Assembly (NCBI GenBank): GCA_036785375.1
Contig: JAWMAR010000201.1
Location: 1,364,001-1,428,000, forward strand
Origin: Leucoraja ocellata
Taxonomy: Eukaryota
DNA length: 64,000 bases
Direction of reading: 5' to 3'
Shown: piece by piece, positions 1-64,000 of the stretch
Numbering within the stretch: position 1 is the stretch's first letter
Layout of the letters: each line of letters begins with the position of its first letter
Notes under the pieces: generated by a model
What the model was told of the DNA's origin: nothing
The model's input: only the letters and a program-made list of their open reading frames with translations
Databases searched by the model: none
Translations under genes and position numbers: made by a program

Positions 1-695
1 CAATCGTAAAGTTCGCATGACAATTTGTAACTTAATAAGATTTTCTGTTCACCTATAATCCTAGTGTTCTGGGCGGTTCTTTCAAGAAGGGTTCTATAGA
101 ATGTTCCCCGACAAATGCAAAAGGCAGTTTAGTTGCATTTCTGCAGGTTATGTTTATAATGCATGGTGCGTTGGAAGTCGGTCAATCCTTAGATATCGAA
201 TTGGAATCTGAGCGATTTGGCTATCTGTCTGTCGAGACTGGTCACGTTTGGAAGTTAATGCGCGAGGCTTAGAGGACGTATTAATCCGTAGATATGTCAC
301 GATTTCCTATACCACGACGTTTTCTTGGCTTGACTCGCTCCTCTGGTTTACGCTTATTTTTGTCACGTGCACGTGATGCAATGAAAAGCCTTGCATGCTA
401 GCCAAATATATTAGATATACCATACCTAAATGCAATCAATTCAAACTCCAGCACAATAGAACGAGCAAAAAGAAACATACACCGCGCAGAATGTGGTTCT
501 CAACATTGTAGCGTACTGTGACGCATTATTTCCGAAGACAATGTCCAAAGTCCTCTATCTGGTAGAGCCGGACCCGTGGGTACCCTACCTCACCGAACGA
601 CAGGTAAGAGGCCTGATTAGAGAAGGAAAGAAGCTGTGTCCCAGTCTAGTCGTGAACGCCTTTAAGCGTCTGAGCCCTGTGCCGGACAAGGTGGG

Positions 696-815
696 AACAT
701 AGAAACATAGAAAATAGGTGCAGGAGTAGGCCATGCGGCCCTTCGAGTCTGCACCGCCATTCAATATGATCATGGCTGATCATCCAACTCAGTATCCTGT
801 ACCTGCCTTCTCTCC
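696..815 (-). mobile_element. CR1-clade LINE 3' end, running into an assembly gap
   Basis: Reverse complement of the 3' UTR and (TTTCTATG)n tail seen at 7090-7229. Confidence 0.9.
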
Positions 816-1163
816 NNNNNNNNNNNNNNNNNNNNNNNNNNNNNNNNNNNNNNNNNNNNNNNNNNNNNNNNNNNNNNNNNNNNNNNNNNNNNNNNNNNNN
901 NNNNNNNNNNNNNNNNNNNNNNNNNNNNNNNNNNNNNNNNNNNNNNNNNNNNNNNNNNNNNNNNNNNNNNNNNNNNNNNNNNNNNNNNNNNNNNNNNNNN
1001 NNNNNNNNNNNNNNNNNNNNNNNNNNNNNNNNNNNNNNNNNNNNNNNNNNNNNNNNNNNNNNNNNNNNNNNNNNNNNNNNNNNNNNNNNNNNNNNNNNNN
1101 NNNNNNNNNNNNNNNNNNNNNNNNNNNNNNNNNNNNNNNNNNNNNNNNNNNNNNNNNNNNNNN
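816..1163. other. Assembly gap (N run)
   Basis: 348 N. Confidence 1.
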
Positions 1164-2359
1164 ATAGATAGATTGCATATTGAGCAGACATATATTCTAT
1201 ATCTCAAACAAATTTTAACAATCCTGTGCTTTGGGCAGTTCCGAGGACTACGATAGTGGAAAGGTCTGCTGCCTTGGCTAATATATACAAATTGTGAATA
1301 TTTTCCAGTGTGGCATAATTACAATTTGCAGGAAAGATAGCACAAACTATAATTGCTCTAGTGGCAAGTTGAATTAATTGAACATGAAGGAGTTAACATT
1401 TTACGAGGCATTGGATGTGAAAATAGTGCATATATTCATGAAAAGTTGGAATGGATGATGGATGATTTATTCTTCAATATTTTTTTCCGACAAATGTAAT
1501 TGTAAAGACAATTACAATATCACTTTGACCAAATGATTCGCAGAAGCCTGCCCCTTTCTGCATGGATCGAAAATGCAGGCGGAACATTCGCCAATAATCT
1601 TTAGCTTTCGTAGAGTTCACCTACTTCTGCGACATTTGATCTGTGATTTAAATAACTTGTTCGAACTTATACCTTCACAGTGGACCTGTACTTATTTGAA
1701 GCAAATGGTTCTTTGTAGGAATAGATTATGTGATTGCATTAGACATCGGATAATGTCATAGAACGTGGTGGGTTTCGTTTGAGCCTTCAAGTGACCTTCT
1801 TCGAGAGCAATTCTGCGTGGTTAAATTTAGTTTAGAACGCTGATAAAACTGACATTTTAGTTGCATTTTTCCCATTGGGCGCTTAAAGTTTCTCGATTTT
1901 GGAATCCATCTGGGCAATTCAAACGAGTCTTGCTGTAACCCCGTAAATGCTTAATCTGGAAATTGGCCCCCAAATTTCGAATCAAATCACACTCAAATAT
2001 ATGCGATGTATTCCTCTGTTATATTCCTTCTTATAACTTGGCAACAGAACATAAACACGCAACTTGGGCACAAACAGGGGAATATATCTTCGGATTGATC
2101 GCTATCAACGAGGAAGTTGACAGTGATCTGTGAAATTTCGTGGGGTACAAAGTAAGATTATGTTACGGTTCTAAATCTACGTCCATCGAATAATTGTCAA
2201 TTTTGAATTGAACTAGTCGTAAAATAGTCCGTAGGAGAATACTGTTGTATGCGTGACCTGCATCTCTGAATTACCGGCTTTACCAAAACAAAACTGGGTT
2301 AAATGTCGATAGCCGTTAAGGGGTTTCAGTTATTGATCATGTAATCTTCCACATTACAG

Positions 2360-2395
2360 GCCTGGAAGATTGCCGTAAAAACGTGGAGAATTTAG
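2360..2395 (+). CDS. 36-nt phase-1 microexon (xLEDCRKNVENL)
   Basis: cttccacattacag|GCCTGG...AATTTAG|gtgaga. Confidence 0.8.
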   Translation, partial: AWKIAVKTWRI

Positions 2396-5300
2396 GTGAG
2401 ACTTTCAATTAATTTACATTTGTGTTTGCACTGTATGTAACCAAGATTTAAAGATTCCGGTGAAATAAGAACACGTTACTTGATAGTAAAAGTGCTCACA
2501 GGAATCGAAATCAAAGTACGATCAAAATTATGTAGACACACTAAATTTATTTTGTAACACGTATAATTTTCATATAAAATAGACAGACAATCCTGTAGAC
2601 CGTACGATGTTATATATGGTATACATGTTGTGTGTGGAGATGCAAAGAAAGTCGAAGAGGAGGGCATGCTGTTGTTTCTTTTCGCGTTGCGCAGCTGGCT
2701 GGCTGTTGGCTTTACGGAGAGCTTGTGCAAGTTGCACTCTAAAATGCCCCATTGTATTCGTACACGGTGCATCAGCTCACTGCGTCACTGAAATACTGAT
2801 GAATGGAGGTCAGATTATCGATTCATTACGACTGATCGCAGCTTGACTGTATTTCTTTACTTGAATTATTTCAGCGACGCAATGAAAATGTTAACATTGA
2901 AGCAAACCCTTATTTGAATCACCACGAACTGAATATGTTTGAAATCGGATGCATTAATGTTTCACCCGTTTAGTATTAATTGCGTTTTAAATAGTTTTAA
3001 ATATTTTGTCAACGAAGTGATTTGAAAGTGTTCATGAAACCGGCAGGTCGATATCAAATCTGCCGTTGACGGTTGAATCACAACAAATTTCAGATACAAA
3101 ACGGATCATCAAAGCCAGCATAGCATTGGGAATTATTCAGTTGTGACAATTTAAGAAAAGATGTCAACTGAAATCCACCCTAACGTAATTAACATCTGCA
3201 TACCAATTGGATATCGACATTGCTGGTTGATCATTGACTGGAGTCACACTGCTCCTTACACCTAGATGTTCATCGGTGTAATTAAACCATGCAACAATAA
3301 TAGATAGATTATTTGTTCAGATCTAGTATGAGATCTCTTCTTTGCATTTTTGTAACCACGCTTTTCACAGCAGAAACTCTGCACGCAAATGATTTCCAGC
3401 CATGTTTCCTGGAAAAAAACCGCTGCTTAAACCGCATATATAGATTCAATATGTTGATTAATTCTATATATTTTTTAGAAAGAAATATCGAGGCAAATGA
3501 AAAGGGTAAGAATATTTAATTACATACAATTAAATACATTTTTATTGATATCCCGAACTTTCAGAACAACAGCTGATGTTAATTGCCACATTCATTTGTA
3601 CATAAGTCTTAGCATGGATGCAGGTACATTTCAATATTAAAGCGCCACCATTTTTAATATTTTTAAAATAAGAGGGATCATTTTAGGATAAGGATAGTTT
3701 AAAGAAAGTGGACTTTTCTGTCCAGAGACGGATAGCTTCCAGGGTGTGGAGGAGGCAGATGCGCTTAAGAGACTTTTAGATATGCACGTGGAAATGCAGG
3801 GTGTGCCAAATATTGATCCCGTGCAGGAAGAACCGCTATTGTTTTAGTTTGGCTTCATGTTCGGTACAGATATTATGTTGTACTTTTCAATGTTCCATGC
3901 TTTCATTGAGAAAAATATATATACCTATCTATACTCACCTTCACGCAATGCCCCCTTGCCGATAATTGAATAAGAATCTGTCGCATAGTTTATATCACTG
4001 ATTCCTCTACTGGCTTTTTAACCTCTGGCACATCTGTATTCAATATACAATTTATCTCGGTATTGGTTGTACACAATGCATGAGCTGCATCCTGCCTCGT
4101 CGATTAATAATTGTTACTATTATCTAACTTACCAACGATTGAAAGGTCTTCCATCTTTCATTGATTCAAATACCTGCGTGTTCGTTCGACAGTGGGAAAT
4201 ATAAATTTTGAACCTCAACCAATTGAGTTATTAATCCACGATTACTGATGCCAATTCTATGAAATACGTACATTTTCCATAGGATTACATTTATTGCAAC
4301 AACGATAAAATCTGTATGCTTTAAGATAATATTTCATAACTTTACTTATAACGGCATAGATCAATGTGATTTATGTCGCTTTTTGGTGCTGAATATTATG
4401 AACTTTCTGGTGTTCAGCCCTAACAGACTGCGATGCAAGTTACGGTAGGTCGAGCTTGCCTCATTTATGCCTGGTTAGGGTCATGATATTTTCATATAAC
4501 CAAGCGAAATGGAACGGATATTTACTTGCGAATACATCGTGTAATCTATTGAGGTAATTTACAATATATTTAATCCGTGACTTGTTCGGTGTAATACGTC
4601 ACTCTTAACAGACGCTTTCAGTGCCCTCATATGACATAGCACAGAAAATCAGGCTGCCATGTATATTCTTAATTGTTGCTGTTCCATCGTTGACGCTTGT
4701 AATTTGAAATGAGCAAGCACCCTTACCTCGTGTTCAAATGGATATTATAAAAGATACACCATTAGTCAATGCCAAAGGTCTTGAACACGTACACCTTCAC
4801 GATATAGGATGTCGTAAAACGAATCGTAATTGACCTGCATTCAAAATTGTTTCAAATAATGTGATGGCTAGTTACACCGCTGAACAATCGAATCTCTTGG
4901 AATGTGGCATCGGGGATTGAGTTCATTTTTATGATCAAGTGGTCTGAAATAACTGTGGCATTACCACGGCTGAAGAAATGGAAGTGCTTTGCAATAATTT
5001 TCATTCTGACGTTCCCGTTCTTAGCTGAAATAGGTCAAATGAAGCTGATGCGTTTTCAGAGAAACCTAGCCAAAAAAACGGTAGTTTCCCTTGTAGACGT
5101 TGACAGTGCAAATGCAGTGTATTGCTGTCGACCAAGATTGCAGAAAATAGTCGTTGTCTTTTTTCTGATAATCTTTCATTCCAAACCGTTTTCTGCTAAA
5201 AAAATATTGTTGCATTCTTTTTACTCCGGTTTAGGCTATAATATTCCAAAAAATATCTATAGTGATGACGCTCAATTCATTGCGGGGTGCTTTCAATAAT

Positions 5301-8300
5301 CCTGAATATATTCTATAGTTCTGCATATTAACATCGGTTACTGGATTTTTCAGGAGGGAATAATGCCCCTATCAGGAATATAATGTTATTCTAGATCTCT
5401 CGGCGGTTAAGTGACCGTTTTGTGGTAACGTTACAACGAAGTCCTCACCATATTACTTGTAAAGTTCTTCTCCTACAAAAATTGTTACCATGGCTTATTA
5501 GATCCACCCTCGTGTTGCATTATTAACAGATGCATTTCACTTGTTCTCATTAATGATCGTTTCTTCATATCGCTTTAGCAAAATCAAAAGAGGGTAAGTC
5601 TTCGAACACCTGAATGTCAATCTGAATAATTATGATTATCATTCTACTTGTAATTACATTTTATTTTCATTTGGATGTAGTACTTAAGGAAGTAGCTCCA
5701 GAAATAGTGGACGCATTAGTAATAATCTTTCAAAACTCTTTAGATTCTGGAGTAGTTCCTGAGGATTGGCGGGTAGCAAACGTAACCCCACTTTTTATGA
5801 AGGGAGGGAGAGAGAAAACGGGGAATTACAGACCAGTTAGTCTAACATCGGTAGTGGGGAAACTGTTAGAGTCAGTTATTAAAGATGGGATAGCAGCACA
5901 TTTGGAAAGTGGTGAAATCATTGGACAAAGTCAGCATGGATTTACGAAAGGTAAATCATGTCTGACGAATCTTATAGAATTTTTCGAGGATGTAACTAGT
6001 AGCGTGGATAGGGGAGAACCAGTGGATGTGGTGTACCTGGACTTCCAGAAGGCTTTCGACAAGGTCCCACATAAGAGATTAGTATACAAACTTAAAGTAC
6101 ACGGCATTGGGGGTTCAGTATTGATGTGGACAGAGAACTGGCTGGCAAACAGGAAGCAAAGAGTAGGAGTAAACGGGTCCTTTTCACAATGGCAGGCAGT
6201 GACTAGTGGGGTGCCGCAAGGCTGGGACCCCAGCTACTTACAATATATATTAATGATCTGGATGAGGGAATTGAAGGCGATATCTCCAAGTTTGCGAATG
6301 ACACTAAGCTGGGGGGCAGTGTTAGCTGTGAGGAGGATGCTAGGAGACTGCAAGGTGACTTGGATAGGCTGGGTGAGTGGGCAAATGTTTGGCAGATGCA
6401 GTATAATGTGGATAAATGTGAGGTTATCTATTTTGGTGGCAAAAACAGGAAAGCAGACTATTACCTAAATGGTGGCCGACTAGGAAAAGGGGAGATGCAG
6501 CGAGACCTGGGTGTCATGGTACACCAGTCATTGAAAGTAGGCATGCAGGTGCAGCAGGCAGTGAAGAAAGCGAATGGTATGTTAGCTTTCATAGCAAAAG
6601 GATTTGAGTATAGGAGCAGGGAGGTTCTACTGCAGTTGTACAGGGTCTTGGTGAGACCACACCTGGAGTATTGCGTACAGTTTTGGTCTCAAAATCTGAG
6701 GAAGGACATTATTGACATAGAGGGAGTGCAGGGAATGTTCACCAGACTGATTCCTGGGATGTCAGGACTGTCTTATGAAGAAAGACTGGATAGACTTGGT
6801 TTATACTCTCTAGAATTTAGGAGATTGAGAGGGGATCTTACAGAAACTTACAAAATTCTTAAGGGGTTGGACAGGCTAGATGCAGGAAGATTGCTCCCGA
6901 TGTTGGGAAAGTCCAGGACAAGGGGTCACAGCTTAAGGATAAGGGGGAAATCCTTTAAAAGCGAGATGAGAAGAACTTTTTTCACACAGAGAGTGGTGAA
7001 TCTCTGGAACTCTCTGCCGCAGAGGGTAGTCGAGGCCAGTTCATTGGCTATATTTAAGAGTGAGTTAGATGTGGCCCTTGTGACTAAGGGGATCAGAGGG
7101 TATGGAGAGAAGGCAGGTACGGGATACTGAGTTGGATGATCAGCCATGATCATATTGAATGGCGGTGCAGGCTCGAAGGGCCGAATGGCCTACTCCTGCA
7201 CCTAATTTCTATGTTTCTATGTTTCTATGCAGCCGGGTGCTCCCCCTTGAAAGAAATGGCTGTCTCGGTAAATTCGGTAATGTTCCTCAGTACTGATTAC
7301 TAGAACATCTATTGTAATAAGAACACATGGGGTTTCAGCATAAGGCCCAGTTAGTGACCATGATAGTTTTTTTTCTTGAAACGCGCATTTATTTCAACAA
7401 GTAGAAACAAGGATGCTATTGAGAGAAAGAGAACTTCTTCAAAGTAAGAGAGAGGGAGATGACGTATTCAAAGCAGGGAGAGAGGAAGATAACATTGTCC
7501 ATGTAGGGAGAGAGGAGGGTGTCGCCTTCAAACTGAGGGAGAGTGAACTTATTCAAAGGAGGAGTGTGGATGGCCGCGACACAAAACGTCACCTATCCAT
7601 GTCTTCCAGTGTTAACAGAGCCGCTAATATACTTCAGCATTTTGTGATTTCCCCTGGTAAACCAGCATATGCGGTTTATTTTTTACCTATTTCTTTATTT
7701 CAACAAGGTCTAGATTGTTTTAAAATCTGCCACAGTTAATCACAAATGCTAATTATATGTATATTAAAAAATAAATCACCATTACGGTGGCGGCAACCTT
7801 TGGACACTGTCCATTCTGGAACAGTCCACATACAGTTGCTGCTGAATTTGCTGAGATGGTTACTCCATTGAATGCTGTGCAAGAAACTACAATATCATTT
7901 GTTTCTCGAATTTTCATTATTCAGCTTTGTTGCATAAAGGTTTTGCAGGTTGGATGCTTAAAGGCCCCTTACGTTCCAAAAGTCACCGTGTTCCTCAACT
8001 CAAAATTAACAGATAGATTATAATCCGACGAGGAACATCTGTACGCCTCAATGGTCACATTCGTTTTTTTCGACAGTGACAGAACAAATTCATTCACATA
8101 GCGCGATCCCTTGTTGTAGAAAATATGCAAAACAGCTTTGCCGTCAGTCTGTGTGAATGTATGCTACGCTGGAGAATTAGGTATTCAGATCGCTTTGAGG
8201 GTGTAATTTTCCCGAATTACCGGGTAAACTGCTTGGACATTTTCATATGAATTGCAGTGATTGTTCTAATGCACGAATGATGTAAATATATATATATATT

Positions 8301-11300
8301 TATATCTGTATAGACTTTGGAATACTTCAGGAAAAGTGCAGTAAGTTCTCACCAATGCCGTAGCGGCCATGACCACGTTGTCATGTCTTGACCTTATTCG
8401 GGATTGCATTAATTTTGCATTCTGTAGGTTTAATTTATTGTCAACTAAAGTAATAACAACGATTTAACATGATATGATGTGCATATCTGCATTTAATGGA
8501 GAGACTATCGTATTTTAATAGCGATATGATTTGAGTACCAAATATAACTTCGTTTTGCCTCCTACAATAGTAAACCAACACAGCAGTTCGGATATCCGTC
8601 TTCCATTCACCCTCTTGTCAAGTGCCAATATAAAGTGGCCTGATTGTGGTAAAGTCACATTTCGTGAAGTGCGTGCTATTCCAACCCCACCAGATCCATA
8701 TGTGTTTTGACAAATATTAGAACAGAACATCTTTTAAAATTAAATTAGTCAACCCACATCCTCGGAGATCAAAATAGAATTAGCAGCTGGAGTAATTATC
8801 CATCCATTGCTTACGATTACAAATCATAATCCAAGCACGTTCATATCATTCAAATCTCATTCGCATGATACAGAATTGGATGTTTAGTTTCGGTATGGAT
8901 ATAATTATCAGAACGTAATGCAGGCTATGATGCCGGATATATATAAACGTATTATAGATGAATGACAGCGAACTAGCAAACCATAAAAGTGAAAACAGAA
9001 AGGAGATGTGCCGATAAAGTACTTCATGAAAATCAAAGCCCGAGAACCGGCATAAACTTATTGGGCTGTGAGACGTGTTCTAAGAATAAATGAATACATT
9101 TAATGCACGGAGACCGTCACATGCATTGCCAAGAATACATGGTTAAATGTAGCCTGTTTAATCCTTGAAAATCTTTACCATCAATCTGACTAAATTTAAT
9201 AAAGTGGCTTCCGAGACAAATCAGGCTGTCAATGAAATTATTTCGAATGCGCCCATTGAATGTTACTTTTAATAGCGTTTGCTTTTAATATCAAACAAAG
9301 AAACCCTGTTAAATATGTTCATTTTTAAGAACTTGACCTCGACGCAAAAGATACAGGTTCGTTCGCTCTATTCAATTTCGCCGTTATGTGAATGGACTTT
9401 TGGCTTGACGGTGCAATGGTGATCAGGGGCATATTAAAGTATTGTCAAGCTATCTCAGTGAAAGCCGTTTCAATTTCGACGGGCTCATGATACATACCCC
9501 AATTTATTCTTGATAGCTGCGTTTGCAATTGCAAAATCAGAATTTGTGCGGGTTAATGCAGGAAACCGTCGGAAAATGTCGACCAGCCCTTTGCGTGTAC
9601 AATATTACTTGAACCGCTACATTATTCCTGCATTATGTTTTATCCTCCAGCAATATATTTTATTTTTCTTTCCATCATCTGTAGTCTCTTATTTAAATGT
9701 GATCCCAATTTACCTTTAATATATTGAGATACGGTATGATCGCAGATAATTTGGCTGTAAGTCAATGCCATTACTTTAAAAATACTACATTGTTAAGGAA
9801 TTCATGTTATTGAAGGTCCTTACTTGCCCAAAGAGTAACGCAGACGGCAGTAATCTAGTCGCTCGGCGTTACCCTGGGATGCGTGTAGCGTGATCATTGA
9901 CTACTGTACATGTGTGAATGTGTGTGAATGTGTGTGAATGACTGGTGGTGGTCGGAGGGGCCGTAGGCGCAGATTAGCAGCCACGCTTCCGTCAGACTGC
10001 CCCAGGGCAGCTGTGGCTACAGAAGCAGCTCACCACCACCGAGTGTGACTAAGGAGTGAATGAATAATGCGATGTAAAGCGCCTTGAGTATCTAGAAAGG
10101 CGCCATATAAATCCCATCCATTATTATTATTATTATGTGTACAATAAGACGTAAATTCATTGTTAATCAAAGTAATTTTAGTAGTTTACAAACAAATTTC
10201 TATTTGGAAGCTACAAACTGCGATATTGGTTTACAAAATATAGACGCCGACTGCTGTAGTAACTCAGCGGTTCAGGCAGCATCCCATCAGTGCTGGGACC
10301 GCAGCCATTTTCAATATACATCAATGGTTTGGATGAAGTGATTCAAAGTAATATTAGCAAATTTGCAGATGACACAAAGCTGGGTGGCAGTGTGTACTGC
10401 GAGGAGGATGCTATGAGAATGCAAGGTGGCTTGGACAGTTTGAGGTAGTGGGCAGATGCATGGCAGATGAGGTTTAATGCGGATAAATGTGAGGTTATCC
10501 ACTTTGGTAGCAAAAACAGGAAGGCAGATTACTATCAAAATTGCGTCAAGTTGTGAAAAGGAGAAGTACAACGGGATCTGGGGGTCCTTGTAGATCAGTC
10601 TATGAAAGTAAGCATGCAGGTACAGCAGGCAGTGAAGAAAGCGAATAACAAGAGGAATCGAATAAAGGAGCAAAAAGGTCCTCTGCAGTTGTACAGAGCC
10701 CTAGTGAGACCACACCTGGAGTATTGTGTGCAGTTTTTGTCCCCTACTTTGAGGAAGGACATTCTTGCTATTGAGGGAGTGCAGCGTAGGTTTACAACGT
10801 TAAATCCCGGGATGGCGGGACAGTCATATGCTGAGAGAATGGAGCAGCTGGGCTTGTACACTCTGGAGTTTAGAAGGATGAGAGGCGATCTCATTGGAAA
10901 AAAAGATTGTTAAGGACTTCGACAAACCAGAGGCAGGAAACAAGTTCCCGATGTTGGGGAAGTCCAGAACCAGGGGTCTCAGTTTAAGAATAAGCCATTT
11001 AGAACGGAGACGAGGAAGCATTTTTTCTCACTGTGGCGTGTCTGTGATTGGCGTGGCACGGCAGCATTTATTTTGTAGGTACCCAACATCCTCAGTCCAT
11101 TGCTACTATGGAAGCTTTTCAGTTCTGTTGACTTATTCAGATTTAGATATGCGTTATATTTCATCGAACAAACAATTCCGAATTAAAGTTATCAATATCA
11201 TGTTTTCTTATAACTAGAAATAGATTCACTACAAAGCAAAATACAAGAATCGGGTTAGTAAAATGCGAACTAGCCTTATGTGTGTGTTGCAGTGGCGAAT

Positions 11301-12752
11301 ATGTTGGACGATATGTCCGTCAAACATAGATTGTTTGGTGCGCGTTCTCGGGATAATTATCTATTAAACTATTGGTGCCATGCTATGTGCAATATTGCGG
11401 CAATTTGGAGGGAGATAACCAGCGCCGCAGGTACGTAGTTCCATAAAAATTGTAACATAGGTAGGTAGACAGATGGGAAGAGAAAACAGAAGTTTTGTTA
11501 CATAGTCAACGTAGTTTTTCTCGCATAGAATCCGTAACTAAACGGAAATGACCTTTCTCGGTCATGTTATAGGATAGAAGAGTTCGAAAATATTATTGCG
11601 GTAATTGCGATTAGTGCGGCCACGTTTAGGTTACATTTCGGCTCCCACTACTGTCTGAAGTGTGTCAATATAAAGGAAAGGTTTGAAAAAAATGAGGAGG
11701 TTGTTACCGAGCGAATGATATGGAAAGCCGCAGAGAGCTGTTGTAACTCAACAGGTAAGACAGCACCTCCGAATGACGTGGATAGGTGTGTTTCCGACAT
11801 TCCGGCCGAATCAAGAGCAGACACGAAATATCATCTCCCTATATTTTCAACAGATGCACCCTGAGTTACTCTTCTACTACGTGTCTCTTTTTGTAAACAA
11901 GCTGCAGTTTCCTGTGTCTATTCTCAGGAGAAAAGGCCTACTTGTTCTACTGGAATTGAGAATGCTGAATGTAAAACATATAACGGTTCATAAAAGCATA
12001 GGCTGCATAAAGAAAGTGAAACATCAGCGTCATTTCCTCGAGGCAATGGAATCAAACCAAGTGACCATTGGGTTAACGTGAGAGCGGGATGATTCATACG
12101 GTTGGAGAAGGATACGCAGAATGGAGCATCACGTTCGTCGATTGTTTGCATCTTGAATTCCGGGCGCGGGAAAATGAAAAAGGTGGTCCGGGGACAGGTC
12201 TGAGAAATTGAATTGCAGTTCAGAGCAGAAACTGCAGCTTGGAGCAGAAAGTCAGTTGGTTTGTTGCAGCATCCAAATTGGTTAATGGAGTAGCAAATTA
12301 AAGCAAGGCAAGGTGCAGCTAATCGGCCTATTGGAAGTGAGGCTGTGTCGCGATCAAGAGCTTGGTCGAGTTCAAGTGCTGGGTCGAGGTCAAGTGTGAG
12401 TCTTTATCTCAAATATCTTTGGCAAAATGTTGAGGCAAGGAAGCAATTGGAGGATGATACGAGGATATGGTTCAGTTGTATGGCGATGGCGAGTAAGTTA
12501 ATATCCCCCTCCAGTATGTGGCAGATGAAGAAGACTGCTGGTATTAATGCTCACATTAATGTTGGCTACACATGTGGAAATTTCGTCGCGCTGCAGCAAC
12601 TTGAAACCTCGTTCGTAACGTGGAGCCGCGGCTGGATGACCTCGGGACAATGTGGAAAAGTGAGAGTCAGGAACTTGACTCAAAAATGGTAGATGGAATT
12701 TAATACCGGGAAATTTCAGGTGTTGCATATTGGATAGTATAGCATCAGTAGG

Positions 12753-12784
<32 letters not shown>

Positions 12785-15700
12785 ACGGGACTATTGGAAT
12801 AGTTGTAAAGCGCGAGGATGAGTGCAGGTACATAATTCCTTGAAGATGCCGTCACATGCAGGTCAACAAGCGTTATGCGCATTGGCCTTCATCAGTCAAA
12901 GTATTGAGTACAGAAGTTGGGAGGTCATGTTTTAGATATATTAGACGTTTGGTGCAGGACGAAGGCACATGAGAGGGTGGAAGTTGATCTGGCGGGTGAT
13001 GAGAGAAGATTTAGTGGGACGGAATAGCAGGAGGAAGGCAATGAGCATAGGGCGACTGATGGTTTACATTGCATTTATATTAATGACGGGTAAAGTAGAC
13101 GAACCGATCATTAATACATATGTGCAACTATGACGTTGCAGTCATTAAAGACACCTGGCTAAGAGAGAGGCGGGACTGGCAGCTGAAGTTTCCAGGGTAT
13201 AGTTGCGTCAGGAGAGACGGAAGTGAGGGTAAATTTGGAGAGGGTGTTGCGTCATCGTTGAAGGAGCATGTCACGACGGAGATCAGATGTGACATTACCG
13301 ACGACTCATCTAGTGAGTATATAAGGTGAGGCAGAGAAACAAGAAAGCGGTTATCATATTTTTGGTTGTGCACTAAGGGCACCCATATAGGGAACGGAAA
13401 TTGGAAAAGCAAATGTGACATGAGATTGTAGGTAGCTGCAGGACTTATAATGTTGTAAAAATAGGGACCTTTAACATTCTCAATATTGATTGGGAATGGC
13501 ACAGTGCAGAAGGCTTAGAAGGGGCAGGATTTGTCAAAGGTACTCAGGAAATTTCCCTCCGGCATTATGTAGAAGCTCACACACCGGAGCGGGCTACGTA
13601 TGATCTAGTCGTGGGAATTTGGAAGGCGCAAGTGGATGAAGTGTACGTGGATGATTATTTTGGGACCAGCGACTGCTGGTATATTGGGTTTAAGATTCTT
13701 CCGATAGAGACAGGACTATCGCACGAGTTAAAATTTAAAAAATGGGCAAGGCCAACACTGTCGGTATCAGATAGAAACTCGCTCAATTTGATTAAACCAG
13801 GCTGTTCGGAGGAAAATGAATATCAGGAAAGTGGGATGTTATAAAACATCTGCTGACATGAGTCTAGGACAAGCATGTTCATGATAATGTGATTGCCAAG
13901 ACAGGCGTGTGTAGGGAAGATTGGACGACGAGAGCAATTTGGTCTCTCGTCACGAGGGAGAAGGAGGAAACAGATGGTGCGATCAAATGTATCTCTGGAG
14001 CTGAGTTTCGGGAACTAAGGCGGAGGCTAAACAAAGAATCCGGGAGGGCTCAAATAGCGCAGGAGATGGATCTGGCAGATGATATTAAGATAATCCAAAG
14101 CAATTGTTCAAAGGTTATAGGTCAGGGTTTTAAGGAGGTGAGAAAAGAAATTGTATGGACCTTGGGGAATACCTTAACAACTTTGCAAACATTAGGCGAC
14201 GTACTTGTGGACCGGTGAGTAGTCAATTTTGGTATTTTGTTCAAGAAGATAAATAGAGATAATCCAATAAATTAGAGTCCGATGAGCTTCATTTCAGTTG
14301 TGTTGTAGCTATTGGAGAGGATTCGTTGCGAGCGATATATTGTCGTATTGATAATACGGGGTAGTGTGCTTGACCTTTTACACGGCTGGTCATTTCTTAT
14401 TAACATGAGGATTTTGGTAGTTGAGGCCAGTTCATTGGCTATATTTAAGAGGGAGTTAGGGGTGGCCCTTGTGGCTAAAATAATCAGGGGGTATGGAGAG
14501 AAGGCAGGTACAGGATACTGAGTTGGATGATCAGCCATGATCATATTGAATGGCGGTGCAGGCTCGAAGGGCCGAATGACCCACTCCTGCACCTATTTTC
14601 TATGTTTCTATGTTTGAGTTGATGAAGGCAATCGATAAGAATACTATGATGGAGGTAATTCCCATGGATTTGCATAAGGTATTTAATGGAATTCCCTGAG
14701 GTATGATGATCTGGATGGTGAAGACGAACGGGATTCACAGTTACCTGGTAATTTTGAATCAGTACTGTTTACTAATAGAACAGAGAATTGAGGTAGCAGC
14801 GCGCTATTCTGGCTGATCGTCTGTGACCGATGGAGACCAAAGCTATCTGTAGCAGTATCTCTGTCGTTTGTGATACGTGTTTCACATGAATGGAGAAGTG
14901 ATTGTTAGAAGTGAACACCACTATTACGATGGTGGAAGACTGTAAGTAATGCTATAATAATCGAGAACGGCATCGAACAGCTACACAAATGGACGGATAC
15001 ATTGGCAGATGCACTGTAATTCGAGCAGTTTTAATATATTTCATATTGGGAGTTTGAATGTAAATAGAAAATATACAATTAATGGACAATACCCTCAATG
15101 AGTAAACGATTCAATAAATTATGGCGCAATTATATAAGATTATGGTAAGTTGGAGTATTTGGAGTATTTGGAGCGTTGCGCGCATGTCTGGACATCCATT
15201 GCAGAATATGGCGGGTTTTGGGTGGGTAGGGAAGATAGTTCATCATGCCGCTGGGGAAGACATAGAATAGAAGCTGAAAACAACTTAGCATGTCACGGAA
15301 TCCGTATACAAAGAGAACAAAAAGGACTGCCAACGACTAACGCTAATAAGTTATCCAGCTGAAGGAAAACAACCACTCCCCCCCAAAAAAACAGTGTGCG
15401 GCGAATTACCATGTTCTCAAACTCAGTGGTAAAAATGAGCGATGTGACCGATTTACTCATCGCAATAAGGTTGTATTGGGATGGATTTTATTTTCCACGA
15501 TGGAAAGTATCAGGAATGTACTGGGAAATGCTCACAATATATGTTTTTGATAGTCAGAGAGTTATGCTGCAGCTCTCAGATGTTCCCTAGGAAATATTGC
15601 TGGTGAAAACATGATGATTTGCGAACGAAGTACAGAATAAAGCATTCAATATGCCGAACAGGCGCCAAGCAGGGCAGCATGACGCTGTATCTGGAATGGA

Positions 15701-18700
15701 ACATCCACTGGCTGCTCTGTGGTTTGGACTTGCACTATGCGTGTTTATTGATGTTATCTACAATGAGGTTGGCCGCCTGCATGGGTAATATTTTCTACTG
15801 AATATTGATACAGGTTGGTAGGACAAAATTGAATGAAACAATTTCATTATTAATGGATACTGGCAAATGATGTGAGGGTTAACATTTAATACAATTATTT
15901 TGTTTATTAAAAGTTGAATCAATGGAGTTCAATATGGTTTTCGTTTCCCATGCGATCCGAAGAAATATATTCAGTGTAATTAAGATGAAACTTATAAGCA
16001 TCTTATAGAGTTTTATATTTCATTATCTGTTTGTTTTTTAATACAGAAAATAAGAAAAAAGGTAATCACGACTTTTCAAGCCAGTGTGGCTATTCCATGG
16101 ACGTAAAATCAGTCGAAAGGCAACGTTTGGCCTCACTGGAGGTGATTCATTAGATCGATGACACTAAAAATCAAATCAAACTCAATAAAAATGTCCATTA
16201 ATATATTTCACACAACAGTGGGTGATATGAACAAGTGAATGATTTTGTAAAATTAAAGCAAAATGTTTCTTTTTCCAGAGTCCTGTATATTTGCGCATAC
16301 CACTTTTCCTATATGATTTAATAACAATGCACACCACTACATTTTTTTTAACAAACGTGAGCTGGCCAGCCATGGAAAACCATTAAAACATGCCGGACTG
16401 ATCAAACGTCAATTCCACCATTCAATTCAAAATTCGAATTGCAACAGGAGATGTCAGAATTCTCAAACAATAATAATACCATTACAGAGAACATTTAGTG
16501 CTCGAGGCAACATTTCTGGTGAGCCAATTATGAGTTTTTCGTTTGCAGATGCTTCTTCTTCTTCAAAAAAAAAGTTTTATTTTTCATTCCATATGCATTG
16601 CTACTGCATGTTTTCTTCGGGAAAAAACAACAATATACATATAACGGTATATGACTGGACCTCGTACACGCTAAATATGTACACTCTTTTCTGCGCATAT
16701 ATTGGCATGGAGGGTAACCTGCAGACTGTGGGCCGTTGAGGTCAATTCCAGCAGCCGTGCCTAAACATTCTTGAACTTAACAATATTATTATATCAAAGT
16801 TGGTCATTTGTTATAAAAACAGGGCACGTTTCACAGATTGCTTGCAATCCTGAAGGACATTACCGCACCATTGGTCCATAATGAATGCCACAGTTATAGA
16901 ACAACCTACCTGTAATGGCTGTATGTTTTTTTTCCCCACGCATAGGTGACTTTTCGAAACAACAACTGTCCGGATGGAATGTTCAGGCGGATTACTGGGT
17001 TACTTTTATTGTTTTGTCGCATTTAGAGATACAGCGATGAGACGGACCCTTCGCCCCCCCCCCCCCCCCCCCCCGAGACCGCACAGAGAAGTGATCGCCC
17101 AGTGCAGTAACCTGCGCACACTAGGAATAATGTTACGCCTTACCGAAGCGAATTAATGTACAACTCTGTACGTCTTTGGAGACACGGGCTCAAACCGGAG
17201 CACAAGGAGAAAACCAACGAGGTCACATGGAGAACATACAATCTCTGTACAGATAGCTTCCGTAGTCAGGGACTCTACCGCGTAGGCAACAACTCTACCA
17301 CTGCGCCCCTGTGCCGCCCTGTGCCTTGTTAATCCATTTATCTCTTGGCCTTCCCTGGTATCATAAGGGCTGCGTGATTGCTGTCATATTTCAGTTCAAC
17401 GAGCTGATTACTAAACCCATGTTTTACCATTAATAAATTAAGATTAATGCATTTCGCTTTAATACATTGGAGTTGCAAAGAATGGGAGTTATAAAGGATC
17501 AAAACAAGATTATGCCCCATCTTTCCTCCACTTCAGCAGCGTATGTTATTTTTCGATACCAATGTACTGAAAAAAATGTACGAGCTCAAAAAAACAAAGG
17601 TAATTCGATCTCCGTTCTCTGCTCAATTCTGATCTATGAACGGACTTACTAAATTGTTCATCAATGAAATTAATGCATAACTGCAGCAATAGGAGACTCA
17701 ATACTGACAGAAAAGTAAATTCTGAATGTTTTAAGCATTCGCAGACTTTATGATTTTCGTTAATAATTTCACATATTCGTGCATCCACTTCAGACTTCGG
17801 AGCAGTACCCGAGATCTAGGATTTAGAGGTCTGGCATGGTCGTCAAAGGGAGTCGCCATGCATGTACATTCTAGTCTCATTTTAGTCCGCTTACTATGAA
17901 GAAACCTTTCAAGTGCGCAGCGGTCGAGTTTCTGCTTTACAGCGCCATCGACCTGGGTTCGATCCTGACCTCATGTGCTGCTTGTATGGAGATTGTACGT
18001 TCTCTCTGTGACCGCCTGGGTTTTCGCCGGATATTACCGTTTTCTACCGCATATCGAAGATGTACAGGTTTGTAGATTAATTGTAAATTGTCCCGAGTGG
18101 AATGCTGCTTGTAGAATGTTGGAATTGAGGGATACTGCTTGTGTACGATATCGCGTAGGTTGAATTAAAAAAAAAGTCTGCTCAACCATGATCACATTGA
18201 ATGGCGGTGCTTGCTCGAAGGGCCGAATGGCCCACTCCTGCACCTATTGTCTATTGCCTATTATCTTAACATCTGTAAGGATATGTGCGACACGATTCAT
18301 CAAAAAGTGTCACAACTCTTGAAAACCATATTTCCCGCACGAGTGCCATCATCTTATATATCCTATGTACACTAACATATCGTTTTGAAATAATACAATT
18401 AGCAGTGTTTTATACTCCAAAGATTGTTTAATTTAATCTCTCTTATGCTGAACACTTTGTCTGATTTTTCCGTGAGTGGCCAGACCTTGTTTCCTTAAAA
18501 CCTGTCATGACATTTTCATGACGACAATGCCTGCAGACTGATTTGGATTTTCATTATTTATCTCCTGTCTTCTTGTTTTCTGGAATTCGTGGTTGTGTAT
18601 TGAACTTTTGACACTGATATTACAATGTACATTCATACTTCCCGATAGATTGATACATTTTATGTAGCGATTCCCATATAATACAATACGGCAAGCAGCA

Positions 18701-21700
18701 ATATTTTTTTCTTTAAGAAAACCCCAAACAATTCACTCATGTTTTACATTGACTATTTACACGGATGTTTGCATATAATTAGTTCATTGTGGCAGCATCT
18801 GCATTAGTATTATATTGATGTTGATAATATTGTTTCAGAGATTGAAAGAAGGGAAGAAGCTCATGGTTAGTCGGGGAATAGTTCAACTCTGTTTTCCTTT
18901 CATTTATTCAAAACCTGGAATCGAAAGTAATATATTTTTGTAGATATACAGTGCATTCAGAAAGTATTCAGACCCCTTTACTTTTTCACATTTCGTTAAT
19001 TACAGCCATTCTAAAATTGATTATATTCATTTTTATATCATCAATCTACACACCATACTTTATAATAAAACGCAAAAATAGGTGTTTATAATTGTTTTGC
19101 AAAGTAATTATAAATAAATAACTGAAGTATAAGTATTCATACCCTTTGTTATGGCACTCAAAATTGAGCTTCGATTAATCATTTTTCTATTGATTTTCCT
19201 TGAGATGTTTTTACAACTTGCTTGGAGTCCGCATGTAGTAAATTAATTTGATTGTACATGATTTGGAAAGCCACACAACTGTATATTTAAGGTCCTGCAG
19301 TTGACAGTGCATGTTCGAGTAAAAACCAAGCCATGAAGATGAAGGAATTGTCCGTAGACATCCGAGACAGTATGGTGTCGAGACACAGATTTGGGTAAGG
19401 GTATAAAACAATGTCTACAGCATTGCACGTCCCTAAGAGCACAGTGCCCCCCGTCATTCTTATATGGAAGAACTTTGAAGCCTCCAAGACACTTCATAGA
19501 GCTGGCCGCTCGGCCAAATTAAGCAATCGCGGGAGAAGGGCCTTGGTCAGGGAGGTGACAACGGTCCCGATGGTCACTCAGACAGCGATCCAGAAATCCT
19601 CTGTGGAGATGAGAGAAACTTCCAGAAGGACAACTATATCTGCAGCACTCCACCAATCAGGCCTTTATGGTAGAATGGCCAGACGGAAGCCACTCCTCAG
19701 TAAAAGGCACATCACAACACGCTTGGAGTTTGCCAAAAGGCACCTAAACAAGATTCTTTGGTCTGATGATACCCATATTCGCCTGAGTGCGAAGTGACGC
19801 GTCTGAAGTAAACCAGGCACCGCTCATCACGTGGCCAATACCATATCCACGGCGAAGCATGGTGGTGGTAACATCATGCAGTGAGGAAGTTGTTCATCGG
19901 CAGGAACTGGGAGACTAGTCTGGATCGAGGGAAAGAGGAACGGAGCAAAGTACAGAGAGATCCTTGATGTAACCGTGCTCCAGAGCGTTCTGCAACTCAG
20001 ACTGGGTCAGATGTCCAGCTTCCAACATGACAACTACTCTAAGAAAACAGCCAAGATAACGCAGGAGTGGATTCGTGACAAGTCTGTGAATGTCCTTGAG
20101 TGGCAGAGCCCGGACTCGAACCGGATCAAATATCTCTGGAAGGAAATAAATATACCTGTGCATCGAAGTTCCCCATCCAATGTGACAGGTCTTGAGAAGA
20201 TCTGCATATAAAACTGGGAGAAATTACCCAAATACAAGTGTGCCAAGCTTGTACCTTCATACCCAAGAAAACTCGAGGTTGTAATCGCTGCCAAAGGTGC
20301 CTCAACAAAGTACTGAGTAAAGGTTCTGAATACTTATGTAAATGTGATATTTCAGTTATTTATTTTAATTAATTTTCAAAAAATTCTGAACACCTGTTTT
20401 CGCTTTTTTGATTATTATTGGGTATTGTTTTTGATTAATGGTAAAATAATGAATTTAATCAATTTTAGAATGAAGCTGTAACGTACCAAAATGTGAAAAA
20501 AGTGGTGGGGTCTGAATACTTTCTGAATACTTTCTGAATGTATGCAATGTTTTTCCGTGACACATCTGACGTTTATTACTGCGCGGTTATTATTCATTTG
20601 GTACTGGGTATAGTATTTCAGTTATATTCACGCTGTTGCAATCTGGGACGGTTCATGCCGTAACGAAACTAGATTTGAAATCACTTATTTTTTTTATCTG
20701 TTAATAGCATTGAACGTAAGACGAAATTATTATCAACAGCAAATTTAATTCACTGAAATGTTGGCAGGAGAAAATGCAAGTGTAACCATGTCCTTTGTTT
20801 GCATACTTCCACCACCAAAATGTTAAAATGTCAGTATTACAGTTAATGTGACCCGTTATTGCTTTGAGGTGGATAACAAAAACATGTATTATTGAATGGC
20901 TAAGATACGGACACCTCACATTCCTCACCAGTCCTTCACAGGGTTAATTCCAGGGATGGCGGGACTGTCATACGTGGATAGAATAGAACGTCTGAGCTTG
21001 CATACTCTGGAATTTAGAAGGATGAAAGGAAGTCTTTTTGAAATTTTTAAGATTATTAAGGGATTGCACACGCTAGAGTCAAGAAACATATTCCCGATGT
21101 TGGGGCAATCCAGAACCAGGGAGCACAGTTTAGGAATAAGGGGTAGGCCATTTAGAAAGGAGATGAAGAAAAAAATCATCCAGAGAGTTGATAATCTGTG
21201 GAATTCGCTGCCTCAGAAGGCAGTGGAGACCAATTTTATGGATGCTTTCAAGAGAGAGTTAGGCAGAGCTCTTAACGATTGCGTAGTCAGCGGTTATGTT
21301 GAGAAGGCAGGAACGGAGAACTGGATGTGGATGATCAGCCATGATCGCAGTAAATGGCGGTGCTGGCTCGAAGGGCCGAATGGCCTACTCCTCACCTATT
21401 GTCTATCGTCTATTGTTTATTGTCTATTGGCTACCTGTTCATGCATAGACAACATTGGCTATTGCGGTTCCGCTTCGGTAATTGGTCCGGTGACCAGGCT
21501 ACACAAAGCATATTTTGCCTGCTCACTGTCCGAGTAATATCCCGTTAAGAGCGCCGGTGAGAAATATTTACACATTACTGTCGTTTGTGGTGATTTATTT
21601 CTTAAAAGGATGCATACATTAATATCCAGATCCTTAATTATTTAATTTGCCCAGCCAATGCATACAGTTCCTTGCAAAGTGATGTTAATGAGTAAATGCT

Positions 21701-24700
21701 CGAAATGCACAGCATGTCATGCGCCTTTAACAAACGATAATTTCAGGCTAATATAACGTCAACAGATTATCTTCCAGATTTCCAAATTGACCATCAATGG
21801 TAGTTTATTAATTTTGAAAGACGAAGAGATACAAAGCCTCTGCCGAGTCAGAATTATTTTGTTTTTATTCATATATATTGCCGAACCAGAGGCATAAAAT
21901 CCTCGACAACTGCTATAAAGCCGTCGAAGATGCTCGGCTTGAACAGGTCAGTGCAGGAGTGGCATGCTTTCTGTCGGTGTCAGGTGCGCCTGTATCATTA
22001 CTTCATATGGCAGATGTAAATTGACCTTCTGGAGACTGAATTAATAACAGCATTATGTGACTTTTCATTGGTTGAATTTGCTTTCAATTGTGCACACATT
22101 TTATGTGGCATTTTTAAATTCTATAAATTTACAATTCATCAAAAGATAATTCTAGTTGAAACAGGGAAGAAATAATTATTTGGCCGTTATCAGACCATTA
22201 TGTGCCTTCCTTTGGAAAAAATAATAATTCGCTGTATCTTCATAATTGAAACTGTAAAATGAGTTACTGAAAGTAGGATAAATAGGCCAAATAACATGAA
22301 CACGCTTTATTGAAAAAAGTATGGAGCATAAATAGTTATTTCACAATCAGTCTCCCTCAAGTCAACATATGTAAATACAATCTTCCTACATTTGGAATAA
22401 TATGCTTCTGAAAATTTAGTTGCACGGTTCTGTACAAAATGACGGTTTTTTTTTTCTAAATTCATCACAGAAATATCATCTTTGAAGGAGAGATTACAAA
22501 GTGCAGGTAAGCACGCGATAAAAGGGGGAGCGATGCCAGCACGAAAATTACCTTCACGTAACCTGTCTAATTATTGGTCTGATCAACATGCATTAGATGC
22601 CAGCTACTGCTACCGCACCAACTTGAGCAATGGAGGTTTGGCTTCTTCGAACTAACAGACTAAAACCACTGCCCCAACTGCAGTAGTTTGCAGCTATAAA
22701 ATATTTTTAAAGCAATTATTACCATTAACAGATAACACTCCTAGTTGGATTATTGAAATACCCAGATCATATTTTTGATATATATTTAAACCGAATTCCC
22801 CCGTCTGCGTTTTCCTTGAATAATCTTCTAAATCTGAAAATAAATACTGAGTTTGAGCTTGACTTTGAGTTTAGATTGACTTTGAGTTTAGTTTATTGTT
22901 TCGTGCACTGAGTACAGTGAGAAGCTATTATTGCGTGCTAACCATTCTGCGGATAGGCAATGCATGATTAAAAGCGAGCCATCCACAACTGTGCAGATTC
23001 ACGATACAATTAATAGTGTGAATAAGGTTTAGTGCAATGAAAACTACGATAAAGTCCGATCAAATATTAGCCAAGGATAATAGTTTATTTATTGTAGAAA
23101 AAAATAATATGGTACATCTGATCTTCTTCGCCGACTCATACACTTTAATCTTCGTAAAACTACAGCTTATCGCTTTAAAGTTATAATATTCCTCGTATCT
23201 CCGTTACGCTTCACATGGCCGAAGAGTAAACCTTCCACATGTAAGTACAAAACTAAACTAAAAACTAAGCTTCTGCGCAAGAAACCGAGATCCAAACACG
23301 CCATAGAATACGTCATAATTCCCACCCACATAATAACGGACAGTTTAAAATTTAAAGGCACATGCCATAATTAATGACACACAAAATAAGCCAAATGGCC
23401 AAACACCAAGCAGATATACTGAGAGGAGAGTTAGCATATTGCTTGTATTTGGAATTCTGAATATTTTTTAAAGCGCTGTTCTTGGCAAACTTAAACATTT
23501 GGATAACACACGGGTCGAGCTGCTGACCACAGTGTGTTAGCTCCTCTGCTAGCTGACCCCGCCGTTCCCTCAAATGGATCCAAATTTGCACTCTTCAACG
23601 TCAGATCTCTCTCCAACAAAGCCCCTCTCATCTCGGACTTCATTTCGGATTCAAAACTTGACTTTCTGTGTCTTACTGAGACTTGGCAACAGCCTGATGA
23701 TTACCTCCACCTCAACCAAGCCATACCTCCCGAGTTTGTTTACATCTGCAAACCCCGCGCTTCAAGGGGGTCTTGCACTGCTCTATCGCGAGAATCTCAA
23801 GATCACGTCAGTCTCAGTCACAGAGCCATCCTCGTTCGAAATCCTGACTGCTCAACTGCATGGCTTCCAGAACTTCCAGAACAAGGGGTCACAGTTTAAG
23901 GATAAGGAGGAAATCTTTTAGGACCGAGATGAGGAAAACTTTTTTCACACAGAGAGTGGTGAATCTCTGGAATTCTCCCCCGCAGAAGGTAGTTGAGGCC
24001 AGTTCATTGGCTATATTTAAGAGGGAGTTAGATGTGGCCCTTGTGGCTAAAGGGATCAGGGGGTATGGAGCGAAGGCAGGTACAGGATACTGAGTTGGAT
24101 GATCAGCCATGATCATATTGAATGGCGGTGCAGGCTCGAAGGGCCGAATGGCCAACTCCTGCACCTATTTTCTATGTTTCTATGTTTCTATGTTTCTATG
24201 GATGTACACCCACCCTCATAGTGTCTATCTATCGTCCTCCAAAGCCTTCTACAATTTTTATTAGCGAACTCACTGCTATTTTATATGACCTATGTGCCAT
24301 GTCCCCCAATGTCATTTTAATGGGTGATTTCAATATTCATTTAGATCAACATGCTGACACCTGTACTAATGATTTTATTTCTGTTCTGGATAGTTTTGGC
24401 CTCACTCCGTACATCGATTTCCCAACCCATAATAAAGGCCATATTTTAGACTTAGTCTGTTGCTCTGGAGTGACACCATACAATCTTAAATCTACAGAGC
24501 TTCCCATTTCAGACCATAAAACAGTCCTTTTTGATATTAATCTGCCACTCCCTAAACGCAATCTGAAGCGCACCATATCCTTCCGTAATCTGAAAAACAT
24601 TAATTAAGTGGAACTCAACAGACTAATCAGTCACTCTCTTCATCCTACTTCCCCCCCCCCCCCCCCCCCCCCCCACTCTGCATTGCTAACCTGGTTGATC

Positions 24701-26914
24701 ACTACAATGACTGTTTATCCCACTCATTAAACTCATTGGCTCCTCTGAAACCCCGTACAGTCTCTTTTAGCAGGTCATCTCCGTGGTACACTCCTGAACT
24801 CCGCTATATGAAAATGGTGGGCCGGCGTCTGGAGAGACTTACAAAGAAAACTGGACTAACTATTCACCACCAAATGCATACAGATCATCTTCTCTCATAT
24901 AAAAATGCCCAGACTGCTGGTAAATCCTCCTACTACTCCAACATCAGCAACAACAGTGAAAATAACACTCGCACTTTATTCTCCATTGTCAACAAACGAC
25001 TTAAACCTCCTGAAACCTCGAATCACCTCAACTCCACTGCTCAGTGTAATACGTTTTTGGACTTCTTCAGTACCAAAATCACCAGCATTCATCACCAATT
25101 GAACTCTTTCTCAGCTTCTGCTCACAACGGCCCACACTGGACTTCCACACTGGACCCCCCACTATCCACCCTATCTACTTTCCAGCTTCCAACAGTCGAA
25201 TAAATAACTAAACTCATCACCAAGTCCGAGAACTCCTCCTGCTTGCTTGATCCCATCCCTACTGTCCTGGTTAAATCCTGTCTGCCCTCTATCTCACCCA
25301 TCATAACGTCCATAATTAACTCCTCCCTATCAACTGCTACTGTCCCTACATCTCTGAAAGTAGCTTCTGTCACCCCGATTCTAAAAAAAAAACAGGTTCT
25401 GATCCAAACAATCCAAATAACTACCGCCCCATCTCCAACCTCCCGTTCATCACTAAACTTCTGGAAAGGACAGTAGCGACACAACTTCAAGTCCACCTTC
25501 AAAACATTAACCTCTATGAACCATTTCAGTCTGGTTTTCGCCACAATCACAGCACTGAAACAGCCTTGGTAAAAATTACAAATGATCTCCTTCTCGCAGC
25601 TGACACCGGCCACTTATCCATCCTGATCCTCCTCGACCTCACAGCAGCCTTTGACACCATCTCCCATCCAATTCTTCTGGAACGTCTATCTGCCACCGGC
25701 ATCAACAACAATGCACTACTTTGGTTCAGGTCCTATCTACACCACAGAAAACAGTTCATCCAGGGAAATAAAGTCACATCCATAACTGCCATAGTCACCC
25801 ATGGTGTTCCTCAGGGATCGGTGCTGGGGCCACTGCTTTTTATCATCTATATTCAACCTCTTGGCAATATTCTCCTTCATTTTGGAATCATGTTTCACTG
25901 CTACGCCGATGATACACAACTTTACCTCTCCACAAAACCAAACACCTCCCTTCCCCCAACTGCCCTCACCTGTCTTCAAGCTATCAGCAACTGGATGTCA
26001 CTCAACCTTCTAAAATTCAATGGAAATAAAACAGAAATCATGCTAATTGGCTCAAAGTCCACACTCTCCAAAACCCACCCGTTCACCATTTCAGTTGATG
26101 GCTCACCCATACCCACCTCCTCCCATGTCAAAAGTCTCGGCGTCATCTGGACAGTACACTTTCCTTTGGCCCCCACATCAGCAATATCACACGCTCTGCA
26201 TAATTTCATCTCCGCAACATCTCCAGCTCCGCCCCTCCCTATCCAAAGACAATACAAAAGTCCTCATCCACGCTCTGGTCACATCCCGAATCGATTACTG
26301 CAACGCCCTCCTCACTTGCACCTCCAATAAACTTCTTCATCGCCTCCAATGCATTCAGAACTCTGCAGCCCGGATCATCACCCGCACCAGATCATCGGAC
26401 CACATCACACCCATCCTCACTCAGCTCCACTGGCTCCCTGTGCACCACCGGATTAACTACAATATTTTACTGCTGACCTTCAAAGCCCTACACCACCTTG
26501 CTCCCCAAGACCTCTCTGATCTGCTACTACCATACACTCCTTCCCGGTCACTTCGTTCCTCCTCAGCTGCAATTTTAACTGTCCCCACATTTAGACTCAG
26601 CACCATGGGTGCCAGAGCCTTCAGCTGCTCTGCCCCACGTCTCTGGAACACTCTCCCACCTCCCATCCGTCACCTGGACACTATCGATCAATTCAAATCA
26701 CAACTCAAAACACACATGTTTAGATTAGCATACCCGACATAACTTCCACCATCTTCACTCTGATTTTAATGACTTAAAATGTTTTGTGTATTTTTTTTGT
26801 TTTTTTTTGTTTTTGTTTTTCAATCAACTTGATTTTAATATTGATAAATGTATTGTGATTTTATGTCTTGTAAGTTGTCCTTGGGTGTCCAGAAAGGCGC
26901 CAGCAAATAAAATG

Positions 26915-26954
<40 letters not shown>

Positions 26955-29900
26955 ATGCAGGAGATGGTCCATGCGTCAATTAAATAAATATATATTAATT
27001 GAAATATCCGATGTATTGTAACTGTGCTATTTTGCTCTGTAAGCTGTCATGCATTTAAATCCCCCGCCTTTGTCATTCATTCTTTTTATCACTACTCCCC
27101 GCCTCCTCCACACACGAACAGAAACACATTTCACCCGTAATAAAACATATTTGAATTTCGGAGCATCTGGCGTTCTGGTGAAATGGAATTGGATTCTCGT
27201 GAAATACAATTGGCCTGGAAAAAACAATATTTCTGCAATCCTGTTTGAAAATACAATTGTTGTGAAAATTGGCTACGGCAACATATTTTCATTAATTGAC
27301 TGCACGTCATTATTTAAATTTACTGAGCATTTTGTTTTCTATTTGCAAATAATCAATTCAAAATCTGAAAGAAAAATAAGAGGCATTGAGTATTTTTTCC
27401 TATGCTACGTTAATTTTACAGAGGAAGGTGTCGTAATATCGGGCGTAATCATGCAAATGGCAATGTAACATATCTTGTTGGGTTAACATAATTTTAGAAT
27501 ACTTATATTCATAATATACTGAGGAGTGCATAAGTTTATCTAAGTTTATCTATTAAAAGATGATCTTGGTCAAATAGCCCAATGACTCGAGGAACGGCAA
27601 ATGGCCTTAATCAAGTGAAACGTCACGTGTTGAATTTTGGAGGGGCATTGCACGACAGTATTTACACAATAAATGGTGTACCTTTTGTAAACTGTGAATC
27701 TTGACACGTATGCAGGTGCATAGTTCGATGAAGGCGGTGATATATGTGAACATGGTGGTGACGAAGGCAATTGGCATGATTGCCTTCATTCGTGACGAAT
27801 GCAAACGGTACTACGCAATGTTGCTGCGCTGAACACATCGGCAACACAACAGTTGAGGTGCTCCCTAGAGTCCTCTTATGGGAAGGATGAATTATCCTGC
27901 AAAGGGTCCAAGGAAATTTGGAATGTNNNNNNNNNNNNNNNNNNNNNNNNNNNNNNNNNNNNNNNNNNNNNNNNNNNNNNNNNNNNNNNNNNNNNNNNNN
28001 NNNNNNNNNNNNNNNNNNNNNNNNNNNNNNNNNNNNNNNNNNNNNNNNNNNNNNNNNNNNNNNNNNNNNNNNNNNNNNNNNNNNNNNNNNNNNNNNNNNN
28101 NNNNNNNNNNNNNNNNNNNNNNNNNNGATCTTGCATCTTCCGAATTGTTCCCAGAAACTGCGGTCCATCGTCATCCCTTCTCGCGTCCCGTTCCAGTCAA
28201 TTTAGGCCAGCTCCTCCCTCATTCCTCCATTGTTCAGCTGCAACACCGACGCATCCGATTGCAGCCTCTCTCTCTCAAATGTGGATAGAATGGGTGACGT
28301 TTCGTGTCGAGCCCAGATTTCACACAGAATAAAGGTCTCGACCCGAAACGTCACCCATTCCTTCAACACAGAGATGCTGCCTGTTCGGGCGAATTACTCC
28401 AGCCATTTTGTGTCTGCTCTCAACAAATTATCCAGTAAATCTCAAATCCCTCCCATTGATCGCGGTTAACAGAATGCGATCTTCCCGTTCTATGCATACA
28501 CAGAGTATTTAAATATTCAATTTCCTAATTTCGTTACTGTTTGCCATGAAGGATTTCATAGGACAGCATTTTACCATATGTATTTCTGACAAAAGAGTGC
28601 GTTTGTTTTTCTGCGTGGAACCGTTTCCTCTCCCACATACCTAACCGATGCTTCATTCTTCTTTGGCAATCAGAATAAAATTTGATTCGGATTGCTAAAT
28701 TTGGCCACATTCAGCGTTAGAATATAATCATGACAATTAACGTATGTCAAACGACTGCAATAGAATAATAAATAAACATGAGTGAGTACATCCATTTTTT
28801 AAAGTTCAGGGCATTCGGAACGATTTGTTCTTAGAAGAGGAATCTATCAGTTTGGATTTACATCGTTTTCCTTGGTTTCCAGATTTCGAAGCAAAGGAAA
28901 AGATTGACGGTGAGTAGAAAAAAAAAATCGAAATTAGTTTTGTTCCCGCGATAACTATGGGAGCGGGTTAGCCTACGAATTGATTCAAATTATGCAATTA
29001 AAACTCAGTTAAGCTATGAGGAGATCAGAGGAGCTATGAACAGAAGTACAGAAGGTTTTACTGCCTTGTTAGAAGATAATGGGATGTCATTAGAAGGGAG
29101 CTACAAATTCGGATATGCTGTACTCTGTGAACTCAACGTATGGTTAGCGTGAATTATTCATGCAATTATGCACCGGATTTGTTCATAGAAATGACAATAT
29201 TATTCTATATGCACGTTTACAAAGTGAATGCTACAGAGGTGCCTTTATTTCATGTCGATCCACATTTAAAATGAGCAATATTACAATGTATTGGCACCGC
29301 ATCTGTAGCTCTGCCAAATACCTCTCATCGGTCCTAATTCTTCCGATAAAATCATGCCTTTAGATGTACGGTTCAATCGACAATCATGGTTTTAGAAAAG
29401 CCCAAGGGATCGTTAAGTAATGAGTATAGTATTTCCAAGATAGTTATCCCTGAGATCAGATGTGTACGCAAAACACCCATATTTTCAATCAGAAGAAATG
29501 ATCTCAAAGCCTTTGAACTTCATCGGGGCGGTCGAAGCTCCTACGACTAAGAGCACACGAAGTCGATCCCTAACCAATGGATCTCGAGAACCACGATGTT
29601 AATTCCGTCGGCTCCTGCGGTTGGAGCTCCCTTCGATCCCTGACAAGGAATTGGAAGCACCAGGATATTACAGTCCCGAAGTCGATCCGAGCAAAAGGGA
29701 CCGCCAGATCCAACATGTTAGGCCACTGTGCGGACGGAAATACGATATGGAGAAAGTCACATATCCCTCTAGGAAAGAGACAAGAAAAGATTTCCCCAAC
29801 CCCCCTCCCCCTCCCCCACATAATACAAAACTAAATACACACTAATCCATACTTTGAACAACAAAAACTAAAAACAACTGAAAAGAAAAGGACGAGACAT

Positions 29901-32542
29901 ACTGTTAACGAGGCTGCCTTCGTGCGGCGCTACCCGGACTATTACAGAATCGCAGGTCATACCCGTCTGAACTGCTGCATGCTCCATTGGCCAGAAACGC
30001 CTATTATTGACTTCCCGATATATTCACGTCTTTCAAAAAATAGAGTGTCGGTTATGACCTTTCATTAGTATATGCAATTAATTCACATTAATCTTAAATA
30101 AGGTAGTTGACGTCCAGCAGTTCCAAGCCTGACGAAGGGACAAACACAATTGCCATGAGTCCCAATGACTTTTCGTGCAAGATTCAAAATATGCGTTATC
30201 AACCTGGGGACCTAGAATCGACCCCAAATGTATTAGGAAATCAAGTCTTCTTATTGTCTCCCTGAACATTCAGACGAAGAGGCAAGAGAGAAAAATTCAG
30301 GTGAATATATTTTCTGCTAATAATTTTATCACCGCTTGTAAGAAAGACTTTGGAAATAATTGTATTTATTTTGATTTTTAAGGTAAATAAAGGACAACTT
30401 TTGAATTGCTGATTATAAAAATAAAACTGAATTGGATTCAAATCAATTAAAGGCAATAAACACATTTCGCCGTGCATTAGGGGGCAGATTACTCCAGTTT
30501 TATGCTGCGGATATGTTCATAGAAACTATCATATTCTTCTATCTTTAAATTCCAACGTATTTGATTTTACATAAATGGCAACAACAAAACCATAAAGGAA
30601 ATAACTAGTATAATATGTGCTGATTCCTCTTAAATAAATCCATTACGTTTACCTGAATTTCAAATGCATTGTCTCGACTCTTACTGCTGTCAGGAGATTA
30701 GTTTGTCAACTACAGTGTGGACATTCAGTGTTCACGTTCCCAAGTAAACTAAACTGTGAAATTCATATCTCTGCTCTGTTTTATTGTCCGTCCTCGTGAC
30801 GAATCTGAAATGAGTGATCCCATTAAAATTAAAGGTTGACTTCTCAGTTGCAAATCATTCAAATAATAAATTATCGGTATTTCCACCAGTGGAATTTCAC
30901 CACACGTGTCCCATATTTGTGTTGCAGAAATAGCATCGCTCAAAAAAAATCTCATTGATACAGGTAAGCCCTGAAGGAAACGGCTGAACATGCTTCCCCC
31001 CCACACCCCCCCCCCCCCCCCCCCCAGTGTACGCAATTATAAATAATATAATTCACAGTATCAACATCGGTAATATTGATGCTAACTAAAATTCCACATT
31101 ACGAAATGTGTCCATTAATATTTGGAATTGAAAATAATGCAGATATTTGATGATTATCTCTTTTTTTATCTCCAGTTGGTGACGAAGAGTCACGTAAACT
31201 GATAACGCAAAGTTCATTGTACTTTTTCTTCTTCCATAGATAGTCATCACCAGAGCTAGTCTATCACTACCTGATATATTAATTACAATTTCTGTCTGGT
31301 AATTGCTGTTGGATTTTCATGGATCTGTCGTAGTGTGTGAACTCATATCGGGATTTAAAAAACGGATATAGACTTGTTGGGAAAAATACATAAATAGCGA
31401 AAAGGGCACAAATTAAGCGCATTTTACAAGATAATAACTTACGTAACCCGCATTCCAGCAAAACTATCTGCATACAACGTAACATGTCTGCAATTTCGGG
31501 CGCTTATATGTTTAAGTTTACTTAGTTTGCAACATTCTTTTTTTTCTTCAATTTAATTACTGGTACATTTCTTCCTTGTAAACGTGGATTTATGTTTGGA
31601 AGAAATAAAACTAATGCCCCGTGTCAAGTGATAGGATTGGGATCAGTATCAGATCATCAACTGTATTAATCACGTGCTTATCTTGCCCGCAATGCATCAA
31701 ACAAACTTGATGGCGAAAGTTACTGCTTGGAACAGAATGAAACGAAAACTATATAACCTATGGACATTTGATTAATTTCTGGAACACGTTATAAATGAAC
31801 ATAAAGGTAAAGGTAACATATACACCTAATCTTTCTCGAATAGAAGAAAAACTGCGACAGAGAGAAAAGGGTATGTGGTCCAGTATTGTGTAATATACAT
31901 TTCGTTTCTGTGCCTATCATTGTTCTTCTTACCTTTCACAACATGGTCGTAAACATGATCACAAAGACCAGATCCCGAAGATGTACTATACTAACACTTC
32001 ACGCTGCAACGGAAAAGCAAACAAACATAATCAAAAACGTTATCACCCCTGTCATTCCTTCTTCTCCCTGCTCTCGTCGCGAAGAAAACAAAAATGATTT
32101 GAAGCGTGCATTGCCATTATCAGGAATAGCCCCACTCCCTCCGTAAGGCATCGGAACTATTTGTCCATAAACTCGGGGTTGTCCGATTGTCCGCTCCAAA
32201 TTGCGGACTTAGGACTTTATTTCTGTAACGGGTCCGCTACAATGCTGAGAACGATTTGGTGGACTTCGTATCTTCCGCTTCAGGCTGCCTGTAGCAGTTC
32301 AGTTTGCGTGATTGTATATGTGTATAGTATTATCTGACTTGTTTGGATGTTATGCAAACCAAAGTTTTTAAGCGTAGCTCCGTACACACGTCAATAGTAT
32401 ACCACAACCAAAGGAAAACTGGCTCCATGCATTAATAGCTGCAAAGTAAATATGGGTTGTATCTGTTATTATCACATACCACAAACGTACACATATACGA
32501 GCGCGTTTTAGATCGCAAAATATATATAAAATATATATACAG

Positions 32543-32610
<68 letters not shown>

Positions 32611-35600
32611 CTAGGCCAAGTGCAGACCCGTTGGGTCTGTTCCCCCAACGTGTGTGTGTGTGTGGGGGAGGGGGGGGGGGGGGGGGGGGCGGTATGGTCT
32701 TGGACGGCATGGGCAGTAGGGCGCAAGGGCCTTTTTCCATCATGTGAGTCTCTGACTCTATGACACTATATGCGGCTGATTCTTCTCTAAACGATGTTCC
32801 ACCACATGATTCCCACCGTAACTTGTCGTTCTGTGATGCGTTGAAGAAAATTAAGTACTCAACAGCGGAAGCAGTGGGCAGGCTATTCACTCCCATACGA
32901 AGAGTCTTCATTATTTTTTTGCAAAAATTGGCGACATTTAAAATTTTCTGTTATTCCCTCCTGCAGAAAAAGAACATCTGAATGAGTTATTGGTAGATTG
33001 TGGTAAGTACGAATCTGAACTCTTAAAATATTGAACTAAATACATTTTAATATATACCATTTTCTAAAATAATATTTCAAATTATTTTTTTTCTTGTGAG
33101 TGATTCACTCGTAAGAACAGCTGAATTTATGAAATGTTGCTATTTTGGGAATGGTTAGAAATTTCTCTGCAAAATGTGTTGATTTCTCATTAAAACATAA
33201 TTCGGGGCTAGAGTCCGCGGCTGCCGGCATGAGGTTCCCTCATACTTCATAGTTGTCAGTTCTCTTTGTGAACTTACTTTGTTTCCGTAGTGCACGGAAT
33301 AATTTACCCCGTATGTACACACGTATCATCTTTTCTGTGCGTAATGCCGTACAGGATTACGTGTTGTTGCAGTTACATGTGCTTGTTGCCCTTTTTATGG
33401 GGATATTTGCACTTACCGAATCAGGAAATCTGTGAGTAAACCGCGTTCTGATTTTGCGAATCTTGTGATATATGATTATGAACATACGTTTATTTGCGCA
33501 TTCCTGGAGCAACAAGTGTAAAAAATATTGATTTCTATAGCGTATAATAGATAGAATTCGTGCCACGTTGAGCGAAATGGTGCAAAAATACATCAGCTGA
33601 TCGAACTACTTTATTAAAACTCGTAGCAGACTGTAGAATGTCACAAAGAGTTTAATATGAAACTCAAATAAAGCATTTTCTACGAAAAGGAGAAAACTAA
33701 ATTTTCCATGACGTCGATTCATAGCTAAAGAGAACGTTTCCTATTTATTCCGTCCTGTTGCCCTCAAATAATATACACTCCATCTCGTGTTGACTCATTC
33801 CATCGATTCGGGTTGATTTACAACAAATTGACAAATGTAACCATTTACCACACGTTCAAATTATAATAAAACTCTGGTTAAACCACAACACGCAATGGTA
33901 TCGGGCAAAACTGTCAGTCTTTAAATCAAGGGTCCGATTCCTTAGTTGATACTTACGTCCCTATTCGCAATAAAGCGTGTAATGGGCAGAACAGCTCTGA
34001 CTCGGCAGTTGGTTCCATATGTTGAATATCGCTGGCACCAATGTAATTAACAATGTGTCGATACATAAACATCATTGACGCAAGCATATTGGTGCCCGAT
34101 AACTGGACTCGATGCGTATTTGCCGACAATGTCCGATGAGAACTAATGTTTCTGGTGAGTGTGTGACGATTTTTTTCCCCACTGAGTTTGCAGACTAATT
34201 TTATATATCCTTCGCCTTAAAAAATTGATTCCCAATCCAGTGTTTCAACTTTGAGGGAAATTTCGCGAAATTCTGGAAATTCCGATTGTTTTCTGGTAAT
34301 TTTAAGGTAATCCTTTCTGGCGACATCGGCAACAGTTCGTCCGCGCTCGCGATTGAAAAGAGCGGCTGCTGCTGAAGCTCTTGGGCCCGACTCCGGGAAA
34401 GGCCGCTCCAATCCAAGCTGTTGGGCCGCGAGAGGGGAGGCGGATAATAGACAGAAAAAGTCGCCTCTCCGTCGAGGGTGACTGAGGAACGGTTTCCCCT
34501 CGCCCCCCCCCCCCCCCCCCCCCCCAATCACCCCCACGCAAGGCCCACCGAGAAACACCCAAAACAAACACTTAGACAAACCAAAAAAGCAAACAAATTC
34601 GAAAAAACGAACACGCTGCTGGCAGGGCAGCCGACTCGCAGCGCACCCAATCAAACAGGAACATTTAAAAAATTTGCGGAGCATTTTAAAACATGTCTAC
34701 CACTATCCCCACTTCAGGTGGAATTCGTCGCTTTTGTACATGAGCGTTGCGGCAGATCTTATACCATATTAAAAGAAATTATTCTCTCCAGTACAAACTC
34801 TTCGGGCACGCATTACTTTGCCCTATAGTCCTATTGCAAGCCACACTGGCGCATGCTCTCGGAATTCTGAGATTACAGCCATTGATTTCTCGCTGTTTAA
34901 CCTTCAGCATATGTTCCTAAATTATTCTACAGAATTGTATCATTATTCGAAGTTTGTCGTCAATACCAATGTGAACTACCCCTGGGGTCGGCGCCCGCTT
35001 CATAAATGTTCTGCAACCTTTCTTAGACTTTTTTGTCTCCCAATCGTCGAGGCAAAATGCCAGCGGTCTATTTTACGTTCACCGGATCTCCTGCCCATTC
35101 CCCTAATCATCGAACCTCCAAGGATTGCAATCCTGCTTGCGTGCAAACTCAACTGTTGCGCATCCATGCCATTCACTGTGCGATATATCTGACTGTTGCT
35201 GTTGGTCTCAATGCTGCACTGCTTTGATGATATCGAATACATTTGCAAATCGTGTTCGTCCCAATATCCTTAATTAGAAAATAACATTCATTGTTATTGC
35301 AGTTAAATGGATAACGGAATCACGCCGCTATCGCCGACAATATTAGAGGATGTGCTTTGATGTGCTAGTTGACCGAGAAGTCTTGCAAAAAATAACTGCC
35401 GAATGGTAATTTGGCGCAGCGCATTCCTTTGCTGCAACTTGGAATTCTTTTGACCGCTCTGCAGAAAATGGAGATTGACAAAATACCAACAAGTTCTGAA
35501 TTTGCTTTTGCCTGGACATATTTTTCTCCTCTTGAAATATTTTATTGTAAGGAACGTAAAGTCACCACAGGGAAAGCACATAGTGACTCTCAAAAGTAAG

Positions 35601-38600
35601 AGATAGGAAAGTGATGTTTTTGGATAAATAGTATGTCCATACGAACGTCCTTTCGGACATTATCATGTGTTGTATTTATATTGGGTATTAATAAATATGC
35701 TTATATTTTTTACCACAAACGTTATATATAATTTGTTTTTAATTAATTGTTACGTGATAAGTTGACATTTCTTTCTGAGAAAATTGGTAGATATCTTCAC
35801 CGGACGATTTCAAAATAGATTGTCTCGCCAAGTAAATACCCCTGAACTCAGACAACAAATTGTTAAATAGAATTGTACAATGCGAGATGATTTAACGAAC
35901 TGTTTAAAATTCTCCATTGCACGTTCAGATGTAATATTGGCAATTTCAACAGCCGCAGGATGTTGCTTTAGATATTTGGAATACGATCTATAGAATTATA
36001 GTCACGTAGCATGGAATTAAGGTGATTTTCCTCACTCAAGTATATAAACCAGGCTTTATATTTTGTCTAGGTTTGTTCCTTAACACTGAAAACGTATGTG
36101 TCACGTCACTTCAACGACGGCATTGTACACAACAACGAAGCTTGCTATGACACGATCCTCTGCGTAACCACCCAGGTCTCCATTTCAACATTTCTCCTCT
36201 CGCCTTAAATAATGTACTCTAGTTCCAGGCTCAACTACCATTGGGGTGAGACTGTATCCATGCATCTTATCAACGTCCGATTGATTATGCACATGGCTGT
36301 AAGGTCAAGCTTCAGCTTTCCTTGTTCCAAGGAAAAAGGTATCACCCCATCGAACATCTACTTTGAATATTGGTCCTCGAATCCAGTATCATTCTCTTGA
36401 ATGTGTACCATTCCCATCTTAATAACAAGCTTTCTAGAACATGACGAGCAGAACTGCAAACTGTACACTAGATCCGGCATCATCGGAGTCCTGCACAGGT
36501 GTATTATGAGGAGCCATCTCAGAGGATCCTTGCCCTGACAAATGTGGGGAAGCTTCCGTAACAACATTTTTTCACTGCGTCATCGAAATGATTGGACATT
36601 TTCCAAGAAATACTGATTAATCCAACCGCGGATTGCCAATATTTAAATTCCACCGTAGTGCATGTAGGGTGTTTGAGGTGGACAAATTGCCCAATTGCAG
36701 CTCAGTACTGTATTAATATTCAAAAATTCGTTTGGTACTTGACAAGGTTACTCGTGGCGTTGTTTAGGGTCAAGACCAAGGCCATTCGGCAGTTAATTTG
36801 TGCACTCAGCCCAATAAATCTCAATTTAATATTAATTAATTAAATATCAGTAGAATGCACGGACATATTATTGCTAAGTTTGATTCATATTTCCAATGTC
36901 ATTAATGGACAATATTGTATGAATCACATTAAAAATACAGTATTCTGAATATTCACTTGGATATTATATTTTCTTTTCAACAGACGCCGATTTGAAATAC
37001 AAATTAAAGGGTATGCATATTCACTTTAGAATAAGGCACAAAATTAACCCAGGTTCAACATATATCGCTATCATCGTTCTTCCATTTCCTGGTCTTTCCA
37101 ACACATGAATGACTTTGAAAATAACATTTTGGATAATAACCGGCACATCTCAATTAATATTTTTTTCCGAAGACAAACAAAATACATTTGTGTAAGTCGG
37201 ACATAATTTGTTCGATAAATTAGCTCAACGGATTTGCGAGGTTTGTTCCAAGCCATCGATCCTTGGAAAAAAACCCTATATTTTTGAAAAAGGACGTTCT
37301 TTCCCAACAAATGATATACTACAAATGTAGAATAAATGTATCAGCATAATGCATGTTTTCCTTTTAATTAGAAGTTGGGCTCAGACCACTCTCAATCCAA
37401 TCTCTTCAATTAGCATGTGTACGTTTGTACCGATGCAATCTCCATTATCTCTGTGGGAAAGTCTTTCAGGTCCTCAGCTTGATTTTGCAATTTTTTCAAT
37501 ATTTCATTATCCGGGAATCTACGCTTCTAACCGCCATCAGCGGGGGAATAACATTGATATTAATTTTACTTTACAAATCGTTTTTGGTTTACCTGTTTTC
37601 TCGGCTACGAAAGCCTCCGTTTGCAACAAATGCTCCATGTATTTAACGTATATTGGAAGATATTGGCTGGTTCCAAACACGAGTATCTTGCATTGTGACA
37701 CGTACTCCATTTAAATGCATGCTGTACCATTTTTGATTTGTTGCAGATGTAGACGAGATCAAAGCAAAACTTAATGAAACCGGTGAGTGTGCAGCATTGG
37801 ATACAGGAGGTTCAATGTCACGAAAATTAACTGCCAGAACTGTCCCGCGTTGTTCTTTACGACAAATCAGTAGCAACTAGCAGTAATGATTCTGATTTTT
37901 ACTTTCATTAGTTCTCTACAATAATATGTTAATGCGTACAATATCCCATGGTCAATGCAGTTATTTCAGTACATCGCAAGATAATTAATATCTATGCAAC
38001 TGTAGAAATATTTGTTTTAAAGAAAAGCTAAAACGTGTAAATACTTTAAGGCAGAGTTAAACTTAATTATTAAATGTATTAGAATTAAATTTCTGGCCAA
38101 ACAAAGTGAAGGATTAATGGAATATAAACTGTGTTCCAAAGAGCACAGCGTCAGATTCAGGGTCAAGCTCAGGTCCAGGTACAGGATCGAAGACAGCGTT
38201 CTCAGATTACATTTCAATAGCAAACATATATACTTGAGATGACATGATATCGCCGTACCGTTTCTTGTTCTCACCATCTCCATAACAGGAGACATACCAT
38301 TTTACTTCCGAGGACGACTCTCCCACATGGAGCAACATGTGGAGAAGTAATCTCCATTGCTTCACAATGATCTGCTCCGTAGGAGGGAGCAGTGTCAGCA
38401 CAGGTCTCCACAGCAGGCCGTGCCAGGAGCCTCATACATTAGGCAGCACAATGTCTTCCCCATTGTAGTGGGAAGTACATATGGAGCAAACTACTCTGAG
38501 TCAGAGTATGGAAGCAGAAGGGGGGAACACTCCCAGGGACGTGCAGAAGAAGCGCCTCTGCAATCATCCAGGTTTGCCATCACAACACCACTGGGTGCTC

Positions 38601-41600
38601 CCCTGGATGAAGATCTGGCTAGTAATATCAATTATCTAGCCTCCCATCAACTTAAAGACCTGGCCATGGAAGAAACCATAAATAGGTACCCCCCACCTGT
38701 GCTTCCCTGAAGGTCCAAGCAGTGAACCATGTCATCTGGGGACAGATTGGACTTATCATCCGAAACCAGGAATTAAAATTCCAGAAGGTATTAAACCTAC
38801 TGGGATCTGGGATCACATCATTTGCAGGAGTGGAAGAAGGACTCCTCACTGACAGAGAACATGACACAATGGCACTATTGTGTAATGCCCACTTTGAGAT
38901 TAATTGTATTCGGAAGAATGCAATTAAACCATCGATTAATTCGAAGTTCGCTGTCCTGTGTAAAGCCAACAATGTCCAACCCAAGACCTGCCGAGACAGG
39001 TACGGGATTTGGACGAGGAGACAAAAACTGTCCGCCTCATAACCAGAGGCCAGGCTGCTCAAAAGGGTCCATCGCCAAGGATGCATCCTTACAGCTCTAG
39101 ACGTTTTACGCCTAGAGGGCTAGGCACTGGAGGAAGACCCACACCGGGATCAAGGTCTTCTTTAGGGGCAGGCCCCAGCCGGCCCACATCGAGGACGAGG
39201 AGAGAGTAACCGCCAGTTCAACCTCCAAAACCTCGCGAACGAAAATCAGCGCCATACCGCAAGTAACGCCAGAGGTACGTCAAACCAGTTCCTTAGGGAA
39301 CACTCCAGCCAGTAACACTCACTTTTACCAAGTATAACACATGTAACCTCTACTGTCGGGCAGTAATTTTGTCTATATCAAATAAGATTTAAAGTGTTCT
39401 AAATAAGAATTACAGGTGGGAGGAAGGTTACAATAGTTTTGAAAGAATGGTGTTGGATCACGACGGATCCGTTTGTACTGCACAGTATAGAAGGGTTGAA
39501 AATTGAGTTCATTTTGAATTCATCACCACCCACACCACATTCAAATTTTCGCACATATGTTTTCTCTCAACAAGAAACTATGATATACAGAAGGAGATTG
39601 GAACTTTATCTGACAAAAATGTCATTGAGAGGTCACGTACAGAACCTCACCAATCAGGTGCCTATTCACAAAGAGTACAGGAAATATTTGAAGTTTAACT
39701 GGATGGGTCAATGATGCCAATACAAGGCACTGCCAAATGGTTTGACATCAGCCCCTAGACTATTTACTAAACTACTGAAACTAATTCTGGGTCTACTAAA
39801 GTCTCAGAACCACATAGTCATGGCATATTTGGATGACATTTTCATTTTTGGAGTCACCAAATAATTGGCAGAAGCATCAGTCAAAGCAACCAAAACCCTG
39901 TTTGAAAGACTTGATTTCCTCATCTATCCAGTTAAATCAAAATTGCCACCTACCGGGGTAATTGATTACCTAGGATTTACTATCAACACAGTAAATATGT
40001 TGGTGGCTTTGCCTAGGTGCAAACAGCAAGATTTGACTAAAGCCTGCAATGACCTGATAGTCAAATACAAGGCATCTATCAGGCAAACAGCGAGTGTATT
40101 TGGCAAATTAGTACATTAATGACGAATTGAAATTTGTTGCATATTCAGGATCTATTCGAACGATTCTACTTTACTAATATTACTATTATATTTTCACACT
40201 AGAAAAAAGAATGAACAATACTGAAAAGGGTAAGTACAATTAAATCTGTAGATGAAAATCTATAACGAACGTGTGCCTAATTGGCTACTAAAGAGTATTC
40301 ACTTTTTAAGGAAACGAAATAGATGTGAATTGAATAAACTGTTGTTTCATTTGCTTTATTACTTGCAGAATAATCGAATCGAGTAATATATTATATACTC
40401 CATATGTGTGTGCGTGTGTAAATATTTATACACGTATGTTCATGCAGTTCCTGGTTATATATGATCGGAGGTTATATTTGGGTACATAGGCAAATATTGC
40501 CACTCACGCGCGCACGCACACACAGGTGTGTGTGTGTGTGACATAGAGATCGCGTGTGTAAGAGTGTGTGTGTGTGTGATAGAGATAGACTTCGTGTGTG
40601 TGCGTGCGTGTGCGTGCGTGCGTGTATGCGTGTGTGTGTGCGCGCGCGCGTGCGTGCGCGCGTATATGTGTGTCCTCTTGTCTTATTTACTGATATTATT
40701 AATTTATATAAAACGGTGTTTTACATATAACGCAGCAGTCGTAGTAGCGATCCATGCGAAACGCCACTCGTCATGGATCTTGAGTCGGAATATTGTCCTT
40801 CCATCACAACCTTATGCTCTTCTGTGGCTTTCCAAGTTAGCTGCGCGCCCCGTGTTTTTTGAGCCTCTGGCTCCGATGTTCTATGGGGAAACGGGCGCAG
40901 ACTATCCAACCTCTGATTGGAACCCCCGTTCTACAACGCTCAATGTAACCATATAATTTACTGTACAAAAATAAGCCTTTCCCTTGGTCCCCTTAACAAT
41001 GTGCTACAACTCCAAGTTTTAACAGGTAAATTACATGCGCCATGCAGTGACCTATTTCCCCACTTCACCTATATTATTTTGTAATATCATTTATCACTCT
41101 TCTGCACCCATTACTTCATATATTTCCGTTTCTACAGCAGCAATGTGTTAACAACATTGACATTCAGGTTACTGAAGCAAATGACAAACAACAGTGGGAT
41201 CTCCAGTTATCAGTGGCACTCTATTGATAGCATATCCCCACACTCAAAATATTCTCCATCACCACAATCCAGTGACTCCTTCCCCCAAGTAGGCATTGTA
41301 TCCAATTGACTCGATCGCCACAAATCTAACATTTAAGACCATGGAGACACTGAAAGGCCTTGCTAGAGTGCAGGTAGACAATTTCTACTGCCTGTCATTT
41401 TACAGTCCTCTTAGATAGCTGGTCACAACTTTATCCGGAAATGTTCAAGTAGAAGTCTGGACAACATAATTGCAGAAAAACCGCACTCGTTATATTTTCT
41501 AAGCTGGTTGTTGCGCTTTAGCGAATGTATTGTGTGTGCATTTTAGTTGGAAGTTGAATTCTATTGCGTCACAGGCCTAAATATAATTCCGATTGGGAAT

Positions 41601-44600
41601 ATGGTCCCGCGACTTTCCATCTTACCGTTGGATCTGAAATGTAATGCATATAATTTTGCAGAGTTCCAGAAATTGAAAGACATCTGCCAGGAGGAAGGTT
41701 TGTGCCTCAGATTTTCGCCTCAGATTTTCTTTATCGAAGAATGAAGTTTAATCATTCTCTCCACCTTGGCAATTAAGTGTTAAAAGTGAAAGGTTCGGTT
41801 CCAAAACAAGACAGACCTTTAGATGACGGTTGGTGATGCTCATATTTTGCGAAAAATAAAGGACGCGCACTTTTAATGAAACACAGCCTTAATACGTCAT
41901 GATCAAAATGAATGGCGGTGCTGGCTCGAAGGGCCGAATGGCCCCCTCCTTCACTTATTTTCTATGTTTTTATGTTTCTACACTGTAAAAACAAAACGAC
42001 TTTCTAACGCAACACGATTACACAGAACAATTTACGGAATTGATGCTCAGCACGTTATGTGGTGAAAATATTCTCTCCCCTTCGCTCAAATTTCTGTCCG
42101 CCTCAGCAGAAACGGTAAGATCATCGTTTTATTAAAAAGCTGCCTTATTTTCTGTGCCCATGGACAGATTATGTTTTTTCATTTCTGCAGACACATAAAT
42201 CCTAAATACGGCCTCACGTTTATTGTCGGCCTCTCCCCATGCACTGCATTTCACTTTTCTGATGTGACACTCTTTATTTTACCTGCTTTTGCAGTTTTAT
42301 CACTCGGTTAATAAAGTCATATGTTTTTAGTCCAACATTTATCTTCAACAAAGTTTGGGCATACAATGAAATGCCTATCGGTCAGAAGCATTTTAAAATG
42401 TTTCAATTTATAATACGGATTAGCTTTTTAGTCTCAGTGGATGTATCCGATCGAAATTATGAAGATATAACTTAATTTAGCATTTAAATCCAAACACCTT
42501 TCTAATTGGTAACCATTTTGCACAATCTACCGTCACGAATTTAAATGTTGATGTTAATTGTTAATTATTTTGGTCTAGTACTTATACTTCGTCAATCTCA
42601 TTATCGTCAACTACTGTGACACCATCGTTAATTTTGATTTACTGATGATATCCATGAATTTCATAAATATTGCGTGGACTAATTTATACAGAATTAATTT
42701 GATTAACATTCTCTGTGGAAAACTGATCACGATGTATTTCACACTTCCAGTGTTATCTGGATTTGTCTGTCATATGGTCTGCACGGGTAATGTAATCCAC
42801 CCAGTTCCTGACTTAACGTGTATTCCCTGCAGAGATGGAGAGTCTGAGATCGAAGCTTACTGATTGGGGTGAGTACAAATATTTATTTTACAACATCATG
42901 TGCTCAGTGAATTAAATCATGATGTAAACATGCTTTTATAATCGTATGATAAATAATAAATATTTTAGCATTGTAATAATTCAATTCAAGGCCTTAGACA
43001 CTGATAATTCAGTTTAGATAATTATCTGAGCTAGTTTACCAAAATTAATCTCCACAGCCGCACCGCCGTCGGGAATCCGATCAAGACAGGACTCTGCCGG
43101 CGGCGGCGGCCAACACGGCTGAGCTTGATGGCTGAAGTGCCCGCCAAGAACAAGGCACTCGGACGGGCGAGCGAGGAGAGCCGACCGTGAGCGAGGTTGG
43201 ACGCCGTTGAGCGTTGAAACACGGCGGTGAGTGATGAAATATTTCGGTGAACGAGAAGGACCATGCGAGAGCGCGTACCGACGTCGGAGTGTCGGAATGG
43301 AAGTCGAAGAGCAACGAGCTACGTCGGTGATGGAGAAGTGCCGTCGGAGCGCAAGGAGGCACTCTGTGAACTAGAATCTACGTCGCTGAGAGTGAAGGCC
43401 GTCGGAGAGCCGTCGCTCGCACTAGTGCCGGCAGTCGACCGTGGACGGTCGGTCGTGGACGCACCGCCGAAAACAACGAGGGACACGAGGTTAGGAAGGG
43501 GCGCCGAAAGAACAAGGAAATATCCCGCGTCTGGAACAAAGAGGGGTCCGGTGTGGGGGCTCCGTCGAGAACATTGAGGGACACGGCGAGGTACGGCGAG
43601 GGTGTGGAGGTTGGGAGAACAGGGAGACGGGCAATCGGGACTACATTGATTACTTTTGTAATTATGTGGGCGCCCTAATCCAGGTGATTATATTATATTA
43701 TATTTTTTATGGTCCTCCAAAATATTCCAACTGGAATTTAAACTGGAGGTGGTGAAGGGAGGGATTATGCCAGAAAGGGTATAAAGAACACACACTATAT
43801 AATTTTACCATAAAACATCCCCACACAGCAGAATCAAAGTTTCCCACTGTGTGGGAAGGCACCAAAGTCACTCTTCCTCCACTGTTCCTCGTGGTCAGGG
43901 CCTCCCCGTGCCCTCCGCAGTTGCAGCTACCGGCGGCCCGATGTCCAGGACCGCTCGCCGGGGTGATACAAGTCCGACGTCGGGGCTGCGGGACGTCCTC
44001 AGCGGCGTGGACATCAGAGTCGGCCCCCTCCTACCGGAGTCGGCGGCTTCCAAAGTCCGCAGGCCGCGCCGGGTGGAGACTGCTGCTGGCGGCCCTCTGC
44101 AAGGCGCCCCTGGACTCTACGATGTTGTTCAGCGCCGCCCGCGTTGGAAGCTCTCCGCACCAGAGCTCCACGATGTTGGAGCAGCGGCCCAATGGTCCGG
44201 AGCTCCAAACGGCGACTCAGGTAGGCATCGCCCGCTCCGCGGTGACTCCAGCGCTGCGCCGCCGCTGTAGCAGCCCTGGTCCGGTTCCCGGTCCCCGGCA
44301 GGAAAGGCCGCTCCGATCCAGCTGGTAGGCCGCGAGGTGGGGGGCGAGGACGCGACTCGGAGAAACAGTCGCGTCCCCCGCCAGGAAGAGACTGGGAAAC
44401 GCCCCCCCCCCCCTTACCCTGCCCCCCTCCCCCACATAGAAAAGTTAAAGTTTCCCCCAACACAAAACTTTAGACTAACTAAAAATAAAAAAAAAAGATT
44501 GAATAACAGACTGGCTGAAGGCAGAGGCTGCTGCAGTGCAGCGCCCCCTCCGGTCTTTACCTACGTGTGTATTGTACCAAGTACACGACAATAAAGTATC

Positions 44601-47600
44601 TATCAATATTTAAATCAATCACTCAATAATCAATAACTCACTCATGCATTCGCTCACTCTCTCACTCAGNNNNNNNNNNNNNNNNNNNNNNNNNNNNNNN
44701 NNNNNNNNNNNNNNNNNNNNNNNNNNNNNNNNNNNNNNNNNNNNNNNNNNNNNNNNNNNNNNNNNNNNNNNNNNNNNNNNNNNNNNNNNNNNNNNNNNNN
44801 NNNNNNNNNNNNNNNNNNNNNNNNNNNNNNNTATAAAATGTATTAACTGCAAATATTATTTATTTCAATTACATTACATTTTTGTCTCATCTTCTGATGA
44901 AAGTAATTATTACCTCATAATTTGTTCAACTGTCAGTTTTTCTTGCCTCGTTTATTGATTGCATTGGTGTTGTATTAAACTCTGTTCTCTCGTTTGAGGA
45001 ACGATCCATTTCGAGGGACCTGATTTTTGAGTAATTGATTATTGAATGCCTTTACTTATGATAGATTATGAGGCAAACATGTTTCCCTTCGCATTATGTT
45101 CGAACGTTTGAGCAGTGGATGCTCTTCTCGTTGTACAAATGTATTGTACAGCTTTCAGCCCATTATTGGTATGGCAGAAGTGAATTAACAGCAAATGTTT
45201 CTCCTTTCCACATGTATCTTACTGCATGTTCTGCATCTTTCGTCATATATTATCTCTGAATTATCTCTCATATTGCAACATTCACGTGGTCCGCCTGGTA
45301 TACACAATCATATAAGATAATCTCTTATATTATTTCAGCATTATACCGCAGCTTGCCGTCTTTCAATTCCAAGGGATGGCACATAAACTTGCATTTGTTT
45401 CCAATCTCAATGTGTTTTTTTTCTGTTACGTAACCTTATAATCCAAATATATTTACGTGTATTTCTTTTCAGAACAAGATTTGAATATGAAAGACATTAG
45501 TAAGTCTGTGAATTAGAATCAAATTCATGTATTGTTATAAGCATCCAGGGATAACTCTCCATAACTCTCCTTTGCCCCTTCCACCTAGCCTGCAGGATTC
45601 AAATTATTCGGCATGTGCGTAACCCCCACCATTAGGTAATCGAATGCATTTAGTCCCGGTGACAGTCTGTGAAAGAGAATTTCGGAGAATCAATGCTCGA
45701 AATGCGAAGAAAATCCATCCGGTTACATGCGTAAATTGACCTCCCGGTTATCGTGCAATCATGCGCTACATCTCGCATCCAGTAAAACACTTCAGTTTGG
45801 CTTGCCATGCGGCTGCCCTGTTCAAAGTTTGTGAACGTGTACCCTAAATTCTATTAAATATTCTTCCACAAGGACTATGTGATTCTTCTTAATCCGTCCG
45901 TTTATAGTTAATGGCGATTTAGCAGTTAGTATACCTTCTGATGCGGTATAAGTGGGTTCATGCCCTCGTCAATTCAAATCTAAAATACAATTTCCAATAT
46001 TTTTCATTCTCTCATTGAAACTTTCATAGTTCAACTAAGCTCATAAATATTTTTTCTGACATCAGAAATTATGGATGCCTCACACCTCGCCCATTCGATT
46101 ATCGATCAGGGATGGCGTTGAGCACCATTATAATCTGTGGCAATCAAGTAGCTGCATAATTTCAGTCTTAAAATGCTCAATGTGTTGCACCTTTGGTCCT
46201 TCTATTTGACAACAGCTTTCCAAACCATATTTACACACTTTCTCCAACTGGCCATATTTCCAGGCATCATTGGTATTGATACGGTAGAACTTTATTTATC
46301 CCAGGAGAGAAATTGATCGGCTAACAGTCATAAAAACACAAAATACATGAATCATGACATTAAATTGTCCAGTTCAAATGATTGGGCATGTGCAATGCTT
46401 AGGCGGGGTGGCGGTACTGGGAAGACGGATTGCCTCTGAGGTTCTGTCCTGCATCTTGGTGGATCCAGTCTTTTGCTCAAGGTACTCCTCCGGTTGGCCT
46501 GTGTGTCCTGGAAGGGGTACGCTGTATTGTCCAGGGTGCTCCGCAGTTTGATGAGTCCTCCCCTCCAAGGTCACCTTGCATGAATCAACTCCGCCGCCAG
46601 GAAGGAGCCAGCCTACCTGGTGAGTTTGTAAATCTTATTGTTGGCAGCGGCCTTCGCCTTGCTGCGCCAGCACACAGCAGCGCATAAGATAGCACTGACT
46701 GCCACCGAATAGTAGAACATCTGCAGCATTTACTGCAGTCGTTGAGGGCTCGTAGCCTTTTCAAAAACTGCAGCCGCCTCCGGCCTTTCTTGTGCAGGGC
46801 CTCAGCGTTGAAAGACCAGTCTAGTGGAGTACGGCGTTTACCTTGCGATCAAGCATTACAGTTGTATTATCGTATTGTTTGTGATGTAGTTTCCAGAAAC
46901 ATGTAAACGTCCATGTGTGTCCAAGGGAACTATGACCAAATGATAGATACGGTAGCTTAATAATTAAAATGCCTTGTTTCAGCGATAGAGAAGCTCACTG
47001 TTACTGATAGTGATAAAGGTGAGTGAACAAATAGCGCTGCAAGTTTAATTTCAGCCTTTCTCAGTCTGAACTCTATTTTATTCTACAGCATCGATAATAT
47101 ATATTAACCAGTTATTTTAGTGGAATGATTTCTTCTTTCTCACTAATTCAATGACACATATATCTTCAGTTACACATCTGTCTAAAGTAGGTAGCACATT
47201 TTAGCAACATAATTCTGCTATGGCATTAAACACAACTTTTCGTCATCCACCCTTTCGATTCTCACTCTGAGACGATGCTTCTGCAAACTTCTTGAGCAAT
47301 GTCGCATTTCGAGCAACTCACTGATTCACTGATATAATGATAAAACATAATTTATCGTCACATATACGAAGATACAGTGAAATACTTTGATTTACATGCA
47401 ACCCGGTAAAATCAAATGGACAATCTCAACTAGGCAGTAGAAAAGACATCATGTTTCTGGCGTCGACAAATTTGCAAGTGTTCACCGAGTAGCACTATCT
47501 TCTGCCTTCCACCGCACGTGTCAGCTTGCGAGCCCCGCCGGGCCCCCTTTGGTTCATGTTGCCTCCACGCAGGGTCTGATTTGTTTCTCGGGTGCCCCCT

Positions 47601-50600
47601 GCCGGATTCCCCCCAGCTTCGTTCTCTGAAGCCCCAACCGCGACGTCCCCCTTAACTCTCCGCGGCGCCCTGTTGCCCCCCCCCCCCCCCCCTTCGTTCT
47701 CTGCGCCCCCTTGCTAGTCCCTCCTTCATTTTCGACGCCACCCCCCCCTCCCCCCCCGCCGGTACTCACATAGCCCCCCCCCCCCCCCCCCCACTCCACT
47801 GTGTCCTTCCTTTCTTCAGCGCGCACCCAGCCGGGTAGCTCTCTGTGGCCCTCATTGTTCTCGGCTCCCGTTACGCTCTCCACTTTCCCACTAAGGTCTC
47901 GGCGGTGTCCCTAACCGCCCACAGTCTCCCGACGCTCTCGTTAGTCCCTCTACGGTCTAGACAGTGCCCGTAGGTTCTGGGGGACTTCGTTCTCATCTGT
48001 CCCTTCGCACTCGGCGGTCCCCTCGGTCTCGGCGTTTATTCGTCAGTCTTTCCTCGCGGTTGGCGACGCGGGTCCCTTGGACGCCCGGTGTTTGAGGCCA
48101 AGTTCTTTTTCCGTGGTTCGGTGCCGAGCCTCACTGGCGCGTCCGCCAATCTCCGTGAACGGTGTTCAGCCCCCGACGGAAGAGCTAGGCCTGTAGGTCT
48201 GCTTGGCTGCGGTTCGCAGTGACATATCCGGCGCTTTGCTCGCCGTGACATATCCGGCGCTTGGCTCGCCGGGATACGACGGCACGTGTCTGGCGGCGTA
48301 CTCTACACGTGTGGCCAACCATGTGCAATGGGAAACTACACCTTTCAAATTCACCTGTTAAGTGCTAACATTTAGCAACACTATCTGGAATTGAATATGC
48401 TAGTGAAATTGTGCCGTTTGATTAATTATTTCTTGAATTATTTCGAAATTGCTGAGGAATTTGAAACAGAATACAAAGATGTGAAAAATCTGGCGGTCAT
48501 ACAATCACCGTGAAATTAAACAGTCAGCCATCTTGTCGTATCAAGATCCCATTCTCAGAAACGTAAATCTTTACACAGATCATGAATTATTCTAGCGCTT
48601 CTCTGGTCTCAGATTTTAGCATTAACAGTTTCCATATGGTCTATTGCTCCACATTTTAAATTCGTTCAATTATATCGATCCAGTATTTCAGCTGATTCTT
48701 ACAGAATAACATATCAACGATGATTCCTCTGGCTAGAATTTCTAAGATAATTAAAACATATGATAAATATTTCCCTTGTGTAATAATAAGTGCTGCATAA
48801 ACTATTGATGCACATAAGTTGGAATGTGAAACAACTGCCTCTTCTTCGCTTTACGCGTTACCACAGAAAGTGGGCCGCCTTGGCTCACTCGTCGTCTAGC
48901 TTTGATTTAAGTCGCTGCATCTCGTAGTACGGTTCCATTAACCGCAATATAAGAACAGGCATGAATAAGGAATATTGTTTGCACTGTCTAATCATCTATT
49001 TTTCAAAATAACAACATACATAGAACAAAAGCTGAATTTTAAAGAGAGAGGTAAAGATATGCACTGTTAACGCAAAATGAGTAACACTAACACCGCGGAA
49101 CCAGAGGTGAAACAAAAATGATGTAAAAATAAGGACCATCATTATTGTTTATTTATAAAATGTTTACAAATAAAACAAATTAGTATCAATATTAAATTGA
49201 CGGTTGGATCTTTAATATGCCTGAAAGAGGATCATGTCAACAACGTAAACAGGAAATGATTCCATTACACCCAATTAATCCGTCTGACTCAGAAAGCATT
49301 ACATGGCAGTACATTTCAGAATAACTAAGGAAGCACAACATATATTTGCGTTACTAGTACCGGATAAGTGCATTTACTCTATCTGTCCATTTGTCGAATA
49401 ATACATTATGGAATCAAACGAAAGCTCTAGTAAATGCTCTGTAGAAAGTATCTATAGATGTTCGTGTAGAAGAAAAGTGCTGGAGTAACTCAGTGGGTCG
49501 GGCAGCATCTTCGGAGACAAAGAATGGGAATATTTCGGGTCGGGACCCTTCTCCGAACTGAAAGTAGACTGCAGGGAACCGGAGGTAAGAAAAGGCCGGA
49601 ACAAAAGGAAACCGGCATCAGATGACAGGGGAAGAGTTGAGCCACTAACAGCCCATTGTTGGCGGGAAAAAGAGGCGATAACGAGGGATACAAGGGGGGG
49701 GATAGCTGAACTGTAAGACAAATCGGGTGGGGAGGGGGCGGAGTGAGGTAATGCAATAGTCAATTGAAATTAAAGATATCAACGTTCATACCGCTGTGTT
49801 CTAAGTTGCCCAAGCGAAATATCAGGTGCTGTTCCTCCAATTTGGTTTACTTTACTCTGATAGCGGAGGATGGCCAGGACAGAAAGGCCGGTATTGTAAT
49901 CGAGTTAAACATGTTGGGCTCGAGGCGATTGCATAGGCCAAGGCGGACTGAACGTAAGTTTTCAGCGAAATGATCACGCATTCTGTGCTTGGACTGGCCG
50001 ATGCATAGGATCCTAAGCCAAGAACAACAATGCGTTAAATGGGGTTGGATTATTTTCGGCATGCCTAGCCTCGTATAGGTGCATATGAAGTATTCTGAAG
50101 TGATGAATAACAACTTTGTTTGCTAGCTCCTTTATTCTTAACCGAACAAACCTGCAGATGTTTATGTACACAGTGATATCCACTATTGCCGTATCACTTT
50201 ACCTCACTCACTTTCCCTTCAAGGTCTGTTTCCTCTGGAAGGCTGAAAGTCTCATCAAGCTTATATGCAAGCATGACTATTCCTATTTCCATCGGCTTTC
50301 TGGGATGTGCAGACTTCCGAATAGCTTCTTCCCTCTGCTATCAGACTCGAAGGCGAATCACCTCTTTCATATCCAGTTCACAGATTAGATGCCATGTTAG
50401 GTTACTCTTCACTGAACGCAAATCGACATTACCATATTTTAGTTTTGTTTTTGCCGTTCTTCAGCTTACATGGAAATATTTGCGCCTTTTCATGTTTTCG
50501 CATTTGCCGTTGCATTTACTGCTTCATTTACCATCATCTTGTATACTGTCTACGCCATGATGTTCATCCGAACAGCAAATTTGTTTGAATCCTGGTTTAT

Positions 50601-53600
50601 AACAATAAGTAAAACTGAAACTCTAATGTAAGTGTATTGCCAAACTGACAACTGTGTGCCCACGATTACAAATGGGTGAGGCCTGAATTAAAAAAAAACA
50701 ACAACTTTGGTTTGAATGCCCCTTATAAAGTAAATGTCATGAATTATGTTGATGTAACGGACATCATTGTCCATCTTTTGCAAAACACGTATTCAATTCA
50801 TTGTGAGTCTTTGTTTGTTGCAATTGCAATTTTATACCTGTATTCAGTACATTGTTTTTCTGGTTTTCCTCTTTTCTACATATATTATCACTTGCACATA
50901 AAAATCCCATTTAAATGTTCACGCAATAATCATGAACTATGTTTATAAGTGTAGTGAACCGCCTGTTGCCGTAATGGTAAATTTTAGGTACAGTACATGC
51001 ATTTATGACAACGCTGTTCAATTATTCCAAACATCACAGAGGAAATACTATTGACAATCGTGTTAACGCCATAATGCTTGGCAACGCATATGTTTCACTG
51101 TAGGATGCCCAGAATAATTATACATTAAGGGAAACTGAATATTTCTCGGTGTTGCTAGCGACGTCGGATGTAAACATACCCGAGCAATTAAATATCTGAA
51201 TGTGAATTGAAAGCAACGCTTGCCAACTTAGGAGAAAAACAAAGGCAGAAAAATATACTTGACTACGTGCATCTTCCATCACATTATATTTTGTTGATAC
51301 AGAATTGGAGAAACTAAAAGGCATCCTTTTGGAGTATGGTAAGTACTGGAAACTTGTGCATTGTACCGAGTGCAGCCTTGCGCTGGTGACATTTACATTT
51401 GCATTTTTTGTATTGTTCTTATTAATGTTTGCAAATAATAGGCGAATGATGAATAATCTAGCAAACCAGCTCTAAATATTGTGGACAAACTTAATTTTTT
51501 TATCTGAACTACTGGGCGTTATGGCGGCTCAGCGTTAGAGTTGCCACCGAACAGCGCAAGATAGGGAGGCAAAAGAAAATTCTTGGATCTCGCCTGCCGC
51601 CATAGAATGCCCCGTCCGCACCTCGTACAATGGAGGCACCCACCAGTATGTTCAGTTTTAAATTGGGGAAAAATGATGGTGATTAGGTAATATTCCGCTC
51701 TGCATACGGTAACTTCTTCCTGAGGAGACTGAAGAAGGTCCATCTGTCTCCTCAGATTCTGGTGAACTTCTACCGCTGCACCATCGAGAACATCCTTACC
51801 AACTGTATCACAGTATGGTATGGCAACTGTTCTGTCTCCGACCGGAAAGCACTGCAGAGGGTGGTGAAAATTGTCCAATGCATCACCGGTTCCTCGCTCC
51901 TCTCTATTGAGTCTGTCCAAAGCAAGCGTTGTCTGCGAAGGGCGCTCAGCATCGCCAAGGACTGCTCTCACCCCAACCACGGACTGTTTACCCTCCTACC
52001 ATCCGTGAGGCGCTACAGGCCTCTCCGTTGCCGGACCAGCAGGTCCAGGAACAGCTTCTACCCTGCGGCTGTCACACTACTCAACAATGTACCTCGGTGA
52101 CTGCCAATCACCCCCTCCCCCCGGACACTCCTCCCACAGGAAAAACACTATGATTGTACACTGGCAATTACAATTAAAGTTGAATCTGAATCTAACTCAG
52201 AAGGAAAGAAAAATATCGGTTAGATTGTTATTGTGCAATAAAGTTGTGGTTTCTTTTATCCCGATATGTTATTTCATTAGAACAAAAAATGAGTGTCAAA
52301 GACAAAGGTACGAATCTAATTATGACTTCTTTAAAACGCAAAATAGAACCATAAAACTATTATCTACATCGTTTTGTGAGACGCTTAAAATGAATTATAC
52401 GTTGAATATTTTTTCAATTTTTATTCTACATTTCAATCTTTTCAGGCTTTTCCTCAATTCCGTATGAAAATGTTTATACAAATAGTACTTCAAATATTTT
52501 AAATTACCTTTTGAATTCATGAAGGCTGTTAGAGAGATTTGTGGCATGACCTACGGCTAGAACTTTGCTTTCACTTGGGGCCCAGACGATCTCTCAATTA
52601 TAGCTCTGATCAGGCCAACACATTCGGAAATGTTAATGGAGGAGTGCTGATTTTCTTTAAAAAAAAAGCTTATTCAGGTCGCGAAATCTATATACCGGGG
52701 AGTATATCAAAATTTGGCGCAATGGTTCTCTACTTACACAAATTAATCCTGCAATTTATTGCTTTTGTATTACAATATTTGCATGTAGATTTTACAATAT
52801 CACAATAACTCATCATTAAACTTTTCGTTGGATCACTCGATAATTGCCGTTATCTACCTGATAGCTTAGTTCCTGTTTTTTCCCCGTAAATTAATGCTCT
52901 AAATGATGGCCGTCTTATTTTAGTGAATCATCGAATCCATTGATGTATATTCTTCTGCTCAGAGTGAATTACACATACCCTATATTAATATTTGTTCCAG
53001 TTAAACTAAACCCTGCATTCTAAGCATTTCTATATTCTATTTCCTGCATCTGCTAAAATAATCATTTAGTTGTCCCGATAGTACTTTTATGTTGAACATT
53101 TTACAAACGTACCCAACTTTCTCGTGAGACATGGATACCTATTTAATTACGAGAGATTAAATATAAGATCATCCCTTCTCAATCAAATATGTTTCTGCAC
53201 TCTAATTTGAATATTTTTGCCTTCGTTTGGTGAATCATAGAAACATATAATGACGTTGATAAATCACTGAATTCGTCATACGAAATACACATGATCGATT
53301 GATCTTATTTCAGACCTGTCTGCTGCACGACGCAGTAAAGATTAGAGCTGGCATTGAGCTTGTTCCTTATTTTTCCAGAATTCCTCTATGGCACTGTAGT
53401 TTGCAATATGGCCCTGGATTGTATTCCTAAGGAATTCACGCTATTGCGACGGATGGATTCTACCACCTCAGTATTTTTATACTACGGATCTATTACTCTA
53501 CGTTCATGTCCTTTGGCAACGTTCTGTGCGTAACCTCGCATTGATCTCGAAGGTGGTTGTTCGGGTTGCCATTAAGCCGAATATTATTATGAATCTATGT

Positions 53601-56600
53601 TTTCATGCACCAGATTATATTCCAATGCATAACAGCGTAAAACAGTCTCCATTAACCGACACATTAGTAACGTGGACGTAACGTAACGTAAACACTTTGT
53701 AGAGTAGTGCAAATATCCAATTCACGGAAACACATCGTGGATGTTCGCATATATCCCGATAAAATCAACTTGGACTTCGGCCACGTTGAAGAAACCCCAC
53801 ATGCTTTTGAAACATTTTCACGTTTACAAATTTACGTGTTATGATAGCTCAAATTACTGCTTCATTTTCAACTATAATACCATTTTAGGTTAGTTTTGAG
53901 ATACAGCGCGGAAAAACCGGTTCGCCCTACCGAGTCCGCACCGACCAGCAATTCCAGCAAATTAGCACTACTCGGCACGCACTCTGGGGACAAGTTTTAC
54001 ATTTATACCCAGCCATTAACCTGCAAACCCGTACGTCTTTTTAAATGTGGGAGCAAACCGAAGATCTTGGAGAAAACACACGCAGGTCACGGGGAGAACA
54101 TACAAACATGGTACACACAGATTCCGTAGTCAGGATCGAACCCGTGTCTCTGGTGCTTTAAGGCAATTGTTCAATCGCTACGCCATGTGGTCGTTGAATT
54201 TTTTATCTAGTGCGAAATTATCTTTCTCTTCAATATTACTTATGCCCCTGTCCCACTTAGGAAACCTGAACGGAAACCTCTGATGACTTTGCGCCCCACC
54301 CAAGGTTTCAGTGCGGTTCCCGGAGGTTGCAGCTGGTTGCCGGAGGTTTCAGGTCGTGGAAGCAGATAGGGAGACTGACAAAAACCTCCGGGAACCGCAC
54401 GAAAACCTTGGGTGGGGCGCAACGTCTCCAGAGGTTTCCGTTCAGGTTTCCTAAGTAGGACAGGGGCATTAGGGTAACGATCGTTTTGGTTTCATATTCG
54501 TTATTATTATGCCAAGGGTTCTCCGTGCTTGGAGTGTGTTGTACAGTTCACGTCACTACACTATAGGGCGAACATGATTGAGTAAATAAGATACAGAAGC
54601 GAATTCCAAAAACGTTACTTTGATTAAATGGTTTGGGCAATCAGAAATTGTTGGTTAAGCTAACTCAGTTTTCTCTGTAACGAATAGTGTAAAAGTTGAC
54701 ACGATAGACGTATAGAAAGTTAAGAGGGGCAGAATACGATAAATAGTCAGTTCTGTACCCTACGTCTGGGTGCGGTCCAAAATTAGAATGCATACAGTTA
54801 ATGTGAGTAAGAGTTCGGTGCAAAATCTGTGGAGCATTTATTCGTACAAGCTATATTTGGTATAAGAAATGACATTCCAAATACACGTTGAAGATTTGAA
54901 AAATTGCACCATTTAACATACATCTGATCAGGTATTTTCAAGAAAAGAGGATAGGTGTATTGCATGCGTGTGGGATTATTATAAAAATACATAATGATTG
55001 TCAGGCGCACTGATCCCAGTTTATGGAACACCATGATTCAATAAATTAACTGTCAGATCATTCCCCCAATAATCATATTTACTAATATTGCATAAAACTG
55101 AGTTGATTATTAATCCTCCCCTATACTCAGCTAGGTCACATCCTGCAAAAAAACATCCGTTTTTATATTTGTTTGGTTTCTACATAAAGGTACACTGTAA
55201 AAGTTGTATGAAAAATGCTATCTGACCTAGCATCCAGCTAAATGGAAACGTCCCTCTTCGTTATTTTCCATAGTCCTCTTTCGGTGCTTCAGCATATGTC
55301 AATAAATGATCCCTTCATTCTGTTTCTGGTTTTCGGATAGAAAATTCAAGGTAAAAGGCTGACAAATTCTGACAACATCCAACATTTCATTGATGTATAT
55401 TTCACGCAGTTTGAACGTCCACGATCTATTGATCAGCACATGTAACATCATTTGATTTGCACGCATTAATATCACTCCCTTTCCATTTATAAAAACATAA
55501 GCCAATAAGTACTTGGAGATGAATGATTACTCAATATGAATGCATATGTTTCCTCTTCGACAGCACTCGTGAAATTGAAAGAAAATGTTATAGAGTATGG
55601 TGAGTAAATCAATAAACTATTTGTTGCGGTCCATGCAGCTAAACTGGTTTAAAATTACTATTATATTAATGCACCTTCATCTTTGCAACGAAAAAAACAA
55701 CTTTCTCAGCAAATATATATTTGTTTACTTATTCAACTAACTGGTGGTCATTTGAGTTCTTGTGTAGTGATTCTGGACGTGGATGCACCTTAACTTAACA
55801 CTCTGTTGTTCGCAGTTCCAAACGTCAAGAAACATACCATGACGTTTTGAGACCTAGTTGCTTCGTCATTTTATGTCCTTTTTCAGTGAGACAATCACTT
55901 GCTGACTACTACAATATATGAATATTTCTCCAATCTGCTCAAATGGAGTACACAGTCCTTGGCTCTTGTTTTAAATACACCGATTGCAAGTATGTATAGA
56001 TAAGTTAGATTTTCAAACCACATCGTTTCTCCAAGCAATGTTTTATTTCCGTACAGAAATGAAACAAACCACGCATGACACAGGTAAGAGGATAAAAATA
56101 ACTGCATGCGCAGACACTATTTACATTTCATTTCGAATTGCTCCACATTTTAGCCACAGTAGCAAGGCTTGAGCAAATATTTGCCATATCATTTGAAAGG
56201 CTGAGGTAAGAGAGAGACCTCTGCTCTTCATGCACAATCTGTTAGATTGACTCACTTCATCTGGACAAAGTGCAGACGGGAGGTAGGCAGTGTTAGCGAT
56301 GTGGACGAGAGATGTTGGGCAAAGGTTATCAAGTAATAATGGACGCAGATAACTAGGGGTTGATTGGCAGATAGCACCCGAGTGGGGACCAGAGTGATGG
56401 ATATTGCAGCTGATGCTAGAAGTTGATTTTAGGAGAAGAAAAGCCGGAGATTCTGGGTTCACATAGGAAAGGGGATGATGCGTGGATCTAAATAAGGTAC
56501 GTTGACAGAGTATAAAACATGGGAAGTTAATCAGTTGGGTGAGGGTAAAATTAAACAGTGCGTCTGTGTGATGGATGATGGTGTATGTGGGAGAAGCGGA

Positions 56601-59600
56601 ACATCAGGATAATGTAACATGTGTGTTACTGAAGGAACAGGGGTAGTGTATTAATATAGCTAGAAAGGAAAATATATACGGGGTACCTGGAAGGATACGT
56701 GGTATCTGGAATTGTAATGTGCTATATTCCGACAATGTAAGACACTGTTTCTTTATTTTCTGTTTGGCCATCACACTGGCATTGGAGGAGGCAGAAAACA
56801 ACTATAACGCCTCGTGAATGGGTTGGGGAAATAAAATGGTTGGCCAGCGAGAGGTAGATATGGCTACGGCGGACAAAGTGCATGTGCCAGGCAAAGCTGT
56901 CACCGACTCCACGTTGTATCTCATAGATGTAGGAAGGCCACACGAAAAGCACCAAGTGTAATGGACGAGCTTGGAGCCTCCAGCAACTGTTGTGCCCTGT
57001 GCCTCCTGTTTATGTCATATTCAAATGTTATTACTCTTTATTTATCTTTTCATAGTTCGTATCCCCACACACATATTTAACCTATGGTGAATGGTCATAT
57101 ACAAGCCTATTCGTTTTTCCTCAGATGCAGTGAGATGGATACAGTGTCTAGCTTCTCGGACTCTATCCAGGAAATTAGCAAACACGAACGAAGTATGGAT
57201 GTGCAAACCTTATTATCACCATACAAATAGGACAGGTGACGAGGTTGTACCACTGGAATATATGTGTATACCATAAATATATGGCAACAGTACTGTGAAA
57301 ACAAGTATATCTTAGTAGGATAAGAACAACAACTAATAAAGCTATCGGGATCTGACGACCATCATGACCCTCCACACCCTTGCTGATGAAGAGGCACACT
57401 ATATGAAGGTCAAATTTGCCACTATACTAAGTCAACAGTGTTGACTATTCAACTGTTGATTATCGTGCGTTCTACAACATCTTAAATCGAATCACCTGTA
57501 AATTAGTCCATGTTGTGATCTGCGGATACTTTGAGAATATTCGATACCATCACACGTCAAATGCCTTCAGGCAGCTCTGCATTTCAAAATCAGATATCGT
57601 GGCAACATCTTTCTCTGCAGCTGAAGCGTCATTTCCCTTCTAAAATGGCTGAACACGACCATGTCCTCCACATCTGTTTCCTAGATATGTAATTGTCCAA
57701 GGCAACCAATAACCGATGTCATATGTTTTATTACACTCTCTAGAATGCTTGAAAATGAAGGACGATCTAGATGATAAAGGTATTTTTTTAACTCTACGCT
57801 TAATTGTGTAGCAGCATATGATTCTAAAAAACATTACCATAAATAGAAACATAGAAACATAGAAACAAGGTGCAAGAGATAGGCCATTCGTCCCTTCGAG
57901 CCTGCACCGCCATTCAATATGATCATGGCTGATCATCCAACTCAGTATCCTTTACCTGCCTTCTCTCCACACCCCCTGATCCCTTTAGCCACCAGGGCCA
58001 GATCTAACTCCCTCTTAAATATAGGCAGTGAACTGGCCTCAACTACCTTCTATGACAGAGAATTCCACAGATTCACCACTCTCTGTGTGAAAAATGTTCT
58101 TCTCATCTCGGTCCTAAAAGAGTTCCCCCTTATCCTTAAACTGTGACCCCTTGTTCTGGACTACCCCAACATCGGGAACAATCTTCCTGCATCTAGCCTG
58201 TCCAACACCTTAAGAATGCTGTACGTTTCTATAAGACCCCACCCCCCCCCCCCCCCCCCCCCCCCCTCAATCTTCTAAATTCGAGCGAGTACAAGCCAAG
58301 TCTATCCAGTCTTTCTTCATATGAAAGTCCTGCCATGCCAGGAAACAGTCTGGTGAACCTTCTCTGTACTCCCTCTATGGCAAGAATGTCTTCCTCAGAT
58401 TAGGAGACCAAAACTGTACCCAATACTCCAGGTGTGGTCTCACCAAGGCCATGTACAACTGCAGTAGAGTAGATTGTAAAAGCAAATAAAGTAATGAATG
58501 TTATGTTAAATATGTTATGAATGTTATGTTAAACAGGTATGTTAAATTATGCACGAAGGGGACATTTTAAAATTGGGGTTATAGTTCCAGGAAGACATGA
58601 AGGAAGTACATGTTGTGCAGTCAACAAATTATATCAATGCATTGCACAGCATTGCAAAATCCCAAATTTAAGTGCACGTTTATAAACTGACGATATCGCA
58701 GAAAATACCCGAACTGCGTTGAGAGGCATCTGATGCATCGATGCATTCTCCATTTTGTAATACTTAATTTGTCTGAAACTGAGTGCAATAAAGAACATTT
58801 GTTGAAGAAGGAACCGCAGATGCCGGAAAATCGAAGGTAGACAAAAATGCTGGAGAAACTCAGCGGGTGAGACAGCATCTATGGAGCGAAGGAAATAGGC
58901 AACGTTTCGGGTAGAAACCCTTCCTCAGAAAAAAAAAACATTGCATGCTAGTGATCAGTTTCAGTGCCTGTATACTGATTTACAGCATTCTTTATTGCAA
59001 CTCGTTTTGCTTTTTAGACTAGTCATATCGTAAAATTATTTCGTTTGTAACATGACTTTAAAGTTCCCTTCAGCACGTAGGCCTCGTTTCCTAACGTGCT
59101 TACCCAGTCTGTTTGCTCTTCGGGTTATACCTAATTAAAAGCTAAAATGTGTTCGTATATTTTACAGAATGTCCTACATTATGCGCTGTCCATGATAAAC
59201 GATTGTATGAGCCTTTGCTACTGACGAACAGCTACTAACTTATCATAGATCGACATTGTTTAGATTACATTACCAAGCCTGCGGAGCGCTCGAAAAATAA
59301 CAATTGACATAATGCTATTTGTTCAGATGAATTCGTTCTTAACCTCAGCAACGCGAGAATTGACGTCCAATATGAAACATTAACCGGAATAATTTAATCA
59401 GAAATTGAAATGAATATGAATTCTGGCAATCGTAAATTTACCCCGTGATTTGAATCAAAATACCATTCGAAATCAAATGATCCTCAAGGGGTCATTTCAC
59501 ATGTTAGATGGATTAAATACGGTGAATATATTATCTTATATATATTCGGTGAATATATTCTCTTTGAGTCAAACCCACTTTCGAAATTGATGCAATTTAT

Positions 59601-62583
59601 TGGAACTGGAACGAACATTTAAAAAGAGTTTCACGGAAATCATCCTTCCAAGAAAGATTATACATTGAAATTCGCCCCTGTTATCGATGTTGTATGATAT
59701 AAACCTTTTGAAGCAAACACAATTATGTCGAACCATACCGTTGTAGCCCAAATAATTCGCAGTGCATGTCGTTGTGATGTTTTATAAACACGCATTAATA
59801 AAATTTCCAACAGTGCAAGCATTAGCAAAGAAGGACAGAGGCAAGTAGATTTTGATGACCGTGGTCAGTACAAAATGCTTGCAGATCGTTGTAATTTTCA
59901 ACGAATGAAACAGGTTTGATTAAATTTGATATACTTTGACATGCTAGTTAGTTATCTATCAATCTGAGATGTTCCCTAAAATTGCATTGTACACACATTT
60001 TGAAATATTATCCGCACGTTAGTGCTTTTAGAAACCTAACCTACCCGTGATCGCTTCAATGGATAGCTGCAAATAGCTAAGCAGCTTAGTATGTAAGAGT
60101 CTAAGAGCCCTTGTTATGATATCAATAACAAGAAGATGGAACAGATTTTGTCAGATATAATCTGAAGCAATCATACCATTTTGTTTCCACTGGAAGATAT
60201 GTATTAGTATTATGTAGCTTTGGAGTAACCTTTCAGGATTCAGTATTTATTCGCACATCTTTAACTTTGTTCACATTTAAGTGTAAACCTATAACCTCAT
60301 TGCACGCTGTTATATCACATTTTGATCCAGAACTGGATTCAATCATTCTATTACTACGCATCGAAAACCAATAATATTTTCATATTTTAGGTAATTATTT
60401 AAATCTACGCTTACATAAACCTTCGCGACTGGAAATAATATTTTCAAAAACGACTTATTTATGAAATATATCCCCCCCCCCCTCCCTCGTAGTAATGAAT
60501 TTTCACAATTTTATTGTGAATGTGTACATCACGCTTCGAAATTCGCTGCTGAAAAATGTACATGCACATAAACTATCAATGTATAGAGAGTGCTCCTTAT
60601 AATTTCAACTAATACCAGTTTACTATTATTATACCAACTGAGAAGACTGTGTTTTGCTATTATAACATTTTCTTCATTTTGTTTCCAAACAGAATTAGAA
60701 AAACTAAGGAAATCACTCACGAATTATGGTAAGTTTAATAAATGACTACAGATGGCTTGTTTTCACGGTAAACTGTTTCTGTAATTGCCTTGCCGTCTTT
60801 TACATATATTGGGTCAATGAATTTTAGGAGAAACCGCACAAGAAATTTAGTATGGTGCTGTTCAGTTAACTTGAACTCATTGTTCAGCCAATCACCGAGT
60901 CACCATCTCTCAGAATAATTTTTGAATGCATTGCTGTTTTCTGAGTTGACAATAGACAACAGTAGTATTAATAAGGGAGCACACCAATAATTTTGCACTG
61001 ACTATATTTGCACTGACTATATTTACTTCCATAGATAGTAGGTAGTTCAATTTGGGATTCAGAATTCTTCACGCCATAGATATGAAATCGGCAATTCCCT
61101 AATTTAATTGATGCCAATAATCTGCAGGTCTTGAAATTGACATAAAATAAATCGGGAACAGCAAAATCATGAAAAGGAAAAAAAAAACAATGTTAAAATA
61201 AAAGTTATCAATCTGAGGCAAATACGGGACTATTTTGACATTGATCAAACTCAGATTAGCTTGCAGTCGAATCACAGTGCACTGTGATTCGCTGCCGAAG
61301 AATTTAATCCTGTGGCTACTAGCATTTCGGACAATTCCAGGTGACTTCCGATTCCCCACCGTATTTCACGATAAGCGAAGCCCCCTTGTTTCACTTTAAA
61401 CAGCGCAAATAATCATGTAAACGTATTTTATTGCGAAATGATAGTCGCAGATGTTTTGTTAATAGAACAGGCAATTTCCTATTGATCACAGTAGCCAAAA
61501 AACTGACAATAGGGTTGCAACATGCATTTCACAAAATTAACTATTGCAAACATTTGGTGTATTTTAAGCCTTTCATCAAAGCATGATGCACGCACTTGTA
61601 GAACAATGCTGATATAATATTTATGGGTCAAATGCGATTTCATCCAAACAAATGCTTTAATGCAATTTAAGAAAACAATTTGGTCAATGTAAAGACTAAT
61701 TACTATAACAACAACTTTTATCCGATTGTACGCGATAATATATGTAAATAATAAATATCTCACGACGAGAAAGAACGATTATTCTGAGCATTTAACTGGG
61801 TTGCAGAACAGAGGGTACAACCAGCAGGAAGAGTATGCCAGAGCAATGTAGTGTGAAATTCCAAGGAATGAAACGATTCGCGTTATAAAGTCGAAATATG
61901 CCAACGAAATGATACCTGCGCCCATAACGTAATATGTGACATCGAGTTCTAGAGGGATATGTAAAATATGAAGTCAGCTAAAGAAAGTTGAGTCAATGTT
62001 ATTGTAATTATCCAAAGTAAGGGACATATTGACTCGGACTATGCACATAAATAGGAATCATACGTAAATTATATGCATATGGATTACAACTCAAATGCTT
62101 AAGACAGTGGAAAAATAAAGACTGCAACATTGCCAAGGGGTGCCTAATGAATGATTGAAGAAATACGTTTATTAGCCAAAGTTTCACATACAAGGAATTG
62201 TCCTTGGAGCTCCGCCCGCAAGTGACAACATGACATACAGTGGCAGTTAAGAATGACACATAAACTATTAATCATTAATACGCCGAATGCTATAATTATT
62301 TTTTGCAGAAAAATAAAAGATAATGTCAAACTCAGATCATCAATGTCTATCACAACACATCCCATCCGAGAGGCTATGTTTACAAATGAAATAATATTAT
62401 CAACGTGTTCATAATTAAAGGGACATTATGTTCAGTATTTTCTCATGTTTAATCGTGAGATCAATCGAATGAAATGTTCTGCTCAAGCTTGAGTATCAGA
62501 AAATTAATCGTGCCTTCACTTGTAATTGTACACGGGCATGTTATTGACATTAACAGAGGAGAACTGGAGCACTGAAAGCAAAG
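2360..62583 (+). CDS. Internal part of an unidentified multi-exon gene: array of ~30 symmetric phase-1 microexons (27/36/15 nt) encoding a long coiled coil; both gene ends lie outside the window
   Basis: 30 exons (12 x 36 nt, 16 x 27 nt, 2 x 15 nt = 894 nt), all on +, all AG..GT/GC bounded, all open in phase 1. Conceptual splice: xLEDCRKNVENL-ERNIEANEK-ALTDCDASY-AKSKE-DFGILQEKC-KLDLDAKDT-EIDSLQSKIQES-ENKKK-EIERREEAH-EISSLKERLQSA-DFEAKEKID-DEEAREKNS-EIASLKKNLIDT-EEKLRQREK-EKEHLNELLVDC-DADLKYKLK-DVDEIKAKLNET-EKRMNNTEK-EFQKLKDICQEE-EMESLRSKLTDW-EQDLNMKDI-TIEKLTVTDSDK-EQKLNFKER-ELEKLKGILLEY-EQKMSVKDK-ALVKLKENVIEY-EMKQTTHDT-VQALAKKDR-ELEKLRKSLTNY-EENWSTESK. Confidence 0.85.
3479..3505 (+). CDS. 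27-nt phase-1 microexon (ERNIEANEK)
   Basis: tatattttttag|AAAGAA...GAAAAGG|gtaaga. Confidence 0.85.
4418..4444 (+). CDS. 27-nt phase-1 microexon (ALTDCDASY)
   Basis: ttctggtgttcag|CCCTAA...AGTTACG|gtaggt; an internal AG offers an in-frame 18-nt alternative. Confidence 0.65.
5579..5593 (+). CDS. 15-nt phase-1 microexon (AKSKE)
   Basis: ttcttcatatcgctttag|CAAAATCAAAAGAGG|gtaagt. Confidence 0.75.
5678..7229 (+). mobile_element. 5'-truncated CR1-clade LINE (RT domain to 3' tail), young but inactivated
   Basis: ORFs 5632-6468 and 6360-7130 carry CR1 RT motifs (NYRPVSLTS, QHGF, YLDFQKAFDKVPH, SGVPQG, LVRPHLEYCVQFW). There is a frameshift after GVPQG, the FADD motif reads FAND, and the copy ends in (TTTCTATG)3. 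Confidence 0.95.
8314..8340 (+). CDS. 27-nt phase-1 microexon (DFGILQEKC)
   Basis: tttatatctgtatag|ACTTTG...AAGTGCA|gtaagt. Confidence 0.75.
9330..9356 (+). CDS. 27-nt phase-1 microexon (xLDLDAKDT)
   Basis: gttcatttttaag|AACTTG...GATACAG|gttcgt (weaker donor). Confidence 0.7.
9840..10135 (+). mobile_element. SINE 3' half with L2-type tail
   Basis: (TGTGTGAATG)n linker, GC-rich core, tail gtaaagcgccttgag...gaaaggcgcc...(TAT)n resembling the L2 tail at 26870-26953. Confidence 0.75.
10305..11030 (+). mobile_element. Degraded CR1 LINE RT fragment
   Basis: SKFADDTKLGG at ~10355; LYRALVRPHLEYCVQF in ORF 10602-10913. Confidence 0.9.
11218..11253 (+). CDS. 36-nt phase-1 microexon (EIDSLQSKIQES)
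   Basis: ttttcttataactag|AAATAG...GAATCGG|gttagt. Confidence 0.85.
12100..15320 (+). mobile_element. Old, heavily decayed long CR1-like LINE (ORF1 remnant, APE endonuclease, RT) with nested fragments
   Basis: ORF 13120-13329 YDVAVIKDTWL...PGYSCVRRD...GEGVA is APE-like; decayed RT-like text 14100-15300; boundaries approximate. Confidence 0.75.
14416..14615 (+). mobile_element. Young CR1 3' end nested in the older LINE
   Basis: Near identical to 7025-7229, ends (TTTCTATG)2. Confidence 0.9.
16047..16061 (+). CDS. 15-nt phase-1 microexon (ENKKK)
   Basis: tttgttttttaatacag|AAAATAAGAAAAAAG|gtaatc. Confidence 0.7.
17020..17320 (-). mobile_element. tRNA-derived SINE
   Basis: Reverse complement begins gggcggcacagggg-cgcagtggtagagttg (A-box-like head); related to 17913-18160 and 53885-54190. 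Confidence 0.75.
17913..18262 (+). mobile_element. tRNA-derived SINE followed by CR1-type 3' tail
   Basis: gcgcagcggtcgag (A-box-like), gggttcgatcc (B box); tail ccatgatcacattgaatggcggtg...ctattgtctattg. Confidence 0.8.
18839..18865 (+). CDS. 27-nt phase-1 microexon (EIERREEAH)
   Basis: atattgtttcag|AGATTG...GCTCATG|gttagt. Confidence 0.8.
18949..20544 (+). mobile_element. Tc1/mariner DNA transposon, full length (~1.6 kb), transposase pseudogene ~19333-20316
   Basis: TA|CAGTGCATTCAGAAAGTATTCAGACCCC left TIR, right TIR GGGGTCTGAATACTTTCTGAAT. Transposase motifs ARRKPLL, ILWSDD, VKHGGG-like, FQHDN, WQSPDSN, with several stops. Confidence 0.95.
20935..21430 (+). mobile_element. CR1 LINE 3' fragment
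   Basis: ORF 20896-21537 FTGLIPGMAGLSY...NLWNSLPQ; tail (TGTCTAT)-like. Confidence 0.9.
22471..22506 (+). CDS. 36-nt phase-1 microexon (EISSLKERLQSA)
   Basis: ttttttctaaattcatcacag|AAATAT...AGTGCAG|gtaagc. Confidence 0.88.
23500..26953 (+). mobile_element. L2-clade LINE, near-complete ORF2 (APE + RT) with stops/frameshifts and (TAT)n tail
   Basis: FNVRSL..LCLTETW, IYRPP, GDFNIH, PTHNKGHILDLV, SDH (APE). FQSGFR..HSTETAL, LLDLTAAFDTI, GVPQGSVLGPLLF, YADDTQLY (RT). LHWLPV C-terminus. Confidence 0.95.
23864..24200 (+). mobile_element. Young CR1 3' fragment nested in the L2 endonuclease region
   Basis: SRTRGHSLRIR...GTGY*, (TTTCTATG)4 tail; L2 frame resumes at GCTPTLIVSIYRPP. Confidence 0.93.
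27570..27926 (+). mobile_element. Decayed CR1-like RT fragment
   Basis: Degenerate WQMxFN...CxVLHFG...YTING and KKAxGMLAFI-like text. Confidence 0.6.
27927..28126. other. Assembly gap (N run)
   Basis: 200 N. Confidence 1.
28285..28420. repeat. Head-to-head Penelope-like terminal repeat fragments forming an inverted repeat
   Basis: gaatgggtgacgtttcgtgtcgag ... ctcgacccgaaacgtcacccattc; same family as 49480-49560 and 58800-58928. Confidence 0.65.
28883..28909 (+). CDS. 27-nt phase-1 microexon (DFEAKEKID)
   Basis: ttttccttggtttccag|ATTTCG...ATTGACG|gtgagt. Confidence 0.85.
29510..29935 (-). repeat. GC-rich interspersed repeat (unclassified)
   Basis: C-run, A-rich tract, then gaggctgcc...gcggcgc terminus; architecture shared with 34310-34650 and 43700-44550. 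Confidence 0.5.
30274..30300 (+). CDS. 27-nt phase-1 microexon (DEEAREKNS)
   Basis: tctccctgaacattcag|ACGAAG...AATTCAG|gtgaat. Confidence 0.75.
30928..30963 (+). CDS. 36-nt phase-1 microexon (EIASLKKNLIDT)
   Basis: atttgtgttgcag|AAATAG...GATACAG|gtaagc. Confidence 0.88.
31176..31193 (+). CDS. Possible 18-nt phase-1 microexon (VGDEES); not counted in the 30
   Basis: Strong acceptor tctctttttttatctccag, weak donor C|gtaaac; symmetric and open but not a 27/36 size class. Confidence 0.35.
31844..31870 (+). CDS. 27-nt phase-1 microexon (EEKLRQREK)
   Basis: ctttctcgaatag|AAGAAA...GAAAAGG|gtatgt. Confidence 0.85.
32519..32608. repeat. (TA)n microsatellite
   Basis: Direct reading. Confidence 0.95.
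32611..32690 (-). mobile_element. Helitron-like 3' terminus
   Basis: Minus strand reads cagaccc-aac-gggtctg hairpin, short spacer, then CTAG followed by T. Confidence 0.55.
32967..33002 (+). CDS. 36-nt phase-1 microexon (EKEHLNELLVDC)
   Basis: ttattccctcctgcag|AAAAAG...GATTGTG|gtaagt. Confidence 0.88.
34310..34650 (-). repeat. GC-rich interspersed repeat (unclassified)
   Basis: GC-rich body, poly-C, A-rich tract, gcagggcagcc...gcagcgcaccc terminus. Confidence 0.5.
36984..37010 (+). CDS. 27-nt phase-1 microexon (DADLKYKLK)
   Basis: ttttcttttcaacag|ACGCCG...TTAAAGG|gtatgc. Confidence 0.85.
37747..37782 (+). CDS. 36-nt phase-1 microexon (DVDEIKAKLNET)
   Basis: ttttgatttgttgcag|ATGTAG...GAAACCG|gtgagt. 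Confidence 0.88.
38215..40120 (+). mobile_element. Decayed DIRS-like (tyrosine-recombinase) retrotransposon fragment: gag-like region plus RT
   Basis: 39661-39850 translates PIHKEYRKYLKFNWMGQ*CQYKALPNGLTSAPRLFTKLLK...VMAYLDDIFIFG (YLDD at 39826-39837). Also KEWCWITTDPFVLHSIEGLKIEF and KSKLPP..IDYLGFTINT, which are DIRS-type. Confidence 0.8.
40203..40229 (+). CDS. 27-nt phase-1 microexon (EKRMNNTEK)
   Basis: ttttcacactag|AAAAAA...GAAAAGG|gtaagt. Confidence 0.85.
40500..40672. repeat. (GT)n/(GC)n/(GCGT)n compound microsatellite
   Basis: Direct reading. Confidence 0.9.
41662..41697 (+). CDS. 36-nt phase-1 microexon (EFQKLKDICQEE)
   Basis: taattttgcag|AGTTCC...GAGGAAG|gtttgt. Confidence 0.78.
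41895..41980 (+). mobile_element. CR1 3' tail remnant
   Basis: gaatggcggtgctggctcgaagggccgaatggcc...tttctatg. Confidence 0.85.
42833..42868 (+). CDS. 36-nt phase-1 microexon (EMESLRSKLTDW)
   Basis: tgtattccctgcag|AGATGG...GATTGGG|gtgagt. Confidence 0.88.
43070..43685. repeat. CpG-rich interspersed repeat (unclassified)
   Basis: Abrupt GC/CpG-rich block in an AT-rich intron; no credible ORF. Confidence 0.45.
43700..44550 (-). repeat. GC-rich interspersed repeat (unclassified, longest copy of this architecture)
   Basis: CpG-rich body, C-runs, A-rich tract, gaggctgctgcagtgcagcgcccc terminus. Confidence 0.55.
44670..44831. other. Assembly gap (N run) preceded by (CACT)n-like repeat
   Basis: 162 N. 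Confidence 1.
45473..45499 (+). CDS. 27-nt phase-1 microexon (EQDLNMKDI)
   Basis: gtatttcttttcag|AACAAG...GACATTA|gtaagt. Confidence 0.85.
46280..46826 (-). mobile_element. Rex1/Babar-clade LINE 3' fragment
   Basis: Minus strand LDWSFNAEALHKKGRRRLQFLKRLR; ends ...AIRL then 3' UTR with aataaagttcta. Confidence 0.8.
46983..47018 (+). CDS. 36-nt phase-1 microexon (xIEKLTVTDSDK)
   Basis: gccttgtttcag|CGATAG...GATAAAG|gtgagt. Confidence 0.85.
47520..48365. repeat. GC/C-rich repeat region, probably a retroelement terminal segment
   Basis: Poly-C runs, CpG-rich, internal tandem gtgacatatccggcgctt x2; family not identified. Confidence 0.4.
49024..49050 (+). CDS. 27-nt phase-1 microexon (EQKLNFKER)
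   Basis: acaacatacatag|AACAAA...GAGAGAG|gtaaag; weak pyrimidine tract but clearly similar to exons at 45473 and 52281. Confidence 0.78.
49460..50050 (-). mobile_element. Penelope-like element 3' part (GIY-YIG endonuclease remnant plus terminal repeat)
   Basis: ORF 49847-50113 LCIGQSKHRMRDHFAENLRSVR matches the YIG-TxRxLxxRFxEH pattern; downstream terminal repeat with gaagggtcccgacccgaaa. Confidence 0.75.
51303..51338 (+). CDS. 36-nt phase-1 microexon (ELEKLKGILLEY)
   Basis: ttttgttgatacag|AATTGG...GAGTATG|gtaagt. Confidence 0.88.
51710..52195 (+). mobile_element. Rex1/Babar-clade LINE 3' fragment
   Basis: FFLRRLKK...NFYRCTIENILTNCITVWYGNCS...LQRVVK...LFTLLPSVRRYR...NSFYPAAVTLLN; tail (TGAATC)n. 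Confidence 0.88.
52281..52307 (+). CDS. 27-nt phase-1 microexon (EQKMSVKDK)
   Basis: tgttatttcattag|AACAAA...GACAAAG|gtacga. Confidence 0.8.
53885..54190 (-). mobile_element. tRNA-derived SINE
   Basis: caggatcgaacccg is the reverse-complement B box; same family as 17020-17320. Confidence 0.8.
54243..54468. mobile_element. Palindromic MITE, PIF/Harbinger-type
   Basis: TGCCCCTGTCCCACTTAGGAAACCTGAACGGAAACCTCTG ... CAGAGGTTTCCGTTCAGGTTTCCTAAGTAGGACAGGGGCA, flanked by TTA on both sides (54240-42, 54469-71). Confidence 0.9.
55564..55599 (+). CDS. 36-nt phase-1 microexon (ALVKLKENVIEY)
   Basis: tttcctcttcgacag|CACTCG...GAGTATG|gtgagt. Confidence 0.88.
56057..56083 (+). CDS. 27-nt phase-1 microexon (EMKQTTHDT)
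   Basis: ttttatttccgtacag|AAATGA...GACACAG|gtaaga. Confidence 0.85.
56230..56960 (-). mobile_element. Older decayed Penelope-like 3' fragment
   Basis: 56760-56950 parallels 49830-50030 in degenerate form. Confidence 0.55.
57842..58468 (-). mobile_element. Young CR1 LINE 3' fragment
   Basis: (CATAGAAA)n then reverse complement of 6630-7200; internal poly-C expansion. Confidence 0.93.
58800..58928 (-). mobile_element. Penelope-like terminal repeat with hammerhead-like core
   Basis: Minus strand: CTGAGGA-A-GGGT-ttct-ACCC-GAAACGTT. Confidence 0.6.
59814..59840 (+). CDS. 27-nt phase-1 microexon (VQALAKKDR) with GC donor
   Basis: aaatttccaacag|TGCAAG...GACAGAG|gcaagt (GC-AG donor consensus AG|GCAAGT). 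Confidence 0.72.
60693..60728 (+). CDS. 36-nt phase-1 microexon (ELEKLRKSLTNY)
   Basis: cattttgtttccaaacag|AATTAG...AATTATG|gtaagt. Confidence 0.88.
62557..62583 (+). CDS. 27-nt phase-1 microexon (EENWSTESK)
   Basis: ttgacattaacag|AGGAGA...AGCAAAG|gtaaaa. Confidence 0.7.
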
Positions 62584-62939
62584 GTAAAACAAGACAACTT
62601 ACGAAAATCCTCTTTCGTATACAGTAGTTCACGCTTCGTTCAAAGTCCTTACACAATGTTTTCGAATGTAAAGTGTGTTATATAATAGCAGCTACGAGAG
62701 TCCGAAAGTCATTGAAGTATAGAGCTATACAACATGCGAACAGTTCCCCGGTGTCCCAGTTGGCATTCTGGGCTGATGCCGACTATCACGTTTGGCCACT
62801 ATCCTCGTAAAAATAACATTTTCCATCTATCTGCACAAAGGACTTTTGACAATCATAACTTATCCACTCTATAGATTCCTCGGGAATATCTTCCCAGAAT
62901 GGGGCTGCTCTGAGTTAAAATCACACCGAGAAAAAAATG

Positions 62940-63455
62940 TTTTTCACAAATAGCTGTAAGAGGATCGGGCCGACTCAGCATGGATATGCGAAAGGGAAAT
63001 CCTGCTTGACTAATCTTTTGGAATTTTTTGAGGATGTAACTAGGAAAATGGACAAGGGAGAGCCAGTGGATGTGGTGTTCCTGGACTTCCACAAAGCCTT
63101 TGATTAGGTCCCGCGTAGGAGATTCGTGGGCAAAATTAGAGCACATGGTTTTGGGCGTAGTGTACTGACATGGGTAGACAATTACTTGGCAGACAGGAAA
63201 AAAAGAGTGGGAATTAATGGAACCCTTTCAGAATGGCAGGCAGTGACTAGTGGGATACCGCAAGGGTCTATGCTGCGACCGCAGTTATTTACAATATACA
63301 TTAATGATTTAGGTGAATGCATTAAAAGTAACATTAGCACATTTGGAGACGACACAACGCTGGGAGGGAGTTTGAAACCTGAGCAGGATACTATGAGGAT
63401 GCAGAGTGGCTTGGACAGGTTGGGTGAGTGGGCAGATGCATGGCACATGCAGTTT
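62940..63455 (+). mobile_element. CR1 LINE RT fragment
   Basis: QHG..KGKSCLTNLLEFFEDVT, FLDFHKAFD, SGIPQGSML, FGDDTTLGG. Confidence 0.9.
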
Positions 63456-63659
63456 GTAGATCAGCCAATAAAAAGAACAAGCAAGAGGTGCGTATTTGTA
63501 TCAACCCTTGATACCTAAATACTGCGTTAAAGAGACTGCACAGCCTCATGCATACCGAAGAAGAAATGACTGCGCACGTGGGCAAGGCTACTGTGTTCTC
63601 TCTTTTGGATGCCAATAGCTCGTATCTGCACGTAAGTAAAACCACAGTTTATTGGCACT

Positions 63660-64000
63660 GAACCCGGTGTAGAAAGACCTGAACGCGAGACCAAGGCAGA
63701 GCAAGGACGTCTGTAGGAGGAAGCTTGATCGGAAATTTTAGCAAAACAACGTGGGGGAATGTTATGGCCACACGTGTTGCTAGGGCTACACTTCTGGCTT
63801 TAAACTAAATAGTGGGGGGGGGGGGAGTGACAACTTGGGAGTATAAAAATTGAGTTGAAGGGGGAGTGGATACAGGAAAAAGTTACAAAAGATTTTCGAA
63901 TTAATGGGAAGGAAAGCTTGAGAAAGGACAACAGAGTAAGGTCAGGGCCAATTGCGAGGGGGAAGTGACTACGGAGGTCAAAGTACTCTATATGAATGCG
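63660..64000 (+). mobile_element. Probable CR1 ORF1 end / ORF2 start, continuing beyond the window
   Basis: Ends in KVLYMNA, resembling the CR1 APE N-terminus (LYxNARS). Confidence 0.5.

Follow-up and report, generated by a model that had tools for sequence, protein, structure and literature searches.

Butyrophilins, as described in the available portions of PMC4046983 and PMC6790196, combine IgV, IgC and transmembrane (TM) parts with a few heptads only, and their presence in sharks is reported in the accessible text of PMC12841164, which holds no description of rods such as those presented below. Chicken BG genes encode a long coiled coil in tiny exons of variable number. According to the accessible sections of PMC4046983 and PMC5938342, their tails comprise 13-36 exons of 21 or 24 nt, together with IgV and TM and without B30.2, and a soluble form of the BG tail (zipper protein) regulates actin-myosin in the gut epithelium.

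The rod-B30.2 family treated here resembles butyrophilins in that heptad exons of very small size precede a C-terminal B30.2 exon, but differs from them in its 140-225 exons of 27/36 nt, among which no Ig or TM exon was found. Compared with BG, its building blocks are 36+27 pairs, its exons outnumber those of the longest BG tail four- to sixfold, and it ends with B30.2; exons of 21 nt make up only 3 of the 147 in the array that contains our window. Like TRIM proteins, the family places a coiled coil ahead of PRY-SPRY, whereas its B30.2 domains fall in a separate group and no RING or B-box was detected in a motif scan of 1.06 Mb, in the Pfam survey of flanking open reading frames (ORFs) or in seven family models. 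Lectins of the CD23/CD209 type possess a C-terminal CTLD, in contrast to the B30.2 present at all four assembled 3' ends. Enterophilins are cytosolic guinea-pig proteins, mammalian and about 65 kDa in size, with a long leucine zipper and a B30.2 domain. Their layout of a soluble rod plus B30.2 is the one proposed here. A citation on enterophilin-1/SNX1 appears in PMC13749957. By analogy, the BG tail and enterophilin may be the nearest functional precedents for the rod.

The window is a stretch of 64,000 nt, C201:1364001-1428000 of a 3.44-Gb assembly. We consider it probable that this window is a 32-exon slice of a heptad-rod microexon array, likely belonging to a single giant gene, a member of a family found in cartilaginous fishes. 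The product of this gene would be a soluble dimer, a coiled coil of ~200 nm with paired B30.2 target-binding domains at its end.

Microexons and heptad register in the window

On the plus strand of the window 32 phase-1 segments are present (13 of 36 nt, 17 of 27 nt and two of 15 nt; Table 1), which amount to 957 nt and 318 aa. An earlier note on this DNA had recognised the same three length classes but counted 12, 16 and 2 members (894 nt); the acceptors that it named at 2360, 22471 and 60693 and the donor after 62583 are exact. When joined, the segments contain no stop in phase 1 versus 29 and 26 in the other two frames, as the note had said of their openness. Its description of a nearly constant terminal G agrees with our count (29 of 32), and its AG/GT splice sites hold for 31 donors, the remaining one being GC. 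The product is composed of 17% E, 17% K and 12% L and lacks Pro, matching the E/K/L-rich composition reported before, and the split codon is mostly Glu or Asp in the joined set (24 of 31). No repeat matches were obtained for 31 of the 32 segments when the surrounding DNA of this assembly was compared, in line with the placement in unique sequence.

Minus-strand and shuffled sequence had been suggested earlier as controls, and both argue for the segments. Under a strict hand-set splice score, the window has eight plus-strand and no minus-strand candidates at 36 nt, and five and none, respectively, at 27 nt; peaks occur only at these two lengths and only on the plus strand, while ten dinucleotide shuffles gave none at 36 nt and at most two at 27 nt. 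We also applied an independent exon model, which was trained on the two neighbouring arrays only so as to avoid circularity. At scores of at least 12, it recovered 130 sense and no antisense exons of 27/36 nt between -219.5 and +69 kb, which together with the phase-1 frame supports the hidden coding gene that had been claimed. All but one of the 32 window segments pass the threshold of this model, the exception at 4418 being retained from the hand-set scan. Over three arrays (A1-A3, below), 256 of 257 matches of 27/36 nt are without stop in phase 1. Three RNA runs aligned to 28500-43200, whose source may be another species or tissue, covered nothing but repeats in this stretch; exons of 27-36 nt may be too short to align, and the result speaks neither for nor against splicing.

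Table 1 Microexons of the window and larger features of the scaffold
Feature	Position in window count	Position on C201	Strand	Remark
36-nt microexon	2360..2395		+	phase 1-1
27-nt microexon	3479..3505		+	
27-nt microexon	4418..4444		+	weakest (7.1 under the independent model)
15-nt microexon	5579..5593		+	
27-nt microexon	8314..8340		+	
27-nt microexon	9330..9356		+	
36-nt microexon	11218..11253		+	
27-nt microexon	12224..12250		+	
15-nt microexon	16047..16061		+	
27-nt microexon	18839..18865		+	
36-nt microexon	22471..22506		+	
200-N run	27927..28126		.	likely assembly gap within array; exons may be missing
27-nt microexon	28883..28909		+	
27-nt microexon	30274..30300		+	
36-nt microexon	30928..30963		+	
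27-nt microexon	31844..31870		+	
36-nt microexon	32967..33002		+	
27-nt microexon	36984..37010		+	
36-nt microexon	37747..37782		+	
27-nt microexon	40203..40229		+	
36-nt microexon	41662..41697		+	
36-nt microexon	42833..42868		+	first of strict 36/27 alternation
27-nt microexon	45473..45499		+	
36-nt microexon	46983..47018		+	
27-nt microexon	49024..49050		+	
36-nt microexon	51303..51338		+	
27-nt microexon	52281..52307		+	
36-nt microexon	55564..55599		+	
27-nt microexon	56057..56083		+	
36-nt microexon	57744..57779		+	
27-nt microexon	59814..59840		+	GC donor
36-nt microexon	60693..60728		+	
27-nt microexon	62557..62583		+	
Array A1	-218,643 to 67,072	about 1,145,357-1,431,072	+	window is a slice of it
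Array A2	222,038 to 69,882	about 1,586,038 to 1,433,882	minus	
Array A3	242,321 to 751,241	1,606,321-2,115,241	+	
A3 B30.2 exon		2,116,208-2,116,728	+	phase-1 terminal; Pfam SPRY, E 5e-15

The N run inside the window is likely an assembly gap because of its length and the recurrence of such 200-N runs along the scaffold. In early introns, at 5626-7130 and 23507-26742, there are degenerate LINE copies that resemble CR1 and L2 on visual inspection, with further LINE fragments at 62950-63500. Two other candidate exons were discarded, one at 23953, which is LINE-derived, and one at 42751.

The segments are arranged in heptads. Exons of 36 nt (n = 111) have hydrophobic residues at positions 1, 4 and 8 in 92, 83 and 77% of cases, and those of 27 nt (n = 145) at position 3 in 66%. 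One 36+27-nt pair encodes 21 residues, that is three heptads with the register kept, and this alternation is strict from 42833 through the window end. In A1, the array as a whole, the hydrophobic periodicity peaks at 3.5 with a power of 0.65 in genomic order versus 0.28 ± 0.04 when exon order is shuffled (100 shuffles); the corresponding values for the window are 0.52 and 0.26 ± 0.08 (p = 0.0015, 2000 shuffles). Since shuffled orders lose the heptad periodicity, exon order and lengths are constrained across the junctions, as expected for consecutively spliced exons. Dropping one exon lowers the heptad power from 0.47 to 0.39 and dropping an exon pair causes no fall (in a small sample); free combinatorial skipping of exons is not favoured by these sequence patterns. 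Coiled coils rise about 0.15 nm per residue, and at this rise the predicted rod of A1 would be about 215 nm long. The modular coiled coil proposed in the note is thus retained, while its length of ~300 aa is replaced by about 1,465 aa or more.

Three arrays along one scaffold

We examined 1.06 Mb of C201, from -300 kb to +764 kb counted from the first base of the window. A1 overshoots the window both ways, by 218.6 kb on the 5' side and by 3 kb on the 3' side, so the 60-kb extent given earlier was an underestimate: the array spans at least 285 kb, with the N run of the window inside it. It holds about 140-147 microexons for about 1,465 aa, where the catalogue of 147 exons and 1,465 aa contains some erroneous entries of the less common lengths. 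Three 200-N gaps lie within A1, which could be a patchwork, and its last exon (67,072) ends 2 kb short of a 200-N run situated 5 kb past the window end (69054 in window count). A2 points into this same gap from the other side, tail to tail with A1, and A3 runs through 227 catalogued exons and 510 kb into a SPRY/B30.2 exon. One A2 intron carries an LTR-retrotransposon gag-pol-like open frame of 1,517 aa (C201 about 1,551,900 downward, minus strand).

A1 and A2 are paralogous. Their colinear alignment scores 517 against 431 for the best of 40 same-length exon shuffles (z = 5.7) and extends over about 640 aa at 23% identity, and a cruder exon-chain test of the same link gave z = 1.1. No significant colinearity was seen between A1 and A3 (z = 1.0 and 1.3) or between A1 and the chimaera database model XP_042192744 (z = 0.7 and 0.3). 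For A2, in turn, colinearity with the chimaera model was found (none of 200 shuffles reached its score; z = 2.4 in a second test). The simplest reading of these sequences is that A1 and A2 represent two old paralogues lying tail to tail, both with their 3' ends in the gap.

One could instead regard A1, A2 and A3 as mis-oriented pieces of a single gene of about 1 Mb, as the three arrays cover 970 kb with seven 200-N gaps and no first exon was found. This we judge very improbable: A2 and A3 diverge from within one gap-free stretch, A1 and A2 align as old paralogues, and all three arrays start with runs of 27-nt exons before regular 36/27 alternation sets in later.

B30.2 ends and relatives in other cartilaginous fishes

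The B30.2 exon of A3 has five close relatives in this assembly, on C3233, C3305, C253 (two) and C3092, and the remaining 144 of 150 scored matches are far weaker. Similarity within the pairs C3233/C3305 (97.7%) and C3092/C253 is 96-98%, and each pair probably represents two haplotypes. A microexon array precedes every one of the six close exons (four loci if the two pairs are haplotype copies), and a B30.2 end is observed for A3 and three other arrays of this genome. Among solved structures the best match of the family B30.2 is BTN3A1 (E 2e-33), followed by TRIM58 (E 2e-25), which agrees with the kinship to butyrophilin/BG heptad exons drawn in the earlier note. When 66 B30.2 domains were placed in a tree, a 100/100 branch separated the 17 family rows from all the others, among them the sampled TRIM-type domains; as the rows were picked with the family profile and the tree was midpoint-rooted with no labelled butyrophilin, it does not decide between a BTN and a TRIM origin.

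On C253, most of the blocks sampled from 0.75 to 1.83 Mb carry microexons on the minus strand. At 1,547,000-1,621,200, 11 near-identical 27+36 pairs were copied with their introns, one every 5-15 kb, five and six of them on either side of a gap at 1,590,064, so that the count may be doubled; a paralogous gene seems to have expanded here recently. A segmental duplicate on the same contig (1,800,000-1,840,500 versus about 1,475,000-1,525,000, offset about 315 kb) retains 11 exon pairs at 90% identity versus 78% in the flanks, with 22 of 22 splice dinucleotides kept. We also observed a 75-kb array with B30.2 and its own internal repeats at 1,850,438-1,926,252 (plus strand), corresponding to 737,714-773,004 (minus strand); the array appears to have arisen by inverted duplication from the 3' end of the large gene on the minus strand. 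Assembly-wide, at least 150 B30.2 exons were scored from 990 candidates, most of them in dense TRIM-type clusters on C367, C813, C622, C591 and C666.

Database relatives were found in Narcine, Hypanus, Leucoraja, Scyliorhinus, Cetorhinus and Callorhinchus, and RefSeq models from electric ray, catshark, skate and chimaera couple rod units of 9/12 aa to B30.2, in accordance with the lineage-specific protein suggested previously. The Narcine model XP_069797409/411 matches the A3 exons 639445, 642036, 646307, 667077 and 751215 in order and then B30.2, and its two isoforms differ by the last 27-nt exon of A3 type (751215). In each of the six simple isoform pairs the difference amounts to 6, 9 or 18 aa, and isoforms of the family differ mostly by the length of a single exon; by RefSeq practice, isoforms of this kind rest on transcript evidence. 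The chimaera model has 1,697 aa, with a rod of about 1,500 aa followed by SPRY, and its B30.2 groups with the C3233 type. In the databases the family is held mostly as misnamed fragments: the automatic names are 'nuclear-pore anchor-like' (XP_042192744), 'zinc-binding protein A33-like' (XP_069797409 and XP_069775384), 'TRIM39-like' (XP_038672306) and 'TRIM69-like' (XP_055510696 and XP_059806520), and all models except that of chimaera include only the last 0-290 rod residues before B30.2. These short models may be truncated, or may be real short isoforms from internal promoters. None of these models showed a colinear match to the window's own exons, and a profile of 11 columns from the 13 window exons of 36 nt proved too weak, in a local test, for searching databases. 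A word search with the A3 B30.2 yielded no relatives of 302-2000 aa, a search with the chimaera rod (residues 1-900) returned its own older model only, the first 330-340 residues of the chimaera model gave nothing convincing in this genome, and scores in the ESM Atlas stayed under 0.8. In the literature searched, which is of limited coverage, we found no description of a microexon rod-B30.2 family.

Because the 3' end of A1 falls in a likely assembly gap, we infer the B30.2 of the window gene from its relatives: its own exon would lie in the gap or on an unplaced contig. C3233 probably continues one of A1 and A2. The Leucoraja database B30.2 is only 54% identical to C3233, its best match in the assembly, compared with 66-78% among batoid orthologues, which suggests that a further B30.2 paralogue is missing from the assembly. 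The presence of just one candidate-type locus (C3233/C3305) for two arrays would also be accounted for if the A1 gene were a rod-only member lacking B30.2, in the manner of the zipper protein of BG, or if it had arisen from A2 by partial duplication. We find this distinctly unlikely, given that the low identity points to a missing paralogue and that A1 has kept its frame and splice sites over about 140 exons, unlike a decaying copy.

Upstream intervals and the predicted product

In none of the arrays could a start codon or a first exon be identified, and tblastx found no first exon shared among their 5' intervals. We listed 78 ORFs in the A1 5' interval, the NLR zone before it and the 20-kb interval between the heads of A2 and A3, and scanned 73 of them with Pfam (the other five were two NACHT and three proline-rich ORFs); none of the 73 matched an Ig or lectin family, the only matches being LINE domains and ALKBH8_N. 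Pfam detected no Ig in the seven family database models either. A TM-like exon with a usable acceptor was absent from the three 5' intervals; a sequence resembling a TM segment, roughly 223 kb ahead of the window, was rejected because it results from translating the pyrimidine tract of a 41-nt candidate that has no acceptor upstream. Likewise, no CTLD exon was seen between the last exon of A1 and the gap, and no ITIM occurs in the A1 array product. A soluble product of the A1 gene is likely because no Ig, TM or shared first exons were found and the arrays open with 27-nt runs, which fits with these runs being real 5' ends. The earlier advice to read the flanks for Ig-V/TM, B30.2 or lectin exons thus led to B30.2 after A3 but to none of the others, and neither the immune-receptor tail or stalk nor the analogy to a CD23-type stalk that the note had considered is borne out.

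By the tests run, the A1 gene shares the design of a butyrophilin tail, but with neither Ig nor TM nor lectin exons found in the upstream DNA scanned it would not count as a butyrophilin or as a BG receptor in the defined sense. It might still encode the cytoplasmic tail of a butyrophilin/BG-like membrane receptor if signal, IgV and TM exons lay further upstream or had been split off by rearrangement. The layout of very short heptad exons ahead of B30.2 is butyrophilin-like (available parts of PMC6790196 and PMC4046983), and BTN3A1 ranks above TRIM58 as a structural match. Moreover, the chimaera model opens with a hydrophobic stretch of 17 residues followed by basic ones, which could be a real anchor, and a B30.2-ended array on C253 appears to begin at a duplication breakpoint, showing that apparent 5' ends can mislead. 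The survey of upstream ORFs and family models described above nevertheless makes such a receptor unlikely, and the gap-free 20 kb common to the heads of A2 and A3 leaves no visible room for two receptor heads.

We accordingly keep to a soluble rod with B30.2 ends for the A1 gene, which would be spliced end to end and would lack an ectodomain and a membrane anchor. In the proposed mechanism, each 36-nt exon, with hydrophobic residues at a/d/a/d, would join a 27-nt exon to complete a three-heptad unit, and the rod may have lengthened as such pairs, introns included, were duplicated in tandem. The rod would form a parallel coiled coil, soluble and with paired B30.2 heads, and the native protein would be expected at 160-280 kDa or more. 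By analogy, it could act as a long spacer or tether that keeps the B30.2 ligand some 200 nm from the binder of the rod, a design like an oversized butyrophilin/BG cytoplasmic tail minus the receptor part.

More tentatively, we suggest that these genes constitute an undescribed chondrichthyan family predating the split of chimaera from sharks and rays, with genes of 0.3-1 Mb, 150 to several hundred microexons and soluble rods of 200-350 nm or more tipped by B30.2. Rod length may be set in three-heptad steps by duplication or skipping of 36+27-nt pairs, and the butyrophilin tail by itself would then serve as a molecular ruler or tether. If spliced as predicted, they would be among the most exon-rich vertebrate genes, with nearly all exons under 40 nt, and would offer a natural test of the in-order splicing of hundreds of microexons. 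The butyrophilin-type module of heptad exons plus B30.2 would then have been used alone and at giant scale since before the chimaera/ray split, which bears on the origins of BTN, BG and orphan B30.2 genes. Shark and ray annotations cut these genes short and name them after TRIMs or myosins, and immune-gene counts are affected.

An NLR gene with confirmed NACHT and LRR is located 17 kb upstream of A1, on the same strand and in the same gap-free stretch, and A1 might accordingly be an alternative C-terminal extension of this gene (NACHT-LRR-rod-B30.2, as in fish NLR-B30.2). Such an arrangement is extremely unlikely: the NLR ends in a last exon with a stop of its own, the phase of its LRR exons differs from that of the microexons, no convincing linker exon to A1 was found, and the heads of A2 and A3 are without NLR.

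Two tandem NLR genes occupy about 1,072,000-1,128,600 of C201 (plus strand) and are about 96% alike across a 200-N gap. Each is composed of a death-fold-like exon, NACHT, three LRR exons of 168-177 nt and a short stop exon, and the pair could be either true paralogues or an assembly-duplicated haplotype.

Follow-up and report, generated by a model that had tools for sequence, protein, structure and literature searches.

The window, by which we mean the whole stretch of 64,000 nucleotides of Leucoraja ocellata DNA analysed here, falls entirely inside one array of micro-exons (array 1) on the + strand (Table 1). Between positions 31844 and 62583, a splice-site scan delineated 18 of these exons, with 567 coding nt spread over 30.7 kb and introns of 457-3981 nt. 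Each exon was stop-free and in phase 1-1, with an AG before it and a GT after it except for a lone GC donor. The scan placed all 17 exons of the initial annotation where that annotation had put them, in phase 1 and stop-free. The near-strict alternation of 27 and 36 nt claimed for them held at 16 of the 17 steps of the 18-exon range, compared to a mean of 9.0 in shuffled orders (p=0.0007, 3000 shuffles), but the "27,27" given near the end is in fact 27,36,27, a 36-nt exon having been overlooked. In an unbiased scan of the window for lengths of 12-90 nt, the 70 candidates on the + strand included 9 of 27 nt and 11 of 36 nt, these two lengths being the only peaks, whereas the 61 on the - strand included 2 and 1, respectively. 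The alternating 36- and 27-nt segments are a real, non-random feature of this DNA.

Table 1. Features of the micro-exon arrays in and around the window. Coordinates below 1 or above 64000 continue the window numbering along the same contig. Class A, core residues at positions 2, 5 and 9; class B, core residue at position 4.
Feature	Position	Strand	Remark
36-nt micro-exons	2360, 11218, 22471, 30928	+	in window; with the two rows below, 13 more micro-exons of the same gene (2360..30963)
27-nt micro-exons	3479, 4418, 8314, 9330, 18839, 28883, 30274	+	in window
15-nt micro-exons	5579, 16047	+	in window
27-nt micro-exon, class B	31844..31870	+	
36-nt micro-exon, class A	32967..33002	+	core at 2, 5, 9, 12
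27-nt micro-exon, class B	36984..37010	+	
36-nt micro-exon, class A	37747..37782	+	
27-nt micro-exon, class B	40203..40229	+	
36-nt micro-exon, class A	41662..41697	+	
Possible decayed 27-nt exon	42088..42114	+	at the sole 36-36 break; good donor, no AG; score 4.9, below null level; uncounted
36-nt micro-exon, class A	42833..42868	+	
27-nt micro-exon, class B	45473..45499	+	
36-nt micro-exon, class A	46983..47018	+	
27-nt micro-exon, class B	49024..49050	+	
36-nt micro-exon, class A	51303..51338	+	
27-nt micro-exon, class B	52281..52307	+	
36-nt micro-exon, class A	55564..55599	+	
27-nt micro-exon, B slot	56057..56083	+	without position-4 hydrophobe
36-nt micro-exon, class A	57744..57779	+	overlooked by the initial annotation; score 24.9
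27-nt micro-exon, class B	59814..59840	+	GC donor
36-nt micro-exon, class A	60693..60728	+	
27-nt micro-exon, class B	62557..62583	+	
Array 2, paralogous, 61-65 exons	222038 to 69882	-	
Array 3, paralogous, 206-225 exons	242321-751241	+	
Terminal B30.2/SPRY exon of array 3, phase 1	752209-752728	+	Pfam SPRY E 5.7e-15

The residues encoded by the two lengths differ in a regular way, much as the initial annotation had described. First, the nine 36-nt exons of the range, for which hydrophobes had been proposed at residues 2, 5, 9 and often 12, carry one at position 2 in 8/9, at 5 in 9/9, at 9 in 8/9 and at 12 in 5/9 cases. Second, position 4 is hydrophobic in 8/9 of the 27-nt exons, as claimed, while position 7, where a frequent K had been noticed, is Lys in 5/9 and hydrophobic in 0/9. 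Per 21 residues, five of six core sites are filled and the sixth, position 7 of the 27-nt exon, is polar.

Over its full extent, array 1 comprises ~148 phase-1 micro-exons from -222164 to 67892 (~290 kb), encoding ~1,470 residues with 3 prolines. The curated list, which includes a few weak exons picked by eye, holds 83 exons of 27 nt, 54 of 36 nt, 6 of 15 nt and 5 others; the automated list counts 132-149 exons depending on the threshold, with 2-3 hits on the opposite strand. By using class models trained on array 1 we located two further arrays on the same contig (arrays 2 and 3), and the automated catalogue lists 132, 61 and 206 exons for arrays 1, 2 and 3, versus 2, 0 and 0 when the strand opposite each array is scanned. 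A candidate first coding exon at -224555, picked by eye, would encode a 32-residue hydrophilic head, and at its other end array 1 stops 1.2 kb before a run of 200 N at 69054.

Array-wide, two classes can be told apart: class A exons, of 36 or 27 nt, have core residues at 2, 5 and 9, and class B exons, of 27 or 15 nt, have one at 4. Of the 147 junctions, 105 are A-B or B-A, 23 are A-A, 3 are B-B and 16 are unclassified; the 23 A-A adjacencies come from missed, decayed or lost exons. The general rule is that two exon classes alternate while their lengths vary. The 36+27 pair, proposed to make exactly three heptads, is not the sole unit: 27 of the 53 spacings from one 36-nt exon to the next are multiples of 7 residues, but 26 are not, including 10 at 4 mod 7, which would be stutters in coiled-coil terms. 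From -41809 to 11253, the order 27,27,27,36,15,36 (56 residues, 8 heptads) recurs about twice, and 18-residue and 17-residue pairs appear to offset one another there. Two exon-like remnants were also noticed in the window: at 27349-27390, where a B exon is expected, one has a damaged splice site and a stop and scores at or below the null, and at 53314-53340 another, seen by eye only, has a damaged splice site.

The initial annotation had held that the joined exons keep one continuous heptad register. We scored register on the predicted product with our own a/d weights and a 7-state Viterbi path, in place of a published predictor. When the real exon order was compared with permuted ones, as that annotation had proposed, breaks were rarer in the real order: 1 in the 18-exon range versus 6.7 in shuffled orders (p=0.0007, 3000 shuffles). 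The sole break lies at the 36-36 junction 41662/42833, and because of it the Fourier power at period 3.5 over the entire range is only 0.1 (p=0.88). From 42833 to 67866 the power reaches 7.9 versus 1.1 in shuffles (p=0.0003) with 0 breaks, and from -77459 to -41809 we observed 0 breaks versus 6.7 and a power of 21.6 versus 1.6. Across all 148 exons of array 1 there are 32 breaks versus 55.8 (p=0.005, 200 shuffles), in array 2 there are 15 versus 23.0, and in array 3 there are 43 versus 81.2 (40 shuffles). The 22 exons at the 5' end of array 1 gain nothing from their order (9 breaks versus 8.4), so the register is continuous over much of the array but not at that end. Register continuity therefore holds above chance, and the idea was largely right, yet it describes one rule among several.

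Concerning the unit of duplication, 41 rows of duplicated exons with alignable introns were found; the row covers two exons in 22 cases and comes to a multiple of 7 residues in 23. These rows are not independent, forming ~11 clusters (grouped by eye), and all lie in arrays 2 and 3; array 1, whose copies are old, has none. The recent duplicates in arrays 2 and 3 are mostly 36+27 pairs, but units of 27+27, 36+15 and 36+39 were seen as well, and one cluster has units of 25 and 46 residues (4 mod 7); some of the non-multiples of 7 reflect exons that the catalogue missed. The two-exon module, put forward as the unit of both duplication and selection, thus fares well in the first role, the exon pair being the usual though not the only brick. 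For the second role, pair copying without selection on register would also give alternation, so we infer it; selection on register is likely.

Shuffling exons inside their length classes gave 1.1 breaks across the 18-exon range (p=0.88), no worse than the real order, and members of one class can thus stand in for each other there. This would fit a reading in which the alternation is a record of old exon-pair copying and the 21-residue register was inherited, not itself selected, as would the 26/53 spacings that are not multiples of 7 and the skipping of single exons in the models of relatives. We regard this reading as possible but doubtful, given that core positions are 85-91% hydrophobic across 54 exons only ~45% identical, and that from -41304 to 30928, where lengths are mixed, the period-3.5 power is 19.0 versus 9.3 in same-length shuffles (p=0.007). 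It concerns what the initial annotation had drawn from the alternation and is compatible with our main reading of the gene, namely that the 18 segments are probably a slice of an old phase-1 array of ~148 exons under purifying selection, whose product would be a coiled coil of 1,470 residues or more, a rod in the cytoplasm that likely ends in B30.2 past the assembly break.

Two lines of evidence bear on age and constraint. First, the 36-nt exons share only 39-47% pairwise base identity and their intron flanks are unalignable, which indicates that frame and pattern are long-lasting and that the array is old. Second, contig C2204 is a 97% copy (haplotig or duplicate) of the 5' 50 kb of array 1, and 19 micro-exons compared between the two show 1 synonymous difference in 552 nt, versus 52 differences in 2305 flank bases (2.3%; Poisson p=5e-5). 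The candidate first exon carries 2 amino-acid-changing differences in the C2204 copy. The same comparison between two unplaced contigs, C3233 and C3305, has no power (0/198 exon bases and 3/636 flank bases differ). As judged from the genome, the array 1 micro-exons are kept under purifying selection, their spliced product being a predicted one.

We also looked at 8 RNA runs, whose tissue and species identity is not established; for 59300-61300, no RNA run was listed. Over the micro-exons from 48400 to 63000 there was no depth in 4/4 runs sampled at 1-32%, only repeats being covered, and the B30.2 coding exon of array 3 had no depth in 4/4 other runs sampled to the same extent (1-32%). One single-cell run had a depth of ~1-4 just past the stop codon of the B30.2 exon, and exon-exon joints appeared in none of the 8 runs (1-32% sampled). 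Support for array 1 as a gene is indirect, coming from purifying selection and from the RefSeq models of its relatives.

The neighbourhood of array 1 suggests how the rod may end. Array 3 is followed by a B30.2 exon, whose domain has BTN3A1 as best PDB match (E 1.8e-26), and by analogy with this sister on the same contig array 1 likely has a B30.2 tail of its own. Arrays 1 and 2 converge on the 200-N run at 69054, for which no overlapping or bridging contig was found, so the 3' end of array 1 is missing from the assembly. Arrays 1 and 2 align colinearly (15.2 versus 7.2-9.9 in 6 shuffles), whereas the colinearity score of arrays 1 and 3 stays inside the null (8.5 versus 6.1-8.9). C3233 and C3305, which are 85-87 kb long and 97% identical, hold a micro-exon and B30.2 tail that could be the missing tail of array 1 or 2; they also contain two exon-like segments with in-frame stops, one of them present in both contigs. 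A C-type lectin neck was considered for the rod and rejected, no credible CTLD motif being found.

We favour three paralogous genes, the tails of two being lost at the gap, and give less weight to a single gene whose middle is inverted. In the latter arrangement, arrays 1-3 would form a gene of ~1 Mb with ~440 micro-exons, more than the 363 exons of titin, the block at 69.9-222 kb being inverted in the assembly or in the individual; its product would be a B30.2-tipped rod of ~4,450 residues and >600 nm, with length and register tuned by two-exon bricks, and it would represent a class of giant B30.2 rods, cytoplasmic and so far unannotated, in cartilaginous fish. A single candidate first exon and a single B30.2 exon were found across 977 kb, flipping array 2 keeps the B-to-A alternation at both junctions, and the strand switches on contig C253 indicate that orientation in such arrays may be unreliable. 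Yet no N run interrupts the sequence at 222-242 kb, where the arrays switch head to head, array 2 behaves as a colinear paralog of the array 1 interior, the tail on C3233 and C3305 could close array 1 or 2, and no near-identical inverted repeats were found flanking the block. We hold a single gene of this size to be unlikely.

Very unlikely, in our view, is that array 1 encodes a rod that stands alone and lacks B30.2, like the chicken BG soluble tail, or is a truncated and decaying paralog, since the missing tail, the possible decayed exons near 27349 and 42088 and a candidate exon at 72732 that has a stop and a poly(A) signal (rejected as a terminal exon, like the candidate at 72315, because both fall within array 2 introns on the other strand) are set against micro-exons strongly conserved between copies and against the 5/5 related B30.2 exons checked elsewhere that close micro-exon arrays.

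Those five B30.2 exons lie on four other contigs, each with a micro-exon array upstream. On C253 (737714-1926252), two outward-facing B30.2 exons enclose a region with micro-exons in 9/10 interior 10-kb samples, and from sample to sample the array changes strand several times, which hints at misoriented pieces or inversions. In protein databases, the six single-domain matches that we checked are proteins of 129-378 residues, five being clusters with chimaera, shark, skate or ray names and one unnamed. RefSeq relatives are XP_069775384.1 (Narcine), XP_038668997.1 (Scyliorhinus), XP_055510696.1 (Leucoraja) and XP_042191566.1 (Callorhinchus). In the paralog C253a, 6/11 micro-exons match the Narcine model in order, in steps of 9 and 12 residues, whereas the array 3 tail has a good match to the Scyliorhinus model for only 1/8 exons; isoform models of Narcine skip single 9- and 6-residue blocks. 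Chondrichthyan RefSeq models (chimaera, shark, skate, ray) hold only the 3' tip of such genes.

Broader searches gave weak negatives: none passed among 7991 candidates scored in an exon-profile protein search, among 70 longer proteins with a B30.2 query, or among 5122 proteins of 652-2000 residues with the ray model. Matches from the ESM Atlas were all coiled coils of a generic kind, scoring at most 0.76. A tight DNA pattern matched nowhere; a shorter one hit 7 sites, 5 of them on other contigs and none of these 5 a micro-exon array. A profile for MHC class II beta matched nowhere and is hence silent on MHC linkage. SPRY domains are strongly expanded genome-wide, with 1021 candidates, of which the 150 scored were all above the family cut-off. 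We found no published description of this giant micro-exon coiled-coil family, although supplementary gene tables could list its loci.

Of the known systems, chicken BG genes come closest in exon structure. PMC4046983 and PMC8813856 describe 13-36 exons of 21 (sometimes 24) nt, one heptad each, placed behind an IgV domain and a transmembrane helix and without B30.2; exon number varies by duplication, and a soluble tail-only product ("zipper protein") is known. According to PMC4046983, this soluble tail acts on actin-myosin. Array 1 has in common with BG a long heptad region made from many small symmetric exons (~148 of phase 1 here); here, by contrast, three heptads are divided between a 36-nt and a 27-nt class, the arrays have ~60-225 exons each, and a sister, array 3, ends in B30.2. 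Exons of 21 nt number 2/148 in the curated list, so the one-heptad exon of BG is not the rule in array 1. Butyrophilins, as described in PMC12841164 and PMC8813856, have IgV, IgC, a transmembrane helix, a few heptads and then B30.2. The heptads followed by a BTN3A1-like B30.2 in array 3 recall this order, but the rod here is far longer and the Ig and transmembrane front parts were not found. Motif scans detected no Ig motif ORF from -300 to +164 kb, and of the phase-1 exon candidates in arrays 1-3 (77, 36 and 111, respectively) none was credibly Ig-like. For a transmembrane helix, hydrophobic candidates number 3 in array 1 and 2 in array 3; their splice sites are weak or they resemble simple repeats, and none lies before the array start. 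Motif scans found no signal peptide, the candidate first exon being hydrophilic.

A cytoplasmic coiled coil with B30.2 is also the layout of TRIM proteins with PRY-SPRY (TRIM58, TRIM21, pyrin), and RefSeq names the relatives "TRIM39-like", "TRIM69-like" and "TRIM58". Unlike TRIM, the candidate first exon would supply a short hydrophilic head, and no RING or B-box was found, either in the 4/4 models of relatives (Pfam SPRY only, these models being 3' fragments) or on visual inspection of the exon candidates that lie upstream of the array. The chondrichthyan RefSeq models share the B30.2 subfamily, and in that of Narcine the domain comes after blocks of 9 and 12 residues ordered as in the paralog, but they measure 175-378 residues whereas the genes here span hundreds of kb. 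By analogy, the array gene would work like BG and butyrophilin tails, and its front end, as predicted, would place it outside the BG, butyrophilin and TRIM families.

For the gene that we favour, the following architecture can be proposed. An A exon (g-a..d..a..d) and a B exon (..a..polar d) would together form a 21-residue brick of three heptads, whose copying would lengthen the rod without shifting its hydrophobic seam, and rarer bricks of 18, 17 or 25 residues would add stutters or stammers. The part seen would be ~220 nm long at 0.1485 nm per residue. It would pair with itself, probably as a dimer, via the five hydrophobic and one polar core sites per 21 residues, and would hold B30.2 domains at its tip as a long spacer or scaffold, as do the ends of butyrophilins and TRIM proteins, where a coiled coil leads to B30.2. 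As for function, a link to immunity or to the cytoskeleton is a guess prompted by B30.2 and chicken BG.

Genes that extend over several hundred kb and consist almost entirely of 15-42-nt exons escape routine annotation; what databases keep of them, under TRIM-like names, is the final 200-400 residues. In the array family one 21-residue module exists in hundreds of natural replicates, which makes it testable whether protein periodicity selects the exon duplications and losses that survive, and also how cells splice 150-400 consecutive micro-exons. A giant rod with B30.2, for which no Ig, transmembrane or RING part was found, would be an added layout in the butyrophilin/BG/TRIM lineage, in the oldest jawed vertebrates.

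Finally, other genes were noticed along the contig. Just upstream of the array lie two tandem NLR genes on the + strand (-283k to -270k and -252k to -235k), with a NACHT domain (Pfam E 4e-39; exon ~89% identical between them), LRR exons and two N-terminal exons that in our own reading resemble a death fold, Pfam being blank for the one tested. The array is not an extension of the upstream NLR gene, which has its own stop. Inside an array 2 intron, the - strand carries a 1,517-codon open frame (183355-187905) that resembles an LTR retrotransposon polyprotein. From 793943 onward, 41 kb past the B30.2 exon, an intronless voltage-gated potassium channel-like gene (BTB_2 + Ion_trans) provides a synteny anchor for other assemblies.
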